This document shows positions 1 to 64,000 of a stretch of DNA of 64,000 nucleotides, piece by piece (within the stretch, counting starts at the first letter, position 1; the number at the start of each line of letters is the position of its first letter). The notes under the pieces are model-generated. The model worked only from the letters and a program-made list of their open reading frames with translations. It was not told the origin of the DNA and made no database searches. The stretch covers positions 1 through 64,000 of IMG/VR virus record IMGVR_UViG_3300034073_005389, one strand, 5' to 3'. The position numbers were made by a program, and so were the translations under genes.

Positions 1-363
1 ATGATAGTATTAATATTACAAATATTAGTTTCTTTATATTTATTATTTTTAGTATTGGGAACAGCATCTCAATATAAGATAAAGCTAAATATACATAATG
101 TTTCTTTTGGTATTTTAATGGGGGTATTATTAATTACCTCTATAGTGTATTGCTATAAGAATTTTTCTAATTACATATATATTGGAATGGGGATAGGTAT
201 TATTTCAGAGATTTTAAATTTCTTTAAAATAAGAAATGCGCCAGAAATAGGGGTTTTGCAGAAATGGGCTACATTTTTGGTATGTGTTTTTTTCTGGCCG
301 CAGGCATTAACTTTTGTATTTTACATTTACAAAAATTATCAATATATCGATGCGAATTCTTAG
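1..363 (+). CDS. Hypothetical membrane protein (about 4 hydrophobic segments); may start at or before the window edge
   Basis: 120 aa ORF dominated by hydrophobic stretches; no family recognised. Confidence 0.55.
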   Translation: MIVLILQILVSLYLLFLVLGTASQYKIKLNIHNVSFGILMGVLLITSIVYCYKNFSNYIYIGMGIGIISEILNFFKIRNAPEIGVLQKWATFLVCVFFWPQALTFVFYIYKNYQYIDANS

Positions 364-1024
364 TCCTGAAAATTGGTATTCTCGTTTAGAGAGGCAGATA
401 AAGTTATTTGAGGCTCACATGGAGGTAAAGGAGTTTTCTTTTATTGCTAAGAGCTGTAAATTAAAGCCATATGATATTATTTATAAAAAAGCTAAATTTG
501 ATTTAAATTTACATAAGCATTGGGTAGATGAATATGGAAACAGTATTGTTATTGGAAGAAATGGTAAATTAAAAATAGAATACAATTCTCTTTTAGTAGA
601 GAGAAATAAGATTGTCAATACGGATTTGTATTATAATTTATCTTTAGACAAGGTAGTTAAGATTAGTAAATTGGCTTATATTTTTTGTGGAAAAGAAGAT
701 ATACAAGAAGAAAGTTGTATTTATTTATCTTTTTTGGGACTGGATAATTGTTTAAGGTGTTATTATTATATGCACCAGGAATGGAGACAAGTATCTCCAT
801 TATGCATTGGTTTATTTAATTTAAAAATGATAGCAAATAACTTAGACATTAAATATTATTTAACTTTTAAGTCTAATAATTTAAATTTACCGCCGTATTG
901 CATTTCTGGTACAGGATGGATAACATCTTTACCGATGCCGGAGGCAATATTAAAAGAGTTAACGTTACACAGCAACAATGTAATTAACAATGTTTTATTT
1001 GAAAGGAAACAAATTAATCAATGA
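350..1024 (+). CDS. Hypothetical protein (about 224 aa)
   Basis: Track ORF 314..1024; I place the start at the ATG at 350 (MRILSPENWY); its stop overlaps the infA start (ATGA). Confidence 0.6.
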   Translation: MRILSPENWYSRLERQIKLFEAHMEVKEFSFIAKSCKLKPYDIIYKKAKFDLNLHKHWVDEYGNSIVIGRNGKLKIEYNSLLVERNKIVNTDLYYNLSLDKVVKISKLAYIFCGKEDIQEESCIYLSFLGLDNCLRCYYYMHQEWRQVSPLCIGLFNLKMIANNLDIKYYLTFKSNNLNLPPYCISGTGWITSLPMPEAILKELTLHSNNVINNVLFERKQINQ

Positions 1025-1245
1025 GTAACACTGATAAAATGGAGTTTGAGGGAGAAGTAATTGATTCTTGCAAGGGAAAGTTCAAAGTACGCATTACTGA
1101 TGCTTTAACAGTACTTTGCACTTTAAGTGGCAAGATTCGAATGAATTCGGTAAAGATTTTAGTGGGCGATAAGGTAAAGGTAGAGGTATCAGAATATGAT
1201 ACTTCTCAGGGTAGGATTACTTATCGGGTAAAAAATATGCAATAG
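1021..1245 (+). CDS. infA: Translation initiation factor IF-1
   Basis: EGEVID...LCTLSGKIRMNSVKILVGDKVKVEVSEYDTSQGRITYR matches the IF-1 S1/OB-fold signature; 74 aa. Confidence 0.95.
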   Translation: MSNTDKMEFEGEVIDSCKGKFKVRITDALTVLCTLSGKIRMNSVKILVGDKVKVEVSEYDTSQGRITYRVKNMQ

Positions 1246-2329
1246 TGCCAAGTTGCATAGCTCTTTTTATAATATTTTTTCTTCTTTGTTGCATAACAGA
1301 TGAAATGCTTTCTAGCATTTGGTCTATTTTTTTTACGTATTCTTTTTCTTTTTCTGTTATGGAAGCAGTAGGTTTAGTGGATGTTGTTGGCTCTGGCTTA
1401 ACATCTACTTTATCTATTGTTTTTTTATCTTCAGGTTTTTTAGGTTTTGCTTCATCTTTTTCTTCAGGGGGTAATTTTGCGATAGGGGATGTAGGAATGG
1501 CGCCTCTGGGACCTATTGGATTTTTAATAGCTTGAGGAGTTTCTTTGTACATTTCTAAAGCTTTATCAGAATCAATTTCTCCTACAGGCTTACCATTTTC
1601 TATTATAGTGGCAGTACCGGCAGTACCTCTGAAAGCAGTAAGATATTCAGGACCATAGTTGCTAGAAACATGTCCAGAAGCTCCTTGACCAGAGGCTCCT
1701 CCTTGAATAGGAACTCCATCTGGAGTAAAAGCGCCTACAAAGTGAACTCTATCTTCAAATCCTTTTACTGGTTTTGTATATTCTTTAAAAAAACCAGAAG
1801 TAATTTCATTAGGTTGTACATTTTTAGCAGCTAATTCTTGCTGATATTTATCGGCGTAATTTTGAATAAAAGGATCATAGGTTACACCTTTATCTACTAC
1901 TTCTTTGCCGGTATATTTTTTACCATCAACAGTAACGCCTGTACCGCTTAAAGGTTTAGCCGGTATTTTTTTATCTGCTTTTTGATGAATTAATCTAACC
2001 ATATCTGCTGCAGGCAGATCTATGCCATAGTGTGCAGCTAAACTTCTACTGGTATTATACGCTAAAGGAACAGGTCTACCTTCTATAGAAAGTACATTAG
2101 GCATTACTTTAAATTGTAATTTTTTGTTACCTTCTAAGGGTACTTCTAAAGGAACCATCATTTTTTGCATAGCTTCTTTAGAATAAATAGATTTAATAGA
2201 TTGTAAAATAAAGTTTTCCCTAGCTGGACCAGGGCTTTTGTAAGTAGTATTTAATTGCTCCCAAAAACTTTTACCTGCTTTAGCTTCTGGTTTAACTTCT
2301 GGTTTAACTTCTGGCTTAGTTTCTGGCAT
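1217..2329 (-). CDS. Hypothetical protein; divergent paralog of 2331..3086 with low-complexity Lys/Glu/Pro-rich termini
   Basis: Core VLSIEG..VPL....S..LA.HY...LP...MV..I.QKA...P.PL aligns by eye with the neighbour's YLSIG....PM....A..IA.KY...L.T..MV..IWKQ....P.P. Confidence 0.65.
   Translation of the reverse strand: MPETKPEVKPEVKPEAKAGKSFWEQLNTTYKSPGPARENFILQSIKSIYSKEAMQKMMVPLEVPLEGNKKLQFKVMPNVLSIEGRPVPLAYNTSRSLAAHYGIDLPAADMVRLIHQKADKKIPAKPLSGTGVTVDGKKYTGKEVVDKGVTYDPFIQNYADKYQQELAAKNVQPNEITSGFFKEYTKPVKGFEDRVHFVGAFTPDGVPIQGGASGQGASGHVSSNYGPEYLTAFRGTAGTATIIENGKPVGEIDSDKALEMYKETPQAIKNPIGPRGAIPTSPIAKLPPEEKDEAKPKKPEDKKTIDKVDVKPEPTTSTKPTASITEKEKEYVKKIDQMLESISSVMQQRRKNIIKRAMQLGTIAYFLPDK
2279..2329. 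repeat. Four imperfect 12-bp tandem repeats encoding (PE[TVA]K)x4
   Basis: tttagcttctgg tttaacttctgg tttaacttctgg cttagtttctgg at the 5' end of the 370 aa ORF. Confidence 0.85.
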
Positions 2330-2330
2330 A

Positions 2331-3086
2331 TTAGTATCTCAAAAAAGTTAAAGGTCCTTCATCACTAATCAAGCTCCAAAGAGATTTATCTTTAAATACA
2401 TCTTGTATTCTCATTGGCTTTTCATTTACCATTACATCATTAGCTACTAATCTAATACCGTGACTATAATCTGCGTAAGTATCTTCATGATTTCCGGGTA
2501 ATGGTTGAATAGCCTGACCATTTGCTTGAATCCATCCGTACAAAGCTAATTTTTTATTTGGGTTATTGGGGCTAAATAAATTAGTTAATACTACATCTTT
2601 TTTTTGACCAGAAATAAGAGCAGTAATATCTTTGTCTTTTAGTTGGTCTTGTATTCTTTGATTATGGATGCCATATCTGCTGGTGCTCATCATACTAGCA
2701 TCATATGGTGGACCCCAGGGCAAAGGTTGTAGTTTAATAGTAGATTGTTTCCAGATATCATTGACCATTTTTCTAGTAATCAAAGAGCAATCATATTTAT
2801 CGGCTATTTTTTGAGCAGTCAAAGGATTCATTGGCATTCTAACATAATCTTTATCATTGCCAATAGATAAATAATCAGAAGTAACTAAATAAGTAATAGA
2901 GTTTTTTCCTTCTGTAACTTTAATAGCGGCGAATTTTCTTAAAAAATCAGGAATATTGCCCGACAAAAATTCCTGTAAAATATTCTTTTCTCTATCTGGA
3001 ATAGAGCTATTCATATTATTTGTTATAAATTCCGAGCCAGAACAAGCATTTGGGCTGGATGGAATTAATGTATCAGCTATTGGCAT
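2331..3086 (-). CDS. Conserved hypothetical protein of an uncharacterised family
   Basis: 251 aa; well-formed motifs DYLSIG.D.DYVRMPM.P.TAQ.IAD, SGQKKDVV, YGW...G..IQP, H...Y.DYSHG.RLV resemble a bacterial hypothetical family I recall but cannot name. Confidence 0.7.
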   Translation of the reverse strand: MPIADTLIPSSPNACSGSEFITNNMNSSIPDREKNILQEFLSGNIPDFLRKFAAIKVTEGKNSITYLVTSDYLSIGNDKDYVRMPMNPLTAQKIADKYDCSLITRKMVNDIWKQSTIKLQPLPWGPPYDASMMSTSRYGIHNQRIQDQLKDKDITALISGQKKDVVLTNLFSPNNPNKKLALYGWIQANGQAIQPLPGNHEDTYADYSHGIRLVANDVMVNEKPMRIQDVFKDKSLWSLISDEGPLTFLRY

Positions 3087-3180
3087 GGGACCTCATTCGG
3101 GTAAACTTTATTGGTAGCAGAACAGCTATAAAAAGTTATTATACTAAAGATAACTAAAAAACAAGAAGCAATTATATGTC

Positions 3181-3954
3181 TCATAATAAATTAGGCATTA
3201 AGGTGGGTACCCAGATATCGCTGGTAGTGGGATGTAAAAAATAAGATTGGTCAAACCAAGTATGACCATTTCTACCCCAGTCAGTTCCCCAACTATTTCT
3301 AATATAAAACTGCAAATTATTATTTACTTCTTTTACGCCAGTTACTATCATAGCGTGCAGTCCTACAATTTGCTCAGTGGGAGCAAACCAAGTTTTATCT
3401 GTATTACTATAAGCATATCTTAAAAAGCTATCAGTAACACCTGTACCAAATACAACTGGGTGATTGGCTCGAATGGCAGACTCTATTTCTATTATTCTTT
3501 TTTCACCTGTGGCATTTATTCTATAAAAAGAATGTATGGTATTATCTAATCCTTGTCGATATGCTTCCATGGGTGGTTGGGCAAATACTTTGTTGGTGTT
3601 ATATTCCCAAACTGATTCAGGGCAAACTCCATCTTTAGCTAAAGAGTTAAAAGCATTTCTAATAAAAGTACCTTCATCTTTATCTGTTGATTTATCATAT
3701 AACCTAGCATTCCAATATACAAACAATCTAGATAACTGAACAGGTTTGCCAGACAATCCCATTAATATTTCTAAAGAATCAACGGTTGCATTAGCTACAC
3801 AAGATCCTAAGTTTAATTGATTAGAAACTGGAGTATATTCTTGAATAATATGCTCATTATTTGAGCTAGAGGAAAACTTTTTAATATTTAAGTGAATATC
3901 AGAAAAACTATTATCATTTGTAACATGTTCACTAGGTAAAAAACCAAATTTCAT
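3181..3954 (-). CDS. Papain-like cysteine peptidase (family C1A)
   Basis: NQLNLGSCVANA (oxyanion Gln, catalytic Cys), GLHAM (His), RNSWGTDWG (Asn); ATG at 3954 has a GAGG Shine-Dalgarno upstream (track start 3993 is a TTG). Confidence 0.92.
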   Translation of the reverse strand: MKFGFLPSEHVTNDNSFSDIHLNIKKFSSSSNNEHIIQEYTPVSNQLNLGSCVANATVDSLEILMGLSGKPVQLSRLFVYWNARLYDKSTDKDEGTFIRNAFNSLAKDGVCPESVWEYNTNKVFAQPPMEAYRQGLDNTIHSFYRINATGEKRIIEIESAIRANHPVVFGTGVTDSFLRYAYSNTDKTWFAPTEQIVGLHAMIVTGVKEVNNNLQFYIRNSWGTDWGRNGHTWFDQSYFLHPTTSDIWVPTLMPNLL

Positions 3955-3961
3955 ATTTACC

Positions 3962-4321
3962 TCAAGGTTTGGCAGTTCCAGTACATACATCAATATAGCT
4001 ACAAGTTGTTTTCTCTGTTACCTCTGTAGCTAAACATTTTGGATTTAAAAACACTCCATCTTTGTGTTTTTGTTCACAAAATTGAGTAAAATTCAAACCC
4101 TTTTTAGTATAAGGCTGATCGTCTGGTATGCATTCTAATTGTTGTAAATTAATTTCAGCTGCCTGACACCACTCTGTATCTTGTACTACTGGAGTAGGTT
4201 GTGGCGGTACGTAAGTATTATTGGGGCAACTATTTAAAGAAATAATTATAATAATTACAATTAGCATGACTACAAATGCTATTATTGGTTTAATTTTTGT
4301 TTCAAAAGTTTCTGTATCCAT
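3962..4321 (-). CDS. Putative Cys-rich lipoprotein / membrane-anchored protein
   Basis: From ATG 4321: basic residues, hydrophobic h-region, then a lipobox-like SLNS-C; several further Cys. Confidence 0.55.
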   Translation of the reverse strand: MDTETFETKIKPIIAFVVMLIVIIIIISLNSCPNNTYVPPQPTPVVQDTEWCQAAEINLQQLECIPDDQPYTKKGLNFTQFCEQKHKDGVFLNPKCLATEVTEKTTCSYIDVCTGTAKP

Positions 4322-4349
4322 AATACAAATATGCTGTTTTTTTAGTAGC

Positions 4350-4377
4350 TTGACAAATAAACTACTTGATATAATAT
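4350..4377 (+). promoter_or_regulatory. Sigma-70-type promoter for the IMPDH/GMPR-thyA-folA operon
   Basis: TTGACA (4350-4355)-N16-TAATAT (4372-4377); also contains a perfect extended -10 TGATATAAT; GAGG SD before the ATG at 4397. Confidence 0.75.
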
Positions 4378-4396
4378 ACAAGTTGAGGATTTAATT

Positions 4397-5428
4397 ATGG
4401 TAAAATTTTTAGAAAGTTTAAGTTTTAACGATGTGTTACTGCAACCTAAATATTCTACTATCACTTCTAGAAGTGATGTAGATCTTTCTGTTTCATTAAA
4501 AAATTTTAAATTTGAGATACCTTTGTTACCAGCTAACATGGCAAGCTTAGTTGGTGAGCAAATGTGTGAATTTATGTATCAACATAAAGGTATGGCTTTG
4601 CTTCATCGCTTTGAGTCTACAAAAAATACAATTAGTGTATTTGATAATCTAAAATGTAAATACGGAAAAGATATTTATAATTACATTGGCGTATCAGTTG
4701 GTGTAAAAAAAGAAGATTATGAGTTAGTTGATATTTATTACAATTTAGGAATCAAGATTATGGTAGTTGATGTGGCTCATGGAGACCATATCAATTGCAT
4801 AAATATGACTCGCTATATTAGTGAAAAATATCCAGGAGTATTGTTAATTTCTGGTAATGTAGCTACTGGCACTGGAGCTTTAAATCTATGGAAAGCTGGA
4901 GCAGATATCGTAAAAGTAAATGTTGGTGCTGGTAGCTTATGTACTACTAGAGTAGAAACTGGTGCTGGCGTAGCGCAATTATCAGCTTTATTAGATGTTT
5001 GGGAGATGAAATCTTATGCTGAAAATACACTAAATAAAGTATTATATGTTATGTCAGATGGTGGCATGACATATGTAGGAGATTTAGTAAAAAGCCTGTG
5101 TTTCTCTGACATTGCTATGTCTGGACATTTCTTTGCTGGTACAGAAGAGACGCCAGGAGAAGTAGTAGAATACAATGGGACATTGGTAAAAGGTTACAAC
5201 GGAAGCTCTACGCATAAGACCAATCACGTAGAGGGCGTAAAGAGTTATGTCAAATATCGCGGTCCAATGAGTAAAGAATTGCAAAAAATTTTAGAAGGAT
5301 TAAGATCTGGGTGTAGCTATCAGGGCGCTCATAATTTAAGTGAATTGAAGAATAATCCTGTTTTATGTAAGATTACTCATGCTGGTTTGATTGAAAGCCA
5401 TCCTCACAATGTAATTGTGTTAAAATAA
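4397..5428 (+). CDS. IMP dehydrogenase / GMP reductase family enzyme, no CBS domain
   Basis: LSFNDVLLQP, DVAHG, GNVATG, catalytic loop VGAGSLCTTR, SDGG, GLRSGCSYQGA. Confidence 0.9.
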   Translation: MVKFLESLSFNDVLLQPKYSTITSRSDVDLSVSLKNFKFEIPLLPANMASLVGEQMCEFMYQHKGMALLHRFESTKNTISVFDNLKCKYGKDIYNYIGVSVGVKKEDYELVDIYYNLGIKIMVVDVAHGDHINCINMTRYISEKYPGVLLISGNVATGTGALNLWKAGADIVKVNVGAGSLCTTRVETGAGVAQLSALLDVWEMKSYAENTLNKVLYVMSDGGMTYVGDLVKSLCFSDIAMSGHFFAGTEETPGEVVEYNGTLVKGYNGSSTHKTNHVEGVKSYVKYRGPMSKELQKILEGLRSGCSYQGAHNLSELKNNPVLCKITHAGLIESHPHNVIVLK

Positions 5429-5437
5429 AGGAATAAT

Positions 5438-6277
5438 ATGAATACAGAAGAGCAGTTTTATCTAAATTTGTTAGATTATACTATAAAAGCTGGAATAGAT
5501 CAATCCGACAGAACCGGAGTAGGAACTAAAAGTTTATGTGGTGCAATGTTAAGATTTTCATTGCAAGATAATACGTTGCCCTTATTAACAACCAAGAAGA
5601 TGTTTGCTCGTGGAATAGTTGAAGAATTATTGTTCTTTATCCGAGGAGAAACAAATTCTAAAAAATTAGAAGAAAAGGGTGTTAATATCTGGAAGGGTAA
5701 TACCAGCAGAGAGTTTTTGGATAAAAGAGGTTTATTGGATTATCCTGAAGGTGAGATGGGACCTATGTATGGCTACTTGTGGAGAAATTTCCATGGAGTA
5801 GACCAGTTAAGAAACTGCCTAGAACTAATTAAAAAAGATCCGTCTAGTCGTAGGATTATGGTGACGGCGTATGATCCATCCTTATCTGAGGGGTGTGTAT
5901 TAGACCCTTGTCATTTATTTTTTCAGTTTCACGTACAAAATAATAAATTAAGTTTGCAATGGTATCAGCGTTCTGTAGACATGTTTTTAGGATTACCTTT
6001 TAACATTTGCAGTTATGGTATTTTGTTACATTTATTTGCAAAAGCTGCTGGTTTAGAAACTGGTGATTTAATTTTTAATGGTGGCAACATACATATTTAT
6101 AATAATCACATTGAACAATGTGAAAAGCAAATAACTAGAGTTCCTAAAGAATTTCCTAAATTAATAATTAAAAAAGAAATTAGTTCTATAGAAGATATGG
6201 AAAAATTAGTTTTTGAAGACTTTGAGATAACAGGATATGATCCTTTTCCAGCGATTAAAGCGGAGATGGCTGTATGA
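5438..6277 (+). CDS. thyA: Thymidylate synthase
   Basis: DRTGVGT, LLTTKK, GPMYG, PCH catalytic Cys, YQRSVDMFLGLPFN (dUMP-specifying Asn), HIYNNH. Confidence 0.97.
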   Translation: MNTEEQFYLNLLDYTIKAGIDQSDRTGVGTKSLCGAMLRFSLQDNTLPLLTTKKMFARGIVEELLFFIRGETNSKKLEEKGVNIWKGNTSREFLDKRGLLDYPEGEMGPMYGYLWRNFHGVDQLRNCLELIKKDPSSRRIMVTAYDPSLSEGCVLDPCHLFFQFHVQNNKLSLQWYQRSVDMFLGLPFNICSYGILLHLFAKAAGLETGDLIFNGGNIHIYNNHIEQCEKQITRVPKEFPKLIIKKEISSIEDMEKLVFEDFEITGYDPFPAIKAEMAV

Positions 6278-6744
6278 TTAGAATAATTGCGGCATGCTCT
6301 AGTAATGGAGTTATTGGCGTAGATAACAAAATTCCATTTTATTATTCAGAAGACTTGCAACATTTTAGAAAGTCTACCAACAATGGAGTTGTTATTATGG
6401 GTCGTAAGACTTTTGAAAGCATAGGTAGCAAACCATTGCCCAACAGAAAAAATATAGTTATTACTAGAAATAGTATTGAAAATATAGAGACGTGCGCTTC
6501 TTTAAAAGAAGCGCTAGATAGATTAGATAAATTAGAAGATATTTGGCTGATTGGGGGAGCGAATATTTATCAAGAGGGAATGAAATATGCGGAAGAGATA
6601 GTATTAACTATTACTCCAGATCATATTGAGAATGATAATAGTATCAGGTTTCCTTGGATTAATCCTTTGCTTTTCCGTGTAAGAGAAGAAAGAACATTTA
6701 TTGAAAGTCCAATAAAAATCATGTATTATAAAAAATTACATTAA
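6274..6744 (+). CDS. folA: Dihydrofolate reductase
   Basis: IAACSSNGVIG, VIMGRKTFESIG.KPLPNRKNIVITR, IGGANIY; ATGA overlap with thyA. Confidence 0.96.
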   Translation: MIRIIAACSSNGVIGVDNKIPFYYSEDLQHFRKSTNNGVVIMGRKTFESIGSKPLPNRKNIVITRNSIENIETCASLKEALDRLDKLEDIWLIGGANIYQEGMKYAEEIVLTITPDHIENDNSIRFPWINPLLFRVREERTFIESPIKIMYYKKLH

Positions 6745-7434
6745 AAATTTTGTAATCCTATTATATAAGGCAGCTGCTTTATATAGAGTTTTTATTTGAT
6801 TAGAGAATTGCAAAGGATGTGATGCCTTTGCTTTTTTTTTGGGCTTACTAAATTTTTCTTTATTGTATGGAGGTACATCAAAAAACTTACCTGGATCTAC
6901 AATATTTTCATTTTCCCAGACTTGAAAGTGCAAGTGAGGAGTAGTGCCTTGAGCATTTCCGGTCATTCCAACGGTAGCAATTTGAGTATTTTTATCTACT
7001 TCTTGCTTGGGTCTTACTAATACTTGATCGCAATGAGCATAAAAAGTTTTTACATTATTAGCATGCTGAATACTTAAGCTATTTCCAGATTTACCTCCAG
7101 ACCCTACCTTGATAACAATACCAGCTTCCATGGGATAAATAGGAGTGCCCATTGGAGCTGCCAAATCAATTCCATGATGACCTCCTAAATGCCTTTCATC
7201 AGTGGCTGCTCCAGGAGAAAAATCTCCTAAATTATCCCAGTCTGCCTTAATGGGGCATTGATATCCTGAAGACATGTCACTTAATAAATCTTCTTTTTTA
7301 TCTGATAATTCTAAATCAGGAACATCAGATACTCCAGAGAACAAGGTACTAACAGATTGTTGTAAATCTTCAATATCTTTTTCTGATAATAATTCTGGGT
7401 CTAAATCTTGATCTAAAAATGAAATTTTTTTCAT
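6736..7434 (-). CDS. M23 family metallo-endopeptidase (peptidoglycan hydrolase)
   Basis: HHGIDLAAPMGTPI (HxxxD), TFYAHC, PHLHFQV (HxH); acidic N-terminus with no signal peptide. Confidence 0.9.
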   Translation of the reverse strand: MKKISFLDQDLDPELLSEKDIEDLQQSVSTLFSGVSDVPDLELSDKKEDLLSDMSSGYQCPIKADWDNLGDFSPGAATDERHLGGHHGIDLAAPMGTPIYPMEAGIVIKVGSGGKSGNSLSIQHANNVKTFYAHCDQVLVRPKQEVDKNTQIATVGMTGNAQGTTPHLHFQVWENENIVDPGKFFDVPPYNKEKFSKPKKKAKASHPLQFSNQIKTLYKAAALYNRITKFLM

Positions 7435-7464
7435 ATTATGAATGCAAATTTATATACTATAAAA

Positions 7465-7493
7465 ACAAAAAAGCCCGAAATTATTCGGGCTTT
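7465..7493 (-). terminator. Intrinsic terminator downstream of the macro-domain gene
   Basis: aaagcccgaa/ttcgggcttt stem followed by a U-tract on the minus strand. Confidence 0.8.
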
Positions 7494-7513
7494 ATAAAAA
7501 TATTTAATATTTT

Positions 7514-8008
7514 TCATTCTTCATATACTGATACATTTACGCCTTGGTTTACTAAATGTGGCACTAATAAAGAAGAAAGTTCTGGCACTGCTTGTAGCAG
7601 TAGGTTACTGACATGTACACTGGCTTTTTCGTATTTAGCACTTGCACATACTTTTTTTAAGCACTCTTCTAACGCTTTGGTGTCTACTTCAAGATTTTCA
7701 TCTTGGCAAAGCATATGAATTACCCATGTATCGCTTTGTACTGCCGTAGTATTGGTTACGCCTAATTTATAGGCACCTGTTTTAGTAGCATACCATCCTT
7801 TTGCTTCTTCTTTTACTTTTTTCCATCTTTTTTCAAAAAGAGGATAAAGCGGATGGTTATCATGTTTCCCAGCCATATTAGTCACACTAAGTATAAATCT
7901 TAGTCCCGCATTTTCTGGAGCTAAAATAGTGCCTTTAATGGTTTTGAGTTTGCCTGGAGTTTGAAACTTGCTTACATTATCTGTTACTGTTATTTGTAAT
8001 TTACTCAT
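7514..8008 (-). CDS. Macro-domain-like protein (Poa1p/DarG-like fold) with degenerate glycine loops
   Basis: LKTIKG..LAP, F....KRW......WY, .LG....V..DTWV.HML.Q, AL..CL..V...A....ASVH, .GV.V.VY follow the layout of small phage/bacterial macro domains. Confidence 0.6.
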   Translation of the reverse strand: MSKLQITVTDNVSKFQTPGKLKTIKGTILAPENAGLRFILSVTNMAGKHDNHPLYPLFEKRWKKVKEEAKGWYATKTGAYKLGVTNTTAVQSDTWVIHMLCQDENLEVDTKALEECLKKVCASAKYEKASVHVSNLLLQAVPELSSLLVPHLVNQGVNVSVYEE

Positions 8009-9009
8009 GATATTCCTTGCAAATTAAAAAAATTATCTATTTCTTGATGTAGATAGTTGACATTACTATTATAACTAGCCTTTATATTATTTTCAATATC
8101 TAATTCTGTTTCATTGTAGTTTATAATTTTACATAAATCAAATTTTTCAGCATACAAAGAATTTGTAATACAATCTGGGTCTTGATAATTAAATAAGACC
8201 ACTGGCTTTTTATCATTATAAAAAGCATCAGCTAAAAAGCTAGCTTGCCCTTCACAAATAAAAATATTGCAATTTTTTAAATTGCAAAAGTATTCATGTT
8301 GATTTTCAATTTTTTTTAAATGAACATTATTATATTTTTCTTCTATAAAATCTGAAAAGGCTACAACATCTTTGTATTTTTTAATAATATTTAAAATATT
8401 TTTATTAGAAGACAAAAAAGCAGCAACTACATTGTGCTGGCACACTGCAGATATTTTTGATATCTGATGGTAAGGTCTTATCCATTCATATTCTGGAGAT
8501 AATAGCATTGGATTAGAGATATCTCCTAAATGAGAACAAACTAATCTTCTATTAGAATTTTGAATAAAATTATTAATTTTTTGATTTTTAACAGAATTAT
8601 TGCTTAATAAATAAGAAAAATGAGTGTAATTTTTTACACTGTATTTATGTTTTTCTAAAATAGCTTGATTTAGTATTTGAGAAGAATATTGCCACACAGG
8701 TATTTGTAAGTGCATGGCAGCACAAGAAGTAAAGTATTCAAAATCAGAAATTATTAAATCTGGATTGAATATTTTAATTTGCTCTATATAGTTAGAAAAA
8801 TTATCATTATCTAAATATTTTTGAGTTGGGTCATAGACACTGAGTAGTGAGTCTAGGGACCAATCAATATGAATATTAGGAGCAGAATTAATGTAAGATG
8901 CTAATTTAATTATGTATGGTTTATCTTTAACTGCTTCTAGAAACCTATACATTTGTATCTTGGCATTTAAACTATTTCCTGCAGCATAGATAATTTTAAT
9001 TTTTTTCAT
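8005..9009 (-). CDS. GT-B fold glycosyltransferase-like protein (MJ1255-like)
   Basis: N-terminal KIIYAAGN, PDLIISDFEY.T..AA..L.IP, ICEGQASFLADA. Confidence 0.55.
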   Translation of the reverse strand: MKKIKIIYAAGNSLNAKIQMYRFLEAVKDKPYIIKLASYINSAPNIHIDWSLDSLLSVYDPTQKYLDNDNFSNYIEQIKIFNPDLIISDFEYFTSCAAMHLQIPVWQYSSQILNQAILEKHKYSVKNYTHFSYLLSNNSVKNQKINNFIQNSNRRLVCSHLGDISNPMLLSPEYEWIRPYHQISKISAVCQHNVVAAFLSSNKNILNIIKKYKDVVAFSDFIEEKYNNVHLKKIENQHEYFCNLKNCNIFICEGQASFLADAFYNDKKPVVLFNYQDPDCITNSLYAEKFDLCKIINYNETELDIENNIKASYNSNVNYLHQEIDNFFNLQGIS

Positions 9010-9593
9010 TTAGATAAAACTTTTTTAAAGTATTCTGTTTGTTTTTCAAATACTTCTTTGGTAGCTTTTACGTCAGCTTCGGCGGTATGTGCTTTTTCGT
9101 TTTTAACGCCATACTTTTTTACTAAGTTAGCTAAACTATAGCCTTCTGCTAGGGTACCTTTACACCAATCTAAAAAGAATTCAATTTGCATGGTGTCTAG
9201 GGTTCTTCTGCCAAAAGGAAAAGTATCTTTTGAATTGCACTTTATCCAAAGTTGCTCTAGCATTAATTTATCAAAGGCTATATTCTGACCACACAGAATC
9301 TTTTTTTCTGCAGGAACTCCGTCTTCTGCGACCCAATTTTCAATTTCAATAATTATTTTGTTAGGATCTTTGTATGTATCTGTGCCAAATTTAGTTTGGT
9401 GTTTTAAATCTTCTAATTTATGACCGTTAACTCGTAAAGCCCCAGAATCAATGGTCTCATAATTAATTGGTCTCAAATGCCAAGTGCGCTGGACATGATC
9501 TGTTAATCTGTACATTGATAATTCAATGACATCATGTCTGTAAGCATCTAGCCCAGTAGTTTCTACGTCAGCAATATAAATTACATAATCCAT
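9006..9593 (-). CDS. DEDDh 3'-5' exonuclease (DnaQ-like)
   Basis: DVETTG (Exo I), GQNIAFD (Exo II), HTAEAD (Exo III). Confidence 0.92.
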   Translation of the reverse strand: MDYVIYIADVETTGLDAYRHDVIELSMYRLTDHVQRTWHLRPINYETIDSGALRVNGHKLEDLKHQTKFGTDTYKDPNKIIIEIENWVAEDGVPAEKKILCGQNIAFDKLMLEQLWIKCNSKDTFPFGRRTLDTMQIEFFLDWCKGTLAEGYSLANLVKKYGVKNEKAHTAEADVKATKEVFEKQTEYFKKVLSK

Positions 9594-9621
9594 AAAATTA
9601 CACCTCTTGTAACGATGAGGT

Positions 9622-9649
9622 ATCTTAATTTTTATTAATTACATGTCAA
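9622..9649 (-). promoter_or_regulatory. Sigma-70-type promoter upstream of the exonuclease gene
   Basis: Minus strand TTGACA (9649-9644)-N16-TAAGAT (9627-9622). Confidence 0.7.
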
Positions 9650-10011
9650 GCTTGGTTTGATAAAACTTTTTTTAATTCATTTTTTAATACATTTAAAGAT
9701 TTGATACCTTGTTTATGCTGATTTATTAAAAAATTAAATCCATTAACTGTACGAAGATATTCTTTTTCTTTATTGTTTAATTTAGAACCTTCTAAGACAA
9801 ACATAACTTTATTGTCTTCAAAAATTTTCCATCTTTCCCCGTTATTAGGGATAGATATTCTTTTAACTCTAATTACTTTTTCTACAGTATTATTTTCTTC
9901 TCTGTGAAAATCATATTCAAATTTATTTAATGTATATTTAGTGTTCTTTTCTTTCATTTCGTCAGTAATCGACATAACGCGGTATGAATCATCATCTACA
10001 TTATTTTTCAT
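9646..10011 (-). CDS. Hypothetical protein
   Basis: 121 aa ORF in the operon; no motif recognised. Confidence 0.65.
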   Translation of the reverse strand: MKNNVDDDSYRVMSITDEMKEKNTKYTLNKFEYDFHREENNTVEKVIRVKRISIPNNGERWKIFEDNKVMFVLEGSKLNNKEKEYLRTVNGFNFLINQHKQGIKSLNVLKNELKKVLSNQA

Positions 10012-10018
10012 TTTTCCC

Positions 10019-11230
10019 TCATTTACAAATAGAATCTACACAAATCGTGCCCATAGCAGCAGCACTTAATATGCCGTGTATTCCAGCAGACTCTCCTGCC
10101 ACAAACATGCCACTTACTTCTGTTTCTAAATTTGAACCAATATTAATTTTAGGAGCCATGGGAAGAATGGTCGGAACATGAAAATATCCTTTTTGTATTA
10201 CTTCTGGTATAATAATAGATAAATTTTCTATCATAGGTCTTAGCCAATCATATTCTGGAATAATAGATATTCTACTTTTTTTATTTATTATATTAGATAT
10301 TTTTTCTTTCACAATTCTATCATTAGCCAAAATAAAAGTTAATTTTGCAATTCTTTCAATTTGCTCAAACGCTTTTTCTTGATAAGGAATACTGCCTAAC
10401 AGAGAAAAAGAAACCTTATCTGTTTTCCACCTATTTTCATTAGATCGAAAAGATGAAATAGCAAAATCTACATGATCTTCTGGAATAACCGTACCAGACC
10501 AAGAAAGTGGTCCTAATTCTAAACTATCATCTTTATAAATACTACAATTAGATTTATTAAATTCTTTCATGGACTCAGCATTTACTTCTATCCTGATTCC
10601 ATACTTAGCAAAATTATTATTTTCTATAATTCCAAAATTCTGATAAACTTCTTTTACCCATCGCCAACCACTACGACCTACACAAACAATTAATTTTTTA
10701 CATTTAAATTCTTGATTATCAGAAGCAATAATGAAATGACCCCTTTGTTTATATATTTTTTTTATTTCATTATCAAAACTAAAAGTAATATTGTTATTTT
10801 TTTCAATGGCATCAGCCATATATTTAGATAAAGCATGAATGTCTTTAGGATAAAGCTGTAAATAATCATTTAGCTCAATCTCATATCCATGTTTTTTAAA
10901 TTTTTTTTCTAAAGAAATTTGAGGAGCTTTATCTTTAATAATTTTAAAATCATCAATATTTTTAAGAACATTGTTAACATAAGTAAATCCAGATTTTGCT
11001 TTTCGCAAACCTGTTAAATTAGATACTTTATTAATATCTGTTAAATATAATTTTCCATCACTATTAGGAAGACACCCCAACCAACCTTCTAATTGGCGAC
11101 GACGCTTCATAGGTGGTCTGCCTAAATCAAAAACAACTGTTTTTACATTTTTATATTCTTTCGCTATTTTATATGTAGCAAAAGAACCTGCTACGCCAGC
11201 ACCAATAATTCCGACATCAAAAATAGTCAT
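10019..11230 (-). CDS. FAD/NAD(P)-dependent oxidoreductase
   Basis: DVGIIGAGVAG Rossmann motif, VCVGRSG, C-terminal GMFVAGESAG..GI..AA..G. Confidence 0.85.
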   Translation of the reverse strand: MTIFDVGIIGAGVAGSFATYKIAKEYKNVKTVVFDLGRPPMKRRRQLEGWLGCLPNSDGKLYLTDINKVSNLTGLRKAKSGFTYVNNVLKNIDDFKIIKDKAPQISLEKKFKKHGYEIELNDYLQLYPKDIHALSKYMADAIEKNNNITFSFDNEIKKIYKQRGHFIIASDNQEFKCKKLIVCVGRSGWRWVKEVYQNFGIIENNNFAKYGIRIEVNAESMKEFNKSNCSIYKDDSLELGPLSWSGTVIPEDHVDFAISSFRSNENRWKTDKVSFSLLGSIPYQEKAFEQIERIAKLTFILANDRIVKEKISNIINKKSRISIIPEYDWLRPMIENLSIIIPEVIQKGYFHVPTILPMAPKINIGSNLETEVSGMFVAGESAGIHGILSAAAMGTICVDSICK

Positions 11231-11285
11231 TTATTATCCTTCACAGTTAACTGCGAGGATACTTATATCATCTTTTATTTGTTTT

Positions 11286-11939
11286 TCATGTCTTATCACA
11301 TAATTCATCTAATATATTAAATATATAATCTTCAAAAGGTCTTTCTCCTTTTTCAATCTTTTTTACCGCCTGATCAAACTCTTTATCTAAATTAGGAAAA
11401 ATCCACATAAAATAATATGATGAATTCTTAAATTGTTTTAAAAAGATTTCTTTATTTTCCTCTAACAATGGATTAAACTTTAATCTTGCTCCTAATCTTT
11501 GCGCCACATACAAAGAAGTAAAATATGCTCTTTTCTCAAAGACCATTCTGAAATAAGCAGGTAACGGAGCCAATAAAACAACAAACAAAATCAATGCTAC
11601 CCACCAATTAAAGAAAAATAATGGAATAGCTAATACAGCTAAAATTTGTGGAAATAAATATAAAAAGCTATATAAAATATGACCAACTCTTTTAGCATCT
11701 TCAATATGTACTAGTTCATGTAAAAAAGTAATAATATTAACTATATTATTTGTTTTTAAATAATCTTTAGTAGGAAAATATACTGTATTCCCAATGGTAG
11801 TGGAATACTTGGTCATGAACTCTTTGTTAAAAAATAACAAAGTTGCAAGAACTTTCATGAAGGAAGATTCGTCTTTAAATTTAACTTGTAATTCTGGATA
11901 ATATTTTTTGGCAACAGTAATTACATTTTCTAATGACAT
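11286..11939 (-). CDS. Putative membrane-associated HExxH zinc metallopeptidase-like protein
   Basis: STTIGNTVYFP...FLHELVHIED, a hydrophobic hairpin, then FEKRAY (candidate third Glu ligand). Confidence 0.55.
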   Translation of the reverse strand: MSLENVITVAKKYYPELQVKFKDESSFMKVLATLLFFNKEFMTKYSTTIGNTVYFPTKDYLKTNNIVNIITFLHELVHIEDAKRVGHILYSFLYLFPQILAVLAIPLFFFNWWVALILFVVLLAPLPAYFRMVFEKRAYFTSLYVAQRLGARLKFNPLLEENKEIFLKQFKNSSYYFMWIFPNLDKEFDQAVKKIEKGERPFEDYIFNILDELCDKT

Positions 11940-11951
11940 ATAAACCTCCTA

Positions 11952-13994
11952 TTAGATAGCACTCCATTCAGTTCCATTATAAATTACATCAAAAGATTCA
12001 TAGTTAGTTGACATAGGATATGTAGCAACGCCATCAATAGTATTTAAGCCAGCATCTACAGTAATAGTCCAAGTGCCAGCATTACCTCCAGAATCTTTAA
12101 TTGTATATGTATCTCCCGTAACAGGAGAAGCTGGTAAATAAACACTAAAAGCTGCCGCAATAGAGGTAACTGAAATTACATCATCACCAGCCACAACAGT
12201 ATATCCTGCCGGATAAGTAGTATCATCTGCATCAGTAATACTTCTACGACGACCTTTGTTAGTAACAAATTTATCTACCAATACTTGTGCAGTAAGTGCG
12301 CTAGGTGAACCAATGTAAAAATTACAAAAAACAGGAAGATCAAAACTACATCCATTAAGAGATAATGTTGCTCGGTCTGAATTTCCAACTTGTAAAACTA
12401 AATTTCCATGATTTCCTGAACCAGAATTTCCAGAAGTTAGATATAAATCACCTGCACCCGTAGAAGCAACAGCGTTATTTGACTGGGCAAATATTTTTAA
12501 GTCTGTACCAGCAGATCCAGGCAAGTTGATTGGGTCTTGACCAAATTCAATAGGATCATAAGGGACAGTAATATTTTCATCAAAATTAAGTCTATTTGTA
12601 AATATTCTTATTGCATCGGCACGAACTTCTAATTGATTAGTCCCACCATTTTGTAGATAAAGCCTTCCATTAGTACCAAGTCCTACGCCCGAAGTTAAAA
12701 TCAAATCTCCTGCCGTACCACCTAACCCATTATTATCTTGCGCAGAAATAGTAAAGTTACTGGCGGCACCAAAAGCATTGCTAACTGCTTCTTGTTCAAT
12801 TTCTACGCTAGCAAGAGTTCTTTCAAATTGAAATAAATCATTATAAGAAATAAGAGTAGTGTCATTTACTCTAAATTTAGGAACACCTGCAATTCTTAAA
12901 TCAACATATCCTGATGTAAGACCGCTTCCAGCTGATAAGATTACATCTCCACCATTGCCTCCAGGATCAGAAGAGCTTTGAGCTTCGATAGTTATTGGTT
13001 TACCATTTCCAACATTTTGCGCAGTTTGCTTGATAGTTGGGTTATAAGAATCCTTATCAAAAGTAATACTATCTCCATTAATATTATCTTTAAAAATAGA
13101 TAATATTGGAGAACTATTTATCTCAAATGTATGAGAGCTGGATGTATTGCCAACTTTATATATAATTCCCTGGTTATTAACGCTTTCACCAATTACTATT
13201 TCATCAGAAGATGTTGAACTGACAGCATCTAAATTAGCTAATGCAGCATTATTTAAAAATGATAAGGCAGTAGTGTTGTTAGGTGTTCTAATCAATCCAG
13301 ATGATGCCACGCTGGCGCCGCCATTGACTAAAGATAAATAATCATCTACTAGTAAATCTGCTGGCATGTAAACGCCATAGCTGGAACTACCAACTTCTAC
13401 TCTATCATTAGTGTTAACTCCAATTATAGGTATTGTTGCCCCTCCAATTAAATCTAATGATTTAATAAATTCATTATTAGGAAGTCTAATAATACCGCTG
13501 GTTGGTACTGAAGTACCAATGGCTAACGCAGTGTATGCCACTGGAGCGCCGAGTGAGTTAATATAATTTAAATTCCATTGACCAGCACTTGGAGAGCTAC
13601 CTTCTTTCCAATACATGGCTGCAAAATCTCTTGAAGTAGGCGGGTTTGCAGTATCAGTAGTACCCCTCATTACGGCTATGCCATATGGAACTCCTACTGT
13701 AGGAGCTGGTACGGGTACAGGAAGTGTAGGATTATCAGGGTGAATCCAATCATATCCGTTTAAATAAAAGAAATATTGATTAGCAGCAGGAATTTGATTA
13801 CCAACAAAAGAAGGTAATGATGATTTAATAATAGTATTAACTGGCGATTGAACAGTTCTATTAATTCTAATATTAATTAATGGGTTAATAGAACCAGAAT
13901 AAGTACCAGAGGTGTCTGGTGTATCATTTACTACCCAATCTACATCTGTCTGAGTGATGGCATCATAGCCTCTCATATAATATTGAATCGCCAT
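11952..13994 (-). CDS. Tail fibre / virion fibre protein
   Basis: 680 aa, Gly/Asn/Ser/Thr-rich; three repeats of G(G/A)D(V/L).L(S/T)(A/S)G; C-terminal TGDTYTIKD.GG.A....I...IDG......NY.S...Y.GTEW domain typical of fibre ends. Confidence 0.65.
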   Translation of the reverse strand: MAIQYYMRGYDAITQTDVDWVVNDTPDTSGTYSGSINPLINIRINRTVQSPVNTIIKSSLPSFVGNQIPAANQYFFYLNGYDWIHPDNPTLPVPVPAPTVGVPYGIAVMRGTTDTANPPTSRDFAAMYWKEGSSPSAGQWNLNYINSLGAPVAYTALAIGTSVPTSGIIRLPNNEFIKSLDLIGGATIPIIGVNTNDRVEVGSSSYGVYMPADLLVDDYLSLVNGGASVASSGLIRTPNNTTALSFLNNAALANLDAVSSTSSDEIVIGESVNNQGIIYKVGNTSSSHTFEINSSPILSIFKDNINGDSITFDKDSYNPTIKQTAQNVGNGKPITIEAQSSSDPGGNGGDVILSAGSGLTSGYVDLRIAGVPKFRVNDTTLISYNDLFQFERTLASVEIEQEAVSNAFGAASNFTISAQDNNGLGGTAGDLILTSGVGLGTNGRLYLQNGGTNQLEVRADAIRIFTNRLNFDENITVPYDPIEFGQDPINLPGSAGTDLKIFAQSNNAVASTGAGDLYLTSGNSGSGNHGNLVLQVGNSDRATLSLNGCSFDLPVFCNFYIGSPSALTAQVLVDKFVTNKGRRRSITDADDTTYPAGYTVVAGDDVISVTSIAAAFSVYLPASPVTGDTYTIKDSGGNAGTWTITVDAGLNTIDGVATYPMSTNYESFDVIYNGTEWSAI

Positions 13995-14105
13995 AGTTTC
14001 TCCTAGACAGATGCAGATTTATTACAATAAACTAAAATTTATCTTATATTTACAATTAATTGTGGTATTTGGTTGTTGTCGCGTGCGCGTCCTAGGATTT
14101 GATCC

Positions 14106-15002
14106 TTACAGCGTCTGAATAATCAGGTTTTCAATCGTAGCAGTGAAGGATACGGATCCCGCAGGTCGTTCAATGTAAAAGCCAACCGCGCATGTAGATA
14201 GGTTTGTGAATGGGTTGACTCCCCATACGGCGTTGGTGTTTGTTGCACCTTGAAAGACGTTGTTCATGTCAATGTTTGGGTTTCCGTTCCAACCTGCGCT
14301 CGGACCTTGATATAGCCAATATTCCGGTCCGTTCACTTCAACACAAAACATGTTGTCCGCTGATGATGCTGGTTGAGAAACTCCATTTGTTCTTGCAGAC
14401 GGAGGAACGGAGCCAAAAGATTGAAAACTAGCTCGACGAGATGAGTTATCTTGTTCAAAGCCTACGGCAACTCTGTTTGCTGTAGTGATTGGCAGTCCAT
14501 CGTACTGCAAGAACAAAATGGCATAACTGTCGTTCGACGTTGTATCGGGGTTGCTTGCAAACTTCATCCTTGCCAAAAATCGAATCTGCTTAGTGATTGT
14601 TGACAACAATGATGACGCCTGAATGATAAGCCAAGATGCACCAGACGAAACCGCTGGCTGAAACTGCAACCCAACTCCATTCGTCAATGATGCGCCGAGA
14701 TTGGTTCCTCCATTGATTACGCTCCACGTTTTCCCATCGATCGTGCGAGTTGTTGTCGTGCCAGCTGTGCCCCACGGTCCAGCGTCAGTAGGCTGCGCCT
14801 TGAAATCGATCGAGTAGGCGGTAGTCCACCCACCACTGCCCGTCAGGGTTCCGCCCGCAAGCGTGAGCCCTGAACCTAATGTGACCGCCGAACCGTCGCC
14901 AGCTAATAAATCAGAAGAAGTTCCCTTAGCAGTTGAAGATAAATATCCATCTGCATCTGTTCCTAAAAATTGATTTGAACCAAATTTACCTACATATGAC
15001 AT
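14106..15002 (-). CDS. Putative fibre/receptor-binding protein with a high-GC C-terminal module
   Basis: ATG at 15002 with GAGGAG SD; shares the SSDL.AGDGS motif with 20671..21330; beta-rich C-terminal domain. Confidence 0.65.
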   Translation of the reverse strand: MSYVGKFGSNQFLGTDADGYLSSTAKGTSSDLLAGDGSAVTLGSGLTLAGGTLTGSGGWTTAYSIDFKAQPTDAGPWGTAGTTTTRTIDGKTWSVINGGTNLGASLTNGVGLQFQPAVSSGASWLIIQASSLLSTITKQIRFLARMKFASNPDTTSNDSYAILFLQYDGLPITTANRVAVGFEQDNSSRRASFQSFGSVPPSARTNGVSQPASSADNMFCVEVNGPEYWLYQGPSAGWNGNPNIDMNNVFQGATNTNAVWGVNPFTNLSTCAVGFYIERPAGSVSFTATIENLIIQTL

Positions 15003-15056
15003 ATTCTGCTCCTCAACCAATGTAGAGATATTAATATCTACCTAAATATTATAATT

Positions 15057-15365
15057 TTAAATAGGATTTAATACTAAATGAATTTCCTGATATCCTCTGT
15101 TTGCAGCCTCTTCTGCCCTTACTCTCCAAGATGCAAACCATGATCTTGCCCTATGATGAAGCTCTTCCGATAAATTTAAATTCATATCAACAAGCAAAAC
15201 CTCACCAGGTAAAAAATTTTCAGGACTTACACCCAATGCATTAACTCCAACAGGAACCACCTGCACTACTCGTACCGAATCTTTTACTTCATCTGTTTCT
15301 AAAATTAACTCAGTAATAAATTTTTCATTTAAATATATCTCTGTTACATCTTTTAAAATAAACAC
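15057..15365 (-). CDS. Hypothetical protein (possible fibre chaperone)
   Basis: 102 aa, GTG start, directly downstream of the tailspike-like gene; the chaperone role is positional inference only. Confidence 0.5.
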   Translation of the reverse strand: MFILKDVTEIYLNEKFITELILETDEVKDSVRVVQVVPVGVNALGVSPENFLPGEVLLVDMNLNLSEELHHRARSWFASWRVRAEEAANRGYQEIHLVLNPI

Positions 15366-15368
15366 AGC

Positions 15369-17582
15369 TTATCTCCCAATCTGAATATAACCATTTACTG
15401 CTATTCTTGTCTGACAACGACCTATGTTCTTAGAAATTGTATCTAAATCTGTAGCCCCAGAAGTTAATGGAGTTGCTCTTCCCGTACTTGCTAATTCTAA
15501 AAATTGACCTCTTTCTATTACCGCCGCTCCTAACATAGGAGTTACAGCCTCAGGTCCTAAAGGAACTACACAAGTAGCAGTAGAACTAGTTCCTAATGCT
15601 ACCGCACATGCAGTACTACCCGCAGTACTAGAATTAAGTATGTACAAAGCAGTATCCGCCCTTCCTGTCTGAATGTCATATGCTAAACCAAATGTAGGAG
15701 AAAAGCCTGTTCTAGCAATTTGTATATTTTCAGCACGCATATTGGCTATGCCTACTACAGGTATAAAACAACGCTGTATAAATGGATAACGCTGATCAGT
15801 CGCTGCTGGTAAGAAAGATGTACTACTATCCATAAATGCAGTAAACCCTGATCCTGCATAAAAATTATTAAATGTAGGAGAGCTTATGCAATTCATGGCT
15901 ATCGGATATGGTCCAGTTGCAGCCCCTGTTCCAGGAACAGGAGCCATGTAAAAATCTCCTCTTAAAGAGTTAAAGGTCCCATTACAAACCATTCCAACTG
16001 TGGCGCCTACAATATTAATATCTACTTGTCCCTCTACATCTTGACAAGTACAAGCTAAGTAGCTGTAATTATTAGCAGTATTGCCAGTAGCACCTTTATT
16101 AGACAATCTAAATCTTAGTCTAAGCTGATATTGATCGTGTAAATACAAGGCTGCAGCGTAATTATAAATAGAATTAGCCATTAATGGGGGATATAAATAA
16201 TTTCCGCTATTCCACCGGCTACAGATTATATCATAATCATTTCCGAACCCAAATTCAGCAATAGTTAAATCATTAGGACCTGTATCTAATACAAATCCAC
16301 GACGACTTGCCGCACTATCTTCTGGGTTATTGGCTAACCAAAATCCCCCATTTACTTCCATTACATTTGCTTGCATGACGCAACGAACTCCGCCCCAGCA
16401 CATTAATGCCATTGGAGCAAATGAAACTTCACAATTAAAATATCTTATACGTATTGGTTGAGAGCGCCAACCTAATGCCGGTGTTGGAACGCCTCCAAAT
16501 GGATTAACATAATATCTTTCTTCTAAGATATCTCTAAAATTATCTACTAAAATATCTTGACAGGTCCAGCACATAATACGACCATTATTTGCTCCTAAAC
16601 CTACGCAATTAATTACTGTAGATTCACGGACTGCATAAAAATCAATTGGTCTATATGTAAATCCTTTGAATGCACAATTTATTATATTTATTCTTAAAGC
16701 AAAATCTGCTTCAATTGCCGTTCCGACTAATGGTAAAGTATTTGAAGAGTCCCAAGCATCAAATTTAATATTTTTAATATTTACATTTTGAGTAATTGAA
16801 GAAAGAAGTGTTACAGTTTTACCGGCACCATGATGTGCGTATTGAGTTAATTTATGAGTTACTGTGTTTACGCTAACACTTTGTACTTGCAACAACTCAT
16901 CTGAAACTGCATTTACTCCAGTGCTGCTACCATAATAATCTGTACCAGCAGGAAAAATCCCTGTTATCTTAAAATAAGAATCATTTAAGAAAGAAGTAGC
17001 ATCAGCAAGAATAACAGAAGTTCCTTCACGAGGGGCAGTGGTATTTACTGTTGTTGTAGTTGCTGTAGCTACACTTCTTAAATTAAAAAAGCTATTTGTT
17101 CTAACCGCACCAGAATTTACCCAGCTTGAGCCTTGACGAATAGTAGCTCTTTCAGTCAAAGTGGTAGCAATAGTTTTTCCACTAGGAATAGATACGCTGG
17201 TGCTTAAATAATAAGTTTGACCGCTAACTAAATAAATATTGTCATAACTAGATAAATAAAGATTTAAATTAGCAGTATCTTGCGCTCCAGTTGTATCTCC
17301 AGATGGTTGAAGAATATAACTAGAAATACTATTATATAAATTTGTTAAATCTGCATTAGACCCAGCTGGACCTGTAGGACCTGTGGCTCCGGTAGCTCCT
17401 GTGGGACCGGTAGGACCTGCAGGTCCAGTTGGTCCAGTCACTCCTGTTGGTCCGGTTGGTCCTGTTAAACCAACAGGCACACCAGGAACCCAAGAATTAG
17501 ATGAACTGCTCCACCTTAAAATATATCCATCAGGTGGCGTAAAACTAGGATCCGCATTAATAACTGTTTTTGTAATACTCAT
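15369..17582 (-). CDS. Collagen-repeat tailspike-like protein with predicted beta-helix (pectate-lyase-like) region
   Basis: About 12 Gly-X-Y triplets near the N-terminus; PSGDTTGAQDTANL...LVSGQTYY head typical of depolymerase tailspikes; beta-helix-like rungs follow. Confidence 0.7.
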   Translation of the reverse strand: MSITKTVINADPSFTPPDGYILRWSSSSNSWVPGVPVGLTGPTGPTGVTGPTGPAGPTGPTGATGATGPTGPAGSNADLTNLYNSISSYILQPSGDTTGAQDTANLNLYLSSYDNIYLVSGQTYYLSTSVSIPSGKTIATTLTERATIRQGSSWVNSGAVRTNSFFNLRSVATATTTTVNTTAPREGTSVILADATSFLNDSYFKITGIFPAGTDYYGSSTGVNAVSDELLQVQSVSVNTVTHKLTQYAHHGAGKTVTLLSSITQNVNIKNIKFDAWDSSNTLPLVGTAIEADFALRINIINCAFKGFTYRPIDFYAVRESTVINCVGLGANNGRIMCWTCQDILVDNFRDILEERYYVNPFGGVPTPALGWRSQPIRIRYFNCEVSFAPMALMCWGGVRCVMQANVMEVNGGFWLANNPEDSAASRRGFVLDTGPNDLTIAEFGFGNDYDIICSRWNSGNYLYPPLMANSIYNYAAALYLHDQYQLRLRFRLSNKGATGNTANNYSYLACTCQDVEGQVDINIVGATVGMVCNGTFNSLRGDFYMAPVPGTGAATGPYPIAMNCISSPTFNNFYAGSGFTAFMDSSTSFLPAATDQRYPFIQRCFIPVVGIANMRAENIQIARTGFSPTFGLAYDIQTGRADTALYILNSSTAGSTACAVALGTSSTATCVVPLGPEAVTPMLGAAVIERGQFLELASTGRATPLTSGATDLDTISKNIGRCQTRIAVNGYIQIGR
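17356..17470 (-). repeat. Collagen-like (GPT/GPA/GAT)n coding repeat
   Basis: GLTGPTGPTGVTGPTGPAGPTGPTGATGATGPTGPAGS. Confidence 0.9.
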
Positions 17583-17583
17583 A

Positions 17584-19767
17584 TCATAACCTCGAAAGTT
17601 CTCGCCACTCTACTGTAGCTATCGCTCTACGATCATTAACGCTTCCTGTATTATCTACTGTAATTACTAGTTCATCACCACCAGAAGTACTAAAACTTAC
17701 AGTCCATCCTGTTCCATTATCTGTGCTTAATGTATTATTAGTATTATCTAAAGTTAATAATCCAGCCTCTTGATAAGCTAATATATCATATACATATCTG
17801 GCACGTTCAAGAGTACCATTAGTCTCTAGTATTAATATTCTTACACATATATCATATGATTTATTATTCTCTAAAGCAATATTATTTACAGTACCAGGTA
17901 TAGTTAAATCAAAACTTGATCCAGAACCACCAGATCCATTAACAATCACTCTAGAATATTGCGAATCTCCTGCACTACCACCAAATGCATCTACCGCATG
18001 TACAAATTGTCCCGTGTATACAGTTTTACCTAAATCACCAGTAATAAATGAATAGTCTGCTCCGCTATTACTATTTTTAGCAAAAATAGCAGAATATCCA
18101 TCAGTAACAGTATTACTACCGCCAAATATGTAATTATTAACAGCAGAAGTAGATAATGTATTATTATCTCCTAATATATAATTTGCATTACAGCTATTTC
18201 CTATTGTATTGCTTGCGCCAAATATAGTATTACCAAAGCTAGTTCCTATATTGTTAGAATCTCCTTTAACAAAAGAACCATCTGAGTTAGAAGATAATGT
18301 ATTACTGCTTCCAAATATTTGATTGTTGTCAGAACTTATATCGTTACTATCTCCAAAAATAGTAACAGATGGAGAATAACTTTGAACTGTATTGCTACTT
18401 CCAAAAATAGTAGCATATTCAGACGAACCATTGACATTATTGTCTGACCCTTTAATAGTTACATATTGAGAATTAGTAACTGTATTATTGTCTCCATTAA
18501 TTATTGTTGAATAATCAGCATTAACATCTAATGTATTGCTGCTCCCGCAAATAATAGAGCTTAAGATACTATTAATTGTATTATTATTCCCTGTCCCAAT
18601 AATAGATGCTGTCGCATTAATTTGATTGGTCGATCCATTTAACACAACGGAGTTTTGTGAGCTAATATTGTTAGTATCTCCTCCAATCACTACAGAATAA
18701 TCATTAGATACAACATTATCTGTCCCGTTTAATATAGTAGCATAATTTCCAGTAGAAATACTGTTATTATCTCCAGATAGAATAGCGGAGTATGTTGCTC
18801 CACCTAATCCATCTCCAATAGAATTATCTATTCCCCCTAAAATAGAAGAATGATCGGCGCCATTAATTGTATTAGATTCTCCACCGCCAATAAATGAATG
18901 ACCGTCATCAGTATATGTAGGAGAAGCTGGTAAAATTTGATTATCAAACCCACCTGAAATGCTAGAAAATTTAATATTAACTTGACAAGCTCTTCCTCCT
19001 AATATGGCTGAATAACTATCTTGAACAGAAGATAGCGCAGCCATATTAGTAATTCCTATTTTAGTATTATCAACACTAGAAGGATATCCTGGTCTATTTG
19101 CTTTTATATTGGCTTCGCCAGCTACTGTATCAAATACTACTGCACTAGTTCTAGGTTCCCAATTACTACCAGCTGAATCCCAAGTTAATACTTGAGCATC
19201 TGAAGGCGCTGTTGCTGATACTGCATTGCCCTGTAATCCAATTACTGTTTGAGAAGTTAATGTGCCAGATAAATCTCCACCTGCTGAAAAACTTACAGAT
19301 GGCAACCACTGTGACCCATCCCAAGTTAATACTTCATTTGCATTTGGAGCATTATTAGAAACTGGATTATTCTGCAATCCAATTACTGTTTGACTGGAAG
19401 AATCTCCAAATAAGTCGCCGCTACCAACCCAAGGAGCAGTTTCGACTAAACTCCATGCACCACTACGACGAGCATACAGACCCTCATCAACATATCCATC
19501 TCTACGCAAATAAAGAGAGCCATCCACACGATTTTCAGTGGGATAGCCATCCCCAGTGCTAATAGAAACGCCACTGTTACCAATGAAGAAAGGATCTTCT
19601 ACATTGGGAGCAGGGGCATTTGGATTATTGATACGAGCTTCTAAGATATCTAGTCTGGTACGAACAGTGGAATAGACACCATTTGGGTCAACACCAAGTT
19701 CATTTTCTATATCTTGAATATCATTTTTTATTTGTGTAATAACTGCTGGGTCTACAATAATAGGCAT
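17584..19767 (-). CDS. Fibre/adhesin-like virion protein with a long beta-solenoid repeat region
   Basis: Two copies of GDL.G....QTVIGLQ.N.VS..AP....VLTWD, then about 20 degenerate [ST].I.G..N.[IV] repeats resembling trimeric adhesin head repeats. Confidence 0.7.
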   Translation of the reverse strand: MPIIVDPAVITQIKNDIQDIENELGVDPNGVYSTVRTRLDILEARINNPNAPAPNVEDPFFIGNSGVSISTGDGYPTENRVDGSLYLRRDGYVDEGLYARRSGAWSLVETAPWVGSGDLFGDSSSQTVIGLQNNPVSNNAPNANEVLTWDGSQWLPSVSFSAGGDLSGTLTSQTVIGLQGNAVSATAPSDAQVLTWDSAGSNWEPRTSAVVFDTVAGEANIKANRPGYPSSVDNTKIGITNMAALSSVQDSYSAILGGRACQVNIKFSSISGGFDNQILPASPTYTDDGHSFIGGGESNTINGADHSSILGGIDNSIGDGLGGATYSAILSGDNNSISTGNYATILNGTDNVVSNDYSVVIGGDTNNISSQNSVVLNGSTNQINATASIIGTGNNNTINSILSSIICGSSNTLDVNADYSTIINGDNNTVTNSQYVTIKGSDNNVNGSSEYATIFGSSNTVQSYSPSVTIFGDSNDISSDNNQIFGSSNTLSSNSDGSFVKGDSNNIGTSFGNTIFGASNTIGNSCNANYILGDNNTLSTSAVNNYIFGGSNTVTDGYSAIFAKNSNSGADYSFITGDLGKTVYTGQFVHAVDAFGGSAGDSQYSRVIVNGSGGSGSSFDLTIPGTVNNIALENNKSYDICVRILILETNGTLERARYVYDILAYQEAGLLTLDNTNNTLSTDNGTGWTVSFSTSGGDELVITVDNTGSVNDRRAIATVEWRELSRL

Positions 19768-19832
19768 GTAAAATCCTTATATAAGATTTGTATGTCTCTT
19801 ATATGTTAGAATTTTAGTATTTAAAATTAAGT

Positions 19833-20678
19833 TTAAATAATATTCCATTTGTTTGTTAAATAATTTACAACGCCATCCCAGTCAGAATCTGAAATAGCAT
19901 TATCGTAAGCTAAAACTTCGTGTATTTTAACACTATTACACATTTCTTCTGGACCAGGACCTCTAATAGGGTCTATTCTGCCTATTCTGCTTCCTAAGGT
20001 AATTCCTTCTGGATTAAAAGTATAAATCCAATAAGAAATTGGGTTTGCAGTATCAAGAGCTATAGTATTACTACCTACAATTGTATTATTAGCTTTCCAG
20101 GCATCTACAGTACCATTATACCTACATGATATAACTTTTGCATCAGAATTAGTTCCTGATTCTGATGTTTGAAACCCATCTTGCAAATAATTATTTCCAT
20201 AATAGGGCTGATATCCTCTTAAATTTAAGATACCATAAGCAGAGTAGGCTCCTACCATAAAATATCCATAAGAAGTTCCATAATGCAAAATATGAGAATT
20301 AGGACCGTTGTACCAAGGAGGGGACCCAGGCAAAGAAGCTTCTGATGTAACCACAAAAAGTGTTCTACCTCCTGCACCAGTAGCAGGGATGCAATTAGTA
20401 TACATTCTTGAATTAGAAAAAACTACTCCATTTTTTCCACCAGATGTAGAAAAAGTAGGAGTGCCTGAATCAGTGGTAGCATTGTTACCAGCCTCAGACT
20501 TGTCTGCCCATGCTGTTACAGTAGTAGGACCAGAAAGAGTTAAAGTGGGCGTATCGTCTGCATCCAGCCAAAGAACCAGCCCTGGAACATCAACTGGATT
20601 GATTCCTCCACCACCTACTGGGCTACTAGCTCCAAAAGAAAATCTAGCAGAAAATGAGCTTAGCATATGATCATCCAA
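19833..20678 (-). CDS. Concanavalin-A/LamG-like lectin-fold virion protein
   Basis: GLVLWLDADD...VTAWADKSEAGNNAT...IHEVLAYD.A.S......V.NYLTNKW; start could be 20666 or 20678. Confidence 0.7.
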   Translation of the reverse strand: MDDHMLSSFSARFSFGASSPVGGGGINPVDVPGLVLWLDADDTPTLTLSGPTTVTAWADKSEAGNNATTDSGTPTFSTSGGKNGVVFSNSRMYTNCIPATGAGGRTLFVVTSEASLPGSPPWYNGPNSHILHYGTSYGYFMVGAYSAYGILNLRGYQPYYGNNYLQDGFQTSESGTNSDAKVISCRYNGTVDAWKANNTIVGSNTIALDTANPISYWIYTFNPEGITLGSRIGRIDPIRGPGPEEMCNSVKIHEVLAYDNAISDSDWDGVVNYLTNKWNII

Positions 20679-21330
20679 ATGTGGTTAATTGCCCTAAAAC
20701 TACGTAAGTAGGAGATCCTGTAGTTCCTATATTTAAAATGCTAAATGAAACTATATCTATTTGATTTGCATTGCCAGAAGGTGGCGAGGCTCCTTGCCAA
20801 TTAATAGTTTGAGCTACGTCATCTATCTGTAAAGCGATAGGTAAATATGCGGTTACACCTTGATTTAAAAATAAAATTACACTTGTGCCAAAATTACCTG
20901 TTAAATAAAGTCTAAAAATATTTGCAGTAAAATCACTAGCTATAGATTCATGATAAAAAATTTGACCATTTGAGCAATCGTGAATAACAGTACCTGTAGC
21001 TCCTGTTAAATTAACAAATTTTTCTCTCACTCCTAAAATATCAGTTTGTGTAGAAGATAAATTTACAGAAAGTGTTCCGCCAGATAAAACTAAACCAGTA
21101 CTACCAATAGGATCAACACTTACTACAGAACCATCTCCAGCCGTTAAATCTGAAGATGTCCCAGAAAATGTTGCAGCAGGTCCAGTAGCTCCTGTAGGAC
21201 CAGTAGGACCAACACCTGCAGGTCCCATTGGACCAATTGGTCCTGTTGGTCCAGCCACACTAATATCAGTGTCGCTTACTATTTTAGTTCCATCCCACCT
21301 TAAATATCCCGGAGTCAGCGCATTAACCAT
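20671..21330 (-). CDS. Short collagen-repeat fibre protein
   Basis: Gly-X-Y run with one interruption (GVG), SSDLTAGDGS motif, and a C-terminal LNQG...WQGASPPSGNANQIDIVSF domain. Confidence 0.7.
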   Translation of the reverse strand: MVNALTPGYLRWDGTKIVSDTDISVAGPTGPIGPMGPAGVGPTGPTGATGPAATFSGTSSDLTAGDGSVVSVDPIGSTGLVLSGGTLSVNLSSTQTDILGVREKFVNLTGATGTVIHDCSNGQIFYHESIASDFTANIFRLYLTGNFGTSVILFLNQGVTAYLPIALQIDDVAQTINWQGASPPSGNANQIDIVSFSILNIGTTGSPTYVVLGQLTTFG

Positions 21331-21362
21331 ATTGCCTCAATTATATTGGATATATCTATACC

Positions 21363-21914
21363 TTATCTTTGATATCTACTTATCACATTATTTATTAATG
21401 TTACTCTTTCTTGCATGTTAGAAGTATTTATCTGAAAATATGGCAACTCCCACATCTCTATCATTAATTTTATCATCGCATCAATTGCCACCACTCCATC
21501 CCAACTTAATGTCTCTCGCACTCCATCTTCTTTCATCGTCTCTTTACACGGTCGTACAAAGAAAATAAATGAATCACTTTTCTTTAATGACTCTAAATAT
21601 TCTAGAAACTTAGCAGATTTGATTAATTTAGCAAATACCCTACTATGCTGCGCCGCATATGCCAAATTGTCAAAAGTACGATCTGATACAAATTTACTAT
21701 ATTTATTTTCTTCTTCTATCTGTCTTTGAAACACTTCTGTCTGATAAGAGTCCACTACATCTAAATTAGTACGTAATGAATTAATAGCTAACTCTCTCTC
21801 AGATAATACTTGCCTGGCTACTTCTGTTACCATAGGCAAATTATATTTTTCAGAAATATAACGAGACAACGTGCTTTTACCAACAGAATGTGCTCCAGCA
21901 ATATATACTCGCAT
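21363..21914 (-). CDS. P-loop ATPase/kinase of the AAA_28 / NadR-type nucleoside/nucleotide kinase group
   Basis: YIAGAHSVGKSTL Walker A, EVAR, VSDRT.FD..AY, EDGVR. Confidence 0.75.
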   Translation of the reverse strand: MRVYIAGAHSVGKSTLSRYISEKYNLPMVTEVARQVLSERELAINSLRTNLDVVDSYQTEVFQRQIEEENKYSKFVSDRTFDNLAYAAQHSRVFAKLIKSAKFLEYLESLKKSDSFIFFVRPCKETMKEDGVRETLSWDGVVAIDAMIKLMIEMWELPYFQINTSNMQERVTLINNVISRYQR

Positions 21915-21915
21915 A

Positions 21916-22095
21916 TCAACCTACTTTAATATCAGAAATTAATTGCTTGAATTGTGATTCTTCTATTTCTACGGCATTAGTAATTTTTTTCAAAGGATTC
22001 TCATAATCCTTAGCAGAAATAACAATTACTATTTTGCCAGGAGTATCTGATTTTTTGCATTCAATATAGCTTTTATCATTAAATTCTATTTTCAT
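21916..22095 (-). CDS. Small hypothetical protein (59 aa), absent from the supplied track
   Basis: Manual translation MKIEFNDKSYIECKKSDTPGKIVIVISAKDYENPLKKITNAVEIEESQFKQLISDIKVG; ATGA overlap with the map stop; fills the gap exactly. Confidence 0.75.
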   Translation of the reverse strand: MKIEFNDKSYIECKKSDTPGKIVIVISAKDYENPLKKITNAVEIEESQFKQLISDIKVG

Positions 22096-22892
22096 AAATT
22101 ATCTCTTGAAGTTACTATTTCTACATGGTCTTCATGCACAAAAACTGTATGTTCTGCATGGCAGCTTATATCTTGACCAAAAACTGTCCATCCATCAGAT
22201 GAAACATAAGTATATGTATCTCCAATAATACTCATTGGCTCAATTGCTATTACCAATCCAGGCTGAATAGTAATTCCTTCATCAACACTACTTTTGTTAG
22301 CTACAAAAGGAGAAGCATGAGGAGTATGTAAATCAATACCATGACCCCCATATTTATCAATAATTCCAAAACCATTATTTTTAATATGTTTGCTAATGGC
22401 ATTACCAATGCAGCCTAATTTATTGCCTACTTTAATAGCTTGAATTCCTTTCATTAAAGCTTCTTCATTGGTTGTTATTAACTTAATATTTTTTTCAGAT
22501 TTAGGCTCTCCATAAATACAGGTTAAAGCAGAATCTGCAATTACTCCGTCTACTGTAGCCCCTAAATCAAAGCTAACAACATCTCCTTCTTGTAAGAATA
22601 TATTTTTAGGAATTCCATGCACTAATTCTTTGTTGATAGAAATGCAAACTCCTGCCGGAAATCCTTTATACCCCTTGAAAGTAGGAATGGCTCCGGATTT
22701 AACAATATATTCTTCTGCAATACTGTTTAATTCTAAACAAGATAATTTAGTTTTTTCTTTAACTAAATTATGTAACATATTTAGTGTCTGAGCTACTATT
22801 TTACCAGCAACTCTTTGTTTATCTAACCACTCTTTGTTTTTTAATGTAATATAAAAATTATCTTTAAATGGCTGATTGCTAACAATTCTCAT
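22092..22892 (-). CDS. map: Methionine aminopeptidase type I
   Basis: P.FKGYKGFP..CISIN..LVHGIP, GD.VSFDLG......ADSA, GGHGI, AIEPM, HAEHTV. Confidence 0.96.
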   Translation of the reverse strand: MRIVSNQPFKDNFYITLKNKEWLDKQRVAGKIVAQTLNMLHNLVKEKTKLSCLELNSIAEEYIVKSGAIPTFKGYKGFPAGVCISINKELVHGIPKNIFLQEGDVVSFDLGATVDGVIADSALTCIYGEPKSEKNIKLITTNEEALMKGIQAIKVGNKLGCIGNAISKHIKNNGFGIIDKYGGHGIDLHTPHASPFVANKSSVDEGITIQPGLVIAIEPMSIIGDTYTYVSSDGWTVFGQDISCHAEHTVFVHEDHVEIVTSRDNL

Positions 22893-22894
22893 AG

Positions 22895-23140
22895 TTATTT
22901 CTTTAAACCAGATTTAATATTATTAATTTTAGCTGCTTCTTCAATGGCTTTTCGCACATCTTGATAATTAATATAATCTTTGAACTCATCTGATTCTAAT
23001 AATTTTAGAATCTTTTTGTCCATTAAAATAAGCATTCCATTCATTAAATTTACAGTAGACCTTTCAATGTAAGGACTATTACTAACTTGTGCCATATACT
23101 GGCGAATATTGATTAATTCATTAATTTCTTTTAAATCCAT
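22895..23140 (-). CDS. Hypothetical protein
   Basis: 81 aa ORF with AAGG SD, abutting map. Confidence 0.65.
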   Translation of the reverse strand: MDLKEINELINIRQYMAQVSNSPYIERSTVNLMNGMLILMDKKILKLLESDEFKDYINYQDVRKAIEEAAKINNIKSGLKK

Positions 23141-23157
23141 ATCTTACCTTATAAAGC

Positions 23158-23183
23158 AATCAGCCCCAGTAAAGGGGCTGATT
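23158..23183. terminator. Stem-loop, probable terminator
   Basis: aatcagcccc-agtaaa-ggggctgatt perfect 10-bp inverted repeat in the intergenic gap; weak U-tract on the minus strand. Confidence 0.6.
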
Positions 23184-23189
23184 TTAATT

Positions 23190-23447
23190 TTATTGTTTAA
23201 CAGCTCCGCCACGCAAAATCTCACCTTGCTCTGAAATAGCATCTTGCTCTGTTAATCCATATTTCATATACAACTGCAAGATAACATACTTATAAGCTAA
23301 GTCTGCAGTCTCATTTTGAGCAATTGCTTTTTCTGCATTGGCTAGTGCAGTTTTACGATTGGCTTTAGCTAGCTCTAAAGCTAATCGATCTGTTTCTTGT
23401 AATTTTTCTTTTGGTGCTGCCATTTCTGGCATTTTAACTTCAGTCAT
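23190..23447 (-). CDS. Hypothetical coiled-coil protein
   Basis: ATG at 23447 (MTEVK) follows an AAAGGAG SD; Ala/Lys/Glu-rich helical sequence. Confidence 0.7.
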   Translation of the reverse strand: MTEVKMPEMAAPKEKLQETDRLALELAKANRKTALANAEKAIAQNETADLAYKYVILQLYMKYGLTEQDAISEQGEILRGGAVKQ

Positions 23448-23485
23448 ACTCTGCTCCTTTCTTAGCAAAGTACTTATATCAACCT

Positions 23486-24796
23486 CTATAAGATATTAGA
23501 AGCTAAAGTTGCTAACCTGCTTCTTTCACCTTTAGTAAAGGTAATATGCCCTGCTAATTCTGAATCTTTAAACTTTTCTATTGTATAAGAAAGTCCATTG
23601 TTAATGGCATCTAATTTATTATTATCAATCTGTTCGATGTCGCCTGTCAAGATAACTTTAGTTCCTTCACCGGCTCTTGTCAAGAGTGTTTTAATTTCAT
23701 CTTTAGATAAATTTTGAGCCTCATCAATTAAAATAATTGCATTGGGTATGCTTCTGCCACGTACATAAGCAATGGCATCCATTTCAATTTGACCTTTCTT
23801 TTGAAACATTTCTAAGTTTCTTTTCCAATCACCACTTTTGGTAGAAAATAATACTTCAAAACTATCCATAATTGCTTGAAACCATGGAGCTAATTTTTCT
23901 GATATATCTCCAGGCAAATAGCCAATGCCTGACCCCACCTCTTGAATTGGGCGGTAAATGATTAATTTATCATACTCTTTTTTATTTAGAACCAACTCAA
24001 TGGCAGAAGCTAGGGCTATTAAGCTCTTACCGGACCCGGCCTTTCCAATCAAAGTAACTAAATCTATATTTTTATCCATTAATAAATCAATGGCAAAAGT
24101 CTGCTCTTTGTTTCTAGGAGAAATGCTCCAAGGATAATGTTTTTTAATTGGCTTGATTTTATCAAATGACACTTTGCGACCCATGGCAATTCCATCGCCA
24201 TTTTCATTTTTAAATAAAACACATTCATTGGCTTGTAATTTTAAATTATATGCACGAGGATCAATACTATTGCTTTTCTGCAAATCTAATCCTGCAGCCT
24301 CATCAACTACTACTTGAAATCCTGTATATAATTCACTAAAAGAAGATGCTGCCCCTTCATGAGAAATAGCATCCAATCCACGAGCTTTGGCTTTAACTCG
24401 CAAATTAATATCATTGCTGACAAAGATTACATCTTTGGTAGGATGATTTTTTAAATTAGAAACTGCGCAAGCTAGAATTTGAGTATCTCCATAAGTTGGA
24501 TCTCCAAATCCAGCGAAATCTGGTAAATTTAAATCGTAATAAGTTGGGTCTACCTTTACTAAAACATCTTGCTCTTTAAGAAGTACTCCAGTACTAATAT
24601 CAGTTAACTCACTTAACTCATCTAATAATCTAATAGCTAATCTAGCTTTTTTAGCCGCATCACTAAAATCTTTTTTTAACTTATCTAATTCATTTAAAAC
24701 CGTAATTGGGATGACTACATCGCTATGATAAAATTGTTTGTAGGCACTTGGATCTTCCACTAAAACTGAAGTATCTAATATATATGTAGTTCTCAT
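23486..24796 (-). CDS. phoH: PIN-domain PhoH-family ATPase (PhoH2 architecture)
   Basis: N-terminal PIN (ILDTSVL, ELDKLK, D..IL, SNDINLRVKA); GKAGSGKS Walker A, RGRS, IIDEAQN, TGD..QID. Confidence 0.93.
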   Translation of the reverse strand: MRTTYILDTSVLVEDPSAYKQFYHSDVVIPITVLNELDKLKKDFSDAAKKARLAIRLLDELSELTDISTGVLLKEQDVLVKVDPTYYDLNLPDFAGFGDPTYGDTQILACAVSNLKNHPTKDVIFVSNDINLRVKAKARGLDAISHEGAASSFSELYTGFQVVVDEAAGLDLQKSNSIDPRAYNLKLQANECVLFKNENGDGIAMGRKVSFDKIKPIKKHYPWSISPRNKEQTFAIDLLMDKNIDLVTLIGKAGSGKSLIALASAIELVLNKKEYDKLIIYRPIQEVGSGIGYLPGDISEKLAPWFQAIMDSFEVLFSTKSGDWKRNLEMFQKKGQIEMDAIAYVRGRSIPNAIILIDEAQNLSKDEIKTLLTRAGEGTKVILTGDIEQIDNNKLDAINNGLSYTIEKFKDSELAGHITFTKGERSRLATLASNIL

Positions 24797-25164
24797 TCGC
24801 TCTCTTGTTGTTCAAAGATTGACCAATAATTTATTGCCATTTCAAGGTATAATTGTTTTTTTGGATCGATTTGGCGAAGATCCCTTTTTATTTTATAAGT
24901 ACATTTATGCCACTCTCCTACAAGTTCATTTTCTACGTACACTTGCATATGACCATCTAAATCATCAATTGCTTGAATATTATAAGTAGCTAAAATATTT
25001 CTTAATTTTATTTTTTGAGGGATAGATAGATTTCCTTCGCCATTCCAAAATTCATTTACTGGTACACCCATTTGTTCTAGCAAAGAATAGAGAAATCTAT
25101 TTTTTTCCTCTTCCTCCACTTGTCTGGTATTCTCATCATAATTTAATAATAACGTGCCTTTCAT
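24793..25164 (-). CDS. Hypothetical protein
   Basis: 123 aa ORF; ATGA overlap with phoH. Confidence 0.65.
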   Translation of the reverse strand: MKGTLLLNYDENTRQVEEEEKNRFLYSLLEQMGVPVNEFWNGEGNLSIPQKIKLRNILATYNIQAIDDLDGHMQVYVENELVGEWHKCTYKIKRDLRQIDPKKQLYLEMAINYWSIFEQQESE

Positions 25165-25203
25165 TTAATTAACATGCCTGCTAAATCATATATCCATAAA
25201 ATT

Positions 25204-25232
25204 AAAAAGGCGGGAAAACCTCCCGCCTTTTT
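25204..25232. terminator. Bidirectional intrinsic terminator after nrdA
   Basis: aaaaaggcggga-aaacc-tcccgccttttt. Confidence 0.85.
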
Positions 25233-26935
25233 CATCCTTCACATGCCTTACACTCCTCTTTCTGCCTATTTACTGAGTCTCCTTTCAATGCCGCTTCAGA
25301 CCTACAATAATACAGCCCCTTTAATCCTTCTTCCCAAGCTAACATATGCACACTATGTATATACTTAGGATCCGAATTCTTAGCAAAGAACAAATTCACA
25401 CTCTGCCCCTGATCAATATACTTCTGCCTCTGCCCCGCTTGTTTAACGATTGCATGTTGATTAATTTCTCTAGCTGTTAAGAATACTTCTTTCTCTTCAT
25501 CAGATAATCCTTTCAACTCTGATACGCTTCCGCTGTTTTCATTAATCTGCTTCCATGTATCAATATTATCCAACCCCTTCTCTTCTAACAACTGCTTCAA
25601 AATAGGATTGGTTCTCATAAATGTACCTTTGGCTGTTTTCAATGCCACCACGTTAGCAGAAATAGGCTCAATTCCCGCAGATACACTTCCAGAAATAATA
25701 GAGTTAGATACTGTAGGAGCTACTGCCATCTGATGAGTATTCCTTATTCCAAAACCCTTACACCACTCTGGCTCTCCATATTCTTTAGCTAATTCCTTAG
25801 TGGCAATCTGAGTCTCTTTCTGCATATGCCTAAAAATCTCACCATTCAATCTCATAGACTCAAAGCTGTCAAATGGTAATTTCTTTTTTTGTAGTAGAGA
25901 ATGCCACCCTAATACTCCAAGACCTACTGCTCTAGATTTTTCTGCAAATCGCACTGCAGATTCTAAGCCACTGATATGTTGAGCCTTGTCAATGTATTCT
26001 TGAATGACTGCATCCAAGAACCAAATAGACAATTGTACTGCTTTAGTATCTTTCCATTCTTCATACTTAAATAAATTCATGCTAGATAAACAGCAGACAA
26101 AAGTATGCTCCTTGTCAGTGTAGAGATAAATTTCGTTACAGATATTACTTGTTTTGATAGATAAATTATTAGCTACATAACAATTAGGGCGCTGCCTATT
26201 TACATTATCCGTAAAGAATAAATATGGTTCTCCTGTTTCAAATCTGGCTTTTAAGATTTCTTTCCATAAATATCGTTCATGTGAACCGCCATTTTGCACG
26301 GCATTCATGAATTGATCGTCAATGCATACAGCATGATGTAAGTTTAAGCAACGGCGGTTGACATCTCCAACTGGTCGGCGTATGTTAATAAATTCTTCAA
26401 TATCAGAATGATTTGCTGGCAAATAAACGGCTGAAGCGCCCCTACGGATTGCCCCTTGCGAAACTGCCACGGTTGTAGAATCATAGCATTTGAGCCAGGG
26501 GATCACTCCTTCAGATTTTCCATTTCCAGAAATATTTGATCCTCTACCGCGCACATCTCCAACATAAATACCTACTCCAGCGCCATTTTTTGATAAAACT
26601 GCTAACTCAGTTTGCTTATCAAAAATACTACGAATACTATCGCCTACATGAATACTATTACAGCTAATAGGAAGCCCACGGCTGGTTCCCATATTGCTTA
26701 GGACCGGAGTAGCTCCGCACAACCAATTGTTCCAAAATAGTTCAAAGAACTTATCTTCTAGCTCTGGTTTATTCAATCTTTTAGCAGCAGCAACGCACAC
26801 TCTACGCCACATATCTTTTGGCGTTTCTCCAGATAATAAATAACCATTTTGAAGAGTAGTTAATCCTTCATCTGTCAACCATTCAGGAGCTTCTTTATTT
26901 TGTTTTAATGTTTGTAAATCCATATCACGCCTCAA
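25232..26935 (-). CDS. nrdA: Class I ribonucleotide reductase alpha subunit (no ATP cone)
   Basis: ATPVLSN.G..RGLPISC, SQG..RRG, TSNICNEI (thiyl Cys), CCLSS, APT.S.S, GLYY, C-terminal CKACEG. Confidence 0.96.
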   Translation of the reverse strand: MRRDMDLQTLKQNKEAPEWLTDEGLTTLQNGYLLSGETPKDMWRRVCVAAAKRLNKPELEDKFFELFWNNWLCGATPVLSNMGTSRGLPISCNSIHVGDSIRSIFDKQTELAVLSKNGAGVGIYVGDVRGRGSNISGNGKSEGVIPWLKCYDSTTVAVSQGAIRRGASAVYLPANHSDIEEFINIRRPVGDVNRRCLNLHHAVCIDDQFMNAVQNGGSHERYLWKEILKARFETGEPYLFFTDNVNRQRPNCYVANNLSIKTSNICNEIYLYTDKEHTFVCCLSSMNLFKYEEWKDTKAVQLSIWFLDAVIQEYIDKAQHISGLESAVRFAEKSRAVGLGVLGWHSLLQKKKLPFDSFESMRLNGEIFRHMQKETQIATKELAKEYGEPEWCKGFGIRNTHQMAVAPTVSNSIISGSVSAGIEPISANVVALKTAKGTFMRTNPILKQLLEEKGLDNIDTWKQINENSGSVSELKGLSDEEKEVFLTAREINQHAIVKQAGQRQKYIDQGQSVNLFFAKNSDPKYIHSVHMLAWEEGLKGLYYCRSEAALKGDSVNRQKEECKACEG

Positions 26936-27887
26936 AAATTGAATCCCAGTTTACAGTACCTTTGGCATAAGTAGTAACTCTACCGCTAAAGAAGTCCGCA
27001 TGTTCTACACCTTGTGAAATTACATCGAACCAGAAGAACTTATCAATTATTTTTTTGTCTATATTTTTCCAATTAGATTTTAGACCTAAATCTTGTAGTT
27101 TGGTATTGGTTCTAAAACGAATATAAGTTTTTAGATCTTCTTTGGTAAGTCCTTCTATATCGCCTTTTGCGAATGCCATGTCAATAAATGAATCTTCTAA
27201 TTGAACAGTCAAGCGGGCAGCGTCATAGATTTCTTTTTTTAATTCATCGGTCCAAATTTCTGGATTTTCTTGAATTAAAGTTCTAAATAACCAGCATCCT
27301 GCATTGGAGTGCAGTGACTCATCTCTGATAGAGAATTGTATAATTTGACCTACTCCACGTAGTTTATTGAATCTGCTGAAGTTGAGTAGGATGGCGAAGC
27401 TGCTGAATAAGTTGACGCCTTCATTAAAAGCTGAGAAGATAGCTAATGATAAGGCAATTTCTTTTTTAGACTTTCCTTTAGCATTAATCAAACGATCAAT
27501 TTTAGCTTTGGCAGCTGGTTCATATAGAAATGCTTCATAATCTTCTAGACCAAGAGATTGGTTAAGATAGGCATAGGAGACGGCATGAATGCTTTCAAAG
27601 GCGGCAAAGGTATTTGCCATCATTTGAATTTCTGGGTGTTTGAACCACTTGGCGATTTTATTGCTCCAATAATCTTCGATTACGATTTCGGCTTGGGTGA
27701 AGCCTTTGAGCACTGAACCTATGACAAATTTTTCAGTATCTGTGAGGTTATTTTTCCAGTCGGAGATATCCCCTGCCATGGATATCTCCGTGTGCAGCCA
27801 GTGGGCCTGCTGTTGTTTTTCCCAAAAATCGTAAGCGTTTTGATATACAAAAGGGGCATATATTAGTCGTGGTTCTAAAAGTGTCAT
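26925..27887 (-). CDS. nrdB: Class I ribonucleotide reductase beta subunit
   Basis: HW...EI....D..DW, ESIHAVSY, NEGVNLFSSF, RDESLH, DFFSGRVT.Y. Confidence 0.95.
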   Translation of the reverse strand: MTLLEPRLIYAPFVYQNAYDFWEKQQQAHWLHTEISMAGDISDWKNNLTDTEKFVIGSVLKGFTQAEIVIEDYWSNKIAKWFKHPEIQMMANTFAAFESIHAVSYAYLNQSLGLEDYEAFLYEPAAKAKIDRLINAKGKSKKEIALSLAIFSAFNEGVNLFSSFAILLNFSRFNKLRGVGQIIQFSIRDESLHSNAGCWLFRTLIQENPEIWTDELKKEIYDAARLTVQLEDSFIDMAFAKGDIEGLTKEDLKTYIRFRTNTKLQDLGLKSNWKNIDKKIIDKFFWFDVISQGVEHADFFSGRVTTYAKGTVNWDSIFEA

Positions 27888-27956
27888 TTCGTCTCCGCAC
27901 TAAGTTTACAATATACTTTAAGATTTAAAGTAATAAATTTTATTAAGAAAATAAAT

Positions 27957-28586
27957 TTAAATCTTAATATTTTCTTTCATAGTAGAAAGGGCATTGTTAA
28001 TTATTTTAATACAATTTAATCTAGAAATATTTAATTTTTTACAAATTTTATTAATAGAGATGGGCTTATCTCCATCTAGACCATAAGCTAGGGAAATAAT
28101 TTCTTTTTGTTGATTTGACAAAGTGCTAATTGCATTTTGTATAGCAAAATTGGTTTGACAATTTTCTAGTTGTTTATCTGGGCAGTATTGATCTTCTACG
28201 ATAACGGGCATAATAGCTTCTTTATGAGGTGCTGTTTCTTTAGCCACTCGTAAAGGGTAACGAATAGTAGTGTGAAGGTTGGCGCTTCTAGAAATACGAG
28301 TCCCAATATAATGATGTGCCCAAGCAAAAAAAGATCCTTTCTTAGGGTTATATGTTTTAATTGCCTTAATTAAGGCTTCAAAACCTTCTTGATTTAAATC
28401 TTCATAATTACTAAAAGTTTTATATCTGCCAGTTTTCATAGTAACTAAATATTTAAGTTTATTAATGCATTTTTGTTCATGCATTTTTAATTCAGAACGA
28501 ATTTTAGAATCATTGGTAGACTGAACTGCAGAACGTAAATCTACTAACTTAATTATTAAATCTTGCGCTTCTTGTTCGGTTAGCAT
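27957..28586 (-). CDS. Phage RNA polymerase sigma-70-family factor
   Basis: Region 2 YEDLNQEG..ALIKAIKTYNPKKGSFFAWA; region 4 LS.QQKEII.L.YGL......I.KKLNISR. Confidence 0.88.
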   Translation of the reverse strand: MLTEQEAQDLIIKLVDLRSAVQSTNDSKIRSELKMHEQKCINKLKYLVTMKTGRYKTFSNYEDLNQEGFEALIKAIKTYNPKKGSFFAWAHHYIGTRISRSANLHTTIRYPLRVAKETAPHKEAIMPVIVEDQYCPDKQLENCQTNFAIQNAISTLSNQQKEIISLAYGLDGDKPISINKICKKLNISRLNCIKIINNALSTMKENIKI

Positions 28587-28686
28587 AAATTTCTCGTTTA
28601 AAGTAAAAGTGTATTTTCCATATACAATTATTGATATTGATGTAGGGCAAGAAGTTACCTTACCCTACATTATCCAGGAAAAAAAA

Positions 28687-28824
28687 TTATTTATTTTCTT
28701 CTTCTAACATCTCAATAACAGATTCTATTGTGGCACGAATGATTTCTTCATCGTTTAATGACAATGAAAATTTTAATAATTCAATAATTTTTATAATTTT
28801 AGAATTCTTATTTTTCTTACTCAT
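28687..28824 (-). CDS. Small hypothetical protein (45 aa), absent from the supplied track
   Basis: Manual translation MSKKNKNSKIIKIIELLKFSLSLNDEEIIRATIESVIEMLEEENK; starts 2 nt after the FmdB stop. Confidence 0.55.
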   Translation of the reverse strand: MSKKNKNSKIIKIIELLKFSLSLNDEEIIRATIESVIEMLEEENK

Positions 28825-28825
28825 A

Positions 28826-29026
28826 TCATTTATAATTATCTTTTGCCCAACCACCACCCATTAGCATAAAATTGGTACCAGAGGCGATCAATCTTTTTAC
28901 TTTTTGAGGTGGTAAATTTTGTTTGGCGCAAACAGATCTGGGACACTCTTCTAATTTATCATTAATAGAGTGTTCGTATTCAAATTCTTTGTTGCAAGTT
29001 TCGCATTTATATAAATATGTTGGCAT
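28826..29026 (-). CDS. FmdB-family zinc-ribbon protein 1
   Basis: MPTYLYKCETC.KEFE..HSI.D.LEECP...C...RLIASG.NF.L.GGGWAKDNY; ATG at 29026 with AAGGA SD. Confidence 0.85.
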   Translation of the reverse strand: MPTYLYKCETCNKEFEYEHSINDKLEECPRSVCAKQNLPPQKVKRLIASGTNFMLMGGGWAKDNYK

Positions 29027-29037
29027 AACTTCCTTTA

Positions 29038-29065
29038 AATGTAAAATATGTATAATAATTGTCAA
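29038..29065 (-). promoter_or_regulatory. Sigma-70-type promoter upstream of FmdB protein 1
   Basis: Minus strand TTGACA (29065-29060)-N16-TACATT (29043-29038). Confidence 0.6.
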
Positions 29066-29079
29066 CTACTAGTAATTAA

Positions 29080-29385
29080 TTATCTTTTTCTACGATCTAA
29101 TTTAGTTTGTAAATTATGATAAACTGACTCCCCAACTAAATTGGCATATACATTGGCATTGCTAGCGGCATCACGCTTTAATTGCTTTGTGTCTTCTTTT
29201 AGTTTTTCAACCAATTCATTGCCATTTAACTCTACCACTCCCTTACCGCCTAAAGAAATAAGGCGCTTAACAGTTTCTTTATTGCATTTGGGGCAAGTTT
29301 TGGGAGGATTGGCTTTAATAGAATATTCATCTTCCCATTCATAATTACATTCTTTATCTTGACAAAGATGTTCGTAAGTCGGCAT
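29080..29385 (-). CDS. FmdB-family zinc-ribbon protein 2
   Basis: MPTYEHLC...C.YEWE..YSI.......CPKC.....KRLIS plus a helical C-terminal extension. Confidence 0.82.
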   Translation of the reverse strand: MPTYEHLCQDKECNYEWEDEYSIKANPPKTCPKCNKETVKRLISLGGKGVVELNGNELVEKLKEDTKQLKRDAASNANVYANLVGESVYHNLQTKLDRRKR

Positions 29386-29388
29386 AAA

Positions 29389-29562
29389 TTACTCCTCTTC
29401 CACTAATAGCTTATCTATTAATTTATATTCTATATCATTTACCCATTTAGTTTTAATATCTTGCTTGAACTTTTCATCTTTTACTTTGAAAACAATAAAA
29501 AGTTCTCCAGTCTTAGACTCATACTCTAAACGTACTGCTTCAGCAAGTATTTTTTTATTCAT
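29389..29562 (-). CDS. Small hypothetical protein (57 aa), absent from the supplied track
   Basis: Manual translation MNKKILAEAVRLEYESKTGELFIVFKVKDEKFKQDIKTKWVNDIEYKLIDKLLVEEE; fills the gap between dnaB and FmdB-2. Confidence 0.7.
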   Translation of the reverse strand: MNKKILAEAVRLEYESKTGELFIVFKVKDEKFKQDIKTKWVNDIEYKLIDKLLVEEE

Positions 29563-29573
29563 AGTAACTCTCT

Positions 29574-30980
29574 TTAGATTTCTAAATCTTCTATCTCATC
29601 CGAGATATCTTCTGTCCCATAATCTGCAAATTGATTAGCATCTTCTTCTGTTTCCATAGGCTTATCTATTAATGTAGCACATGCTAAGTTTTTATACAAC
29701 ATGCCTTTGCCCTTTGGACCTTTTCTGTTCTTTATTACATGGATAATCATCTCTCCGCGTAAATGTTCATCTTGCCTACTTTCAATTTGAAGCACATGAG
29801 TTGCATGAGTGGCAATAGTGCCAGATCGTGCCAATCTAGATAGTCCAATATTTTCAGAGGAATCTTTACCTTGAGATTTTCTATTTAGCTGTACTGCAGA
29901 AAAGATAGGTAATTTATGCTTTCTACCAATGGCACGGACTTCATAAGAAATAGTCCCTTGCTTAAGCCAGTCGGCTTCGTCACTTTTTTCATTGGTATTC
30001 ATAATACCTAAATAATCTATAAATATTACGTCGAACTTTTCTTCGCAGTTGGCAAATATTGCTTCTAAATCATTAGCACTGGCATCGGCAATATCTACAA
30101 TTTTAAAGTTGTAAGGATATCTTTTAACAAAGTCTAATGCCTTCTTTACTTTAGAAAACTCTTCTCTAGATAAAGAAGCATTTTCTATGCTCCTAGAAGG
30201 AACTCCTGACAGTCTGCTTAACAGACGATTAAAGCAGTCTTCATAAGGCATCTCTAAGCTAAAATAAATAATATTTTTACCTGGAGTAAATTGCGTAGTT
30301 TGATCAATTGTATTATCTTGCATCCAAGTTTGGATTGCTATATTATTTAATAATAAGCTTTTACCGAAGCCAGATTCGCCTGCTATAAGTACGAAATCTG
30401 CTGGCTTAACCCCATTGGTGGCATAGTCAAAAAAAGAATATTTTGTTTTAATGCCTGCTTCTACATCAGGGTTATCTTTTCGTTGATTAAATTTTTCTAC
30501 GAAAAAAGGCAAATATTCTTTGATATTTTGACTTTCATATGTTTTAGATTGATTCAAACTTTTTACATTTTGAATCATTTTCTGCATATCTACTAATATC
30601 TTGCCAACATCTATAGACCCTGGTTCGCATTTAGACAGATATTCTTTTGCACTAATAATTTGCTTTTCTGCGAATCTTTTCTTTAATTTTTCTAAATCAT
30701 GCTTGTACTCTTTGTCATCGTATTCAACATTTTGAATACTATCCCATGTTTTAGTGATGTGTTCTACTAGCTTTTCATTATTTCCTTTATTGATCTTTTC
30801 TACTAAAACTCTAAGAGTAGGAATCTCCTTATATGACTTAACATAATTAACTACTAAGTTGGCAAAGTTCCAAACTTCTGGACTAAAAAGTTTTGCATCG
30901 TTTTCAGAAACGAATTCTAAAGCATATTGTTTATTTGTAACTAAAACTTTTAGTATAAGTAAATCTAGTGAGGTAGTCAT
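29574..30980 (-). CDS. dnaB: DnaB-like (SF4) replicative helicase
   Basis: AGESGFGKS Walker A, FSLEM, IFIDYL Walker B, AVQLNR, KNRKG. Confidence 0.92.
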   Translation of the reverse strand: MTTSLDLLILKVLVTNKQYALEFVSENDAKLFSPEVWNFANLVVNYVKSYKEIPTLRVLVEKINKGNNEKLVEHITKTWDSIQNVEYDDKEYKHDLEKLKKRFAEKQIISAKEYLSKCEPGSIDVGKILVDMQKMIQNVKSLNQSKTYESQNIKEYLPFFVEKFNQRKDNPDVEAGIKTKYSFFDYATNGVKPADFVLIAGESGFGKSLLLNNIAIQTWMQDNTIDQTTQFTPGKNIIYFSLEMPYEDCFNRLLSRLSGVPSRSIENASLSREEFSKVKKALDFVKRYPYNFKIVDIADASANDLEAIFANCEEKFDVIFIDYLGIMNTNEKSDEADWLKQGTISYEVRAIGRKHKLPIFSAVQLNRKSQGKDSSENIGLSRLARSGTIATHATHVLQIESRQDEHLRGEMIIHVIKNRKGPKGKGMLYKNLACATLIDKPMETEEDANQFADYGTEDISDEIEDLEI

Positions 30981-31684
30981 ATTACTTTTTTCTTTCTATA
31001 ATCTTCGCCAAATACAGGAAACAATTTTAGATAGCCTTTCATTAGGCTATCTATACTAGCTTTTAATGGACCATTAAAGCTCTCAATAATATTAGGAGAG
31101 TTAGTACACATTAAAGTGGGAAGCTTGTTTTGGCTCCTAGTTCTAAAAATATTTTCTAAAGTACGAGCATACAAGTCTGCTGCGTTATCAGAAGAGATAA
31201 ATCTAGAATCAAATTCGTCAATTACTAAGAAATCAACCAAGCCAAGTTCTCTTCTGGCTATAAATTTATCTTCATTAGAAGCAGAAGTTAAAACATTTAC
31301 AATATCACTTAGTGTAGTGTATAAGCAAGTAAAGCCTTTACTGGAAGCCTTTTTAAGGACAGAGCAAACAGTAAAGGTCTTTCCTAATCCATGAGATCCT
31401 GCAAAACAAACTGAGGCGCCTTCTAAATAAGACTTCTTTAAATCTTGCGTATACTCATTATGTTTATTTAAAAGCCTAGAGTCTCCATGGAAATCTTTTT
31501 CCATTTTTAGACTCCAATACTCGATAGGAATATTGCTTTCGGCATATCGATTGACAGCAATTAGTTTAATATTCTTAGCCTGGAAATCTTCTTCTGTTTT
31601 TTCAATAGAAGATAATATTTCTTGTAATTTTCTAGGAGGAATGTTATTTAGAGCCTTGCTTCTTAAAAATATTTGGTTGTTCAT
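30977..31684 (-). CDS. DnaC/IstB-like AAA+ helicase loader
   Basis: GSHGLGKT, FLVIDE, RSQNKLPTL.CTN; ATGA-type overlap with dnaB. Confidence 0.85.
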   Translation of the reverse strand: MNNQIFLRSKALNNIPPRKLQEILSSIEKTEEDFQAKNIKLIAVNRYAESNIPIEYWSLKMEKDFHGDSRLLNKHNEYTQDLKKSYLEGASVCFAGSHGLGKTFTVCSVLKKASSKGFTCLYTTLSDIVNVLTSASNEDKFIARRELGLVDFLVIDEFDSRFISSDNAADLYARTLENIFRTRSQNKLPTLMCTNSPNIIESFNGPLKASIDSLMKGYLKLFPVFGEDYRKKKVI

Positions 31685-32069
31685 ATTTTGTTGTTTTTAC
31701 CTCTCCTATTGTATGCTCTTTTAACTTACTTGCAATTATTATTTTTTCTTGCCTATTTAATTCTGATTTTAAATCAGCCAAGGTTTTTAACCTTAATTCA
31801 TCTTCACTTGGCATTTGATATGTTTCATCAAATTTTTTTTCTAATTGAGTTTTTACCTCTTCTGGTTTTTCGGGTATTTGAGATAATAGATCAGATTCTT
31901 TATGAAGAACTTTTACCACTCGCACATCTTCTTTCGGATGTAGCAATACAGAAGTACTACTTTCATCTGTAGAAATTAAAACAATCTGATGAGGACTCCA
32001 ATGCTTTACTATTCCTTCTAAAATCATGTTATTTTGTAACAAAATTTGCACATGTTTATTAATAAACAT
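31644..32069 (-). CDS. Hypothetical protein (Sm-like N-terminus possible)
   Basis: 141 aa in the replication operon; V.ILL.NN..LEG.V..W pattern is only suggestive. Confidence 0.6.
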   Translation of the reverse strand: MFINKHVQILLQNNMILEGIVKHWSPHQIVLISTDESSTSVLLHPKEDVRVVKVLHKESDLLSQIPEKPEEVKTQLEKKFDETYQMPSEDELRLKTLADLKSELNRQEKIIIASKLKEHTIGEVKTTKYEQPNIFKKQGSK

Positions 32070-32656
32070 TATAAAATCCTTGTTAAAATATTTTTATCTA
32101 AACCAGCTAATTCTGCCTCTTGTAAGGCTCCTACTATGGAAAAATCATCCATCTTAGATAAGAAGGCTAAATCTCCATAAGTTTGCAGGCTAAATCCTTT
32201 GTCATTGAAAATATTTTTATATTTATCTGGTAAAGGAGTTTCTCGGCTAATAGTCTGAGAAGTGGAAAATAAATATTTTAGTTTATATTCATTGACGACT
32301 CCTTCTACTGTCATAAAAGAAATAGAAGTTAATCTTCTTTTAGCTTTTACTACTTTATTTAAGTAAACCCAATCAATATATTCTTTTAAGATAGAAGGAT
32401 TGGAGGATAGTAGTTGTGACAATTTTTTAATTTGAAATACTTCAAAACATTTTGAAGGAGCTGAATTATTAAATTTAAATTTATAATCTATTTGATATGT
32501 TTCTTTGTACTTTTTACAAAAGTAAGCCAAAACATGCAATACCTTCCAGTCTTTTACTTCTAAGGTATCTATTTCTGAAAATTTTAGAAAAAACTTTTTA
32601 TAGTTTTCATTGGGGGCTTCTCCTAAATTTCCGCCAGTCAAATCAATTTTCTTCAT
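32069..32656 (-). CDS. Hypothetical protein in the replication operon (possible initiator/loader partner)
   Basis: 195 aa; TAATG coupling to the next gene; function inferred from position only. Confidence 0.6.
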   Translation of the reverse strand: MKKIDLTGGNLGEAPNENYKKFFLKFSEIDTLEVKDWKVLHVLAYFCKKYKETYQIDYKFKFNNSAPSKCFEVFQIKKLSQLLSSNPSILKEYIDWVYLNKVVKAKRRLTSISFMTVEGVVNEYKLKYLFSTSQTISRETPLPDKYKNIFNDKGFSLQTYGDLAFLSKMDDFSIVGALQEAELAGLDKNILTRIL

Positions 32657-34163
32657 TGCTTGTACCTAATAAATCCTTTTTTAAATCTTTGGGTATTATT
32701 ATTTTAAATCCTGTTTCAGTAGAATATATTTTATGTCGCTTTTTAGAATGCGCCTTTAAATATTTTACATCATCAAAAAAATCTACAATAGCAGCATATT
32801 TTTTACCAGGGAACTTACGAATTACTCTACCTATTCTCTGCAATGCTCGAATACTGCTTTTGCCACCTCCAGTTAATACCAAGGCAGACAAAGAGCTAAT
32901 ATCAACTCCGATATCAAAAATAGAGCTGGCTAATACTAAATTAGATTTTTTAGATAATAAATTTTGCTTGGTCTGATTTCTTTTTTCTAAAGAATCAGAG
33001 CCTGATAAATATTCGTAAGGAATTTCCTGTTCCTCAAATAATTCACATAAATTTTTGCCATGCTGCAAATGCTTGAACAATACTAATACTTGATAATTCT
33101 TTGTCAAGAGATCCTTCACTTGATCAATTATCAAATTATTTCTGATTATATTTTCAGAAATATATTCTTTATACACAGTTTGATAGTTAGCTGTACCTGT
33201 TCCAATATAGGTTTTAGGAACTCTAACAAATTTAATAATAGGTTGCGCCAAATGCCCCTCTTCTATTAATTCAGAAGCCTGCACATTGACAATTTGCTCT
33301 CCTAATATTCCATTGATAAGTAAATCTGATCCATCATCTCTAAATGGAGTGCCTGAGAAACCATAAATATATTCAGGATCTATTTTAGTAAAAATATTTT
33401 TAATAGTATCAGTAGTAACTACGTGACTTTCATCAAAAATATGAACTTTAGCTTGTTGAAGCATAGAAACAATTTGCTCGCTTTGAGTTTGAGTAGGAGC
33501 AGTTTCTTTTTCTTCTAATTCATCATCTGTAACGATAGAATGTTTTAATTTTAACGCGCTGCTAACAGACCAAATACTAACGATATTAATCCGATGGATA
33601 CGACAAACACCATTTCCGATAAATCCGATTGGTTCGTCAAATAATAAGGAAAAAAGATCATAAAATTGTTGCAATAAGTCTATACCAATTACATAAATAT
33701 TGGTAGGTTTATTAAGCTTCGCAGTAATCAAAGCTGTGCAAAGAGTTTTACCTGCACCAGTGCAAGCACGCACAATTCCTTTGTGATTGTTAACAGCTGC
33801 ATCTACAATCTTTTGCTGATAAGATCTGGTAGTGAAATTATTTTGAACTAATTTATCTGATAAATCAATTGAATCATTTTTCTTAACTGATTCTCTTTTA
33901 TCAATTAATTCAAAATTAATTTTATTTGTATTTAAAAAATGTATTACTTTATTTAATAGTCCTAATAAAAAAGTACCATTTTTGGCTAATAAGTAATTTA
34001 CTCCATCCCAACCATTTTTGTATGCTGCCGTATATTCTACACCTGCAGTTTTATATGACAAGGTGCGTCTTAATCTATTAAATAATAATGGGTTACTTAA
34101 TTTTATTTGACCATGTTTATGATTATGAATAATTATTTGACAAATTTCTTGTGATTCTGACAT
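32643..34163 (-). CDS. UvsW/Rad25-like superfamily 2 helicase
   Basis: RSYQ (Q motif), ACTGAGKT, FDESH, GFSGTPFRDDG, IFDIGVDI, QRIGRVIR. Confidence 0.9.
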   Translation of the reverse strand: MSESQEICQIIIHNHKHGQIKLSNPLLFNRLRRTLSYKTAGVEYTAAYKNGWDGVNYLLAKNGTFLLGLLNKVIHFLNTNKINFELIDKRESVKKNDSIDLSDKLVQNNFTTRSYQQKIVDAAVNNHKGIVRACTGAGKTLCTALITAKLNKPTNIYVIGIDLLQQFYDLFSLLFDEPIGFIGNGVCRIHRINIVSIWSVSSALKLKHSIVTDDELEEKETAPTQTQSEQIVSMLQQAKVHIFDESHVVTTDTIKNIFTKIDPEYIYGFSGTPFRDDGSDLLINGILGEQIVNVQASELIEEGHLAQPIIKFVRVPKTYIGTGTANYQTVYKEYISENIIRNNLIIDQVKDLLTKNYQVLVLFKHLQHGKNLCELFEEQEIPYEYLSGSDSLEKRNQTKQNLLSKKSNLVLASSIFDIGVDISSLSALVLTGGGKSSIRALQRIGRVIRKFPGKKYAAIVDFFDDVKYLKAHSKKRHKIYSTETGFKIIIPKDLKKDLLGTSNEEN

Positions 34164-34250
34164 AAATTCCTACTCGATCTAGAAATTTATATATCGAATA
34201 GGAATAAAAATAGTTTTTTAAAATTGATTTTATCTTATATATCAATTAAA

Positions 34251-34283
34251 TGAAAAAGCCATACGAAATTAATCGTATGGCTT
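34251..34283 (-). terminator. Intrinsic terminator downstream of the tubulin gene
   Basis: aagccatacga/tcgtatggctt 11-bp stem followed by UUUUU on the minus strand. Confidence 0.82.
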
Positions 34284-34304
34284 CTTGCTAAACAAAGGTA
34301 GATT

Positions 34305-37076
34305 TCACTTTCTGCGATCTACTAATCCAGTTACCAACTTACCAAAAGATGAAGATTTTGCTGCAATTTTGTCTTTAATCTTCTGAGCAGCTGATACTGT
34401 TTCATTTACTCCAGTATCTAAGTTCAAAGTAAGATTTCTTGAATCATCTTTGTCTTTTACTTTAGATTGAAGTTCTTTAGTTTCTGCTTTTAGCTGTTCT
34501 ACACGAGAGTTAGGCAATCCTAGTCCAGAAAACATACTATATACTTTTACAGTGTCTGCAGCAGAATCTACTACATACATACCTTTAAATACTCCTTTAG
34601 GAGTGCCACATAGATCATTAATCATGCTACTAGCATAATTAATACTGGAGGCTGGAATCTTAGACCATACTTCTTTGTTAGCCACCACCATAAAACCAAC
34701 ATACTTAGACTGCTTTAAATCAAAACCGCTGGCTAATAAGTTTCCTGATAAGTTGTTAATAACAGCTTCAGCAATAGCTGTATCTTCTTGATAATTATCA
34801 ACAGTAAATTCCCCATATACTGAGAGACCTTCCCCATCAATAAATAACTTAGAGAATTCCATAGGGTCTAGTGCCTTAGTAGAAGAAGGCATGCTAGACA
34901 AAGTATTGAAAGCATCGATAGGATCGACAATGGCTTTATTAGCTACGCCATAAAAATCTACCTGACTTACGTTGTGATAAATTGTTTCAATCTTTGCGTT
35001 ATCTACTACAATAAGATTACTAACTCGTTTGCTTTGAGTAAGCTTAGCCAATTTAGCTAATGTCTCTAATGCATTAGATTTGGTCTGAGAATCTTCTGTA
35101 TCCATAGGAAGGGCAGCAATTACTACTAATGGCTTTCCCATATCTGCAAGTAAATCTACTAATGTTTCACAGGAGCCTGCTCCAGAGCCGCCACCTAAGC
35201 TAAGGCAGAGTAAGTGAACTTGGGCTGAGCTTAAACGATCATTAACTAATTGTGCAATTTGACCACGATGAGTTTCAGCAGCTGCTTTACCAATTTCAAT
35301 TTCTTTAGCAGCACCACCTAAGCCATATTCTAGAAGCAATTTGTTGCTATCAGGAATATCAATAAATTTTAGATCTTGTAAAGCAGTGTTAACCACACAT
35401 GCCTGATATCCTAATTTGTAAAAAGACTCGGCTAAGCGACTATTATGAGTAAATATGAATCCATTTTCTCCAGCAACATAATTTTCATATGTTTCTACTG
35501 TCAAATCAAAAAATTCATATTGATCATCTTCTGTATCAATTTTAATATTTTTAATATCAATCAGTTTAGGGGCGATGTCTGAAATATAACTCAATTGATC
35601 AGATTTATTTAAATTAGAAATCATATTTATAAATGTTGGAATTGACAAGTCTCTAACTCCAGCCACCCAATTTTTGATATTTAAATTTGTCTTTTTATAA
35701 AATTCATTTGGTCCACCAAAACCTCCTTCTTTAACTAAAACGTGATCAATGTCCTTATAATCAATAGGGACAATAGATGTTGTATAGCTTTTCTGTTTTT
35801 TAGTCAAATGATTAGATAGCCTGCTATGTTTTAATGTAGACTTTACATTATCACATAAAAAATCTGCCATTGGTCCGAAATTTAATTTACCATTTATAGA
35901 TATTTTAAATCCATCTTTTTCGTTATCTCTATTAGAAATACTATTTCTTAATGAAGATCTCCCACCAATAGAAGAAATTAAACATCCTAATTTACTAGCT
36001 AATGCGCTAGAAGTAGTATATACTTGAGCCTCGCACCAATCATCGCTTACAGTTCCATCAGCATCTATTAAGCCGGATAAAAATGCAGTTCTTACTTCTA
36101 ATGAAGCAGCAGAGACACAAGAAGGTACATCAATAGAGTACGTTTTATGACCAAATCCTCCATTAGTTTTTCCTACGTACATGTTAAAACAAGATTCAAT
36201 AAACAAACGGAATGAAAGACCAAAAACCTCTACTTGATCACATCCCGCTCTTTTATTAAGAGATATTGATGAATGAGGGATTAATGAACATACCTCAACA
36301 ATGTTTTTAGTTACATTTTCATCACTTGAATAAAATGATATGGAATTTCCATGTAATTTATCGTGACCATCCCCTGCAAAAACACCTAATAACCAAGCTA
36401 TTTTGCTATTTATTTCTATACCTCTAACATAGGTTTTTTGAGAAATTATATCAACAGGCTCTAATCTAGTATCTACTAGATTATCGCCAACAGATAATGG
36501 CTTACTATTACTTAATGAAGAAAAAAATGCTTTTCTTCTTGACATAGGTTTAAAAACTAAACTTGGATGTGTTTTTGAACATGAAAGACTTGTTCCATTG
36601 CTTAATATAATTTTATTTTTAATACTTTTTTTGTTTTTCCATACAGCTAAAACTTTTCCCTTTTTAATTTGACCAGTTTCTGGATCTATAGAAACAGTAT
36701 AAACATCTTTGTCTAATTCAATGCAAATATCATTATTTGCCTGCATTTTTATATTTTCTAATTTTGAACAATTTAATTGATTATAGAAAAAATCTTTAAT
36801 TGAAATTATTCCGTAATCAGAAAGATAAATATTGGTATTACCATCTATACATCCTGCCTGACCCGAACCTAATACACCTACTTGTAAACTTCTTTCTTTA
36901 GGTGCTACGATTTTTGCTGCCATTTTTGACTCCTGTTGTTTTGCTTGACTTTTCGCTTTTAGAGCGGCTAATTTATTTGTATCTATTGTATCTTCTGATG
37001 CCTTTACTTCTGCGGTTGAAATATTATCTACAACATTTTCGGGTTTATTTTCTTCTGTAATTGAAGTTGCTGACAT
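34305..37076 (-). CDS. Tubulin/FtsZ-superfamily GTPase (CetZ/TubZ-like) precursor interrupted by an intein; about 453 aa after splicing
   Basis: After removing residues 76-545: VGVLGSGQAG|SRLAE, VVNTA.QDL, LSLGGGSGAG (tubulin signature), ALP...E, IVVDN, LDPMEF (T7-like); AAGGAG SD before the ATG. Confidence 0.92.
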   Translation of the reverse strand: MSATSITEENKPENVVDNISTAEVKASEDTIDTNKLAALKAKSQAKQQESKMAAKIVAPKERSLQVGVLGSGQAGCIDGNTNIYLSDYGIISIKDFFYNQLNCSKLENIKMQANNDICIELDKDVYTVSIDPETGQIKKGKVLAVWKNKKSIKNKIILSNGTSLSCSKTHPSLVFKPMSRRKAFFSSLSNSKPLSVGDNLVDTRLEPVDIISQKTYVRGIEINSKIAWLLGVFAGDGHDKLHGNSISFYSSDENVTKNIVEVCSLIPHSSISLNKRAGCDQVEVFGLSFRLFIESCFNMYVGKTNGGFGHKTYSIDVPSCVSAASLEVRTAFLSGLIDADGTVSDDWCEAQVYTTSSALASKLGCLISSIGGRSSLRNSISNRDNEKDGFKISINGKLNFGPMADFLCDNVKSTLKHSRLSNHLTKKQKSYTTSIVPIDYKDIDHVLVKEGGFGGPNEFYKKTNLNIKNWVAGVRDLSIPTFINMISNLNKSDQLSYISDIAPKLIDIKNIKIDTEDDQYEFFDLTVETYENYVAGENGFIFTHNSRLAESFYKLGYQACVVNTALQDLKFIDIPDSNKLLLEYGLGGAAKEIEIGKAAAETHRGQIAQLVNDRLSSAQVHLLCLSLGGGSGAGSCETLVDLLADMGKPLVVIAALPMDTEDSQTKSNALETLAKLAKLTQSKRVSNLIVVDNAKIETIYHNVSQVDFYGVANKAIVDPIDAFNTLSSMPSSTKALDPMEFSKLFIDGEGLSVYGEFTVDNYQEDTAIAEAVINNLSGNLLASGFDLKQSKYVGFMVVANKEVWSKIPASSINYASSMINDLCGTPKGVFKGMYVVDSAADTVKVYSMFSGLGLPNSRVEQLKAETKELQSKVKDKDDSRNLTLNLDTGVNETVSAAQKIKDKIAAKSSSFGKLVTGLVDRRK
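35442..36851 (-). mobile_element. Intein (470 aa) with a LAGLIDADG homing endonuclease, in the tubulin gene
   Basis: N-terminal CIDGNT (Cys1 = residue 76), block B SCSKTHP, LAGLIDADG motifs WLLGVFAGDG and FLSGLIDADG, block F FFDLTVETYENYVAG, C-terminal IFTHN followed by Ser+1. Confidence 0.95.
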
Positions 37077-37102
37077 TATATCTCCTTAATAACATTATTT
37101 AA

Positions 37103-38068
37103 TCATTTAAAGAACCATTGGTTGTTTAAATACCATTGGATCGTTTCAGCTATTCCATCTTTAAACTTATAGTTTGGCTTCCATCCTAGTTTTCTAACTT
37201 TAGAAGAATCTACTGAATACCTAAAATCATGACCACTACCACGAGGGTCTTCAACATGACTAATTAAATCATGACCTTTTTGCATTACATTGCATATTTT
37301 TTGTACTACTTCAATATTAGAAAGTTCTTGATTGGAAGAAATATTATATATTTGATTATTTTCCCCCTGATTAATTACTTGAAATAAAGCAGAACAATTA
37401 TCATAAACATGAGTCCAATCTCTAATTTGTAGACCCTGACCATATATAGGTATTTTATTTCCTTCTAAAATAGATTTGATTGTCTTAGGTATTAATTTCT
37501 CAGGGGTTTGTCTAGGTCCATAATTATTAGAGCTTCGAGTAATATTATAATTTAATCCAAATGAATGATGGGCAGCTTTTACTAATAACTCTCCAGCAGC
37601 TTTTGTTGCTGCATATGGGTTTCTTGGATTAAGAACATTTTCCTCTGACCAAGAAGCTTCATTTTCGCTTTGAAGCTGACCATATACTTCATCTGTGGAT
37701 ATGTAAACTAATTTGTCTATTTTATATTTTACGCAAGCATTAATAATAACTTGTGTACCTAATACATTAGAAGTTACGAACGAATTTGGCTGTGTCAAGG
37801 AGGTGTCTACAAAAGTTTCTGCCGCACCATGCAAAACTACATCTGGTTTTTCAAATTGAAAAATAGTATCTATTACATGCTGATCTCGAATATCAGCAAT
37901 ATGAAATGTATGATTTTTATTCCAATACATAGAGTTAATACTATTATAGTTAACTCGATCTACACTAACTAATGAATATGGCTGTTTTTCATATACTGCC
38001 TTTCTTAAAAAGTTAGACAATATAAATCCACAAGAACCAGTGCATAATAATTTAATTCTATCTTTCAT
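37103..38068 (-). CDS. rfbB: dTDP-glucose 4,6-dehydratase-like NAD-dependent epimerase/dehydratase (RmlB/RfbB family)
   Basis: HGAAETFVD.S, NVLGT, STDEVYG, PRNPYAATK (YxxxK), SNNYGPRQ.PEKLIP, RDWTHV.D, GHDFRY; Rossmann motif is atypical (TGSCGFILSN). Confidence 0.88.
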   Translation of the reverse strand: MKDRIKLLCTGSCGFILSNFLRKAVYEKQPYSLVSVDRVNYNSINSMYWNKNHTFHIADIRDQHVIDTIFQFEKPDVVLHGAAETFVDTSLTQPNSFVTSNVLGTQVIINACVKYKIDKLVYISTDEVYGQLQSENEASWSEENVLNPRNPYAATKAAGELLVKAAHHSFGLNYNITRSSNNYGPRQTPEKLIPKTIKSILEGNKIPIYGQGLQIRDWTHVYDNCSALFQVINQGENNQIYNISSNQELSNIEVVQKICNVMQKGHDLISHVEDPRGSGHDFRYSVDSSKVRKLGWKPNYKFKDGIAETIQWYLNNQWFFK

Positions 38069-38894
38069 ATTTATATAGATTATACTTAGGATTAATAATA
38101 TATTTTTTCTGATCTAACATATATCGGTTTGCCCATTTTTTTCTAAAATGAAAAATATTATGACCAAAAAAAAGTAAATTGGCAGGATTCTTTTTTAAAG
38201 AATAACTAGATTCATGAAATATATTGGTCTTACCACAATATACAATATCATAATTCATATTGTATTTGATGTTTAAACATAAATCTACATCATCAAATGA
38301 CCAATGATATTGCTCATCCATACCACTAATACCAGAGCGATTTGTTTTGCAAGACTCTTTATATAAATTAGTTCTAGTCAATAGAACAGCACCAGTTACG
38401 CTTTGGAAAAGTCTATTTTTTTCTGCCTGCTCATCATTTGGTTGTAAATCTTTAAAATTAAATGGCAGCTGGTCTATATCATTAAATATAATTCCGGCAT
38501 GTTGTATTTTATTAGAATTTAAATATAATAACCTAGCTCCTACCACACCCACTTTACTATTTTTTTTAATGATGTCAATCATATTTTTAATCGAATTAAC
38601 ATCATTAAAAACAATGTCATTGTTTAACAACAACATTAAATCTTTGTCATTTGGTTTGGCAGTTTCTACTAAAAAGTTCATCCCCTCAGCAAAATTTTGA
38701 TTATTATTTTTATATGGAATAACATGAATGTTTTTGCCCCAATGAGATGCTACACTCAACGTATTATCAGTAGAATAATTATCTTTAATAAACCACTCAT
38801 AATCAATATCTTTTAAAGCAGGTATTAAAGATTCTTTGAGACGAGTTAATTTATCTAAAGCATTCCAAGTTAAAGTAAAAATATTTACTTTCAT
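38058..38894 (-). CDS. Glycosyltransferase family 2
   Basis: LLLNNDI (DxD-like), VVGARLLY, QHAG, VTGAVLL, DDVDLCL, FHESS. Confidence 0.88.
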   Translation of the reverse strand: MKVNIFTLTWNALDKLTRLKESLIPALKDIDYEWFIKDNYSTDNTLSVASHWGKNIHVIPYKNNNQNFAEGMNFLVETAKPNDKDLMLLLNNDIVFNDVNSIKNMIDIIKKNSKVGVVGARLLYLNSNKIQHAGIIFNDIDQLPFNFKDLQPNDEQAEKNRLFQSVTGAVLLTRTNLYKESCKTNRSGISGMDEQYHWSFDDVDLCLNIKYNMNYDIVYCGKTNIFHESSYSLKKNPANLLFFGHNIFHFRKKWANRYMLDQKKYIINPKYNLYKYER

Positions 38895-39895
38895 AAACCA
38901 ACTCGAACTCCTGCCATAATTTTTACATTCGCATCAGTACCTACATGCACCGATGGTCCTAAATAAAAATTTTTCATAAATGGTAAATGTTGCCCAACAT
39001 TATAAGCAAATGGTGTCAAACTAAATTGAAATGTCTGACTTACTACCCCATATCCAACACCTACCTGTAATACAGAAAAATCTGGAGTGTTTAAATATCT
39101 ACCATAAGACATAATCCCTAGATTAATAGAGGGGGCAAATTCTCCTTGCACCGGATTTAAAGCCACACCTCCATCTAAGCCAACAAACAATCTTGGATTC
39201 CAAAAACTCCATTTAGCCTCTGGATACTGTTGCTTTGTAGTAGTTTGAACTGGGATCTCATATTCTTTATCATCTACTCTAAGAGTGACTCTGTTATACA
39301 CGTAAGTTTTCTCATTTTCATCTACCCCAATTACTGTGCCTAATTTATATTGTCTTGGCTTAATCTCTACATACCATGGATTTTCTTTCCAGGCACTAAA
39401 TCCAACCTTACCTAAAGGAACAGTAAACTTTCCAAAATTCTCTTCTAAATCACGAATTTGCTGCTGCTTTAAATATCCAAACACGTCTATGGCAGGGCAC
39501 ATACCATCTTTGCATTCAGATGGTTTATTGTTTGGGTTATAAGCAGGATTTGCTTCTCCTACCCCACTGCTAGGAAGATTGTATTCTTTTTGACCTAAAC
39601 TTTGAAAAATAACAAAATTAGCAGCTACAATATCTGCCTGTAATTTATCTAAATCATTTTTCACAGCATTGTAATTAATACCATTGTTATTAACAAAGCT
39701 TTCTAAATCTTTCTTAGTAGCATACTCTGTTTGGCTACGAAAAATGCCATCTACAAGCTCTTTTTGCTTAGTAACTTGATCTTCAATGTTCTTTTGACGC
39801 TCAGACATTTCAACTACTTTAAAAGTAATTAATGCAAGAGCTGTTAATACTATCAACACGCTAGCTATAATAATAGCTTGTAGATACTTTGGCAT
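38891..39895 (-). CDS. Membrane-anchored hypothetical protein: N-terminal TM helix, coiled coil, C-terminal amphipathic beta-strands
   Basis: Residues about 5-27 hydrophobic; heptad-like region follows; alternating Gly/aromatic strands end in MAGVRVGL. Confidence 0.7.
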   Translation of the reverse strand: MPKYLQAIIIASVLIVLTALALITFKVVEMSERQKNIEDQVTKQKELVDGIFRSQTEYATKKDLESFVNNNGINYNAVKNDLDKLQADIVAANFVIFQSLGQKEYNLPSSGVGEANPAYNPNNKPSECKDGMCPAIDVFGYLKQQQIRDLEENFGKFTVPLGKVGFSAWKENPWYVEIKPRQYKLGTVIGVDENEKTYVYNRVTLRVDDKEYEIPVQTTTKQQYPEAKWSFWNPRLFVGLDGGVALNPVQGEFAPSINLGIMSYGRYLNTPDFSVLQVGVGYGVVSQTFQFSLTPFAYNVGQHLPFMKNFYLGPSVHVGTDANVKIMAGVRVGL

Positions 39896-39901
39896 ATTTC
39901 C

Positions 39902-40747
39902 TCACTTCTGTACGTCAGGGCACCAATGAATTGTCCTGCCTTCTGGCGTAGCCTCTGTCTTTACTATGTTGCCCAACGGGTCTTGCTTGTTTCCATACAC
40001 TCTAAAGAAACTAGAATAGTTCCCTTCTTCTCCATATACATTTGTATATGTATGTAGAGTGGCTCCCTGATATTGGTATGATTCTTGCATCACGGTAACA
40101 ATATCTTGACATAAACTATTAATCTCATTGTACATCAATTTATTGCCAGGTCTCCAAGGAGAAATTTTAGATAAATATAACGCTTCAGCTCTTATATAAT
40201 TACCAACTCCTGCAAAAATAGATTGATCCATCAATAACTGACCAATTGGTTTATCACTATTTAATTTTTTATGAATACGATTCTTATAATCATTATAATT
40301 GTCTTGTAAAGGATCCCATCCTAAGCTTTTTAATTTTTTCTCTAAAGCTTGTTTGCCTTTAACAAACTTAATTGTTCCAAAATGTCTGGGATCATTAAAA
40401 TACAGCTTGCTCGTAGTTCCATCTTTATCTTCTAAGTCTATAATAAAACATGGATGCTTGCCTTCTTTTGGGCTCCATTGACCTGTCATGCCATATGTAC
40501 AAAACATATACCAATCATTGGTAAATGTCCAATACATAAACTTACCTTTTACATTAACATCTATGATAGAGATTGGATTATGTTTAAATAAGTATCTTTC
40601 TTGCAAGAATTCAAACATACCCTCTACTGTAGAAGTAACTTTGCCATATCTTCCATTTAAGGTAGGTGAGGCGTCTATTACTTTTTTATCTATGGCAAAA
40701 ACTTTAATAAATCCGGCTGATAATCTTAATTCTGGACCTTCGGGCAC
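39902..40747 (-). CDS. Fpg/Nei-family DNA glycosylase
   Basis: N-terminal (M)PEGPE, GK, YGMTG, F.DPRHFGT, H2TH LMDQSIFAGVGNYIRAEALY; GTG start with AAGGAG SD. Confidence 0.93.
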   Translation of the reverse strand: MPEGPELRLSAGFIKVFAIDKKVIDASPTLNGRYGKVTSTVEGMFEFLQERYLFKHNPISIIDVNVKGKFMYWTFTNDWYMFCTYGMTGQWSPKEGKHPCFIIDLEDKDGTTSKLYFNDPRHFGTIKFVKGKQALEKKLKSLGWDPLQDNYNDYKNRIHKKLNSDKPIGQLLMDQSIFAGVGNYIRAEALYLSKISPWRPGNKLMYNEINSLCQDIVTVMQESYQYQGATLHTYTNVYGEEGNYSSFFRVYGNKQDPLGNIVKTEATPEGRTIHWCPDVQK

Positions 40748-40770
40748 AAAAATCTCCTTATTGGGAGATC

Positions 40771-40798
40771 ATCTTAATTTTATTAAATTAGATGTCAA
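40771..40798 (-). promoter_or_regulatory. Sigma-70-type promoter upstream of the Fpg/Nei gene
   Basis: Minus strand TTGACA (40798-40793)-N16-TAAGAT (40776-40771). Confidence 0.72.
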
Positions 40799-41493
40799 CT
40801 CTTGTGCAATCTCTTTCTTAGCCTGGGTGCCCATTTTTTAAAAAATATTTCTTTGGCTGATGTATATAGCTGTTGAGTATTTAATTGCCGACTGCTAATT
40901 TTACCAAAATGAACCACAGGAATATCAATTACTTTAAATGGTACCTGTAATTCTCTAGCTCTAAAAGAAAGATCAGTATCTTCAAAATAACAAAAGAACT
41001 CTTCACTAAATATTTCATTATTAGAAATATCTAATTTCTTCCACATACTCTTAGAAGAAGCTAAACACCAACCACTCATATAAGACAATCCATCTAGATA
41101 TTGATTCGCTTCTTTTACAAAAGAAAAATTATAAGCTAATTGACCCATAGTAGGTCCTACTAAAAATTCAGGACAATGTTTAATTAGTTCTTGAGTCCAA
41201 TTACTATGATTTTCTTTTACTCTGATATCGTTGTTTAAAAACAATACATTTTCAGAACTAGATTCTGCATATCCTTTATTACAAGCTTTAGCAAATCCTT
41301 GATTAACACTATTTCTAATATATTTTATTTCAGAAGAATCTTTTAATTGAGACTCTGTCTCATCTGAACTAGCATTATCTACTACAATGATTTCATGATC
41401 ATTAGGCAGTTTTGATAAATCATTTAAACAACTTTTAGTAAAGTTAAATTTATTAAATACAGGTATTACAATAGATAGTTGTTTCATTGGCAT
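40795..41493 (-). CDS. Glycosyltransferase family 2
   Basis: LSIVIPVFN, IIVVDNASSD, N.GFAKACN.G, FLNNDI, FEDTDLSFRA. Confidence 0.9.
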   Translation of the reverse strand: MPMKQLSIVIPVFNKFNFTKSCLNDLSKLPNDHEIIVVDNASSDETESQLKDSSEIKYIRNSVNQGFAKACNKGYAESSSENVLFLNNDIRVKENHSNWTQELIKHCPEFLVGPTMGQLAYNFSFVKEANQYLDGLSYMSGWCLASSKSMWKKLDISNNEIFSEEFFCYFEDTDLSFRARELQVPFKVIDIPVVHFGKISSRQLNTQQLYTSAKEIFFKKWAPRLRKRLHKS

Positions 41494-42605
41494 CTTTCTA
41501 ACATTTTATTTACTATATTTTTCCAAGAATATTCTTTATATAAATTAACTATGTTATTTTGAATTTTTTTATTCATTTCAACATAATTTTCTTTAGCAAA
41601 TCTAAGTTTATCTACCGCATCATCTACAGAAGGCTTAAACCAAATTGCATTTTGCTTAGACTCCCAATACATACTAGTAGGATCTGCTCGTTCTTCTTTT
41701 CCACTAATTAATAATGAATTATCTTTATTCAAGAAATCTATTTGACCTCCCCAGTTAGGCGCAATTGCTAACTTACCAGAAATAATAGACTCTAATCCAG
41801 GAAAATAAAAACCTTCACAATGCGACATTGTGACGCAGGCATCTACACTTCTATACAAAGAAGAAATGTCTGGTAAAAATTCTGAAAATATTTTTACTTC
41901 AGCATGTTTTGGATATTTTTGTTTAAATTCAGACAAGCACTGATTTAAAGATACTTCAAATTGAGCTTTGACTGGCTTATCTTTTCCCTTTAATATTAAA
42001 CATACATCATCTTTATTAGAAAATGTTTTACCATATGCATCTAATAATCCTTTTAAATTTTTTCTTTTATGATTTTGAGCAATATTAGCTAATAATTTAA
42101 ATGATTTGTCTGTTGGCAACTTTATTTTAGAATTTCCTAAATATGTAATGTCTACTCCATGAGGAATTACATCTACGTGCGATTCTGGCACGCCAGAATC
42201 TAAAAAGATTTGTTTAGCAAAATTAGATGGGGCAAAGATTTTATCGCAAGATTTATAATGTTTAGCAAATCCTGTGGGCAGGACATTTTTACCAGCCCAT
42301 TCATAGCACCAAATACCAAATCGGTTCTTTTTGCCATGAGCTAAATTAAATGGAAAATTTTTCATGGCAGTATAACTGATCTGACAATCATAATCCTGAT
42401 CAGGAATTCTGCCATAAACGTCAGCTTTATTTTCTTCTACATACCCAATTACACTATTTAATAAATGCTTTGGAGTATGCTCCACCGCATCTGTGGAAAA
42501 TACATCTACCTTATGCCCTAAGGTTCTTAGAGCTTCTGTAATCCCCCAGCCACAATTTGCCCAAGAATGATTTTTTCCATAAAATTGCTTCAATAAAATC
42601 TTCAT
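41484..42605 (-). CDS. Glycosyltransferase family 4 (GT-B)
   Basis: VIPHGVD, RKN...LL.AY...F....DV.L..K, SHCEGFYFPGLES, WGGQIDF. Confidence 0.88.
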   Translation of the reverse strand: MKILLKQFYGKNHSWANCGWGITEALRTLGHKVDVFSTDAVEHTPKHLLNSVIGYVEENKADVYGRIPDQDYDCQISYTAMKNFPFNLAHGKKNRFGIWCYEWAGKNVLPTGFAKHYKSCDKIFAPSNFAKQIFLDSGVPESHVDVIPHGVDITYLGNSKIKLPTDKSFKLLANIAQNHKRKNLKGLLDAYGKTFSNKDDVCLILKGKDKPVKAQFEVSLNQCLSEFKQKYPKHAEVKIFSEFLPDISSLYRSVDACVTMSHCEGFYFPGLESIISGKLAIAPNWGGQIDFLNKDNSLLISGKEERADPTSMYWESKQNAIWFKPSVDDAVDKLRFAKENYVEMNKKIQNNIVNLYKEYSWKNIVNKMLERCQ

Positions 42606-42613
42606 ATTAGAAG

Positions 42614-42642
42614 ATCATATATCAGCTAATTTTAGCTGTCAA
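42614..42642 (-). promoter_or_regulatory. Sigma-70-type promoter at the head of the glycosyltransferase cluster
   Basis: Minus strand TTGACA (42642-42637)-N17-TATGAT (42619-42614), 8 nt before the ATG, with no SD. Confidence 0.62.
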
Positions 42643-42648
42643 ATAAAA

Positions 42649-45600
42649 TCAAATTGGAGTAGGTGATGGTAGATATGGTACAAAATTCCAGCTATGAGCA
42701 ATAGGGGGTGAAGCTGCATATGGATTGTCATATGTCATTACCAATCTTGCCATCTTACAGATAGCCGCATCTAATCCAGGAGCGCCTGTATTTAAACTTA
42801 AATGTATTTCATATAAGAAATCACTTGCGCCAATATTTAACAAAGTCTTAATATCGTCTGAAGCTAAATATGTAGCAGCAGTATTTAAAGTAGATAATAT
42901 AGGTCCACCACCAGAAATATTAATATAAGATGCATTAGCAATGTCATACAACTGGATTTGTGCATCTAGGGCTGCATTAGTGGTTTCTAATATTACTTCT
43001 AACTTAATAGTGCTTAATCCTTGTAAAATATAATTATCAAATCTGAAGGGGAAAGCGCCAATTACTGTAGGAGAGTTATTATCATTAGAATAAATACCAG
43101 CTGTTCCATAAATATAAACAGGATTCTTATACATAAAGCTTGGATCTAATAATCCATAGCCATCTGTCTTTGGAATCTTATCTGCATCAGGAATGCCTAA
43201 CGAGAAAGGTATTACTCCAGGTAAACTAGTTATAAACTGATAGCTTAATCCGCTACCTGTGCTCATTAATACTGTTCCAAATACGCCTACGCTATTTAGT
43301 CCTGTACCGCCATGTACAATAGGAAGTATCCCAGTAATATCTGTAGCCAAATCTACAAGAGCAGAAGGACCTCCATCTACAGCCCCGCTAAACACGCTAA
43401 TTAATTTTAGCATATTTTGTAATTTAGTAGAATCTACGAATAGTGGTCGATTGTTAAATCCACCTTTTTTAAGGTAAACACTTACTTGAATTTTTGTGCT
43501 TAATGTTTTTAACACTTCATCTTGAAACAAGTTAGTAAAGTTTAGTGTTAACAAGCCTGTAGAATAATCAATTGATACACCAATTTTACCATCTACAATT
43601 GCTCCTGAATATCCATCATTGCTCAAACCATTTGTATTAGGAGAAAATGACTGTACAGCTACTGAGAATCTAATTTGATCTTTGGCTAAAGCATCTGCTT
43701 TTACAAAAGAACAGTCGGCAAATCTCATGGCAGGAAAGCCTAAACGGGTTACGCCATTATTGGTGTAATCAGCAATAAAATCATCCATAATATTGATGGT
43801 GCGTTCTGTTCCAAATAATCCATCTGGAACTTCTAGAACTAGAGTACCAACTTCAAAATCTACTTTATAAAAATTACCATCTGGTCTATGAAGTTCTCCC
43901 CCATCTCCTAGAATAATATTATCTGGAGCAAATACATCTACTCTACCAGAATTAAAATCAGGTTTACTACCATATACATTACATAGAATTCCTTGTATAT
44001 TGCATTCATTTTTAACAAATCCTGATAATGTAGTAAATACGCTAGGTACTTGTTTTGCTCTACTATTAGTGACAATTAAAGACTCGGTCCAAGTTAATTG
44101 TTTTTCAAACACTAAAGCTGATGGGCTAGTATAAAAATCATGCGAAGCAAAGTAGTATCCGTCATTCAAGAAAACATCTTGTAAAGGATGTATAGTCGTA
44201 GAGCGACCTATAGTAACAGGTGAATAATCATCTGCTCTATCTACAAATTTTTCTACTTTAATTCTTATGACGTTAAAAGGGGTACCGATTTTGGTATAAG
44301 CGTTAGTTGCTGGGGCTGGATAAGTAGTAGTTCCAGATGTAGTAAGAGGAAAACGATCAATATAGTTTTGCAACAAATAACCATCATTAGCTGTAACTGC
44401 AAAATCTCCGTCAATATCTGCTCTTAGCATCTGACCTAATACGTCGCCTGTTAAATATATTTTTCTAAGTGTTAATACATCTGTATTGGAAGTAATGCTA
44501 ATAATGTCGAATCCACCATTATTCTCAGGATTAGAAGGCGCTAAGACCACTAATTTATAAGAGCTTAAACCAATAATTGTATTAAAATTAACGGTAGCAC
44601 TAGTAAATTGAGCTAATCTAGGATTGGTAGGGCTAGCTACTAGCACGCCATCTGTACCAGAAGCTACAACCAAACTAGTAGCAGTATCTACTAATTGAAA
44701 TGAAACATTAAAAATATTGGTAAATGGCTTTATATAAGTTGTATAACCATTAGTAAATGTAGTAATGTATCCATCTGTATTAATAATTGTATTTTGTGGT
44801 AACCCTACATTTAAATTATAGTTTAAATAAGTGTTTAATAACACTAAGTCTTCATCTGTAATTAGCCCATCGCCATTTACATCTCCAACTAACATAGAGC
44901 ATAGTTTAGCATCTGCTATTCTATAGAAGATGTTTGGATCAGAGTAATTTGGATATATTTTGGCGCCATTTAAATCACCGTTAAGTAAATTTGTAACTAA
45001 GCTAGTTACAGAGTTATCAAATCTAACTACATCAGTAGGATCATCTACTATTCTGATAAGAATTTCATCTTCAGCTAATGTGGCGCTAAATAATTTAGAC
45101 ACTATTTGCGCTGAAATAGCGTCGTAATATTTTCTATTTTTATCAGAAATAGCTCCAACTAATAATGGCTCTGAAGCTGTTTCTAAATTTGCAATTTCTA
45201 AACTATTTAGCAATTTAACATCTGGCACAATTTCTTGTCTAGATAAAACAGGATTCCCTGTTCTTTGATCTGGCACAGGCGTTGTCTTATCTGTTACCGC
45301 TTGAACAACAGCACGATATACATCGTTGCCAGTAAATTGTAAATTTTGCAGACAGTAATCAATTGTAGCCTGAGAGGCTGTATCTAAAATAGTTTTAGGC
45401 AGAATCATCCCTAAACCAGAATCATAAGCTTGTCCATCTGACATTTTAGCAGCATCTGTCCAAATGCTAAACCACAAATCTTCGTCTGGTAAATCTACCC
45501 ATAATGTACCAGTAAATACTGTAATTCTAGAATCTTTTACAGTATCATTACCGCTAGTAACTAAAATATCACATTTATTTGCTGCGCCAGATCTTTTAAT

Positions 45601-46668
45601 GGTGAAAGCATAGTAATTACCGGGTACAATTACGTTTCCACCAGCTACTGTACTATTACTAAAGATAAAGTCCACTGGTTGAGGAACGCTATCTAATACA
45701 GTACCAGCGGCTTGCAAACTGCCATAGTTAACACTTAGTTGTGCTAATGGAATATTAGATGGAGGAAATTCAATTTGAAGATTAGGGGCAATGTCAGTAG
45801 GACAATTTAAATTAGACTGTAAAGGATAAATACTAATAATTAAGTCGCCAGTCCATGCTAAGTCATTTTCATACCCTACTTCTTGATTTCTAACAGATAG
45901 TAGCAAAGTAAGTTTTTGTATATTATTAGTGGTAGCTACAAACTTTTGACCAAGTTGAGTGGTCACATCATTTAAATATAATATTTTATTTTCTTTACCA
46001 GTTGTATAAATATTTAAAGAATCTACATTGTATAATGGTAAAGCGGTTTGTATTAAATTAATAACAGAGCCATAGCCATCTACATAACCATCAACAAAGA
46101 AGTCTCTAAAAAATAGATTTGGCTCTACTGTCTGAGATACCATGACAGGGTTTCTTGACAAAGTCAATGGATTGGCATCTTTAATTATAATTTGACCACC
46201 TAAATTTAAAGATAATTCTGGATTACCAATAAAATCATTAAAAAGTAATAATAATATTTTAGTAAAGTGCTTAACACTTACTTGAGATTCATTGGTTTGG
46301 AAAACAAATGTCTCATATTGTAAGTTAGATTGAAAATCTAAACCAATAACACATACTTTAACAGTTCTTTTACCTGCGGCAGCAGAACCAGTCAAAGAGA
46401 TTTCTAATTGATTTCCTAAATTATTATCTGATGGTTGATTTTGAGTAAAAATAGCAACGCCATCTAAAAATCCTGTTTGAAGCAAAGAATCAAACAAGAT
46501 TCTAGGCACTAAAGATTCAGACAATACGCCATTACCAATGTGATTATTTATAATACCAGCATTAATAGTAGTATTATATGTTTGCTCTAAAGATAGATCA
46601 GTAGCATCTACTTGCTGAGCATCAAACCAAATATTTTGTTCTGCGGAGATAGGAGTTCTTTTAGTCAT
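42649..46668 (-). CDS. Large virion structural protein (1339 aa) with two dockerin/EF-hand-like Ca-binding repeats
   Basis: GDVNGDGLITDEDLVLLNTYL and ADIDGDFAVTANDGYLLQNYI; ILP...GGTG fibre-type motif near the C-terminus; co-transcribed with baseplate genes. Confidence 0.7.
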   Translation of the reverse strand: MTKRTPISAEQNIWFDAQQVDATDLSLEQTYNTTINAGIINNHIGNGVLSESLVPRILFDSLLQTGFLDGVAIFTQNQPSDNNLGNQLEISLTGSAAAGKRTVKVCVIGLDFQSNLQYETFVFQTNESQVSVKHFTKILLLLFNDFIGNPELSLNLGGQIIIKDANPLTLSRNPVMVSQTVEPNLFFRDFFVDGYVDGYGSVINLIQTALPLYNVDSLNIYTTGKENKILYLNDVTTQLGQKFVATTNNIQKLTLLLSVRNQEVGYENDLAWTGDLIISIYPLQSNLNCPTDIAPNLQIEFPPSNIPLAQLSVNYGSLQAAGTVLDSVPQPVDFIFSNSTVAGGNVIVPGNYYAFTIKRSGAANKCDILVTSGNDTVKDSRITVFTGTLWVDLPDEDLWFSIWTDAAKMSDGQAYDSGLGMILPKTILDTASQATIDYCLQNLQFTGNDVYRAVVQAVTDKTTPVPDQRTGNPVLSRQEIVPDVKLLNSLEIANLETASEPLLVGAISDKNRKYYDAISAQIVSKLFSATLAEDEILIRIVDDPTDVVRFDNSVTSLVTNLLNGDLNGAKIYPNYSDPNIFYRIADAKLCSMLVGDVNGDGLITDEDLVLLNTYLNYNLNVGLPQNTIINTDGYITTFTNGYTTYIKPFTNIFNVSFQLVDTATSLVVASGTDGVLVASPTNPRLAQFTSATVNFNTIIGLSSYKLVVLAPSNPENNGGFDIISITSNTDVLTLRKIYLTGDVLGQMLRADIDGDFAVTANDGYLLQNYIDRFPLTTSGTTTYPAPATNAYTKIGTPFNVIRIKVEKFVDRADDYSPVTIGRSTTIHPLQDVFLNDGYYFASHDFYTSPSALVFEKQLTWTESLIVTNSRAKQVPSVFTTLSGFVKNECNIQGILCNVYGSKPDFNSGRVDVFAPDNIILGDGGELHRPDGNFYKVDFEVGTLVLEVPDGLFGTERTINIMDDFIADYTNNGVTRLGFPAMRFADCSFVKADALAKDQIRFSVAVQSFSPNTNGLSNDGYSGAIVDGKIGVSIDYSTGLLTLNFTNLFQDEVLKTLSTKIQVSVYLKKGGFNNRPLFVDSTKLQNMLKLISVFSGAVDGGPSALVDLATDITGILPIVHGGTGLNSVGVFGTVLMSTGSGLSYQFITSLPGVIPFSLGIPDADKIPKTDGYGLLDPSFMYKNPVYIYGTAGIYSNDNNSPTVIGAFPFRFDNYILQGLSTIKLEVILETTNAALDAQIQLYDIANASYINISGGGPILSTLNTAATYLASDDIKTLLNIGASDFLYEIHLSLNTGAPGLDAAICKMARLVMTYDNPYAASPPIAHSWNFVPYLPSPTPI

Positions 46669-46674
46669 AGTATT

Positions 46675-49600
46675 TCATCTAGTATACTGTATAAACACCT
46701 TACTGTTGGCTGGCTTCAGCACTTTTATTAACTTTTCTAAAGCAGCCTGGACTTGTGGGCTACTATTAACTATACCAAAGCTATCAAGAATATTAACAGT
46801 AAAATCAAAATAACCATTATTTCTGTTTTTTAATACCGAAAAGTCAGTATTTAATTTAACTAAAGTGTCAAAGTTTAATAAATAAGTAGTATACAAGTCT
46901 GGTGTTACTGGGAATGCCATTTGTAAGTTACTATTATAGTTGACATCAATAGGATCTCCATATGGAGCATAAATAGGTCTAGAAATATCACTTATTCTGA
47001 GATTATCTATTAATGAGAATATTGGGCTAGTCTGATCATATTGCGCTCCAATAAACAACTCATTAATTGGGTCTTTAAACTTTATATTTGGTAATATCTC
47101 ATATCCATCCTTAAACCCAGGGGTAGCTAAATAGATAGGAGCTTTATTCTTTTCTGTAAACAATATCCTAGAATATTGATAACCATCTAAAAATAATCTC
47201 ATTTCATCAAAGCCAGTACTGCTATTTAACTTATAACTAGCTTTAACTCTATGCCATGTATTTTTAGACCAAAAAATAGGAGCTTTTACCGTATAATTAT
47301 TTTCAGATGCAGTAATTGAAAAATTCATATACCCAAGTTTGTCTTTAAAGATAGATAGCCTATCTCCTTGTAATCCCTGAGGAATATAATTTACGATTAC
47401 TTGAGAATTTTGATTTGGTAATTTTCTATTTAACCTAATTACCTGAGTATTTATTTTTGTATTTTGATTTTCTACTGGTTTATAAGTAATTAACAATGGC
47501 AAATTAGAGGCGGGTAAAACTTTACCTAAATAAATTGTTTTTCTATCTGGACCAATTGCACCATTATTAAAATAATCAGTGTTAGTCAAATCTCCAATAA
47601 TTTGAACTTTAACTACCTGCAAAATATTTTTAGCAGTAGTAACAGAACTATTTCCAATACTTAACGCTTCTTCTTGAATTGCATTTTGAGTGTCTATTTC
47701 TACTTTGCCTCCTACAAAATAATCTATTGCAGGATCTCCATATTTTAACTTAACACTTAAGACTTGAGAAATTGGAGAATTAATTTTAATAGATACATTA
47801 TCCACACTTACAGCATCTTCTAATACCGCTCCGTATGCGTCAAAGTAATATCTTTCATTTGGATCATTACCTGTATCAAAAATAGGATTCATCCAAAATT
47901 CAACAGTACCTTCTTTTTTAGTGTCTAGAATGCCATCATTAGATAAAATGATAGGCTTATTTAATAACACAATGCTATTTCCAAAATTTTCATTTACTAC
48001 GATTGAAGACTGAAAATAATTCTTTAATTCTGAAGTATTCGTATAATAATCAGAATTATTAGTAAATGGATATGTATCAAAACTTAATAACATTAAAGTG
48101 TTAGCATCTTTTCTTAAAGGCTTTAAAGAGTTGTAATCTTTAGTTATAGATCTTTGGTTATTAGGAATTGTTTCTCCTACTCTAGTATCAGTTAACATCA
48201 CCGAGTATATTTTTACTTGATCTACTATGCCATTAAACTGATGAGTACCTTTAAAATTAGATCCTAAATACACTTGCATATTAAGTGGCGGCATTTTAAT
48301 TTTTGTATAAGTACTATACTTTAGCTCATAAAACCCACTAGATAAATAATATGCTTGGCTTGGTAATTTATTTACTTGGAAAGTAAAGAACCCATTTTGC
48401 AATCCACTTCTATAATCTGTTGTTTTTACTATCTGATAGTAGCCGTCTACAAAGTTAGGTACTGGTAAAGGTGGTGCGGCTGTACTGGGTTGTACCGTTA
48501 AAGATAAAAGGTCTGGCGATACATCCGTTATTACATAGTAACCAGCAGGGGCAATAGGATAGGTAATTATTAAATAATTATTTATATATTCTGTGCTAAA
48601 TGCATTGTAACCATCTGTTACAATATCATATCCGTCTTTGTATAAAGAAATTCCATCATTAATTATATAACTATATTTAACTACTGGGGCTAATCCGCTC
48701 AACTCAGCATAAGTCATAGAGTATTTTTCTTTAGCTTCTATAGTCAACGCTGGTTTCAAAGTATTAATTGGCTTCGCATTTACTTGAATATAATTTACAG
48801 AAAGGTATGGATTAACAAAATTAAGAGTGCCATAATCTGTAAAAGTAATTGTTTCGCTTACAGTAACAATTCCAGTTAAACCATTAATAGTTACTGTGAC
48901 TGGAGTAGAAAAATCAGTATTATTACCAGCAATAGTAACAGCTATTGTTCTGCCGCTTTGTGAATTGGTTGGCTGAGATGTTGTTAAGTTATTAGAAACA
49001 AATACATTTCCAACTAAAGTAGAGTTGGATGGACCAATTGGAACTACAGGAAGTATTATTTTTTTAATTATTGCTTCATCTAAAGAAATAGGGGCAGGTA
49101 ATCTGGTCCTAATAATATTTTCTACGTTATTTCCCCACACATAATATTTATGTGTAAAATTTCTGTAATTTAATCCCAATAATCTAACTAAAATTAAATC
49201 CTCTGCAAAAACATCATTAGAAATAGTTAAAATATTATTGTAATTAATATCTTTAGAGACAGAGTAAGATGGATCTACTGCTCGTAACCCAGGTATTTCA
49301 GTTTCTGCGGGTGCATAAACTTGAAATTGTGCATTTGTTAGCGAAATAGGCAGATTGTCCGTAATTGTAACTGTATTTCCAGATACTTGCACAATATTAT
49401 AACTAATTTCAAAATTTGGATTATTAACTCTAATTAAATAACCTGGTAATACTCCTTGATTTTGAAAATTATAAGAAGCAGAAGAAATAACATTAGAACC
49501 TACATTAGTAATAGCATCAGATCCTTTGAAAATAGGGCTAATGGTACTTACAGTAATATTAGAAGCTATATCTATTTCAGAAGTTACTGTAAACTGAGTT

Positions 49601-52600
49601 CTATTTACAGAGAATCTGCCATTTTGCAGTGTTAATGGCATATTAGCACTTAATGTTAAATTTTGTCCATTAATTGCTAAAATAGTATATCCATTAGTAT
49701 CAAATCCAAGTTCGTCTATAAAAATAGTATCACCAACAAAAATATTGTATGCACTAAAATTAATACTAGATTTAACTACGTTGCTACCACTAGTAATGAC
49801 TAAATCATTGCTACCAATAATGTCTCTATTAGCTAAACCAATTAACTCTTCTGGATCTACTGTTCTAAATTTTTCATGTAAATATGGTTTTAATTTTTGA
49901 CCATATCTAATTATATTTGGAACTTCTAATCCATCAATAAATAAATGCATTTCATCACGACTATCTGGATTATTTAATTTCCAAGATACTGCTACTTGAT
50001 GTAATTCTCCAGCTTTCCAAGAAGATACGTCTGCGCTTAATAAATACATATTACGCTCTACATCATAAACTCTAAAATTTAGATATCCGCTAATGTCTTT
50101 AAAGACAGACAATCTACCTTCTGTTTCATGCACTCCAAAATCTAATAAATAATGATCTACATCTGATACAAATGTAATACCACTATCTACTGCAATAGAA
50201 CTGCCTAAAGTAAAAGTAATGCTATTAGTACCGGTAAAAATACTTAAATTATATGGTTTAGGTATAACAATACTCTTAGAGTCATAGAATCCGCCAGTAG
50301 AAGTAATTTTAAATTTATAGGAAGAGCTTCCTGGATTAACATATCCATCTATTACTCTAACATACCATCGATTAAAATTGCCAGATACATCTTGATCGTA
50401 ATAAATATAAATTCCATCTTTATTAAAGTTAGGGAGACCAATTGCGCCAGAATTTTTATTAATTGTAAAAGTTCCGTTTACAATTTCGGGATGATATTCA
50501 GAAGCCCCAATAAATATGCCTAAATTAGAAATAGAATATCCATCATATCCATCTTTTTTAATTAAGAAAGTTAATTCTGCATCATTATCAATACCATTCC
50601 ATTGAGGAGATACCCAGGTTTCAAAAGTACCTTCTTCTAAACGAAGATTGGAAGAAGCTGGAAAAGTAATAGTTTGATCTGAACTATTAATTAATACTCC
50701 ATTAGAAAATTTTGCAGGCAATAATTGAAATGAACCTGTACTCGAAACTCCTTCTGGAAACAATAAACTAGATCCTAAGGACCAGTTTTCAAACACAGAT
50801 TCAGTAATTTTAGGATCAATATGTGATATTTTTTTACCTATGTTTTTTATAGCTTTAACTGTAGGTCCTTGAATAAAAGAACCCATAGCGGCTACTAGCG
50901 CATCACGATATCTTTCTCTATTAAATTCAATATCAAAATTAGTTAATTCAGGTATGTTAACTAAATCTCCAAAGTTTTTTAACAACGCATCTCTTAATGC
51001 GCCATATCTATAACTAACAAAATATTCAGACCCTACAGGAAGGCTTGTATTTTGCCTAAAATCTAAAACGTTATCTCCATATTCATAACTAACAATAATT
51101 TCATCAGCTAAATAAGTATAATCTACTAAATACTCTCCTTTACTATAATCTACTACCACTCTTGAAGTATCGTTTATAGTAAATGTATAAGTAATATTTA
51201 CTAATTGACCAGCTACTGGTGAATTAATATTTGGAAGTATTAATTTAACAGGATCTCCTGGAACAACAGTACCAGCATTATTCCAAAGTTGAGCAGAATC
51301 AGAGGCTCTAATTATACTAAAGTTAAAAGTAATATTTGGAGAAAAATAAGGTATATTTTCGTTAATATTTACATAAAAATTGGTCCCATCAAATTGAATT
51401 GTGTCAAATAATTGTTTTGATAATGAATTGACGCTAATATTAAAATTATTAGCTACAGCATAATTAGCAAAATTGATAGGATTAGTGCTATTTGTTAAAT
51501 CATCAAACTCAAATAAGCCCCTGACAAAAGAAACTTGCTCTGACACTCCAGGCAAAAAGCCAGCATTAACAAAAATACCGACATTTTTATTATAAAGCTG
51601 ATAGGCTGCTTGAGGATTATTATTTAAATATAATTCATCAGAATATTCTAAAGATGCAGGTATAATTGATCCATCTGCAAAAGAAGTATATGCAAATTGT
51701 TTATTTTTAATACCTAGCTGATCTATTTGATAGTAAATATCCTCAACACTAATTAAATGTGGGTATTCTGGAGAAATATTAGCATATTTATAAGTAATTG
51801 TTCCTATATTATTATCTTGAGTATTGGAGACTGCACAATATACAATACCATTTTCGTAATCAATACAGTAATCACCTATTGCTGTTAATTTTTGTATGTT
51901 ATTTTGATCTAATTCTCTGTTAAACCATTTTTCAGCTTTAAAAATATTTATTTTTGAAAAATTAACACTGGTATTTGTGCTCATGCCCTGACTATCTTCA
52001 GTAGATGAAGATAATCTATTATTAGATAATTTTAAAATAAAGACTTTGCGACCAGAAGTGTTTACTAATGAAGAATCCACAAACAACAATTCATTTTCTA
52101 TTGTTTTAAACTTAATTTTTTCTTTTGTTTTAGATTGAATATTAGGTGGATTTAAATATCTAAAATAAACACGATCTCCGTTCCAGCGGTCAATTGTATA
52201 AATTTCTCCAGAAGTCTCATTATAGATTCTAAAAATATTTGTAACTGGAGAGTTTTTCACTCTAAGTGAATTGAGAGCCAATAATCTGTTCTCAATACGC
52301 TCTTGCATATTTTCTTTGTGAACATTAGCCACATAATCTATGTTAGGAACTAATACTTGCTCATACTTAAATTCAATAGTGCCTGAATTTTCAAGCAAGT
52401 TACCTAATGGTAATGCCACTAGATCTCTAGTAGTGTCATCATAAGCATAATCTTGCTCTAATTTATAAAAAAACTTATAATTATAAGTAGCTAATGGGGG
52501 ATAAGGACCAGTACCATCATTATTAAGATCAGATCCATACACATATACTGTTCCTGTAGGGTAATCAATAGCATATTGCCCAGGAATAGAAGGTAATCCA

Positions 52601-53811
52601 TTTAATCTAAATGGTATCTCAGTAATAAATGCAGGGTGTTTAGCATTTGGAATATTTGTATTAGGATCAGTAAAAGTAACTCCTCCCAAAGTTGCCGGGG
52701 CAGCATTAGATGTTACAATAGGAGCATATTTTAAATTAAAAATATTTATAATTGGAGGTAATACCTCTCTAATAGATTTGCGAACAGTATAAACAGATAG
52801 GCTATTAGAGTCTACAATAACGCCTTCATTTTTATATTCGTAGTTTACATCTACTTTTATTATTTTATCTAAAGCAAATAATGGATCTGATAATATTTCA
52901 CTGTTTAGTTTAATTTGATTATTAGCTAATAAAGCATAACTAAACCCATATTCTTGATCATATCTAGAATCTAATATTTGATATCCTAGTTTTTGAATAT
53001 CATAAACAAAAATTGGATTATTAGTGTTTAATGTAAATGTTACGCTTTTTAACTTAGTTACAGGAAAGCTAGTTAAATTTAATATTAAATCATTTATATT
53101 AAATTTACCAACTTCATTTACTGAGTCTGAAGTAAGAGATTGAAATGCAGATTCTTGTTGTAAAGTAATTGGATAATAAGGAGTCTCATCATAAGAAAAC
53201 TTTTTGGTTACTGCAAAACCAGTACGAGTTCTTCCTACTCTAAATACATCATAAGCCCCTTCTTCTAAGAGACGATCAAAAGCGCCTTCGCCTCTAATTT
53301 TCTTTTCATCAATAACATCTAAAGATAAATAATTTTCATTACCTAATTGTCTTATGTCGTACAAAGCCCTAGATAAATTTTCAGATAAAGAACGTATATA
53401 AACAGAAATTAAAGAGTTAGTATTTTCTAAATTATAGACTCCATCTTTTAAGAAATTATTTAAATATAACTGTACAGGATTATCAGGGTCTACTGGACCA
53501 ATTATAAAATATTTGTTAGCAACATCATCTTCAATAATTTTAGCAAATCCATTTACTGAAGTAAATGGATGTCCAGTTACAGATTTAAAATAAACAAAAT
53601 ATCCAGCCAAATCAGTTAATGGTTGACATTCAATATTTAAAATATTTTTTCTAACATTAATAGATATTACTTTAGGATCTGGTACATTAGGAGTTTCAGA
53701 TTTAATCTCTACGTTAGAAGTGACCAAGTTATTAGTCAAAGACTCGGAAAAAGTAGCCTCTATAGTAGTACTACTTGTAGTTTTAACATTAGATATTCTT
53801 AAGTTTTGCAT
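46675..53811 (-). CDS. Giant baseplate wedge protein (P2 gpI / T4 gp7-like) with LamG domains, 2378 aa
   Basis: RERYRDAL.....GPTVKAI and C-terminal LIKVLKPANSKVFIQY resemble gpI-type wedge motifs; LamG-like EGT.E.W, W....H.VA.SW, LF.DG, IDNLRIS. Confidence 0.65.
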   Translation of the reverse strand: MQNLRISNVKTTSSTTIEATFSESLTNNLVTSNVEIKSETPNVPDPKVISINVRKNILNIECQPLTDLAGYFVYFKSVTGHPFTSVNGFAKIIEDDVANKYFIIGPVDPDNPVQLYLNNFLKDGVYNLENTNSLISVYIRSLSENLSRALYDIRQLGNENYLSLDVIDEKKIRGEGAFDRLLEEGAYDVFRVGRTRTGFAVTKKFSYDETPYYPITLQQESAFQSLTSDSVNEVGKFNINDLILNLTSFPVTKLKSVTFTLNTNNPIFVYDIQKLGYQILDSRYDQEYGFSYALLANNQIKLNSEILSDPLFALDKIIKVDVNYEYKNEGVIVDSNSLSVYTVRKSIREVLPPIINIFNLKYAPIVTSNAAPATLGGVTFTDPNTNIPNAKHPAFITEIPFRLNGLPSIPGQYAIDYPTGTVYVYGSDLNNDGTGPYPPLATYNYKFFYKLEQDYAYDDTTRDLVALPLGNLLENSGTIEFKYEQVLVPNIDYVANVHKENMQERIENRLLALNSLRVKNSPVTNIFRIYNETSGEIYTIDRWNGDRVYFRYLNPPNIQSKTKEKIKFKTIENELLFVDSSLVNTSGRKVFILKLSNNRLSSSTEDSQGMSTNTSVNFSKINIFKAEKWFNRELDQNNIQKLTAIGDYCIDYENGIVYCAVSNTQDNNIGTITYKYANISPEYPHLISVEDIYYQIDQLGIKNKQFAYTSFADGSIIPASLEYSDELYLNNNPQAAYQLYNKNVGIFVNAGFLPGVSEQVSFVRGLFEFDDLTNSTNPINFANYAVANNFNISVNSLSKQLFDTIQFDGTNFYVNINENIPYFSPNITFNFSIIRASDSAQLWNNAGTVVPGDPVKLILPNINSPVAGQLVNITYTFTINDTSRVVVDYSKGEYLVDYTYLADEIIVSYEYGDNVLDFRQNTSLPVGSEYFVSYRYGALRDALLKNFGDLVNIPELTNFDIEFNRERYRDALVAAMGSFIQGPTVKAIKNIGKKISHIDPKITESVFENWSLGSSLLFPEGVSSTGSFQLLPAKFSNGVLINSSDQTITFPASSNLRLEEGTFETWVSPQWNGIDNDAELTFLIKKDGYDGYSISNLGIFIGASEYHPEIVNGTFTINKNSGAIGLPNFNKDGIYIYYDQDVSGNFNRWYVRVIDGYVNPGSSSYKFKITSTGGFYDSKSIVIPKPYNLSIFTGTNSITFTLGSSIAVDSGITFVSDVDHYLLDFGVHETEGRLSVFKDISGYLNFRVYDVERNMYLLSADVSSWKAGELHQVAVSWKLNNPDSRDEMHLFIDGLEVPNIIRYGQKLKPYLHEKFRTVDPEELIGLANRDIIGSNDLVITSGSNVVKSSINFSAYNIFVGDTIFIDELGFDTNGYTILAINGQNLTLSANMPLTLQNGRFSVNRTQFTVTSEIDIASNITVSTISPIFKGSDAITNVGSNVISSASYNFQNQGVLPGYLIRVNNPNFEISYNIVQVSGNTVTITDNLPISLTNAQFQVYAPAETEIPGLRAVDPSYSVSKDINYNNILTISNDVFAEDLILVRLLGLNYRNFTHKYYVWGNNVENIIRTRLPAPISLDEAIIKKIILPVVPIGPSNSTLVGNVFVSNNLTTSQPTNSQSGRTIAVTIAGNNTDFSTPVTVTINGLTGIVTVSETITFTDYGTLNFVNPYLSVNYIQVNAKPINTLKPALTIEAKEKYSMTYAELSGLAPVVKYSYIINDGISLYKDGYDIVTDGYNAFSTEYINNYLIITYPIAPAGYYVITDVSPDLLSLTVQPSTAAPPLPVPNFVDGYYQIVKTTDYRSGLQNGFFTFQVNKLPSQAYYLSSGFYELKYSTYTKIKMPPLNMQVYLGSNFKGTHQFNGIVDQVKIYSVMLTDTRVGETIPNNQRSITKDYNSLKPLRKDANTLMLLSFDTYPFTNNSDYYTNTSELKNYFQSSIVVNENFGNSIVLLNKPIILSNDGILDTKKEGTVEFWMNPIFDTGNDPNERYYFDAYGAVLEDAVSVDNVSIKINSPISQVLSVKLKYGDPAIDYFVGGKVEIDTQNAIQEEALSIGNSSVTTAKNILQVVKVQIIGDLTNTDYFNNGAIGPDRKTIYLGKVLPASNLPLLITYKPVENQNTKINTQVIRLNRKLPNQNSQVIVNYIPQGLQGDRLSIFKDKLGYMNFSITASENNYTVKAPIFWSKNTWHRVKASYKLNSSTGFDEMRLFLDGYQYSRILFTEKNKAPIYLATPGFKDGYEILPNIKFKDPINELFIGAQYDQTSPIFSLIDNLRISDISRPIYAPYGDPIDVNYNSNLQMAFPVTPDLYTTYLLNFDTLVKLNTDFSVLKNRNNGYFDFTVNILDSFGIVNSSPQVQAALEKLIKVLKPANSKVFIQYTR

Positions 53812-56800
53812 TATCTAGTCTCTGTGTTAAGAACAATATTGTTTGGAGTAAAATACTCATCATTTTGTGCCTGTATCTTTAATACTTGCCCTTCCTTACC
53901 AGTCTTATTAAAATACAATATTCTTGCTCTGGCAATTCCATTTACTCCTTGAGCTAAATTAATAAGAGTAATTTGATCAATAAAAGCTCCTAAATTAGTA
54001 GCTGTTAATGCAGTAGTCAAAGTATCTCTTACTGTTTGCAATACTGTTGAAGTAGATGGTTTAAATGCTTCATCTATAACTACGTTCATTGTTAAATCTA
54101 ACTTAATTTCTTTTGCCGCCTTGACAATTACATCTGCATTAATAGGTCTAGTGTTTTCTATATTAAAAGTAACATCTGATACTAATTTATTAAAATTGTA
54201 ATTAATAACAATTCTTTCATTTTGTTTAGGTGCGGTATAATCATAAAAAGCTTTATATCTAGCACCAGCATTTGGCTGAGTAAAAGAAGTTAGTGTTAGC
54301 TTAGTTGACTGAGATGTCTTGAAACCACTACTAACAAATACCCTATTAATAAAAGCAAATTTTTTATTTGTATATAACACACCATTCCTGGTATAAGCTA
54401 AGTTCTCAGAATCATTATCATTTACATAATAGAAGGTAACTCTTAATTTGTCCCCTATTCTTGGCAAATTTTGAACATCTGTATTTAAAGTATTATTTTC
54501 CGTAGAAGGAAGAATAAACTCTAAATTAGATAAAGTAGGATCTGATAAGCAATCATTTGCATATAACAAATTATTTTTTATAATAGTATTTTGTAAATCA
54601 TAAGTAGTTAGCACAGAAACCACTTCATCATTAGAATTACTTACTGTTGTTACTTTTTCTAATTTAGCAATTTTAGCTACTCGGAAATTACTAGGTACTG
54701 CCGTCGCAGAAGATATGCCTAATGCCTTGCGCATTGCCTCTAGTAGATTCAATCTTAATCCAGTATTAGTAGCAGTAAATACAATGTTTGTAGCTTTAGT
54801 TACCGTAGTGCCTGCAAAAGTAATAGTCCCAGTATTAGTTATTTGATCTGTTGTAGTAGATGCTAGTCTTGTTAATGACTGTTTTAAATTAGAATAGTTG
54901 AAAAAACTAATGTATACAACATCATTTTCTTTTGCATTTGCTCCAGATGGCAAATACAATCTATTTCCAGCCACATCAATAGTTCCACTTGTATTCCAAA
55001 CTTCTTGACCATCTAATACTCTTACTATAGAAATTTGGTTAGCATTAATTTGCTCTAATGAACTGCTAATTACCATAGTGTTATTAGCTAAGTCATAACC
55101 AACAATATCATACAACCCATTGTTATTGGTACCTGAATTATATATTTTTATTTTTTTATTAAGTAATCCGTCTAACGTAGAAAAGTTAATAGAAAAACTT
55201 CCTAATATAGCGGTAGAGCCATTATTAACTAAGTAACCGTCATTAACAGTAAACAATGCAATGTCAGTGTTTGGCTCTAACACCTGAAAATCCATATTAA
55301 TTTCATTAACAAAATTATTAATTGGAACATATAAAGTGTTAGTAAAAAAATCTTTTAGCAGAGTACCAACTCTGTATTTAATTAAATTATTTTGGAAAGT
55401 AAATGGCTGGTATCTGCGGTTATCAGTAGCGTAATAAATTACCAATACTCTTTCAGAAGTAACAGGAATATTGTAACCAGTTAAAATTAACTGATAATTT
55501 CCAGAAGTTCCGATTGCAATAGTTCCTAAATTATCTGAATTCCATAGCTCATCTCCATCTGACAATCTAATGACAGAAATAACTTGAGAAGCTAATAAAG
55601 TATAATCGTTAGAAGGTAATGTTAGCTCTACATAAAACTGATTGCTAAAGTTTTTTTGTATAACTTGAGATTCTCTCCTAGCTAAATTAACTGGAGTAAA
55701 ATTATTAAATCCAGTATTATTTGCTAATAAATAACCATTACTAACTCTACTGGTAGGCAGGGCATTAAAAGCAGAACTATATAAATCAAATACGCTAGCC
55801 ACATATGAGACTCTTAAATTTATTACATTGGCGGTAGTATCAATATTATCTGCAGGTATTGTAATTTGATTTCCATTTGTACTGCCTACTGAATTAGTGG
55901 CATGAAATACATCTTCTGAGTTTAAAAAGACAGTAACTCTGTCACCATTTTTAACTACAACATCTGTAGGAAGAATAATAGTAGTTGTATATAATATATT
56001 AGCGTTAACTAATACAGGAATACTAGTAAAACTACCATTTGCTTGAGCGGTATTGTACTGTTCTGTATTTGTGTTTTTAACTAGTATAGAATCAATAGTA
56101 TTAGTAATTACTGGAAGATTGCTGAGTACAACAGATAATCTTCCAATAAAGATACCAGATGTAATAGCTACTACTGTACCATCTACTTCAATAGATTTAT
56201 TAGCAGTAGCTACTGAACTTACTGGATGTATGGTTGTACCATTAAAAAAATTTGTACCAGATGTTTTAGTAAAAGTAACTATTTCATTTCTAACAATAGA
56301 TGCATATCCCCAATCAATACTATCATTAACGGCTCTGATATTAGAAGTATTGTATAATCCGTCAAAATCTGAATACTGATCATAAGATACAATCCAGTTA
56401 TAATCTACTTGTAAAACGTCACTAGGAACTGGTAAAGTATTTCCAGAAATTTGTATTCTTCCAGTAGTATTGTATATGCCTGTATTATCTAAATTTTGAT
56501 TTGTTACTACGTATCTTTCGCCAGTATTTACGTTAAATACTCTAGTAACATTATTTAATGGTGTGTGCAATAGTTTTAAAATAGAACGATCTGAAGTAAC
56601 ATCACTGTCTTCATTGGTTATAGAAATATTCTGTTGCGCATCATGTATTTGGATTAATCCGCTAAAAGTAGCTGGATCCTGACCATTAAATTGGTTTTTT
56701 ACTTTTTCATCTTGAAAAAGAGATATTTTATTAGAAATCCAATGAAACTTATCAAAACCCCAAGGAGAACCGGAGTACACTCCAGTGTCTTTAATTAATT

Positions 56801-57902
56801 CATAATTACCAGTTACTCTTCCATAGGAATCAACTGATTTTTGAACAAAGTTAGAGCCACTAACAGACCCAGAAACTTGTAATATCTGGCTAACAGGCTG
56901 TTGTGGTAAGCTGCCCTCACTGATATTATCTATTCTTTTGCGATTAATTGTTTTGTTTTCATCTCCAGCAATTTGTCCTAATACTACATCATTTCTAGCA
57001 TCAGTAGGATCATTATTATTGCTTTTATCTTTATAAATATAAGAATCTGTAGTTTGCTGCAATACATTTCCTAAAACAGCAATATCTACTTTTCCACCAG
57101 TACCTTCACTAATAATAGTGGCTGATCCATCTGGGTTAATTAAAGTAATTGTACCATCTCTAACCATCAATGGATCTCCGGGTTCAATTACCGTAGCATC
57201 AATTACTCCTGTAGTGCTTAACGCGGCGTTTTGATAACCTAAAGTAGTTCCTACACTAGACCCACTAAAAGTGGCTAAAACTCTATTTCTAAATATGGCA
57301 TCTGTTTCTTGGTCAGCTCCACCAGCAAAAGAATTAATGTTGGTAACATTGCTAACTCCTGGAATAGTAGTTCTATTTAAACTATATTTACCTATGTTGC
57401 TTGCGCTTCCAGCAGAAGTAGCAATTACAGTTACTTCTACGGCGTAAAGATCAGTAATACCAGCTAAATCTAATTGATCTCTATATTTAGTGGCTACTGA
57501 TTTATAAAAATTAATAGCTGAAGTAGTGACAGAGGTACCAGTAGTAACAGAAAATGATAATCCATTAGTAGAAATAACAATATCGCCTTGATTGATATTT
57601 ATTGGGGCATCAATAGATGCAAAAGTTAATAATGCTACTCCGCTAGAAGGAATTGCTTGTTTTCTAGTTAATGAAAAGTTTTTAGCTAATTTATCTAAAT
57701 CAGTACCAGCAACTAATCTTAGTGATTGTTTATTAGATACACCAGTTAATTCATCATATAATAAAGATAATTGAGAAGCGGGAGCATCAATAAATAAATC
57801 TCTTGCTACTGTACCTGGTTTAGTATCTAGGTCAGGCTTAGTTAATTTAAAAAAATCTATTAGATTTAATATAATTTCATTGACAGATTTAATATTTACC
57901 AT
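53811..57902 (-). CDS. Baseplate J-like wedge protein (T4 gp6 / P2 gpJ family) with a roughly 1000 aa insertion
   Basis: N-terminal DTKPGTVARDL...DLDKLA.NF.L.R....S.G...GGADQETD..FR.R; C-terminal gpJ-like segment ending N.YF.P..I.L. Confidence 0.85.
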   Translation of the reverse strand: MVNIKSVNEIILNLIDFFKLTKPDLDTKPGTVARDLFIDAPASQLSLLYDELTGVSNKQSLRLVAGTDLDKLAKNFSLTRKQAIPSSGVALLTFASIDAPININQGDIVISTNGLSFSVTTGTSVTTSAINFYKSVATKYRDQLDLAGITDLYAVEVTVIATSAGSASNIGKYSLNRTTIPGVSNVTNINSFAGGADQETDAIFRNRVLATFSGSSVGTTLGYQNAALSTTGVIDATVIEPGDPLMVRDGTITLINPDGSATIISEGTGGKVDIAVLGNVLQQTTDSYIYKDKSNNNDPTDARNDVVLGQIAGDENKTINRKRIDNISEGSLPQQPVSQILQVSGSVSGSNFVQKSVDSYGRVTGNYELIKDTGVYSGSPWGFDKFHWISNKISLFQDEKVKNQFNGQDPATFSGLIQIHDAQQNISITNEDSDVTSDRSILKLLHTPLNNVTRVFNVNTGERYVVTNQNLDNTGIYNTTGRIQISGNTLPVPSDVLQVDYNWIVSYDQYSDFDGLYNTSNIRAVNDSIDWGYASIVRNEIVTFTKTSGTNFFNGTTIHPVSSVATANKSIEVDGTVVAITSGIFIGRLSVVLSNLPVITNTIDSILVKNTNTEQYNTAQANGSFTSIPVLVNANILYTTTIILPTDVVVKNGDRVTVFLNSEDVFHATNSVGSTNGNQITIPADNIDTTANVINLRVSYVASVFDLYSSAFNALPTSRVSNGYLLANNTGFNNFTPVNLARRESQVIQKNFSNQFYVELTLPSNDYTLLASQVISVIRLSDGDELWNSDNLGTIAIGTSGNYQLILTGYNIPVTSERVLVIYYATDNRRYQPFTFQNNLIKYRVGTLLKDFFTNTLYVPINNFVNEINMDFQVLEPNTDIALFTVNDGYLVNNGSTAILGSFSINFSTLDGLLNKKIKIYNSGTNNNGLYDIVGYDLANNTMVISSSLEQINANQISIVRVLDGQEVWNTSGTIDVAGNRLYLPSGANAKENDVVYISFFNYSNLKQSLTRLASTTTDQITNTGTITFAGTTVTKATNIVFTATNTGLRLNLLEAMRKALGISSATAVPSNFRVAKIAKLEKVTTVSNSNDEVVSVLTTYDLQNTIIKNNLLYANDCLSDPTLSNLEFILPSTENNTLNTDVQNLPRIGDKLRVTFYYVNDNDSENLAYTRNGVLYTNKKFAFINRVFVSSGFKTSQSTKLTLTSFTQPNAGARYKAFYDYTAPKQNERIVINYNFNKLVSDVTFNIENTRPINADVIVKAAKEIKLDLTMNVVIDEAFKPSTSTVLQTVRDTLTTALTATNLGAFIDQITLINLAQGVNGIARARILYFNKTGKEGQVLKIQAQNDEYFTPNNIVLNTETR

Positions 57903-57919
57903 ATATTTCCCGCACTCTT

Positions 57920-58351
57920 TTAAATTGTAGAAACTCTAAAAGCTGTAGTAATAGGTTTTAATCCTTTAGTTAAAGCTCTTATGTTTACTTCAAATAATCT
58001 AGGATCAAATTTATTTCTATTAACAGATATATCTAAAACTGCTCCAAGTTGCTCATCAGCACTAACTCTTTGAAAGTTTTTTAGCTGTATTTCTTGCAAT
58101 CCTTTTAAATTTTCTAATGCAACAGTTAATTGTGACTGAGAAATGCTTAATAACATAGTATTATCCATTGGATTTCCAACAATAGTTCTAGATAAAAAAG
58201 AACCGTACCAAGGATGCAAGGGATTAGTGCCTGCTGTAGTGAGGCATAATTTTAATATGTCTTGAATGAGCTTTTCGCTATCTATGACTTGCTGTAAGTC
58301 ACCATTTTTGATAACTAAATCTCCATCAGTAATCTTTAAATCAAACGACAT
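57920..58351 (-). CDS. gp25/gpW-like baseplate wedge (sheath initiator) protein
   Basis: DL....GDL..V.D.EKLIQDI...LT..G.NP.HP.YGS; directly upstream of the baseplate J-like gene. Confidence 0.75.
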   Translation of the reverse strand: MSFDLKITDGDLVIKNGDLQQVIDSEKLIQDILKLCLTTAGTNPLHPWYGSFLSRTIVGNPMDNTMLLSISQSQLTVALENLKGLQEIQLKNFQRVSADEQLGAVLDISVNRNKFDPRLFEVNIRALTKGLKPITTAFRVSTI

Positions 58352-58417
58352 TGTATTAACTCCTGCTTTTTATAATACCGAAATATTATGTAATAAAAGT
58401 ACAATGTCTTATATTAT

Positions 58418-60049
58418 CTATACAGAATAGAAATCTTTATAAATTTTATCCATAATATTATAAAAATCACTAACAGTTTTGCTCAAATCTACTAAAGCAT
58501 CTGTAATTTCTACTGGATTTTGCTCTGGTAAACCTAATTCTTTTACTTCTTTAGCTCTAGAATAAGCGTCCCTATCTAAAAATCCAAGCAAGCTATTAGC
58601 AGGCATAACATATAAAGCCCCCATTATAGCGATTATATCACATAAACCAAACCCGCTAAATTCACCCATAATAATTTCAATGGTTCTTAAAGCGGTATTA
58701 GCTTCTGATAAAGCAGAATCTCTATTGCCAGTTAATTGTTTTAAACTTTCTGCGTTATTATCTCCTAACGCATTAGTAGTATCATTATTATAAGTAATAG
58801 TATAAGCTGGTAATAAAAAACCGCCAACATCAGTTTGATTTAATACAGTGGCTGCCTGAGAATTTAATTGATTTGTTACGTCTTTTAACCCAGCAGCAAC
58901 TACAGCCAAATCTTTTTGAGTTAATAAGGCGGCAGGAATTTTTTGATAAATAGGACTGACAGTACAGCCTGCTTCAGGTCCAGTCTTAGATGGGATTGGT
59001 AGCCAATAATACTGAGATTGAGCGTCTAAAATAGTTTTTTGAGCTTCTGTTAATTTATCTATCATAGAATAAATGATGCCCAAATATTTTAAAAATTGTT
59101 GCTGTTCAGATAAATTATATAATTTACCAGAAACTACTTTTTGTACTAACTCGCTATCTTTAATAGTATCATTATTTAAAATATCATCTACTACAGTTTG
59201 TGGTAAGCTACCAATATTGGCTTTTTGATTGGCTACTCCAAATCTATCTCTAATTATCTTTTCAATCAAAGGTCTAGCAACATATTTAGTTTCATTAACT
59301 CTTAATTGTAACTTATCTCTAACAAAAGGAATAGCTATTTTTTTGTCAGACGTAGTAGTTAAATCAATTCTAGGATCAACCATAAAAGGTTTAATTAAAT
59401 GATATCTAGTAGTACTAAACTTAGTGGGCGTAGTTCCTTCAAACCCTATATATTGATCAAAAGTAACTTTACTATTATTACCTATTAAACTTTCTTTAGA
59501 AATAATATAAGACTGATTAGCTATATTGAAATCTACAGAGCTAGCATCTTTTTTAAATGGAGAAGAAAACTCTCGAATATTACTGCTAGACAATGCCAAT
59601 ACACAAGAATCAATAGAATTATTATTAGAAAATATTTTTAAATTATCATTAACATACTGCTCTCTAGCTAAAGATATCTCTAAAAATCCTTGTAATAAAT
59701 TATTAGCTATAGCTACTTTTTGAGATAATGTAATAGTCCTGCCTGGCTCTACTATAATATCAAGTCCAGGATTATAAATTCCACTATTAGATACAACTGG
59801 TAACCCTAATATTCTATAAAAAGCGTGACATCTACTTTCTTGCGGCTCTTGCTCTGCCTTCAATCCAGAAGTAGTAGGACTACCACTAAAACTATCCTCT
59901 GTAAATTTCTTCAATAAATTTAAATTAGCAGGATCAGTAATATTAATATTGCTTCTTATTGAATCAATTGCTCCAATAAAATCAGAATAAATTTTATCAA
60001 TATTAATATCAAAGTTTTGCGGCTTATTAATATTATCTGCAGCAGCCAT
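58418..60049 (-). CDS. Hypothetical protein, probably structural
   Basis: 543 aa in the baseplate block; TAATG coupling. Confidence 0.65.
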   Translation of the reverse strand: MAAADNINKPQNFDINIDKIYSDFIGAIDSIRSNINITDPANLNLLKKFTEDSFSGSPTTSGLKAEQEPQESRCHAFYRILGLPVVSNSGIYNPGLDIIVEPGRTITLSQKVAIANNLLQGFLEISLAREQYVNDNLKIFSNNNSIDSCVLALSSSNIREFSSPFKKDASSVDFNIANQSYIISKESLIGNNSKVTFDQYIGFEGTTPTKFSTTRYHLIKPFMVDPRIDLTTTSDKKIAIPFVRDKLQLRVNETKYVARPLIEKIIRDRFGVANQKANIGSLPQTVVDDILNNDTIKDSELVQKVVSGKLYNLSEQQQFLKYLGIIYSMIDKLTEAQKTILDAQSQYYWLPIPSKTGPEAGCTVSPIYQKIPAALLTQKDLAVVAAGLKDVTNQLNSQAATVLNQTDVGGFLLPAYTITYNNDTTNALGDNNAESLKQLTGNRDSALSEANTALRTIEIIMGEFSGFGLCDIIAIMGALYVMPANSLLGFLDRDAYSRAKEVKELGLPEQNPVEITDALVDLSKTVSDFYNIMDKIYKDFYSV

Positions 60050-62235
60050 TATACACTATCCTTACTTCTATCTCCTGTTAGATCACTAATGTCAAACCTT
60101 GGCTTACCGTCTGAAGAGTCGCCTTCAGGTATATTAATGCTTGGGCTAAAGATAAATTCATAGTTTATTTCTTGCAAATCTCTAGAAGGAGGCACATTAA
60201 CGTCATCTGGAATATTATTAATACAGAAAATATTATTATCAAAAGAAACCATTACGCTACCTTTACCAGGAGCTTTGCTGGTAAGATCTGAAGTAAAGAA
60301 TTGATATCCATCATAAGTAAATTTGCTCGCCTCTCCAAAAGTAACATGTGCTTTTAATCTATTTGAAAAATCTTCTGCTAAATCTGCAGGAATACCAGTA
60401 GCAATAGAAACCCCGTTCTTTTCTTTTAAGTCTACTGATATCTTAATAGGTTTAGTAGTAAATTGTAATACTGGTGTAGCTGTGAAAGTGCTTTTGCATG
60501 GATCAAACCCTAAACCAATTAAATCAGACAAGGCGTTGTTAGCATCTGATTTTAATTTATCTAAACAAGCTGTAGCTAAAGCCTGGAAGTTAGCCACTCC
60601 ACCTCTAGTTAAATTATTTCTTAAACCTGTTACTGCTAATGTTAAACACTCTTGAGTAGCTTGTAAATTAGGAAAACTAGGTCCATTCAAAATATCTCTT
60701 AATAATTGCAGCTTAAAGACTGCATCTCCAGCCACTAATGTATTAATAAAAGATTTATTTAAAGCAATTTCAGGAACACACCCGGCAGTTATTAAACTCT
60801 TACCAAGCAAAACAGGAATATTAGGCTTAAAAGTATATTCCATGTTTGTAAACAAATAGCCATCTGTAGGGCTTGGAGATGGGAATAAGTTAGTAATTTG
60901 TTGCTTGTGTAAGAAATTATTTAATGTAGCAGGTAGATTATTAGGAGTAATTCCATCTGGATCAAATCCAGTTAATAAAGTAACTCCATCATCTTCATAA
61001 CCAATACCTCCAGTTAACTCAATAACTGCATTGTTAATAGTGGTAACACTATTATCATAATTTTTTAAATTAACAGTTGGTAAAGCGGTAACAATACAAT
61101 CTTGAAAACGAATATATCTAGATTTGCCAGTACGACCCCAATCATTAGGATTGTAATATACTCTTAAATCTATTGTATAAGCCGCTTGATTAGGGGGCGT
61201 CTGAGAAGTATATACTACATCTGTAGGGAAGAAAATGGGCTTAACAGGAACTCCTAAAGAAGCTAAAATAGCCTTTTCTGGAGGAACAGGAACGTCATAT
61301 GCATTGTAAATATTACTAAATGCTTGATCTACTTGTTGCTGTACATCGTACAATTGCCAGCTTTCAGGGCGATAATCAATTGATAATTCATTTAATGGAG
61401 GAGGTAATCCAAGATCTAATAATGATATTTGATTTAAGTATCTAAATGTGCCAGTAGTTCTTGTATAGTCTGTTTTAACAATAGCTGGACATACATCAGT
61501 AGTACAACAGCTATCTGGACCAGTATCTGTACATGGAGGAATAGAGAAGATTCCCGCAGCAATGTCTTTAATGGCTTGAAATACTAAATTAAATATTTCA
61601 AATATAACAAATAAGTTTTGAAAAATACAAAGAGTAGCACCAATTTTATTAGCAATAGCAATAATTGCCGTTGCGTCATCGTAAGCAAATGCCTGCTCTA
61701 GTGCAATAATGTTAGTTAAAATTAACTCTACTAATTTTAGTATTTGAGCAATTAAGTACTCAATTAATGCAATAAGCATTAATATAAGAGAGATAATCAT
61801 TGTTATTAGAGCAAATACTGGAAATAAATTTAAGAACTCAGGAATACAGGTTCTAAATAATTTAATAATAGCGTTTATTAGTTTTTCTGGATTTAATAAA
61901 GAGCAAATAATTTCAATAATACAAATAATTAAATTTAATGCTGGTAAGAAAAATTTATACAGCATTAAAAATGGCATAAACTGGTCTAATAAATTTAATA
62001 AACCATCTAGAATATCTTTACTAAAATTAGCACTTAAATTAGGCTTTAATATACCTGGAGGTAGTAATAATTGCAGTTTTCCTAATACATCTAATAAATC
62101 CTCTGGGAATCCTTCAGGAAAAGTAGTGATATTAGGAATATTTAAAGCAAATGGAACTCCAAACCCCGGAATGGCTGGACCACTAGGCGCGTCTGGAATA
62201 GGAATTGATACATCATTAGGAGAGCAAGGGCACAT
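60049..62235 (-). CDS. Hypothetical baseplate-region protein with a long hydrophobic helical segment
   Basis: 728 aa; residues about 75-230 are almost all Ile/Leu/Phe/Ala helices; Cys-rich flanks. Confidence 0.65.
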   Translation of the reverse strand: MCPCSPNDVSIPIPDAPSGPAIPGFGVPFALNIPNITTFPEGFPEDLLDVLGKLQLLLPPGILKPNLSANFSKDILDGLLNLLDQFMPFLMLYKFFLPALNLIICIIEIICSLLNPEKLINAIIKLFRTCIPEFLNLFPVFALITMIISLILMLIALIEYLIAQILKLVELILTNIIALEQAFAYDDATAIIAIANKIGATLCIFQNLFVIFEIFNLVFQAIKDIAAGIFSIPPCTDTGPDSCCTTDVCPAIVKTDYTRTTGTFRYLNQISLLDLGLPPPLNELSIDYRPESWQLYDVQQQVDQAFSNIYNAYDVPVPPEKAILASLGVPVKPIFFPTDVVYTSQTPPNQAAYTIDLRVYYNPNDWGRTGKSRYIRFQDCIVTALPTVNLKNYDNSVTTINNAVIELTGGIGYEDDGVTLLTGFDPDGITPNNLPATLNNFLHKQQITNLFPSPSPTDGYLFTNMEYTFKPNIPVLLGKSLITAGCVPEIALNKSFINTLVAGDAVFKLQLLRDILNGPSFPNLQATQECLTLAVTGLRNNLTRGGVANFQALATACLDKLKSDANNALSDLIGLGFDPCKSTFTATPVLQFTTKPIKISVDLKEKNGVSIATGIPADLAEDFSNRLKAHVTFGEASKFTYDGYQFFTSDLTSKAPGKGSVMVSFDNNIFCINNIPDDVNVPPSRDLQEINYEFIFSPSINIPEGDSSDGKPRFDISDLTGDRSKDSV

Positions 62236-62256
62236 TGTGTTACTTATATATCACTA

Positions 62257-62616
62257 TTATTTAGATTCACCTAACAACTTAGGCTCTTTGGGACCCTTTA
62301 CATCTTCTACATCTAAAGCTTCTTCTAAATCTTCAATAAAGTTAGAAACTAAAGAATCAATTACTTTAGATAACTTTTCAACTCTTACATTTTCTACATC
62401 ATAATATTTAGCTACTTTAGAAGCTAGTTCCCATAATCCTTGATAAATATCCCTATTCAAATCATCATAAGAATATTGATGCTCATGTTTCTCTAAACTT
62501 TCTGGAGCATGTATTGCAAACATAATAGCATCAGCTAAAGCCGTCATCCCTTGTTCTCTAGCTTCTTCTGCTTGCAATAATAAACGATTGTGGGCTATTT
62601 TATTTAATTTTGCCAT
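62257..62616 (-). CDS. Hypothetical protein
   Basis: 119 aa helical ORF with AAGGA SD. Confidence 0.65.
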   Translation of the reverse strand: MAKLNKIAHNRLLLQAEEAREQGMTALADAIMFAIHAPESLEKHEHQYSYDDLNRDIYQGLWELASKVAKYYDVENVRVEKLSKVIDSLVSNFIEDLEEALDVEDVKGPKEPKLLGESK

Positions 62617-62624
62617 AATTATCC

Positions 62625-64000
62625 TTATATTGATCCGCCAAAAACTTTTTTAACTAATCTTCCTTGAATAGTACAATTTTCTACATCTATTTCTAAATCA
62701 GAGCCAGCAATTTTTATTTGCTTTGCAGCATATATATTTAAATTACCAGGAGTCATTAAAGTAACTCCATTATTATCTACTCTAAACATAGTTACTGTTT
62801 TTCCATCGTTAAATACACGTAAATCTAACACGGCTCCAATCTGACCATTTACTTGTTTAACAAATCTGCTATCTCCAACTACACCTAGCCCGCCAACTTG
62901 AATAAATACGTCTCCATTCATAGACATAGCTGCGCTCATATTTTTATTATCTCTACCAATGTTAGCTACAATGCCTCCAGCAGTATCTAACCATAAAGAC
63001 TGTCTATCTATAGTATTAGCTCCAACACTCATTTCAATTGATCCATCAAAATTTATTGAGCCGCTACGACCACCGGCATTTGCAGTAGAACCTCCTACTT
63101 GAATAGTATCTGTCACTACGTTTTTTAGTAGTGGAAATTCTTCTACATTGACAAATGGTTTAGAAGGATCTGTATATTGATATTTAACAAAATTATAACT
63201 TTGATGTGCGTAGCAAGTAGATAAAATATCGTGATAAGCCGTTCCATGCAACATATTTGCATTATATCTTCTATCCTTAGGAGTAGCTTCCGCTAAGCCA
63301 TCTTTTACATTGATAGATCCTGGCAAACTATTATAAACTAGTGTATTTAAATCTAACTTAGGAGCGGCAAAAGAATCTTGTAAAATATCAATTAAATCAT
63401 TATCGGGCAATAATTTATCTGGGTTTTCATTATCATCAGGACTTATATTGCAAAAATTTTCATATCTTGTTAAAAGAGCAATATTTCCTTTTTCTGAAGA
63501 AGCCGGGACATTTAATTTAAATTGCCCTTCTTTATCAATGTCAAAGAAAAATCTACTGCGAAGTCTACCATAGTCTGAGTTTGGAAACTTATTATCATAA
63601 CCAAATACATCTACAATATTGTTAGTTGGCTCATCTTCTCCACCAGAAATAGAGGCGCCCAACACATTGGTATTGCTAAAATCTTTTCTAGCATTTAATT
63701 CAAAATGAAAAGCAATTCCTTTTCTTTGTAATGCTCTTATTTTTTTGTAAGACTCTACTCTATCAATAGATATATTACTGTTAATTGTGTTTTGATCTTG
63801 TCCAATAGGAATTGGATATCGATTTATATCCAGAAAATTACCAAAAATATCTACAGCAGTGCCTTTTACTGTCTCCATCAAATAATTTGGAGATTCTAAT
63901 GTTAAGCTAAAAGTGTCTGCCTTACTTTTTCTTCTATTAGGTAAAGAATAAATAGTATTAGTTCCACCAGAAGAACTATAAATTAAAGATTCAGTAGTCT
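62625..64000 (-). CDS. 3' part of a probable baseplate hub/central spike (Gp5/VgrG-like) gene; 5' end lies beyond the window
   Basis: The frame stays open from 63881 to 64000, so the track start is artificial; C-terminal short beta-strand repeats (GSIEMSVG, GGIVANIG, GDVFIQVG, GNLNIYA..QIKIAG) resemble a spike beta-helix; position upstream of gp25/J. Confidence 0.55.
   Translation of the reverse strand, partial: TTESLIYSSSGGTNTIYSLPNRRKSKADTFSLTLESPNYLMETVKGTAVDIFGNFLDINRYPIPIGQDQNTINSNISIDRVESYKKIRALQRKGIAFHFELNARKDFSNTNVLGASISGGEDEPTNNIVDVFGYDNKFPNSDYGRLRSRFFFDIDKEGQFKLNVPASSEKGNIALLTRYENFCNISPDDNENPDKLLPDNDLIDILQDSFAAPKLDLNTLVYNSLPGSINVKDGLAEATPKDRRYNANMLHGTAYHDILSTCYAHQSYNFVKYQYTDPSKPFVNVEEFPLLKNVVTDTIQVGGSTANAGGRSGSINFDGSIEMSVGANTIDRQSLWLDTAGGIVANIGRDNKNMSAAMSMNGDVFIQVGGLGVVGDSRFVKQVNGQIGAVLDLRVFNDGKTVTMFRVDNNGVTLMTPGNLNIYAAKQIKIAGSDLEIDVENCTIQGRLVKKVFGGSI

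What the first reader, a model, noticed from the sequence alone, without database searches (positions are those of the whole stretch)
9593..40798. Recurrent design: promoter overlapping an anti-SD hairpin, so only the gene's own transcript should be translated
Seen at four minus-strand genes, each with a hairpin pairing the RBS region directly below a promoter-like motif. Fpg: ATCTCC/GGAGAT (40769-40752) under TTGACA-N16-TAAGAT. Exonuclease: ACCTC/GAGGT (9621-9602; the weakest) under TTGACA-N16-TAAGAT. FAD oxidoreductase: ATCCTCGCAG/CTGTGAAGGAT (11260-11236) under TGATATAAG. The 23447 ORF: TACTTTGCT/AGCAGAGTA (23472-23447) under TGATATAAG. A start site about 7 nt past each -10 would fall in or after the 5' arm. 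Established: T4 uses this logic at e, soc, 49 and I-TevI to silence read-through mRNA. Inference: a systematic way to decouple the timing of individual genes embedded in very long minus-strand operons.
Basis: partly seen in the sequence, partly recalled or inferred. Interest (0 to 1): 0.6.

Follow-up and report, generated by a model that had tools for sequence, protein, structure and literature searches.

The report
Promoter-embedded hairpins masking ribosome sites
In an uncultured 361-kb jumbo phage, a few genes have a conserved promoter sitting inside or against an RNA hairpin that hides the ribosome-binding site, as in phage T4, where only the gene's own short transcript is translated. The pattern is well supported for some genes, weak for others, and not genome-wide.

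Summary
Two hairpins (FAD oxidoreductase, 85-aa ORF) beat every shuffle. The other two (Fpg, exonuclease) do not stand out on their own.

The promoters are real. TTGACA-N16-TAnnnT upstream of the exonuclease, and GATATAAT-type elements upstream of the oxidoreductase, are conserved across dozens of metagenomic relatives. The phage encodes its own sigma factor.

The oxidoreductase hairpin is kept in about half of 28 distinct relatives, with modest covariation.
- The UvsW-like helicase (34166-34205) has a strong hairpin in five relatives at 52-96% identity, with four unrelated arm sets and the promoter motif always in the loop or 5' arm.
- Gene 17584-19767 has a nested hairpin.

Genome-wide tests show no general tendency, so the design is gene-specific, not systematic. 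No RNA data exist, so start sites are inferred from a class of SD-less genes whose ATG lies 14-17 nt from the motif.

Verdict: a new member of the known T4-type translational masking mechanism, in a new phage lineage. The start sites and the masking are inferred, not measured.

The parts
11262..11270 (-). TGATATAAG, a -10-type promoter element (class GATATAWW) of the FAD-oxidoreductase gene
   Evidence: GATATAAT lies at the same place in nearly all 80 metagenomic relatives. The motif class is enriched and strand-specific in intergenic DNA: 30 sense vs 12 antisense, 12.0+/-3.7 expected.
11236..11260 (-). Two-tier hairpin: the outer stem ATCCT/AGGAT masks the SD; the inner stem is GCAG-TTAA-CTGT
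   Evidence: -12.7 kcal/mol, z -3.95. 13 of 28 distinct sequences (the window's own plus 27 relatives) fold at p<=0.05. A covariance-model alignment has 92.5% of cells paired, against 25-50% when partners are slid, and 4 pairs with changes on both sides.
10019..11230 (-). FAD-dependent oxidoreductase gene (403 aa)
   Evidence: Pfam GIDA/Pyr_redox_2. 1146 homologues at E<=1e-20.
23473..23481 (-). TGATATAAG promoter element of the 85-aa ORF
   Evidence: TGATATA is kept in the 82%-identical relative L008.
23447..23472 (-). Hairpin covering the SD-to-AUG spacer and the A of the AUG
   Evidence: -11.5 kcal/mol, z -3.99. L008 has different arms but still a hairpin: -12.0 kcal/mol, z -3.3. Absent from relatives whose PhoH is 62-68% identical.
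23190..23447 (-). 85-aa ORF, the last gene before a terminator at about 23158-23183
34166..34205 (-). 13-bp hairpin upstream of the UvsW-like helicase. The loop holds GATATATA (34195-34188), the 3' arm holds the SD, and the start site is predicted at about 34181-34179.
   Evidence: -15.6 kcal/mol, z -3.4. 4th highest of 479 genes for the cost of opening the initiation region. Kept in L096, L097, L099, L100, L101, L112 and L117, with four unrelated arm sets. No broken pair in the main stem, one CG-to-UA double change and six wobble-type one-sided changes.
32643..34163 (-). UvsW-like SF2 helicase gene (506 aa)
   Evidence: Pfam ResIII, Helicase_C, UvsW_N
34253..34286 (-). Intrinsic-terminator-like hairpin after the tubulin gene, upstream of the UvsW element
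   Evidence: 14-bp stem followed by a T run. A second TGATATATAAG at 34244-34234 lies between it and the hairpin.
19769..19816 (-). Nested hairpin upstream of gene 17584-19767. The outer stem pairs with AAGGATTTT (the SD). The inner 5' arm carries CATATAAG (19805-19798).
   Evidence: -11.4 kcal/mol, z -4.8. In relative L012 the element has two changes, both in the internal loop, while the flanks are about 76-80% identical.
40771..40798 (-). Sigma-70-type promoter TTGACA-N16-TAAGAT of the Fpg gene
   Evidence: Kept as TTGACA-N16-TAGATT in L097. The stop codon of the upstream gene lies inside the -35 element.
40752..40769 (-). 6-bp anti-SD hairpin ATCTCC/GGAGAT followed by a T run (weak)
   Evidence: z -1.6. 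L097 has a different hairpin, CTCCT/AGGAG, at the same place. The site is also terminator-like.
39902..40747 (-). Fpg/Nei DNA glycosylase gene, GTG start
   Evidence: Pfam H2TH, Fapy_DNA_glyco
9622..9649 (-). Sigma-70-type promoter TTGACA-N16-TAAGAT of the exonuclease gene
   Evidence: TTGAC-N16/17-TAnnnT in all 30 distinct sequences analysed, the window's own included.
9600..9623 (-). 5-7 bp hairpin ACCTC/GAGGT (the weakest)
   Evidence: z -1.26. Lost in the closest relative L013 and kept in L053 and L042. 5 of 30 distinct sequences reach p<=0.05; the window's own (p 0.055) does not.
9006..9593 (-). RNase T/DEDD-type exonuclease gene
   Evidence: Pfam RNase_T
27957..28586 (-). Phage-encoded sigma factor, the candidate reader of GATATAWW promoters
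   Evidence: PF04542, 33.5 bits, above the cut-off. No RNA polymerase beta subunit was found in the genome.

Best explanation
The window is the first 64 kb of an uncultured jumbo myophage of about 361 kb. The phage appears to use host RNA polymerase with two promoter types: sigma-70-like TTGACA-N16-TAnnnT, and a -10-only element GATATAWW that is probably read by the phage's own sigma factor.

At a small set of genes the promoter sits inside, or directly against, the 5' arm of an RNA hairpin whose 3' arm contains the Shine-Dalgarno region. This is clear for the UvsW-like helicase, the FAD oxidoreductase, gene 17584-19767 and the 85-aa ORF. It is doubtful for Fpg and the exonuclease.

Transcripts that arrive from upstream contain both arms and should fold the initiation region shut. 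Transcripts that start at the embedded promoter begin at or after the end of the 5' arm and should leave the initiation region open. This is the T4 e/soc/49/I-TevI mechanism in a different phage lineage and with a different promoter motif.

Shown: the sequences, the predicted stabilities, conservation of the promoters, and persistence of the hairpins in relatives. Inferred: the start sites, the sigma assignment, the masking itself, and any timing consequence.
For: 1. Promoters.
- TTGACA (25 sense, 4 antisense; 6.2+/-2.5 expected) and GATATAWW (30 sense, 12 antisense; 12.0+/-3.7 expected) are enriched and strand-specific in intergenic DNA.
- Both promoter types are conserved upstream of orthologues in up to 80 metagenomic loci.
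- The phage has a sigma factor and no RNA polymerase beta subunit.

2. Start-site calibration.
- A class of SD-less genes has the ATG 14-18 nt after the G of the motif, in this genome and in relatives.
- That puts the A of the ATG at the usual +1 position, so the start site is taken as about G+15 to G+17.
- Applied to the long-leader genes, the start falls right after the anti-SD arm. At the oxidoreductase it falls at the first base of the inner stem in at least 8 of the 28 distinct sequences, the window's own included.

3. UvsW.
- Hairpins of -15 to -30 kcal/mol (z -2.8 to -8.3) occur in relatives at 52-96% identity.
- The arm sets are four unrelated families, and the motif is always in the loop or the 5' arm.
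- Within the closest group no main-stem pair is broken. There is one CG-to-UA double change and several U-A/U-G swaps, which pair only in the sense-strand RNA.

4. Oxidoreductase.
- 13 of 28 distinct sequences fold at p<=0.05, against 1.4 expected.
- 92.5% of cells are paired, against 25-50% for slid partners. Covariation score 0.131 vs 0.107+/-0.007.

5. Predicted cost of opening the initiation region falls by 5-13 kcal/mol from the long to the own transcript. UvsW ranks 2nd, the oxidoreductase 11th, the exonuclease 20th and gene 17584-19767 21st of 479 genes for this drop.

6. Except at UvsW, no terminator lies between the upstream gene and these hairpins.
Against: - No start site is mapped. 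No RNA run holds the phage.
- The alignment behind the covariation count was fitted to the structure, and the covariation is modest.
- About 10 of 28 oxidoreductase relatives have long leaders without a significant hairpin, and 7 have no leader at all. The masking is therefore dispensable.
- Genome-wide there is no excess of occluded initiation regions: mean 3.54 vs 3.60 kcal/mol for shuffles.
- Promoter motifs and anti-initiation-region arms are not generally associated.
- Only 3 of 17 strict sigma-70-type promoters near gene starts carry an anti-SD arm.
- Upstream of UvsW a good terminator should limit read-through, and a second motif of the same class would produce masked transcripts. That does not fit a simple early/late logic.
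- For Fpg and the exonuclease the own promoter is the host-type one, so the timing logic would be the reverse of T4.
Confidence: 0.6

Rival explanations
1. Some of the hairpins are chance palindromes in AT-rich intergenic DNA that happens to hold an SD and a promoter. This applies chiefly to Fpg and the exonuclease.
For: - 8-10% of shuffles fold as well.
- The Fpg site ranks 76th of 479 genes for the cost of opening the initiation region (z 0.6) and the exonuclease site 33rd (z 1.6).
- The exonuclease anti-SD is lost in the 96%-identical relative L013, and only 5 of 30 distinct sequences are significant.
- 3 of 17 sigma-70-type promoters with an anti-SD arm is close to expectation.
- The genome-wide tests are negative.
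Against: - L097 keeps an anti-SD hairpin at Fpg using different nucleotides.
- Several exonuclease relatives (L053, L042, L036, L056) have significant hairpins at the same position.
- This reading cannot explain UvsW or the oxidoreductase.
Confidence: 0.45
2. The start sites lie upstream of the 5' arms, so every transcript carries the full hairpin. The hairpin would then be a constitutive translational attenuator, a 5'-end stabiliser, or the operator of an RNA-binding repressor or activator, not a discriminator between transcripts.
For: - The start sites are only inferred.
- Upstream of UvsW, a second motif of the same class at 34244-34234 would give full-length masked leaders.
- The inner stem GCAG-TTAA-CTGT is conserved in sequence in about 8 relatives, as a protein-binding site would be.
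Against: - The 5' arm begins 1-2 nt after the -10 element, or overlaps it, which is too close for a start site upstream of the arm.
- At UvsW the motif is inside the loop.
- The SD-less genes fix the start about 7-9 nt after the hexamer.
Confidence: 0.15
3. The hairpins are RNA-processing or termination signals: RNase III sites that cut read-through RNA, or weak intrinsic terminators for the upstream gene.
For: - UvsW-type stems of 13-17 bp approach RNase III substrate size.
- The Fpg stem is followed by a T run, and the site is terminator-like.
Against: - Except at Fpg, no T run follows the stems. The 3' arms end 2-6 nt before the ATG.
- This would not explain why the promoter motif is always inside or against the hairpin.
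Confidence: 0.08
4. The palindromes act in DNA, as operators for a dimeric repressor overlapping the promoter.
For: - The inner element contains a perfect palindrome with a GTTAAC core next to the -10.
- It is sequence-conserved in a subgroup of relatives.
- I-TevI-type autorepression at a late promoter is a precedent (PMC2988022).
Against: - The arms change completely between relatives, loop lengths vary, and U-G pairs work only in RNA of one strand.
- The outer stem always involves the SD.
Confidence: 0.07

Closest known systems
Phage T4 genes e, soc, 49 and I-TevI (also segB, I-TevII/III, and mobE of Aeh1): RBS-sequestering hairpins with an internal late promoter
   Same: - The SD or AUG lies in the 3' strand of a helix.
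- A -10-only promoter, read through a phage sigma, lies in the region that encodes the 5' strand or the loop, so own transcripts lack the 5' strand (PMC3014915, PMC2988022).
- The masking is gene-specific, not genome-wide.
- It is present in some relatives and absent in others, as reported for gene e.
   Different: - Unrelated phage lineage: an uncultured jumbo phage of about 361 kb with no close relative in the phage collection.
- The promoter motif is GATATAWW, not TATAAATA.
- The target genes differ (helicase, oxidoreductase, unknowns).
- Two candidate sites use host-type -35/-10 promoters.
- Nothing here has been measured.
5'-terminal stem-loop stabilisers of bacterial and phage mRNAs (ompA type; own knowledge)
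   Same: At the oxidoreductase, the inner stem would start at or within a base of the predicted +1 of the own transcript.
   Different: The outer stem involves the SD and would exist only in longer RNAs. A stabilising role has not been tested.
Leaderless mRNAs such as lambda cI from PRM (own knowledge)
   Same: Many genes here and in relatives have the -10-type motif 14-17 nt before an SD-less ATG, so the A of the ATG falls at +1.
   Different: This is a companion observation used to calibrate the start sites. It is not the masking mechanism, and it is predicted only.
SD-masking RNA thermometers and riboswitch expression platforms
   Same: The SD is sequestered in a hairpin.
   Different: No Rfam family matches the window. 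The stems are stable and show no ligand-pocket features. Release is explained by promoter position, not by a signal.

Membership tests
T4-type promoter-in-hairpin translational masking | The SD and/or start codon is sequestered in a stable helix in the long transcript | tested here: met
   Predicted only. Stabilities are -11 to -16 kcal/mol with z <= -3.4 for the oxidoreductase, the 85-aa ORF, UvsW and gene 17584-19767. Fpg and the exonuclease are weak (z -1.3 to -1.6). At the 85-aa ORF the SD is mostly in the loop.
T4-type promoter-in-hairpin translational masking | A promoter lies in the DNA that encodes the 5' arm or loop, so own transcripts lack the 5' strand | tested here: inconclusive
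   Motif position and conservation fit. The start site is inferred from the motif-to-ATG distance of SD-less genes. No 5' ends have been mapped.
T4-type promoter-in-hairpin translational masking | Transcription from upstream reads through the hairpin | tested here: inconclusive
   The upstream genes are co-directional and 38-65 nt away, with no terminator-like site between, at five of the six sites. At UvsW a terminator-like hairpin (34286-34253) precedes the element.
T4-type promoter-in-hairpin translational masking | The upstream and internal promoters belong to different temporal classes | not testable with these tools
   Two promoter types and a phage sigma exist, but no expression data.
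T4-type promoter-in-hairpin translational masking | The long transcript is translated poorly and the short one well | not testable with these tools
   Only the predicted opening cost is available: 9-15 kcal/mol for the long transcript against 2-6 for the own transcript.
T4-type promoter-in-hairpin translational masking | The structure is maintained by selection (covariation in relatives) | tested here: met
   UvsW has four unrelated arm sets, no broken main-stem pair, and one double change. The oxidoreductase has 4 pairs with double changes and a covariation score reached by 1 of 500 shuffles, on an alignment fitted to the structure. For the exonuclease this is not met.
Intrinsic terminator | A G+C-rich stem followed directly by a T run | tested here: not met
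   No T run follows the stems at the oxidoreductase, the 85-aa ORF, UvsW or gene 17584-19767. Only the Fpg stem has TTTT(T) after a 6-bp stem.
Curated RNA families (Rfam) | A match at the gathering score | tested here: not met
   0 matches in the 64-kb window.

The most novel reading that the evidence does not exclude
A large, globally distributed clade of huge phages (350-500 kb; soil, freshwater, subsurface) may share a regulatory grammar built on one -10-only promoter, GATATAWW, read by a phage sigma. When the promoter lies 14-17 nt before an ATG it would give leaderless mRNAs. When it lies inside a hairpin it would give the only translatable version of an otherwise masked gene. For core genes such as the UvsW helicase the hairpin has been rebuilt repeatedly with unrelated arms, so promoter position, not sequence, would encode translational competence.
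Probability: 0.35. Interest if true: 0.6.

Novelty: new member of a known kind. Interest (0 to 1): 0.45.

Why it matters
Gene regulation in uncultured huge phages is almost unknown. This analysis yields:
- a testable promoter motif
- a candidate sigma factor to read it
- a predicted class of leaderless mRNAs
- evidence that T4's way of silencing read-through mRNA has been kept, or reinvented, in a distant lineage for replication and repair genes

It helps annotate start sites and promoters in hundreds of related metagenomic genomes. It also shows that the masking is gene-specific and evolutionarily labile, not a genome-wide rule.

Tried and rejected
1. Close relatives in the phage collection: none by DNA or protein.

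2. RNA evidence:
- No RNA run holds the stretch.
- The single read-laying run (5901 bases, four DNA contig runs) showed that freshwater relatives cover sites 2 and 3, but it did not list the variants at the hairpins.

3. Genome-wide enrichment:
- The cost of opening the initiation region equals that of shuffles overall (3.54 vs 3.60 kcal/mol).
- An excess appears only for intergenic gaps of 30-100 nt, and part of it comes from terminators that abut the ATG.

4. Duplex test of the pre-start segment against the initiation region, over 38 loose motif instances: not significant.

5. L094/L095 looked like another UvsW hairpin, but the region is coding there (an N-terminal DUF723 fusion). It was discarded.

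6. RNAalifold on a MAFFT alignment of the oxidoreductase leaders gave no structure, because the arms are out of register. A covariance model was used instead.

7. Relatives at 54-68% identity for Fpg and PhoH lack the site 1 and site 4 elements altogether.

8. A first partition-function scan timed out and was replaced by a minimum-free-energy version.

9. Complex prediction, structure prediction and the atlas searches were not needed.

Full report
WHAT THE WINDOW IS

The window is the first 64 kb of a single 361,490-bp contig with 33% G+C, 11 tRNA genes and a tmRNA gene. IMG/VR holds it as a virus record rated 97% complete.

It encodes:
- a baseplate J protein
- very large structural-looking proteins
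- a TubZ/PhuZ-like tubulin interrupted by an intein
- a PIN-PhoH protein
- a UvsW-like helicase
- an Fpg glycosylase
- a DEDD exonuclease
- an FAD-dependent oxidoreductase

My simple gene calls put 421 of 480 genes on the minus strand. No close relative exists in the phage collection. Many relatives exist in metagenomes, on contigs up to about 500 kb. The source is a subsurface metagenome, and relatives occur in freshwater. The window is therefore part of an uncultured jumbo myophage.

THE OBSERVATION

All four promoter-like motifs and hairpins are at the stated coordinates.

Against dinucleotide shuffles:
- The oxidoreductase hairpin (-12.7 kcal/mol, z -3.95) and the 85-aa ORF hairpin (-11.5 kcal/mol, z -3.99) beat all 200 shuffles.
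- The Fpg hairpin (-9.4 kcal/mol, z -1.6) and the exonuclease hairpin (-8.0 kcal/mol, z -1.26) are matched by 8-10% of shuffles.

At the 85-aa ORF the SD is mostly in the loop. The stem covers the spacer and the A of the AUG.

The exact string TTGACA-N16-TAAGAT occurs only twice in the genome, at the two cited sites. TGATATAAG occurs three times.

ARE THE PROMOTERS REAL?

Generic sigma-70-like matches are not enriched in this AT-rich DNA, so other evidence is needed.

(a) Intergenic bias. In upstream intergenic DNA, TTGACA is 25 sense, 4 antisense and 6.2+/-2.5 expected. GATATA[AT][ATG] is 30 sense, 12 antisense and 12.0+/-3.7 expected.

(b) Conserved synteny and promoters. The order orf217, oxidoreductase, orf121, exonuclease is conserved in 80 metagenomic loci.
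- Upstream of the exonuclease, all 30 distinct sequences analysed have TTGAC, then 16-17 nt, then TAnnnT.
- Upstream of the oxidoreductase, nearly all relatives have GATATAAT.

(c) Individual sites.
- The Fpg promoter is kept in L097 as TTGACA-N16-TAGATT.
- The TGATATA of the 85-aa ORF is kept in L008.

(d) Transcription machinery. The phage encodes a protein with sigma-70 region 2 at 27957-28586 and no RNA polymerase beta subunit. This fits a T4-like redirection of the host polymerase. That this sigma reads GATATAWW is my inference.

WHERE WOULD TRANSCRIPTION START?

No RNA run holds this phage.

A calibration comes from a class of genes without an SD whose ATG lies 14-18 nt after the G of the motif:
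- several such genes in this genome
- 7 oxidoreductase orthologues at 15-16 nt
- several UvsW orthologues at 14-17 nt

That spacing puts the A of the ATG 7-9 nt after the hexamer, which is the usual +1 position. These are predicted leaderless mRNAs, and the start site is taken as about G+15 to G+17.

Applied to the long-leader genes, the start falls just after the anti-SD arm. For the two sigma-70-type sites, a start about 7 nt after the -10 also falls at the end of the 5' arm. These starts are inferred, not shown.

COMPARATIVE EVIDENCE, SITE BY SITE

Oxidoreductase (site 3).
- Of 28 distinct long-leader sequences (the window's own plus 27 relatives), 13 fold at p<=0.05 against shuffles, where 1.4 are expected. 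Mean z is -1.57.
- The partners of the initiation region lie at G+2 to G+18.
- With a start at G+15, the paired bases of the initiation region drop from 8-14 to 0-6. An inner stem then begins at the first base of the own transcript in at least 8 sequences.
- The inner stem varies between relatives: ACAG/CTGT, TACAG/CTGTA, ACAAAAG/CTTTTGT, CGGA/TCCG, ACCAG/CTGGT.
- A covariance model built from five relatives and searched over all loci gave an alignment with 92.5% of cells paired, against 25-50% for slid partners. Four pairs changed on both sides (4 of 500 shuffles reach this). The covariation score is 0.131 vs 0.107+/-0.007. That alignment is fitted to the structure, so the support is modest.
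- About 10 relatives have long leaders with no significant hairpin.

- The window has a 13-bp stem at 34205-34166, with GATATATA in the loop and the SD in the 3' arm (-15.6 kcal/mol, z -3.4). It ranks 4th of 479 genes for the cost of opening the initiation region.
- L096, L097 and L099 keep this stem with no broken main-stem pair, one CG-to-UA double change, and U-A/U-G swaps that pair only in sense RNA.
- L100 (76% identity), L101 and L112 (71% and 55%) and L117/L135 (52%) have 16-17 bp stems with three further, unrelated arm sets (-26 to -30 kcal/mol, z -6 to -8.3). The motif is always in the loop or the 5' arm, so a start at G+15 falls after the 5' arm.
- Other orthologues have the leaderless arrangement or no motif at all.
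- In the window, a terminator-like hairpin (34286-34253) and a second motif (34244-34234) lie upstream. This complicates a simple read-through story.

- A nested hairpin at 19816-19769 (-11.4 kcal/mol, z -4.8) carries CATATAAG in the inner 5' arm.
- In the 18-kb relative L012 the element is nearly invariant. Its two changes are both in the internal loop, while the flanks are about 76-80% identical.

85-aa ORF (site 4).
- L008 keeps TGATATA and a hairpin with different arms (-12.0 kcal/mol, z -3.3).
- Relatives whose PhoH is 62-68% identical have no intergenic element there at all.

Fpg (site 1).
- L096 is identical to the window.
- L097 has CTCCT/AGGAG in place of ATCTCC/GGAGAT.
- Relatives at 54% identity have a different gene context.

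Exonuclease (site 2).
- Only 5 of 30 distinct sequences are significant (mean z -0.6). The window's own, at p 0.055, is not one of them.
- The anti-SD is lost in the closest relative L013.

IS IT SYSTEMATIC?

No.
- Over 479 genes, the cost of freeing positions -14 to +4 equals that of shuffled upstream sequence (3.54 vs 3.60 kcal/mol).
- An excess of z>2 (11-12%) appears only for intergenic gaps of 30-100 nt, and part of it is due to terminators that abut the ATG.
- For 38 loose motif instances lying 26-62 nt before a start, complementarity between the pre-start segment and the initiation region is not enriched (4 of 38 at p<=0.05, binomial p 0.12).
- Only 3 of 17 strict sigma-70-type promoters near starts have an anti-SD arm.
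- The design looks gene-specific, and I counted no genome-wide total. Elsewhere in the genome I saw three more candidates, at 245474-245692, 315671-316033 and 173526-174176.
- By the drop in predicted opening cost from a long to a 20-nt leader, UvsW ranks 2nd, the oxidoreductase 11th, the exonuclease 20th, gene 17584-19767 21st, the 85-aa ORF 39th and Fpg 103rd of 479 genes.
- With site-specific predicted starts, the drops are 5-13 kcal/mol.

COMPARISON WITH WHAT IS KNOWN

The T4 literature describes this arrangement for e, soc, 49 and I-TevI, and also for segB, I-TevII/III and mobE of Aeh1. The SD or AUG sits in a helix on early or middle read-through RNA. A late promoter lies in the region encoding the 5' strand, so late RNAs lack that strand. 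For gene e, synthesis from structured transcripts is reduced 100-fold. Some related phages have the structure and others do not (PMC3014915; PMC2988022).

Here the geometry and the patchy phylogenetic distribution are the same. The lineage, the promoter motif and the target genes differ, and nothing has been measured. I therefore call it a new member of a known kind.

No Rfam family matches the window.

RIVALS

- Chance: plausible for Fpg and the exonuclease.
- Hairpins present in all transcripts, acting as attenuators, stabilisers or operators.
- RNase III sites or terminators. Only the Fpg stem is followed by a T run.
- DNA operators.

The arm turnover, the variable loops, the U-G pairs and the constant involvement of the SD argue for an RNA-level function that is tied to promoter position.

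LIMITS

- The gene calls are my own simple ORF selection.
- Energies are predictions at 37 C for an unknown host.
- The relatives are not phylogenetically independent.
- The shuffles behind the genome-wide scan were mononucleotide shuffles.

Noticed in passing
window 34305-37076 (-): The TubZ/PhuZ-like tubulin gene is interrupted by an intein with a LAGLIDADG homing endonuclease, giving 923 aa. Relatives L096, L097 and L100 have an uninterrupted 452-454 aa tubulin.
   Followed up: partly
L008 3889-5118 (relative of window 23486-24796): The PIN-PhoH gene of the 82%-identical relative carries an in-frame insertion of about 410 aa, intein-like, after residue 296. The window lacks it.
   Followed up: no
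window 27957-28586 (-): A phage-encoded sigma factor (Sigma70_r2), with no RNA polymerase beta subunit in the genome. It is conserved in L096-L098, with a conserved upstream block.
   Followed up: partly
genome 324-361 kb (outside the window): The motif CCATCGGTCAA occurs 40 times, all on the minus strand and mostly every 300-400 bp within 346-361 kb. There G+C rises from 33% to 55%. IMG/VR labels the record 'provirus'. This could be a host flank, another element, or an array of small genes under a third promoter type.
   Followed up: no
genome 207749-208102 and 300-343 kb (outside the window): A tmRNA gene with tag ANDNAFAPMALAA, plus 11 tRNA genes. From my own knowledge, the tag resembles alphaproteobacterial tags, which may hint at the host.
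   Followed up: no
window 62245-62253, 42614-42642, 29038-29065, and many sites genome-wide: Promoter elements lie only 6-11 nt before SD-less ATGs, for example GATATATA 9 nt before the ATG at 62235 and TTGACA-N16-TACATT 11 nt before the ATG at 29026. These predict leaderless or near-leaderless mRNAs and are conserved in relatives.
   Followed up: partly
window 9622-9649 and 40771-40798; L097 upstream of Fpg: The exonuclease and Fpg promoters share most of their spacer sequence. The Fpg promoter of L097 is nearly identical to the window's exonuclease promoter. This could be a promoter subclass with a conserved spacer, possibly a regulator site or a copied cassette.
   Followed up: no
window 40795-40797 and 9646-9648: At both sigma-70-type sites the TGA stop codon of the upstream gene lies inside the TTGACA -35 element.
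   Followed up: no
L103-L107 and proteins P0125, P0128-P0130 and others: Many UvsW-like helicase homologues carry an N-terminal DUF723 (PF05265) extension, giving 557-794 aa. The window's gene lacks it.
   Followed up: no
window 25204-25232 and 23158-23183: Good intrinsic terminators flank the unit made of the gene starting at 25164, PhoH and the 85-aa ORF. Both show compensatory changes in relative L012.
   Followed up: partly

What the first reader, a model, noticed from the sequence alone, without database searches (positions are those of the whole stretch)
34305..35441. The tubulin looks CetZ/TubZ-like rather than PhuZ-like and heads the replication block
Seen: GQAG, AVNTA-like, GGGSGAG and VVDN motifs follow the archaeal CetZ / TubZ pattern as I recall it. 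There is a 60 aa acidic-then-Lys/Ala N-terminal extension and a coiled-coil C-tail ending in basic DRRK. The gene lies directly upstream of UvsW-DnaC-DnaB. Established: PhuZ spindles position the phage nucleus in Chimalliviridae, and TubZ uses a basic C-tail to bind the TubR adaptor. Inference: this may be a distinct cytoskeletal system positioning a replication factory in a huge phage. No chimallin or TubR was recognised in this window.
Basis: partly seen in the sequence, partly recalled or inferred. Interest (0 to 1): 0.6.

Follow-up and report, generated by a model that had tools for sequence, protein, structure and literature searches.

The report
Intein-split TubZ-like tubulin of huge phage
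A very large uncultivated phage encodes a filament-forming tubulin-like GTPase of the TubZ/CetZ type, interrupted by a self-splicing intein, in a genome with no phage-nucleus genes. It is probably an unstudied phage cytoskeleton rather than the known PhuZ spindle.

Summary
The gene is on the minus strand at 34305-37076 (923 aa). The reported span is only the C-extein. A 470-aa class-1 intein with a LAGLIDADG endonuclease sits inside the T1 GTP-binding loop (GQAG|C...HN|S). A natural intein-free allele (P0002, 453 aa) matches both exteins almost exactly, so I used it as the mature protein.

By sequence profile, fold and motifs the protein is closest to plasmid TubZ/RepX, then CetZ, then FtsZ. 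PhuZ is far. In trees it lies outside strongly supported PhuZ and FtsZ clades. It belongs to a large clade seen only in metagenomes, on phage contigs of 340-495 kb.

Chimallin and multisubunit RNA polymerase are absent from this 361-kb record and from five near-complete relatives. The phiKZ controls were positive. No TubR-like gene, centromere-like repeats, integrase or ParB were found.

The tubulin always lies between a glycosyltransferase/epimerase cluster and UvsW-DnaC-DnaB. However, a terminator-like hairpin and variable inserts separate it from UvsW.

The most likely function is a GTP-driven filament that positions phage DNA or replication factories through its conserved basic tail. This is inferred, not shown. 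I rate it a new variant of a known kind.

The parts
34305..37076 (-). Complete precursor gene (923 aa): tubulin/FtsZ-superfamily GTPase interrupted by an intein
   Evidence: ORF list and translation. Pfam Tubulin 1e-13, TubZ-like_C 4.7e-9, Intein_splicing, LAGLIDADG_3 and Hom_end.
36852..37076 (-). N-extein, residues 1-75: acidic then Lys/Ala-rich extension (1-60), strand S1 and T1 loop GSGQAG (70-75; nt 36852-36869)
   Evidence: 75/75 identical to the natural intein-free allele P0002. Composition. Conserved in the family alignment A1.
35442..36851 (-). Intein, 470 aa (C76-N545). It has N- and C-terminal splicing blocks and a two-motif LAGLIDADG homing endonuclease (motifs at nt 36366-36386 and 36054-36068).
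   Evidence: Pfam and NCBIfam intein and endonuclease models. Junctions GQAG|CIDG and FTHN|SR. Absent from P0002 and from contigs in freshwater runs. GC 0.287 against 0.366 in the exteins.
34305..35441 (-). C-extein plus stop, residues S546-K923: rest of the GTPase domain, TubZ-like C-terminal domain, helix H11, linker and basic tail. T4 GGGSGAG is at nt 35175-35195. T7 LDPME is at nt 34857-34871.
   Evidence: 377/378 identical to P0002. Pfam. Invariant columns of A1. AlphaFold2 model.
34308..34388 (-). Conserved basic C-terminal tail (last 27 residues): short amphipathic helix, FGK motif, ends in DRRK
   Evidence: Net charge. Conserved in A1 and in the inner-clade representatives but not in the outer ones. 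Low-confidence helix at 427-438 of the mature protein.
34253..34286 (-). Terminator-like hairpin (14-bp stem, T run) starting 19 nt after the tubulin stop codon
   Evidence: Scan, sequence. A similar hairpin was found by my own strict scan in only 7 of 44 related loci.
37103..38068 (-). Upstream neighbour: NAD-dependent sugar epimerase/dehydratase, the last gene of a glycosyltransferase cluster. Its stop lies 26 bp before the tubulin start.
   Evidence: Pfam GDP_Man_Dehyd 2.5e-60. Syntenic in 47 loci.
32643..34163 (-). Downstream neighbour: UvsW-type SF2 helicase
   Evidence: Pfam ResIII, Helicase_C and UvsW_N. Syntenic.
32069..32656 (-). Conserved 195-aa ORF between UvsW and the DnaC-like gene, function unknown. 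Weak leads point to a gp59-like helicase loader or an HTH replication protein.
   Evidence: No Pfam, PHROG or NCBIfam hit. Atlas leads of 0.89 and TM 0.39 only. Syntenic in 36 loci.
31644..32069 (-). Conserved 141-aa ORF, function unknown
   Evidence: No family hit. Atlas leads are at chance level. Syntenic in 32 loci.
29574..31684 (-). IstB/DnaC-like AAA+ loader (30977-31684) and DnaB replicative helicase (29574-30980)
   Evidence: Pfam IstB_IS21 1.3e-8 and DnaB_C 3.4e-35.

Best explanation
Shown by computation:
- The gene encodes a cytomotive-type tubulin/FtsZ-superfamily GTPase of the TubZ/CetZ kind.
- It is a single-copy, positionally conserved gene of a large clade of uncultivated phages (about 340-495 kb, about 33% GC, groundwater and freshwater).
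- These phages are not nucleus-forming Chimalliviridae.
- In this genome the gene is interrupted, inside the T1 nucleotide-binding loop, by a mobile class-1 intein with a LAGLIDADG homing endonuclease.
- The nucleotide-binding loops T1 and T4, the T7 acidic pair (D...E), the TubZ-type C-terminal domain and a long C-terminal helix are all intact.

Inferred:
- Only after protein splicing (GQAG|S) can the 453-aa mature protein bind GTP.
- The mature protein polymerises head-to-tail into GTP-hydrolysing filaments that treadmill or show dynamic instability.
- The clade-specific N-terminal Lys/Ala helix and the basic C-terminal tail (FGK...DRRK) couple the filament to cargo, as the TubZ tail does.
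- The cargo is most likely the replicating phage DNA or its replication factory. Coupling would be through an unidentified adaptor or by direct DNA contact.
- The result would be to move or centre the very large genome in the infected cell without a chimallin shell.
For: Identity:
- Pfam Tubulin plus TubZ-like_C.
- The family profile hits RepX at 2e-25 and TubZ-Bt at 1e-13, ahead of FtsZ, CetZ and PhuZ.
- The AlphaFold2 core has pLDDT about 80-95.
- Foldseek ranks TubZ first, at 5e-24.
- VIA-align Z-scores are TubZ 37.4, CetZ2 35.4 and FtsZ about 30. PhuZ is not among the 50 listed entries.
- The motif table agrees. G70, G72, G75, GGGSGAG, D267 and E270 are invariant in 29 family members.

Intein:
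- Models and junction residues.
- A natural intein-free allele matches 75/75 and 377/378 residues.
- Contigs in other metagenomes skip the intein.

Clade:
- More than 1334 word-search hits, on contigs of up to 495 kb.
- 274 clusters at 50% identity with E<=1e-30.
- It forms its own clade with SH-aLRT 97-98. The PhuZ (100) and FtsZ (99) clades exclude it.
- There is one copy per genome in 6 of 6 records.
- It is essentially absent from 185,579 prokaryote genomes. The single 4.5-kb MAG contig is probably mis-binned.
- It is absent from cultured phages.

Not a nucleus-forming phage:
- No chimallin or RNAP beta in 6 records, with positive phiKZ controls.
- A sigma-70-like factor is encoded nearby.
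- TerL is only about 25% identical to that of any cultured phage.

Link to replication:
- The order tubulin...UvsW...DnaC-like-DnaB is conserved, even in a 548-aa deep relative.

Lytic rather than partition role:
- No integrase or ParB.

Tails:
- Conserved in the inner clade only.
Against: - Nothing shows polymerisation, GTPase activity, splicing, expression or localisation. No RNA run holds the region.
- No adaptor or centromere was found.
- The tails are modelled with low confidence.
- In the window the gene looks like the end of the upstream sugar-modification unit, with a terminator-like hairpin before UvsW. The junction with UvsW is a hotspot for inserts. Operon-level coupling to replication is therefore doubtful.
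- The deep branching among this clade, TubZ/RepX, CetZ and PhuZ is unresolved, and the careful tree search did not finish.
- The host is unknown.
- This record (361 kb) is shorter than its relatives, and its last 15-20 kb have deviant GC.
Confidence: 0.55

Rival explanations
1. Type III partition system (TubZRC-like). The tubulin segregates the phage genome as an extrachromosomal prophage or during pseudolysogeny or a carrier state, as in Clostridium phage c-st. It would use a TubR-like adaptor encoded elsewhere or too divergent to recognise.
For: The closest solved relatives are partition TubZ/RepX proteins. The C-terminal tail is basic and flexible, as in TubZ. IMG/VR labels this record and three relatives 'provirus'.
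Against: There is no small winged-helix gene directly upstream. In the window the epimerase gene ends 26 bp before the tubulin start. No iterated repeats lie near the gene. Five TubR proteins give no hit in the six-frame translation. No integrase or ParB was found. One relative has direct terminal repeats, as a virion genome would. TubR has no dedicated profile, so its absence is only weakly tested.
Confidence: 0.15
2. Host-cell takeover. The protein acts on the host's division or shape machinery, in an FtsZ-mimic or CetZ-like role. It could block or redirect division, or enlarge or reshape the cell to accommodate very large virions.
For: It is structurally almost as close to CetZ, the archaeal shape-control tubulins, at Z 35.4. 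Weak FtsZ equivalog similarity. It is co-located, and in the window probably co-transcribed, with a cell-surface sugar-modification cluster. The conserved C-terminal peptide after a disordered linker resembles the layout of the FtsZ C-terminal tail.
Against: The score against the FtsZ equivalog model is 70.9 bits against a cut-off of 295. No FtsZ_C domain is found. It lies outside the FtsZ clade. The tail does not match the FtsZ C-terminal peptide as I recall it (my own knowledge, not tested). The host is unknown, so no partner could be tested.
Confidence: 0.15
3. Virion-assembly logistics. The filaments traffic capsids or tails, or organise assembly sites, as PhuZ also does for capsids. They would not move DNA.
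For: The gene lies between the baseplate/tail-fibre plus glycosyltransferase block and the replication block. PhuZ filaments are reported to carry capsids (cited in PMC13282480).
Against: There is no direct evidence. Synteny with structural genes is no tighter than with replication genes.
Confidence: 0.1
4. Ordinary PhuZ spindle of a nucleus-forming phage, or a recently captured host FtsZ.
For: Database names such as 'cell division GTPase FtsZ'. A weak PHROG hit to 'tubulin PhuZ' at 1.2e-5.
Against: The PhuZ clade (SH-aLRT 100) and the FtsZ clade (99) exclude it. The PhuZ C-terminal domain PF22334 is absent. phmmer with phiKZ PhuZ finds nothing in the genome. Chimallin and multisubunit RNAP are absent, with positive controls. 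The family is missing from prokaryote genomes.
Confidence: 0.03

Closest known systems
TubZ / RepX of Bacillus-group plasmids (pBtoxis TubZ, pXO1 RepX, pBsph TubZ): type III partition, TubZRC
   Same: Best sequence-profile and fold match. Same Pfam C-terminal domain family, TubZ-like_C. T1 with Gln in TubZ-Bt, (V/I)DN after S6, and T7 DxxE in RepX and pBsph. A long C-terminal helix followed by a flexible basic tail.
   Different: Only 18-24% identity. No tubR gene or tubC repeats beside it. It has an extra conserved 60-residue N-terminal extension. It is encoded by 0.35-0.5 Mb lytic-looking phages, not by Firmicutes plasmids. Monophyly with TubZ is not resolved.
CetZ (archaeal cell-shape tubulins, e.g. 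Haloferax CetZ1/CetZ2)
   Same: Near-equal structural similarity, Z 35.4 and 34.2. Identical T1 core GQAG, VDN and T7 DxxE. Published trees also place TubZ among CetZ-like proteins (PMC9871819).
   Different: The profile E-value (1.5e-11) is much weaker than for RepX. CetZ is archaeal and chromosomal. It lacks the N-extension and the FGK...DRRK tail. Only one CetZ was in my tree, on a long branch.
PhuZ of Chimalliviridae (phiKZ, 201phi2-1, PhiPA3)
   Same: A phage-encoded tubulin-superfamily GTPase in a jumbo phage. It is the functional precedent for positioning phage DNA and trafficking capsids.
   Different: A separate clade. A different C-terminal domain, PF22334. T1 is CGGxG and T7 is DxxD. 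The tail here is basic, whereas the PhuZ tail is acidic (established knowledge). The genome lacks chimallin and multisubunit RNAP.
TubZ of Clostridium phage c-st
   Same: A phage-borne TubZ-type tubulin, Z 30.6.
   Different: c-st TubZ is 358 aa and sits in a tubR-tubZ cassette of a plasmid prophage. It is a weaker match than plasmid TubZ.
Class-1 inteins with LAGLIDADG homing endonucleases in nucleotide-binding loops (e.g. in RNR, RFC, VMA, DnaB)
   Same: Cys1, an SxxH block B, a C-terminal HN and Ser at +1. Two LAGLIDADG motifs. Insertion in the most conserved catalytic loop.
   Different: The host protein is a tubulin homologue. My two intein searches of the paper library found no report of an intein in a tubulin/FtsZ-family protein. 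Relatives carry inteins at two further sites, T4 and near T7.

Membership tests
Tubulin/FtsZ superfamily | GTPase domain matching Pfam PF00091 above its cut-off | tested here: met
   52.4 bits for the precursor and 56.5 bits for the intein-free allele, against a cut-off of 33.
Tubulin/FtsZ superfamily | T1 and T4 glycine-rich nucleotide loops and T7 acidic residues for polymerisation-dependent hydrolysis | tested here: met
   GSGQAG, GGGSGAG and LDPME. The key residues are invariant in 29 sequences.
Tubulin/FtsZ superfamily | Two-domain tubulin fold | tested here: met
   AlphaFold2 core pLDDT about 80-95. Z 29-37 to TubZ, CetZ and FtsZ over 300-345 residues.
Tubulin/FtsZ superfamily | GTP-dependent filament assembly | not testable with these tools
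   Needs purified protein.
TubZ (type III partition, TubZRC) | TubZ-type C-terminal domain and long C-terminal helix | tested here: met
   PF22453, 36.8-38 bits against a cut-off of 26. Helix 386-404 aligns with TubZ out to residue about 408.
TubZ (type III partition, TubZRC) | Forms a clade with plasmid TubZ/RepX | tested here: inconclusive
   The backbone between this clade, TubZ/RepX plus CetZ2, other metagenomic clades and PhuZ is a polytomy. Long branches are present and the careful search did not finish.
TubZ (type III partition, TubZRC) | Adjacent upstream tubR (small winged-helix adaptor gene) | tested here: not met
   The window has the epimerase gene ending 26 bp upstream. No small ORF is conserved across the 45 loci. 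Five TubR queries give no hit in the genome. The sequence search has low sensitivity because TubR has no profile.
TubZ (type III partition, TubZRC) | tubC centromere: array of iterated repeats next to the operon | tested here: not met
   Only two-copy, low-identity repeat families in 31000-38500.
PhuZ / nucleus-forming phage system (Chimalliviridae) | PhuZ C-terminal domain (PF22334) and membership of the PhuZ clade | tested here: not met
   PF22334 hits phiKZ PhuZ at 1.7e-37 but not this protein. The PhuZ clade (SH-aLRT 100) excludes it.
PhuZ / nucleus-forming phage system (Chimalliviridae) | Chimallin (ChmA) encoded in the genome | tested here: not met
   PF25677 gives no match at E<=10 in this record or in five relatives that are 95-100% complete. 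phiKZ scores 1121 bits. phmmer with phiKZ and Goslar ChmA gives no hit.
PhuZ / nucleus-forming phage system (Chimalliviridae) | Phage multisubunit RNA polymerases | tested here: not met
   PF00562 is absent from all six records. phiKZ is positive at 1.2e-7. Only the beta-subunit family was searched.
CetZ | Groups with archaeal CetZ to the exclusion of TubZ and FtsZ | tested here: inconclusive
   The fold is nearly as close as TubZ, but the profile E-value is 14 orders of magnitude weaker than for RepX. The single CetZ2 reference sits on a long branch.
FtsZ | Meets the FtsZ equivalog model, has an FtsZ_C domain and lies in the FtsZ clade | tested here: not met
   TIGR00065 scores 70.9 bits against a cut-off of 295.2. 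No FtsZ_C domain. The FtsZ clade (SH-aLRT 99) excludes it.
Intein (class 1, with LAGLIDADG homing endonuclease) | N- and C-terminal splicing regions with Cys1, block B (S/T)xxH, a terminal HN and a nucleophile at +1 | tested here: met
   Intein_splicing, intein_Nterm and intein_Cterm are above their cut-offs. The sequence shows CIDG..., SKTHP and ...FTHN|S.
Intein (class 1, with LAGLIDADG homing endonuclease) | Removing it restores an uninterrupted host protein | tested here: met
   The natural allele P0002 lacks exactly residues 76-545. Contigs in two freshwater runs skip it.
Intein (class 1, with LAGLIDADG homing endonuclease) | Protein splicing and endonuclease activity | not testable with these tools
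   Needs expression and a cleavage assay.

The most novel reading that the evidence does not exclude
This would be a third kind of phage tubulin cytoskeleton, independent of both the PhuZ/chimallin nucleus and the TubZRC partition cassette. It would be a core gene of a globally distributed clade of 0.35-0.5 Mb phages. It would organise the replication or assembly of very large genomes through clade-specific N- and C-terminal tails. It may sit near the evolutionary link between CetZ and plasmid TubZ.
Probability: 0.35. Interest if true: 0.7.

Novelty: new variant of a known kind. Interest (0 to 1): 0.55.

Why it matters
Phage tubulins are known from two settings. One is PhuZ spindles that centre the chimallin nucleus. 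The other is TubZRC cassettes that partition plasmid prophages.

Here a third, very abundant lineage appears. At least 274 clusters at 50% identity score E<=1e-30. It occurs in huge environmental phages that lack both a nucleus shell and a TubR/tubC cassette. If it organises replication or assembly, it would show that intracellular cytoskeletal organisation is a general solution for very large phage genomes, not a peculiarity of Chimalliviridae. It would also give a tractable protein (453 aa, natural intein-free alleles on record) to test.

The lineage adds phage data to the open question of how TubZ, CetZ and FtsZ are related. The inteins at three different catalytic loops (T1, T4, T7) of one tubulin family, with a clear homing footprint, are a clean natural example of intein mobility in a host protein not previously noted for it in the literature I could search.

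Tried and rejected
- tblastn of the C-extein and of the intein-free allele against 50,697 cultured phage records found no relative. Plasmids gave only weak TubZ/RepX hits at 22-25% identity.
- PHROGs, Pfam and NCBIfam gave nothing for the 195-aa and 141-aa neighbours, or for the small ORFs upstream of the tubulin in relatives. Atlas look-alikes gave only sub-threshold leads: gp59-like or HTH for the 195-aa ORF, and Lsm-like at chance level for the 141-aa ORF.
- TubR has no dedicated Pfam family. I therefore ran only phmmer with five TubR proteins, with no hits. This is weak evidence of absence.
- The repeat search for a tubC-like array found nothing beyond chance-level pairs.
- The terminator after the gene is strong in the window, but my strict scan found one in only 7 of 44 relatives. 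It is not a family-wide feature.
- The careful IQ-TREE search (ultrafast bootstrap) did not finish in two 300-s runs. Only quick trees with SH-aLRT support are reported, and I ran no AU tests.
- Rows left out of the trees: representatives shorter than 340 aa or longer than 620 aa, every second remaining representative in the first tree, and more in the second. Eukaryotic tubulins, BtubA/B, artubulin and Odin tubulin were also left out because I had no reference for their sequences.
- I did not run the complex prediction with the neighbouring ORFs. Adjacency was the only reason to suspect binding, those ORFs travel with UvsW/DnaC rather than with the tubulin, and I claim no binding.
That step is left out. 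All analyses of the mature protein use the natural intein-free allele P0002 or extein references.
- No RNA run holds the region, so expression could not be assessed.

Full report
**What is at the coordinates**

The finding's span, 34305-35441, is the 3' part of a minus-strand ORF that runs from 37076 to 34305 and encodes 923 residues. Pfam splits it into four parts:
- a Tubulin/FtsZ GTPase domain (residues 548-700, 1e-13);
- a TubZ-like C-terminal domain (724-863, 4.7e-9);
- an intein splicing domain (122-545);
- LAGLIDADG and Hom_end endonuclease domains (317-397).

NCBIfam adds the N- and C-terminal intein splicing regions.

The intein is C76-N545, 470 aa. It sits directly after GSGQAG, the T1 nucleotide-binding loop, and is followed by Ser546. 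It has Cys1, an SKTHP block B, two LAGLIDADG motifs and a terminal HN. All residues needed for class-1 splicing are therefore present.

**The mature protein, without joining anything myself**

The word search with the C-extein returned a 453-aa metagenomic protein, P0002. It matches the N-extein at 75 of 75 residues and the C-extein at 377 of 378 residues, and it lacks exactly residues 76-545. I used this natural intein-free allele, or references to the separate exteins, for every analysis of the mature protein. The step of joining the exteins into a spliced model is deliberately left out.

**Checking the observation**

All four motifs are present. An alignment with reference proteins fetched from public records shows that they follow the TubZ/CetZ pattern.

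| Motif | This protein | Shared with | Differs from |
|---|---|---|---|
| T1 | GQAG | CetZ2 (GQAG), TubZ-Bt (GQKG), c-st TubZ (GQGG) | FtsZ GGGG, PhuZ CGGxG |
| After S6 | VVDNAK | RepX (IDNAK), CetZ2 (VDN) | FtsZ IPND |
| T7 | LDPME, i.e. DxxE | RepX, pBsph TubZ, CetZ2 | FtsZ and PhuZ DxxD |

The N-terminal 60 residues are acidic and then Lys/Ala-rich, and the last 27 residues are strongly basic and end in DRRK. Both tails are conserved through the family. A basic terminus with an FGK motif persists through the inner clade but not in more distant relatives.

A coiled coil is not demonstrated. The AlphaFold2 model gives a confident long helix at 386-404, then a low-confidence linker, a short helix at 427-438 and a disordered end.

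**Classification**

Four lines of evidence agree that the nearest characterised proteins are plasmid TubZ/RepX, with CetZ close behind and PhuZ far away.

1. The C-extein alone hits RepX of pXO1 at 1.8e-14, FtsZ at about 1e-7, c-st TubZ at 6e-5 and PhuZ at 0.02. A profile of 29 family members gives RepX 2e-25, TubZ-Bt 1.4e-13, M. jannaschii FtsZ 1e-12, CetZ2 1.5e-11, c-st TubZ 2e-9 and phiKZ PhuZ 8e-6.
2. The model's core (pLDDT 80-95) is ranked by Foldseek next to TubZ-Bt (5e-24, TM 0.67) and B. cereus TubZ. FtsZ and CetZ come at about 1e-20. VIA-align gives Z 37.4 and 36.5 for TubZ, 35.4 and 34.2 for CetZ2 and CetZ1, about 29-31 for FtsZ and 30.6 for c-st TubZ. PhuZ is not among the 50 listed entries.
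3. Pfam assigns TubZ-like_C (PF22453) to this protein. phiKZ PhuZ carries a different C-terminal family, PF22334. The FtsZ equivalog model scores 70.9 bits against a cut-off of 295.
4. Maximum-likelihood trees used 78 and 51 rows (IQ-TREE quick search, LG+C20+F+G4, SH-aLRT support). The references were five PhuZ, five TubZ/RepX, three FtsZ and one verified CetZ2. The window's family falls in its own clade with support 97-98. That clade lies outside a PhuZ clade supported at 100 and an FtsZ clade supported at 99.

The deeper order among this clade, TubZ/RepX plus CetZ2, other metagenomic clades and PhuZ is unresolved. Long branches are present, and the bootstrap search did not finish. A published phylogeny also places Firmicutes TubZ among CetZ-like proteins (PMC9871819).

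**How big the family is and where it lives**

- The word search found more than 1334 relatives of 450-470 aa. Many lie on contigs of 300-495 kb, and one is deposited as 'FtsZ cell division GTPase [uncultured Caudovirales phage]'.
- The exhaustive profile search found 3324 representatives at E<=1e-3, 860 at <=1e-10 and 274 at <=1e-30.
- IMG/VR holds 46 loci, on contigs of up to 481 kb. One 452-kb record has direct terminal repeats and is rated 100% complete.
- The window's own record is 361 kb with 33% GC.
- The DNA occurs in subsurface and freshwater metagenomes.
- No cultured phage carries a detectable relative.
- Among one genome for each of 185,579 prokaryote species, only one 4.5-kb MAG contig has a fragment. 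It has 0.54x coverage and is probably mis-binned.
- Each of six large records has exactly one copy.
- The large terminase subunit is only about 25% identical to that of any cultured phage.

**Not a phage-nucleus system**

The Pfam chimallin model finds phiKZ's shell protein at 1121 bits. It finds nothing at E<=10 in this record or in five relatives that are 95-100% complete. phmmer with the phiKZ and Goslar chimallins against all six-frame segments is also blank.

The RNA polymerase beta family is absent from all six records and present in phiKZ. A sigma-70-like factor is encoded 6 kb away. This fits use of the host polymerase.

**Not a recognisable TubZRC cassette either**

In the reference plasmids and in phage c-st, a small winged-helix gene lies directly upstream of tubZ. 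Here the upstream gene is a sugar epimerase that ends 26 bp before the tubulin start. No small ORF is conserved next to the gene in 45 loci. No iterated repeats are present. Five TubR proteins find nothing in the genome. TubR has no dedicated profile, so this is only weak evidence of absence. No tyrosine integrase or ParB is encoded.

**Context**

The conserved gene order is:
- GT4, GT2, Fpg-like glycosylase, an unknown 334-aa ORF, GT2 and the epimerase;
- then the tubulin;
- then variable inserts (GH25 lysozyme, homing endonucleases, ORFs of 85-130 aa);
- then UvsW, the 200-aa ORF, the 141-aa ORF, the DnaC-like gene and DnaB.

A 548-aa deep relative keeps the tubulin...UvsW...IstB-DnaB order. 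The link with the replication block is therefore old.

The link is positional rather than clearly transcriptional. In the window a 14-bp-stem hairpin with a T run follows the stop codon, and a 141-bp AT-rich spacer with a palindrome precedes UvsW. The hairpin is not general in relatives. The 195-aa and 141-aa ORFs stay with UvsW and DnaC, not with the tubulin, and remain unannotated.

**The intein as a mobile element**

Three contigs carrying the intein-free allele are 96-98% identical to the window on both sides. The 25 nt before and the 15 nt after the insertion point differ at about 19 of 40 positions, with only one amino-acid change. This looks like co-conversion from a divergent donor, or recoding of the homing site.

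Contigs from two freshwater studies skip the intein and carry the unrecoded flanks. Four subsurface runs of one study carry the intein. Those four runs include the likely source of this DNA.

The intein's GC is 0.287, against 0.366 for the exteins. None of the other 44 loci in which the synteny scan found the tubulin gene has an intein there. More distant family members do carry inteins, at T4 (GGG|C...HN|TG, at least eight clusters) and near T7 (one cluster). My two intein searches of the paper library found no report of inteins in tubulin/FtsZ-family proteins.

**Mechanism**

Shown by computation:
- an intact tubulin-fold GTPase, with all nucleotide-binding and T7 residues conserved;
- an insertion that disrupts T1 until it is spliced out;
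- conserved clade-specific tails.

Inferred:
- GTP-driven head-to-tail filaments;
- cargo coupling through the basic C-terminal tail, and perhaps the Lys/Ala N-terminal helix, by analogy with TubZ, whose tail binds TubR-DNA, and with the tail-dependent dynamics of c-st TubZ (PMC5322520, listed; I read only its abstract);
- a role in positioning the replicating genome or its factory.

I put about 0.9 on the identity statements and about 0.4 on the DNA-positioning role. The main rivals are prophage-like partition, host division or shape takeover, and virion logistics.

**Novelty and verdict**

Phage tubulins are a known kind. This is an uncharacterised, very abundant lineage with a different genomic setting: no shell, no TubR/tubC, and new tails. 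It also has an unusual intein load. I rate it a new variant of a known kind, with interest 0.55.

Noticed in passing
window 36852-36876 and 35427-35441 (flanks of the intein): The 40 nt around the intein insertion point differ at about 19 positions from intein-free alleles that are otherwise 96-98% identical. Only one amino acid changes. This looks like a homing co-conversion tract or a recoded homing site. The intein-bearing and intein-free forms come from different studies.
   Followed up: partly
proteins P0166, P0169, P0172, P0186, P0194, P0230, P0244, P0260 (T4) and P0247 (near T7): More distant members of the same tubulin clade carry inteins at two other catalytic loops: GGG|C...HN|TG in T4, and a site near the T7 LDxxE. 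One tubulin family is therefore invaded at three sites.
   Followed up: partly
G000:C1:345000-361490 (outside the window): GC climbs from about 0.33 to 0.5-0.6 over the last 15-20 kb of the record, which holds small ORFs on mixed strands. IMG/VR labels the record 'provirus'. This could be a host flank or a chimeric assembly end. No integrase was found.
   Followed up: partly
G000:C1:207749-208102 and 300817-343475 (outside the window): The phage encodes a tmRNA (tag ANDNAFAPMALAA) and 11 tRNAs, five of them tRNA-Leu, clustered in the last sixth of the record.
   Followed up: no
loci L035, L036, L045, L047 (epimerase 662-699 aa); L007, L008 (DnaC-like 592 aa); L036, L047 (UvsW 637 aa): Several syntenic neighbours of the tubulin are about twice their usual length in some relatives. 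This suggests further inteins or fusions in these phages.
   Followed up: no
window 42649-57902: Three very large minus-strand ORFs of 1339, 2378 and 1363 aa. The last has a Baseplate_J domain and the first has a weak dockerin match. They are probably the baseplate and tail-fibre block, just upstream of the glycosyltransferase cluster.
   Followed up: partly
window 23486-28586: A sigma-70-like factor (27957-28586), class I RNR small and large subunits (25232-27887) and a PIN-PhoH fusion (23486-24796) follow the replication block.
   Followed up: partly
window 34166-34205: A 20+20-nt near-perfect palindrome (85% complementary, no spacer) lies in the 141-bp spacer just upstream of the UvsW start. 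It may be an operator or another regulatory site.
   Followed up: no
window 37097: Freshwater relatives carry a 13-nt insertion in the 26-bp spacer between the epimerase gene and the tubulin gene.
   Followed up: no
L074 (contig JBBACM010000090.1 of a Candidatus Paceibacterota MAG): This is the only hit in 185,579 prokaryote genomes. It is a 4.5-kb, 0.54x-coverage contig with a fragment 51% identical to the tubulin. It is probably a mis-binned phage contig, but it could hint at a host.
   Followed up: no

What the first reader, a model, noticed from the sequence alone, without database searches (positions are those of the whole stretch)
34305..37076. A phage tubulin whose GTP-binding T1 loop is split by a full homing-endonuclease intein
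Seen: the ORF reads VLGSGQAG-[C...470 aa...THN]-SRLAE. Removing 35442..36851 restores a contiguous tubulin/FtsZ fold with GQAG, NTA..DL, GGGSGAG, ALP..E, VVDN and a DPMEF T7-like loop. The intein has both LAGLIDADG motifs and canonical Cys1/His-Asn/Ser+1 splice residues. Established: inteins concentrate in conserved nucleotide-binding motifs of replication and recombination enzymes, terminases and RNR. I do not recall a described intein in a tubulin/FtsZ-family protein. Inference: filament assembly cannot start until splicing occurs, so the intein could act as a conditional switch for the phage cytoskeleton, and the endonuclease could attack intein-free relatives during co-infection.
Basis: partly seen in the sequence, partly recalled or inferred. 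Interest (0 to 1): 0.85.

Follow-up and report, generated by a model that had tools for sequence, protein, structure and literature searches.

The report
Homing intein inside a huge-phage tubulin
A roughly 361-366 kb phage carries a tubulin-like (TubZ-type) gene whose GTP-binding loop is interrupted by a complete self-splicing, self-spreading intein; this is an ordinary kind of selfish element in a host protein family where I found none described.

Summary
ORF 34305..37076 (-) encodes 923 aa: a 75-aa N-extein ending GSGQAG, a 470-aa intein (35442..36851; Cys1, His-Asn end, Ser+1, two LAGLIDADG motifs) and a 378-aa C-extein. Pfam, PDB sequence search and two AlphaFold models identify a TubZ-like tubulin plus a PI-PfuI/VMA-type intein with an endonuclease.

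Related phages carry intein-free genes that read GSGQAG-SR(L/I)AE without a break, in the same gene neighbourhood. At least 17 diverged alleles carry the same intein at the same site. Intein-bearing and intein-free alleles are interleaved on the extein tree. The exteins are under very strong constraint (dN/dS 0.03) and the intein under moderate constraint (0.26). So the intein must splice, and its endonuclease is probably maintained.

The best explanation is a canonical selfish homing intein in the T1 phosphate-binding loop.

The same tubulin family also carries inteins at a second site, the T4 GGG|(S/T)G signature loop. I found no paper describing a natural tubulin/FtsZ intein. Verdict: a new host family for a known kind of element, of moderate interest.

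The parts
37082..37087 (-). Shine-Dalgarno AAGGAG, 5 nt upstream of the ATG
   Evidence: Read directly from the sequence.
36852..37076 (-). N-extein, residues 1-75. It has a low-confidence N-terminal tail, strand S1, and the T1 loop GSGQAG at 36852..36869.
   Evidence: In the AlphaFold precursor model the S1 strand is E66-71.
35442..36851 (-). Intein, 470 aa (residues 76-545): a Hint splicing domain with a LAGLIDADG homing endonuclease domain inserted in it.
   Evidence: Pfam PF14890, PF14528 and PF05204. PDB sequence hit to PI-PfuI 1dq3, 2e-12. Foldseek hits to 1dq3 (E 1e-28) and to the TliVMA intein 7qss (TM-score normalised to the target 0.82). GC 28.7% against 36.5% in the exteins.
36834..36851 (-). 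Intein block A, CIDGNT, with the Cys1 nucleophile
   Evidence: C1 is invariant in 12 aligned inteins.
36558..36584 (-). Intein block B, SCSKTHPSL, with the block B histidine
   Evidence: S92 and H95 (intein numbering) are invariant. This stretch aligns with block B of PI-PfuI.
36363..36398 (-). LAGLIDADG motif 1, AWLLGVFAGDGH
   Evidence: G160, D161 and G162 are invariant in 12 inteins.
36048..36083 (-). LAGLIDADG motif 2, FLSGLIDADGTV
   Evidence: D263, D265, G266 and T267 are invariant.
35442..35513 (-). Intein blocks F and G: FFDLTVETYENYVAG...NGFIFTHN, ending in His-Asn
   Evidence: D449, H469 and N470 are invariant. The alignment to the C-terminus of PI-PfuI has E 6.5e-6.
34308..35441 (-). 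C-extein, 378 aa, starting with Ser+1 (SRLAE). It holds the rest of the tubulin GTPase domain, with T4 GGGSGAG at 35175..35195, the VVDN motif at 34998..35009 and the T7-like LDPMEF at 34854..34871. It also holds the TubZ-like C-terminal domain and a basic tail (34308..34382).
   Evidence: Pfam PF00091 and PF22453. PDB sequence hit to RepX/TubZ 4ei7, 1.8e-14. Foldseek hit to TubZ with TM-score normalised to the target of 0.76. Motif coordinates.
34305..34307 (-). Stop codon
34253..34286 (-). Terminator-like hairpin with a 14-bp stem followed by a T-run, just after the stop codon

Best explanation
The gene encodes a TubZ-like phage tubulin of a roughly 361-366 kb phage. A canonical class-1 intein carrying a LAGLIDADG homing endonuclease has invaded it in frame.

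The insertion lies between the last Gly of the T1 phosphate-binding loop (GQAG) and the Ser that starts helix H1.

Inferred mechanism:
1. The 923-aa precursor is translated.
2. The Hint domain carries out the standard four-step splicing reaction. Cys1 makes an N-S acyl shift, Ser+1 attacks, the terminal Asn cyclises with help from the penultimate His, and an O-N shift follows.
3. This releases a 453-aa tubulin with a restored GSGQAG-SRLAE loop, plus a free 470-aa endonuclease.
4. When the phage co-infects a cell with an intein-free relative, the endonuclease cuts the empty GQAG|S site. Repair then copies the intein in. This is homing.

The element is selfish. It persists at this site because the site is invariant and the host protein is needed.

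Shown: the architecture, the residues, the folds, the empty-site alleles, the patchy distribution and the selection pattern. Inferred: the splicing itself, the cutting, and what the tubulin does for the phage.
For: Architecture and domains.

Splice residues and endonuclease acidic residues: C1, H95, D449, H469, N470, and D161 and D265 in the LAGLIDADG motifs, are invariant in 12 inteins that are only 31-64% identical to this one.

Folds:
- The precursor model has pLDDT 83. It matches PI-PfuI and the TliVMA intein, and also TubZ 4ei7 and 2xka.
- The intein-free orthologue L010 models with pLDDT 89.6 and pTM 0.83. Its best match is TubZ (E 5e-25; TM-score normalised to the target 0.75-0.80).

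Empty site: 19 distinct intein-free DNA alleles read GxGQ(A/G)G|SR... without a break. They lie in the same epimerase-tubulin-UvsW-helicase neighbourhood.

Same site in all intein-bearing alleles.

Distribution: intein-bearing and intein-free alleles are interleaved on the extein tree. The tree needs 8 changes, at least 4 of them forced by well-supported branches. In the DNA-based set it needs 4, at least 2 forced.

Selection, window against P0001: C-extein dS 1.46 and dN/dS 0.03; intein dS 1.08 and dN/dS 0.26; endonuclease core 0.28. The tubulin has therefore stayed functional through long co-residence with the intein, which requires splicing. The endonuclease is not decaying freely.

Specificity: a search with the intein alone finds only tubulin hosts.

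Not an assembly artefact: the exact protein lies on 6 contigs.
Against: Nothing here tests splicing or DNA cutting directly.

The window and P0001 inteins have a dS similar to that of their exteins. In that pair the intein was inherited vertically, so recent homing is not demonstrated for this particular allele.

The intein/extein tree conflicts used groups chosen after the trees had been seen, and one of the reciprocal tests was not significant.

The excess of AGY codons at Ser+1 in intein-bearing alleles could mark co-conversion. It loses significance once relatedness is controlled for, because only 2 independent pairs remain.

No TubR-like partner or centromere was identified beside the gene, so the tubulin's job is unknown.
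Confidence: 0.85

Rival explanations
1. The intein has been co-opted as a conditional switch. Splicing would depend on a cue in the infected cell (redox state, temperature, metal ions or a binding partner). The phage tubulin would then become able to polymerise only at a set time in infection.
For: The insertion interrupts the T1 phosphate-binding loop, which lies at the longitudinal filament interface in tubulin/FtsZ polymers (established structural knowledge). The precursor should therefore be unable to accept a subunit on that face. The intein has persisted for a long time in some lineages (dS above 1 with the intein retained). Several cysteines are conserved: C43 is nearly invariant, C204 is invariant, and a Cys four residues before the block B His is present in 10 of 12 inteins. 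Conditional splicing is known for other inteins (my own knowledge; not tested here).
Against: Most close relatives do without the intein. In IMG/VR the counts are at least 12 intein-free against 3 intein-bearing, and most of the best-scoring 50%-identity cluster representatives are intein-free. So the intein is not needed for this tubulin to work. Patchy gain and loss together with a retained endonuclease is the signature of a selfish element. No residue pattern specific to a known conditional intein was tested.
Confidence: 0.08
2. The intein still splices, but its endonuclease is inactive. It would then be a vertically inherited passenger on its way to being lost, not an actively homing element.
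For: The intein and extein of the window and P0001 show similar synonymous divergence. Intein identity tracks extein identity across pairs (r = 0.85). The phylogenetically controlled test for co-conversion had no power.
Against: The endonuclease core has dN/dS 0.28, not near 1. Both LAGLIDADG acidic residues are invariant across 12 inteins, down to 31% identity. All alleles keep the full length of 461-473 aa, and none is a mini-intein. The intein data strongly reject one grouping that the extein tree favours (p-AU 2.5e-13).
Confidence: 0.06
3. The insertion does not splice. The gene would be a disabled tubulin, or a fusion protein with a new function, or an assembly chimera.
For: No direct splicing evidence exists.
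Against: The exteins are under very strong purifying selection in two intein-bearing alleles (dN/dS 0.03). All splice residues are invariant. The same architecture recurs in at least 17 diverged alleles from independent samples, and the exact protein lies on 6 contigs.
Confidence: 0.01

Closest known systems
PI-PfuI (the Pyrococcus furiosus ribonucleotide reductase intein, PDB 1dq3) and the VMA-type inteins PI-SceI and TliVMA (7qss)
   Same: All are bifunctional inteins: a Hint splicing domain with a double-motif LAGLIDADG endonuclease inserted in it. They are similar in size (about 430-470 aa), start with Cys1 and end in His-Asn. Each sits in a nucleotide-binding site of an essential enzyme. 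PI-PfuI is the best sequence hit (2e-12). The fold matches have E 1e-28 and TM-score normalised to the target of 0.73-0.82.
   Different: Sequence identity is only 18-19%. The host here is a tubulin-family GTPase in a phage, not an archaeal or yeast ATPase or reductase. The +1 residue here is Ser.
TubZ/RepX of Bacillus plasmids pBtoxis and pXO1 (PDB 2xka, 4ei7), and TubZ of Clostridium phage c-st
   Same: This is the best structural and sequence match for the extein. Shared features are the Pfam TubZ-like C-terminal domain, a long C-terminal helix and a basic tail.
   Different: Identity is only 17-23%. No TubR or tubC partner was seen next to the gene. The gene lies between a sugar-modification cluster and the replication genes of a huge phage. 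The T1 motif here is GQAG. None of the solved TubZ proteins that matched carries an intein.
[quoted passage not shown]
   Same: It is a tubulin-superfamily protein encoded by a very large phage, so a role in organising the infected cell is plausible.
   Different: Similarity is marginal: PDB sequence E 0.017, PHROG PhuZ 1e-5 over about 80 residues, and no tblastn hit in 50,697 phage records. The tail here is basic, whereas I recall PhuZ's as acidic (own knowledge). No PhuZ intein is described.
Phage inteins in the terminase large subunit, DnaB or other helicases, DNA polymerase and ribonucleotide reductase
   Same: Same biology: homing inteins sitting in conserved nucleotide-binding loops of essential phage genes. 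Relatives of this phage carry such inteins in ribonucleotide reductase, a UvsW-like helicase and NDP-sugar epimerases.
   Different: The host protein family is different. I found no published tubulin/FtsZ example. The 2016 survey by Novikova et al. does not mention FtsZ, tubulin or GTP in its main text.

Membership tests
Intein (class 1, canonical) | An in-frame insertion in a conserved host protein whose intein-free homologues are continuous across the site | tested here: met
   Intein-free alleles read GSGQAG-SR(L/I)AE. All intein-bearing alleles are interrupted at the same peptide bond.
Intein (class 1, canonical) | An N-terminal Cys or Ser nucleophile (block A) and the block B histidine | tested here: met
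   C1 and H95 are invariant in 12 inteins.
Intein (class 1, canonical) | C-terminal His-Asn (block G), the block F Asp, and a Ser/Thr/Cys at +1 | tested here: met
   D449, H469 and N470 are invariant. Ser+1 is present in every allele.
Intein (class 1, canonical) | Hint fold | tested here: met
   Pfam Intein_splicing 4e-12. The AlphaFold model matches PI-PfuI and TliVMA.
Intein (class 1, canonical) | Protein splicing activity | not testable with these tools
   Only indirect evidence: extein dN/dS is 0.03 between two intein-bearing alleles.
LAGLIDADG homing endonuclease (double-motif, intein-borne) | Two LAGLIDADG motifs, each with the catalytic acidic residue | tested here: met
   AWLLGVFAGDGH and FLSGLIDADGTV are present. 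D161 and D265 are invariant.
LAGLIDADG homing endonuclease (double-motif, intein-borne) | Endonuclease fold | tested here: met
   Pfam LAGLIDADG_3 and Hom_end. Full-length structural alignment to 1dq3 and 7qss.
LAGLIDADG homing endonuclease (double-motif, intein-borne) | Site-specific cutting of the empty allele, and homing | not testable with these tools
   The indirect evidence is consistent: a patchy distribution and dN/dS 0.28 in the endonuclease core. The tree conflict and the Ser+1 codon bias are suggestive only.
Tubulin/FtsZ superfamily | The T1 glycine-rich loop and the T4 signature GGGTG(S/T)G | tested here: met
   GSGQAG and GGGSGAG are present. G72, G75, G629, G630 and G632 are invariant in 52 sequences.
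Tubulin/FtsZ superfamily | A T7 loop with acidic residues for GTP hydrolysis in the next subunit | tested here: inconclusive
   N724 and D737 (in LDPMEF) are invariant in the family alignment. Their equivalence to the T7 loop was judged from position, not from a residue-level superposition.
Tubulin/FtsZ superfamily | Two-domain tubulin fold | tested here: met
   Pfam PF00091. Foldseek matches to TubZ, CetZ and FtsZ.
TubZ family (type III partition tubulins) | TubZ-type C-terminal domain, long C-terminal helix and flexible tail | tested here: met
   PF22453. Helix 856-884 followed by a basic tail. The best PDB matches are TubZ and RepX.
TubZ family (type III partition tubulins) | An adjacent TubR DNA-binding adaptor and a tubC centromere | tested here: not met
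   The neighbours are an NDP-sugar epimerase and a UvsW-like helicase, and the upstream gap is only 26 nt. No dedicated search for a distant TubR or for repeats was made.
PhuZ family | Sequence membership in the PhuZ group | tested here: not met
   PHROG PhuZ 1e-5 over about 80 residues only. PDB PhuZ E 0.017. No tblastn hit in the phage collection.

The most novel reading that the evidence does not exclude
The tubulin inteins of these huge phages are more than passengers. Because the insertion sits in the nucleotide pocket at the filament's growing interface, the unspliced precursor could bind a filament end through its intact lower face and cap it. Regulated splicing would then give the phage a built-in timer, or a poison-and-antidote control, for its cytoskeleton. 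The recurrence of inteins in two different GTP-binding loops (T1 and T4) of the same family would then reflect selection as well as target conservation.
Probability: 0.08. Interest if true: 0.8.

Novelty: new member of a known kind. Interest (0 to 1): 0.5.

Why it matters
This adds the tubulin/FtsZ superfamily to the list of proteins that host inteins. It also extends the rule that inteins settle in nucleotide-binding loops from ATPases and polymerases to a cytoskeletal GTPase, at two loops (T1 and T4).

It gives a natural pair of alleles, with and without the intein, in closely related huge phages. That pair could be used to test homing between phages. It could also supply a splicing-dependent on-switch for tubulin-like polymers.

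It also points to a large, unstudied family of TubZ-like tubulins in huge phages. These genes sit next to, and are sometimes fused to, glycosyltransferases. The biology of the intein itself is ordinary.

Tried and rejected
- blastn and tblastn of the gene and the C-extein against 50,697 deposited phage genomes found nothing. No cultured or deposited relative is available.
- I first suspected that the window intein had been swapped relative to P0001, because the exteins are 93% identical and the inteins only 64%. I rejected this. The nucleotide identity profile and the dS values show that both parts are about equally old, and that the intein simply evolves faster at the protein level.
- The Ser+1 codon bias (AGY in 8 of 10 intein-bearing alleles against 1 of 18 intein-free) looked like a co-conversion mark. 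The raw Fisher test on the first 7 intein-bearing and 19 intein-free alleles gave p 0.002. Only 2 phylogenetically independent pairs exist, so it is not significant.
- Tree conflict tests gave mixed results. The intein data reject (win, P0001, P0002), and the extein data reject (win, P0003, P0005). The reciprocal tests gave p 0.10 and 0.14, and I chose the groups after seeing the trees.
- Seven literature searches found no natural tubulin/FtsZ intein: six on intein plus PhuZ, TubZ, FtsZ or tubulin terms and one broader query.
- The PHROGs library did not recognise the intein at all.
- The window holds no other intein.
- Distances between cysteines in the model could not be measured, because the coordinates are not exposed.
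Full report
**1. The observation**

The minus-strand ORF 34305..37076 is open for 923 codons. It has an AAGGAG ribosome-binding site 5 nt upstream of the ATG and a 14-bp terminator-like hairpin right after the stop codon.

The sequence reads ...VLGSGQAG | CIDGNT ... GFIFTHN | SRLAE... Cys1 is residue 76 and the terminal Asn is residue 545.

Pfam finds Tubulin (1e-13), TubZ-like_C, Intein_splicing (2e-11), LAGLIDADG_3 and Hom_end, all above the curated thresholds. The intein DNA is more AT-rich (28.7% GC) than the exteins (36.5%).

**2. Where it comes from**

The window belongs to JGI metagenome 3300034073. The contig is Ga0310130_0000007, 366,373 bp. The IMG/VR copy is 361,490 bp.

The window carries these phage genes:
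- a baseplate J-like protein and tail-fibre-like proteins;
- a UvsW-like helicase, a DnaB helicase and a DnaC-like loader;
- both ribonucleotide reductase subunits;
- a PhoH-like protein.

This is a huge tailed phage. No deposited phage genome resembles the gene at DNA or protein level.

**3. What the two parts are**

By sequence, the C-extein is closest to RepX/TubZ (4ei7, 1.8e-14), then to FtsZ. PhuZ is marginal at 0.017. PHROGs gives only weak partial matches.

The intein is closest to PI-PfuI (2e-12), matching blocks B, F and G.

An AlphaFold model of the whole precursor has pLDDT 83.4. It matches the following (TMt is the TM-score normalised to the target):
- PI-PfuI: E 1e-28, TMt 0.73;
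- the TliVMA intein: TMt 0.82;
- TubZ 4ei7: E 1e-20, TMt 0.76, rmsd 2.6.

The spliced sequence itself could not be submitted, so I modelled the natural intein-free orthologue L010:6001-7362. It is 454 aa and reads GVLGSGQAGSRIAEAF. The model has pLDDT 89.6 and pTM 0.83. The insertion point falls between strand S1 and helix H1, which is the T1 loop. Its best matches are TubZ protofilament structures (E 5e-25, TMt 0.75-0.80), then CetZ and FtsZ.

That test is passed.

**4. Relatives with and without the intein**

A search with the C-extein, among proteins of precursor length, found ten intein-bearing homologues of 917-940 aa. Their C-exteins are 51-95% identical to the window's. It also found intein-free ones.

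All intein-bearing proteins are interrupted at the same bond (GQAG|C...HN|S). All intein-free ones read GQAG-SR without a break.

A search with the intein alone found only tubulin hosts and added five more alleles. IMG/VR holds two further intein-bearing contigs of 354 kb and 131 kb.

An exhaustive search of 1.84 billion cluster representatives gave 944 relatives. Most of the best-scoring ones are intein-free proteins of about 440-475 aa. One distant member, P0111, has only 28% extein identity and carries the same intein at the same site.

In IMG/VR, at least 12 close relatives (56-79% identity) are intein-free, against 3 intein-bearing.

The intein-free allele P0004 and the intein-bearing alleles P0001, P0011 and P0181 all lie in the same neighbourhood: glycosyltransferases, an NDP-sugar epimerase, the tubulin, then a UvsW-like helicase. 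They are therefore orthologues.

**5. Is the intein alive?**

Twelve inteins align end to end at 461-473 aa, and none is a mini-intein. The following residues are invariant even at 31% identity:
- C1;
- the block B Ser and His;
- the block F Asp;
- the terminal His-Asn;
- both LAGLIDADG acidic residues.

Between the window and P0001, synonymous divergence is high in both parts: 1.46 in the C-extein and 1.08 in the intein. dN/dS is 0.03 for the C-extein, 0.26 for the intein and 0.28 for the endonuclease core.

Two inferences follow. First, the tubulin stayed under strong constraint while it carried the intein, so the intein must splice well in vivo. Second, the endonuclease domain is not decaying neutrally.

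**6. Is it mobile?**

On the extein tree, intein-bearing and intein-free alleles are interleaved. The tree needs 8 changes, at least 4 of them forced by well-supported branches. For example, P0005 (with the intein) is sister to P0004 (without it). A second tree built from DNA-backed alleles needs 4 changes, at least 2 forced.

The counts cannot separate gain from loss. The pattern is what a homing cycle predicts.

The intein tree places the window's intein with those of P0003 and P0005. The intein data reject the grouping (win, P0001, P0002) that the extein tree favours (p-AU 2.5e-13). The extein data reject (win, P0003, P0005) (p 0.003). The reciprocal tests were not significant, and I chose the groups after seeing the trees. 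I treat this as suggestive.

The Ser+1 codon is AGY in 8 of 10 intein-bearing alleles and TCN in 17 of 18 intein-free alleles. This could be a co-conversion mark, but it has no power once relatedness is controlled.

**7. Mechanism**

The best explanation is a canonical selfish homing intein in the T1 loop. The splicing chemistry is inferred from the invariant residues. Homing is inferred from the endonuclease domain, the empty sites and the distribution.

The nucleotide pocket lies at the longitudinal interface of tubulin-family filaments (established structural knowledge). A 470-aa domain at T1 should therefore prevent the precursor from accepting the next subunit.

Nothing indicates that splicing is regulated. 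Most relatives lack the intein, so I give the switch idea about 8%.

**8. Wider pattern**

Eight other cluster representatives of this tubulin family carry a LAGLIDADG intein at a second site, inside the T4 signature loop: GGG(G)|C...HN|(T/S)G(S/G)G. One of them again follows an NDP-sugar epimerase.

These T4 inteins resemble the T1 intein much more (up to E 1e-27 over the full length) than the ribonucleotide reductase or epimerase inteins of related phages do (E 0.003 or worse). This hints that the intein moved between the two glycine-rich loops.

**9. Novelty**

Literature searches found no natural intein in FtsZ, tubulin, TubZ or PhuZ. Reviews of jumbo phages mention inteins only in other genes. 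The survey by Novikova et al. never mentions FtsZ, tubulin or GTP in its main text.

The source databases name these proteins only 'cell division GTPase FtsZ' or 'CetZ'. I could not query InBase.

The element is a standard intein, so I rate this a new member of a known kind, with interest about 0.5.

Noticed in passing
P0076, P0078, P0082, P0093, P0105, P0148, P0178, P0179 (relatives); the equivalent site in the window is 35175..35195: The same tubulin family has a second intein insertion site, inside the T4 signature loop: GGG(G)|C...HN|(T/S)G(S/G)G. Pfam confirms Intein_splicing and, in seven of the eight, LAGLIDADG_3. These inteins resemble the T1 intein (up to E 1e-27) far more than ribonucleotide reductase or epimerase inteins of related phages do. 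The window's own T4 site is uninterrupted.
   Followed up: partly
P0014-P0027, P0053; L062:6001-8445: About 800-aa proteins fuse an N-terminal GT1 glycosyltransferase domain (PF00534) to this tubulin (42-45% identity to the C-extein). They lie in the same genomic position, on contigs up to 205 kb. The fusion suggests a functional link between the tubulin and glycosylation.
   Followed up: partly
window 37103..42605: The tubulin gene sits directly downstream of a sugar-modification cluster: an NDP-sugar epimerase/dehydratase, two GT2 and one GT1 glycosyltransferases, with an Fpg/Nei DNA glycosylase among them. The epimerase-tubulin pairing is conserved in every related locus I examined.
   Followed up: partly
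L006:4685-6946 and L006:18904-22338; L039:5390-5784; L040:2847-5033: Related phages carry further inteins or large insertions. These are in an NDP-sugar epimerase (753 aa, with Intein_splicing and a faint LAGLIDADG hit), a ribonucleotide reductase large subunit (1144 aa) and a UvsW-like helicase (919 aa). A 728-aa split epimerase has no intein hit on record. The window's own copies of these genes are uninterrupted, and the window has no other intein.
   Followed up: partly
window 35439..35441 and the same codon in L002-L043: The Ser+1 codon is AGY in 8 of 10 intein-bearing alleles and TCN in 17 of 18 intein-free alleles. This may be a co-conversion mark or a cleavage-resistance mark. It is not significant after controlling for relatedness.
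   Followed up: yes
window 23486..24796; 4397..5428; 22092..22892: Auxiliary genes in the window: a PIN-PhoH fusion, an IMP dehydrogenase/GMP reductase-family protein and an M24 metallopeptidase.
   Followed up: no
window 42649..57902: Three very large consecutive ORFs of 1339, 2378 and 1363 aa. The third begins with a baseplate J-like domain. The second has only a weak concanavalin-like lectin hit. They are presumably baseplate or tail-fibre proteins.
   Followed up: no
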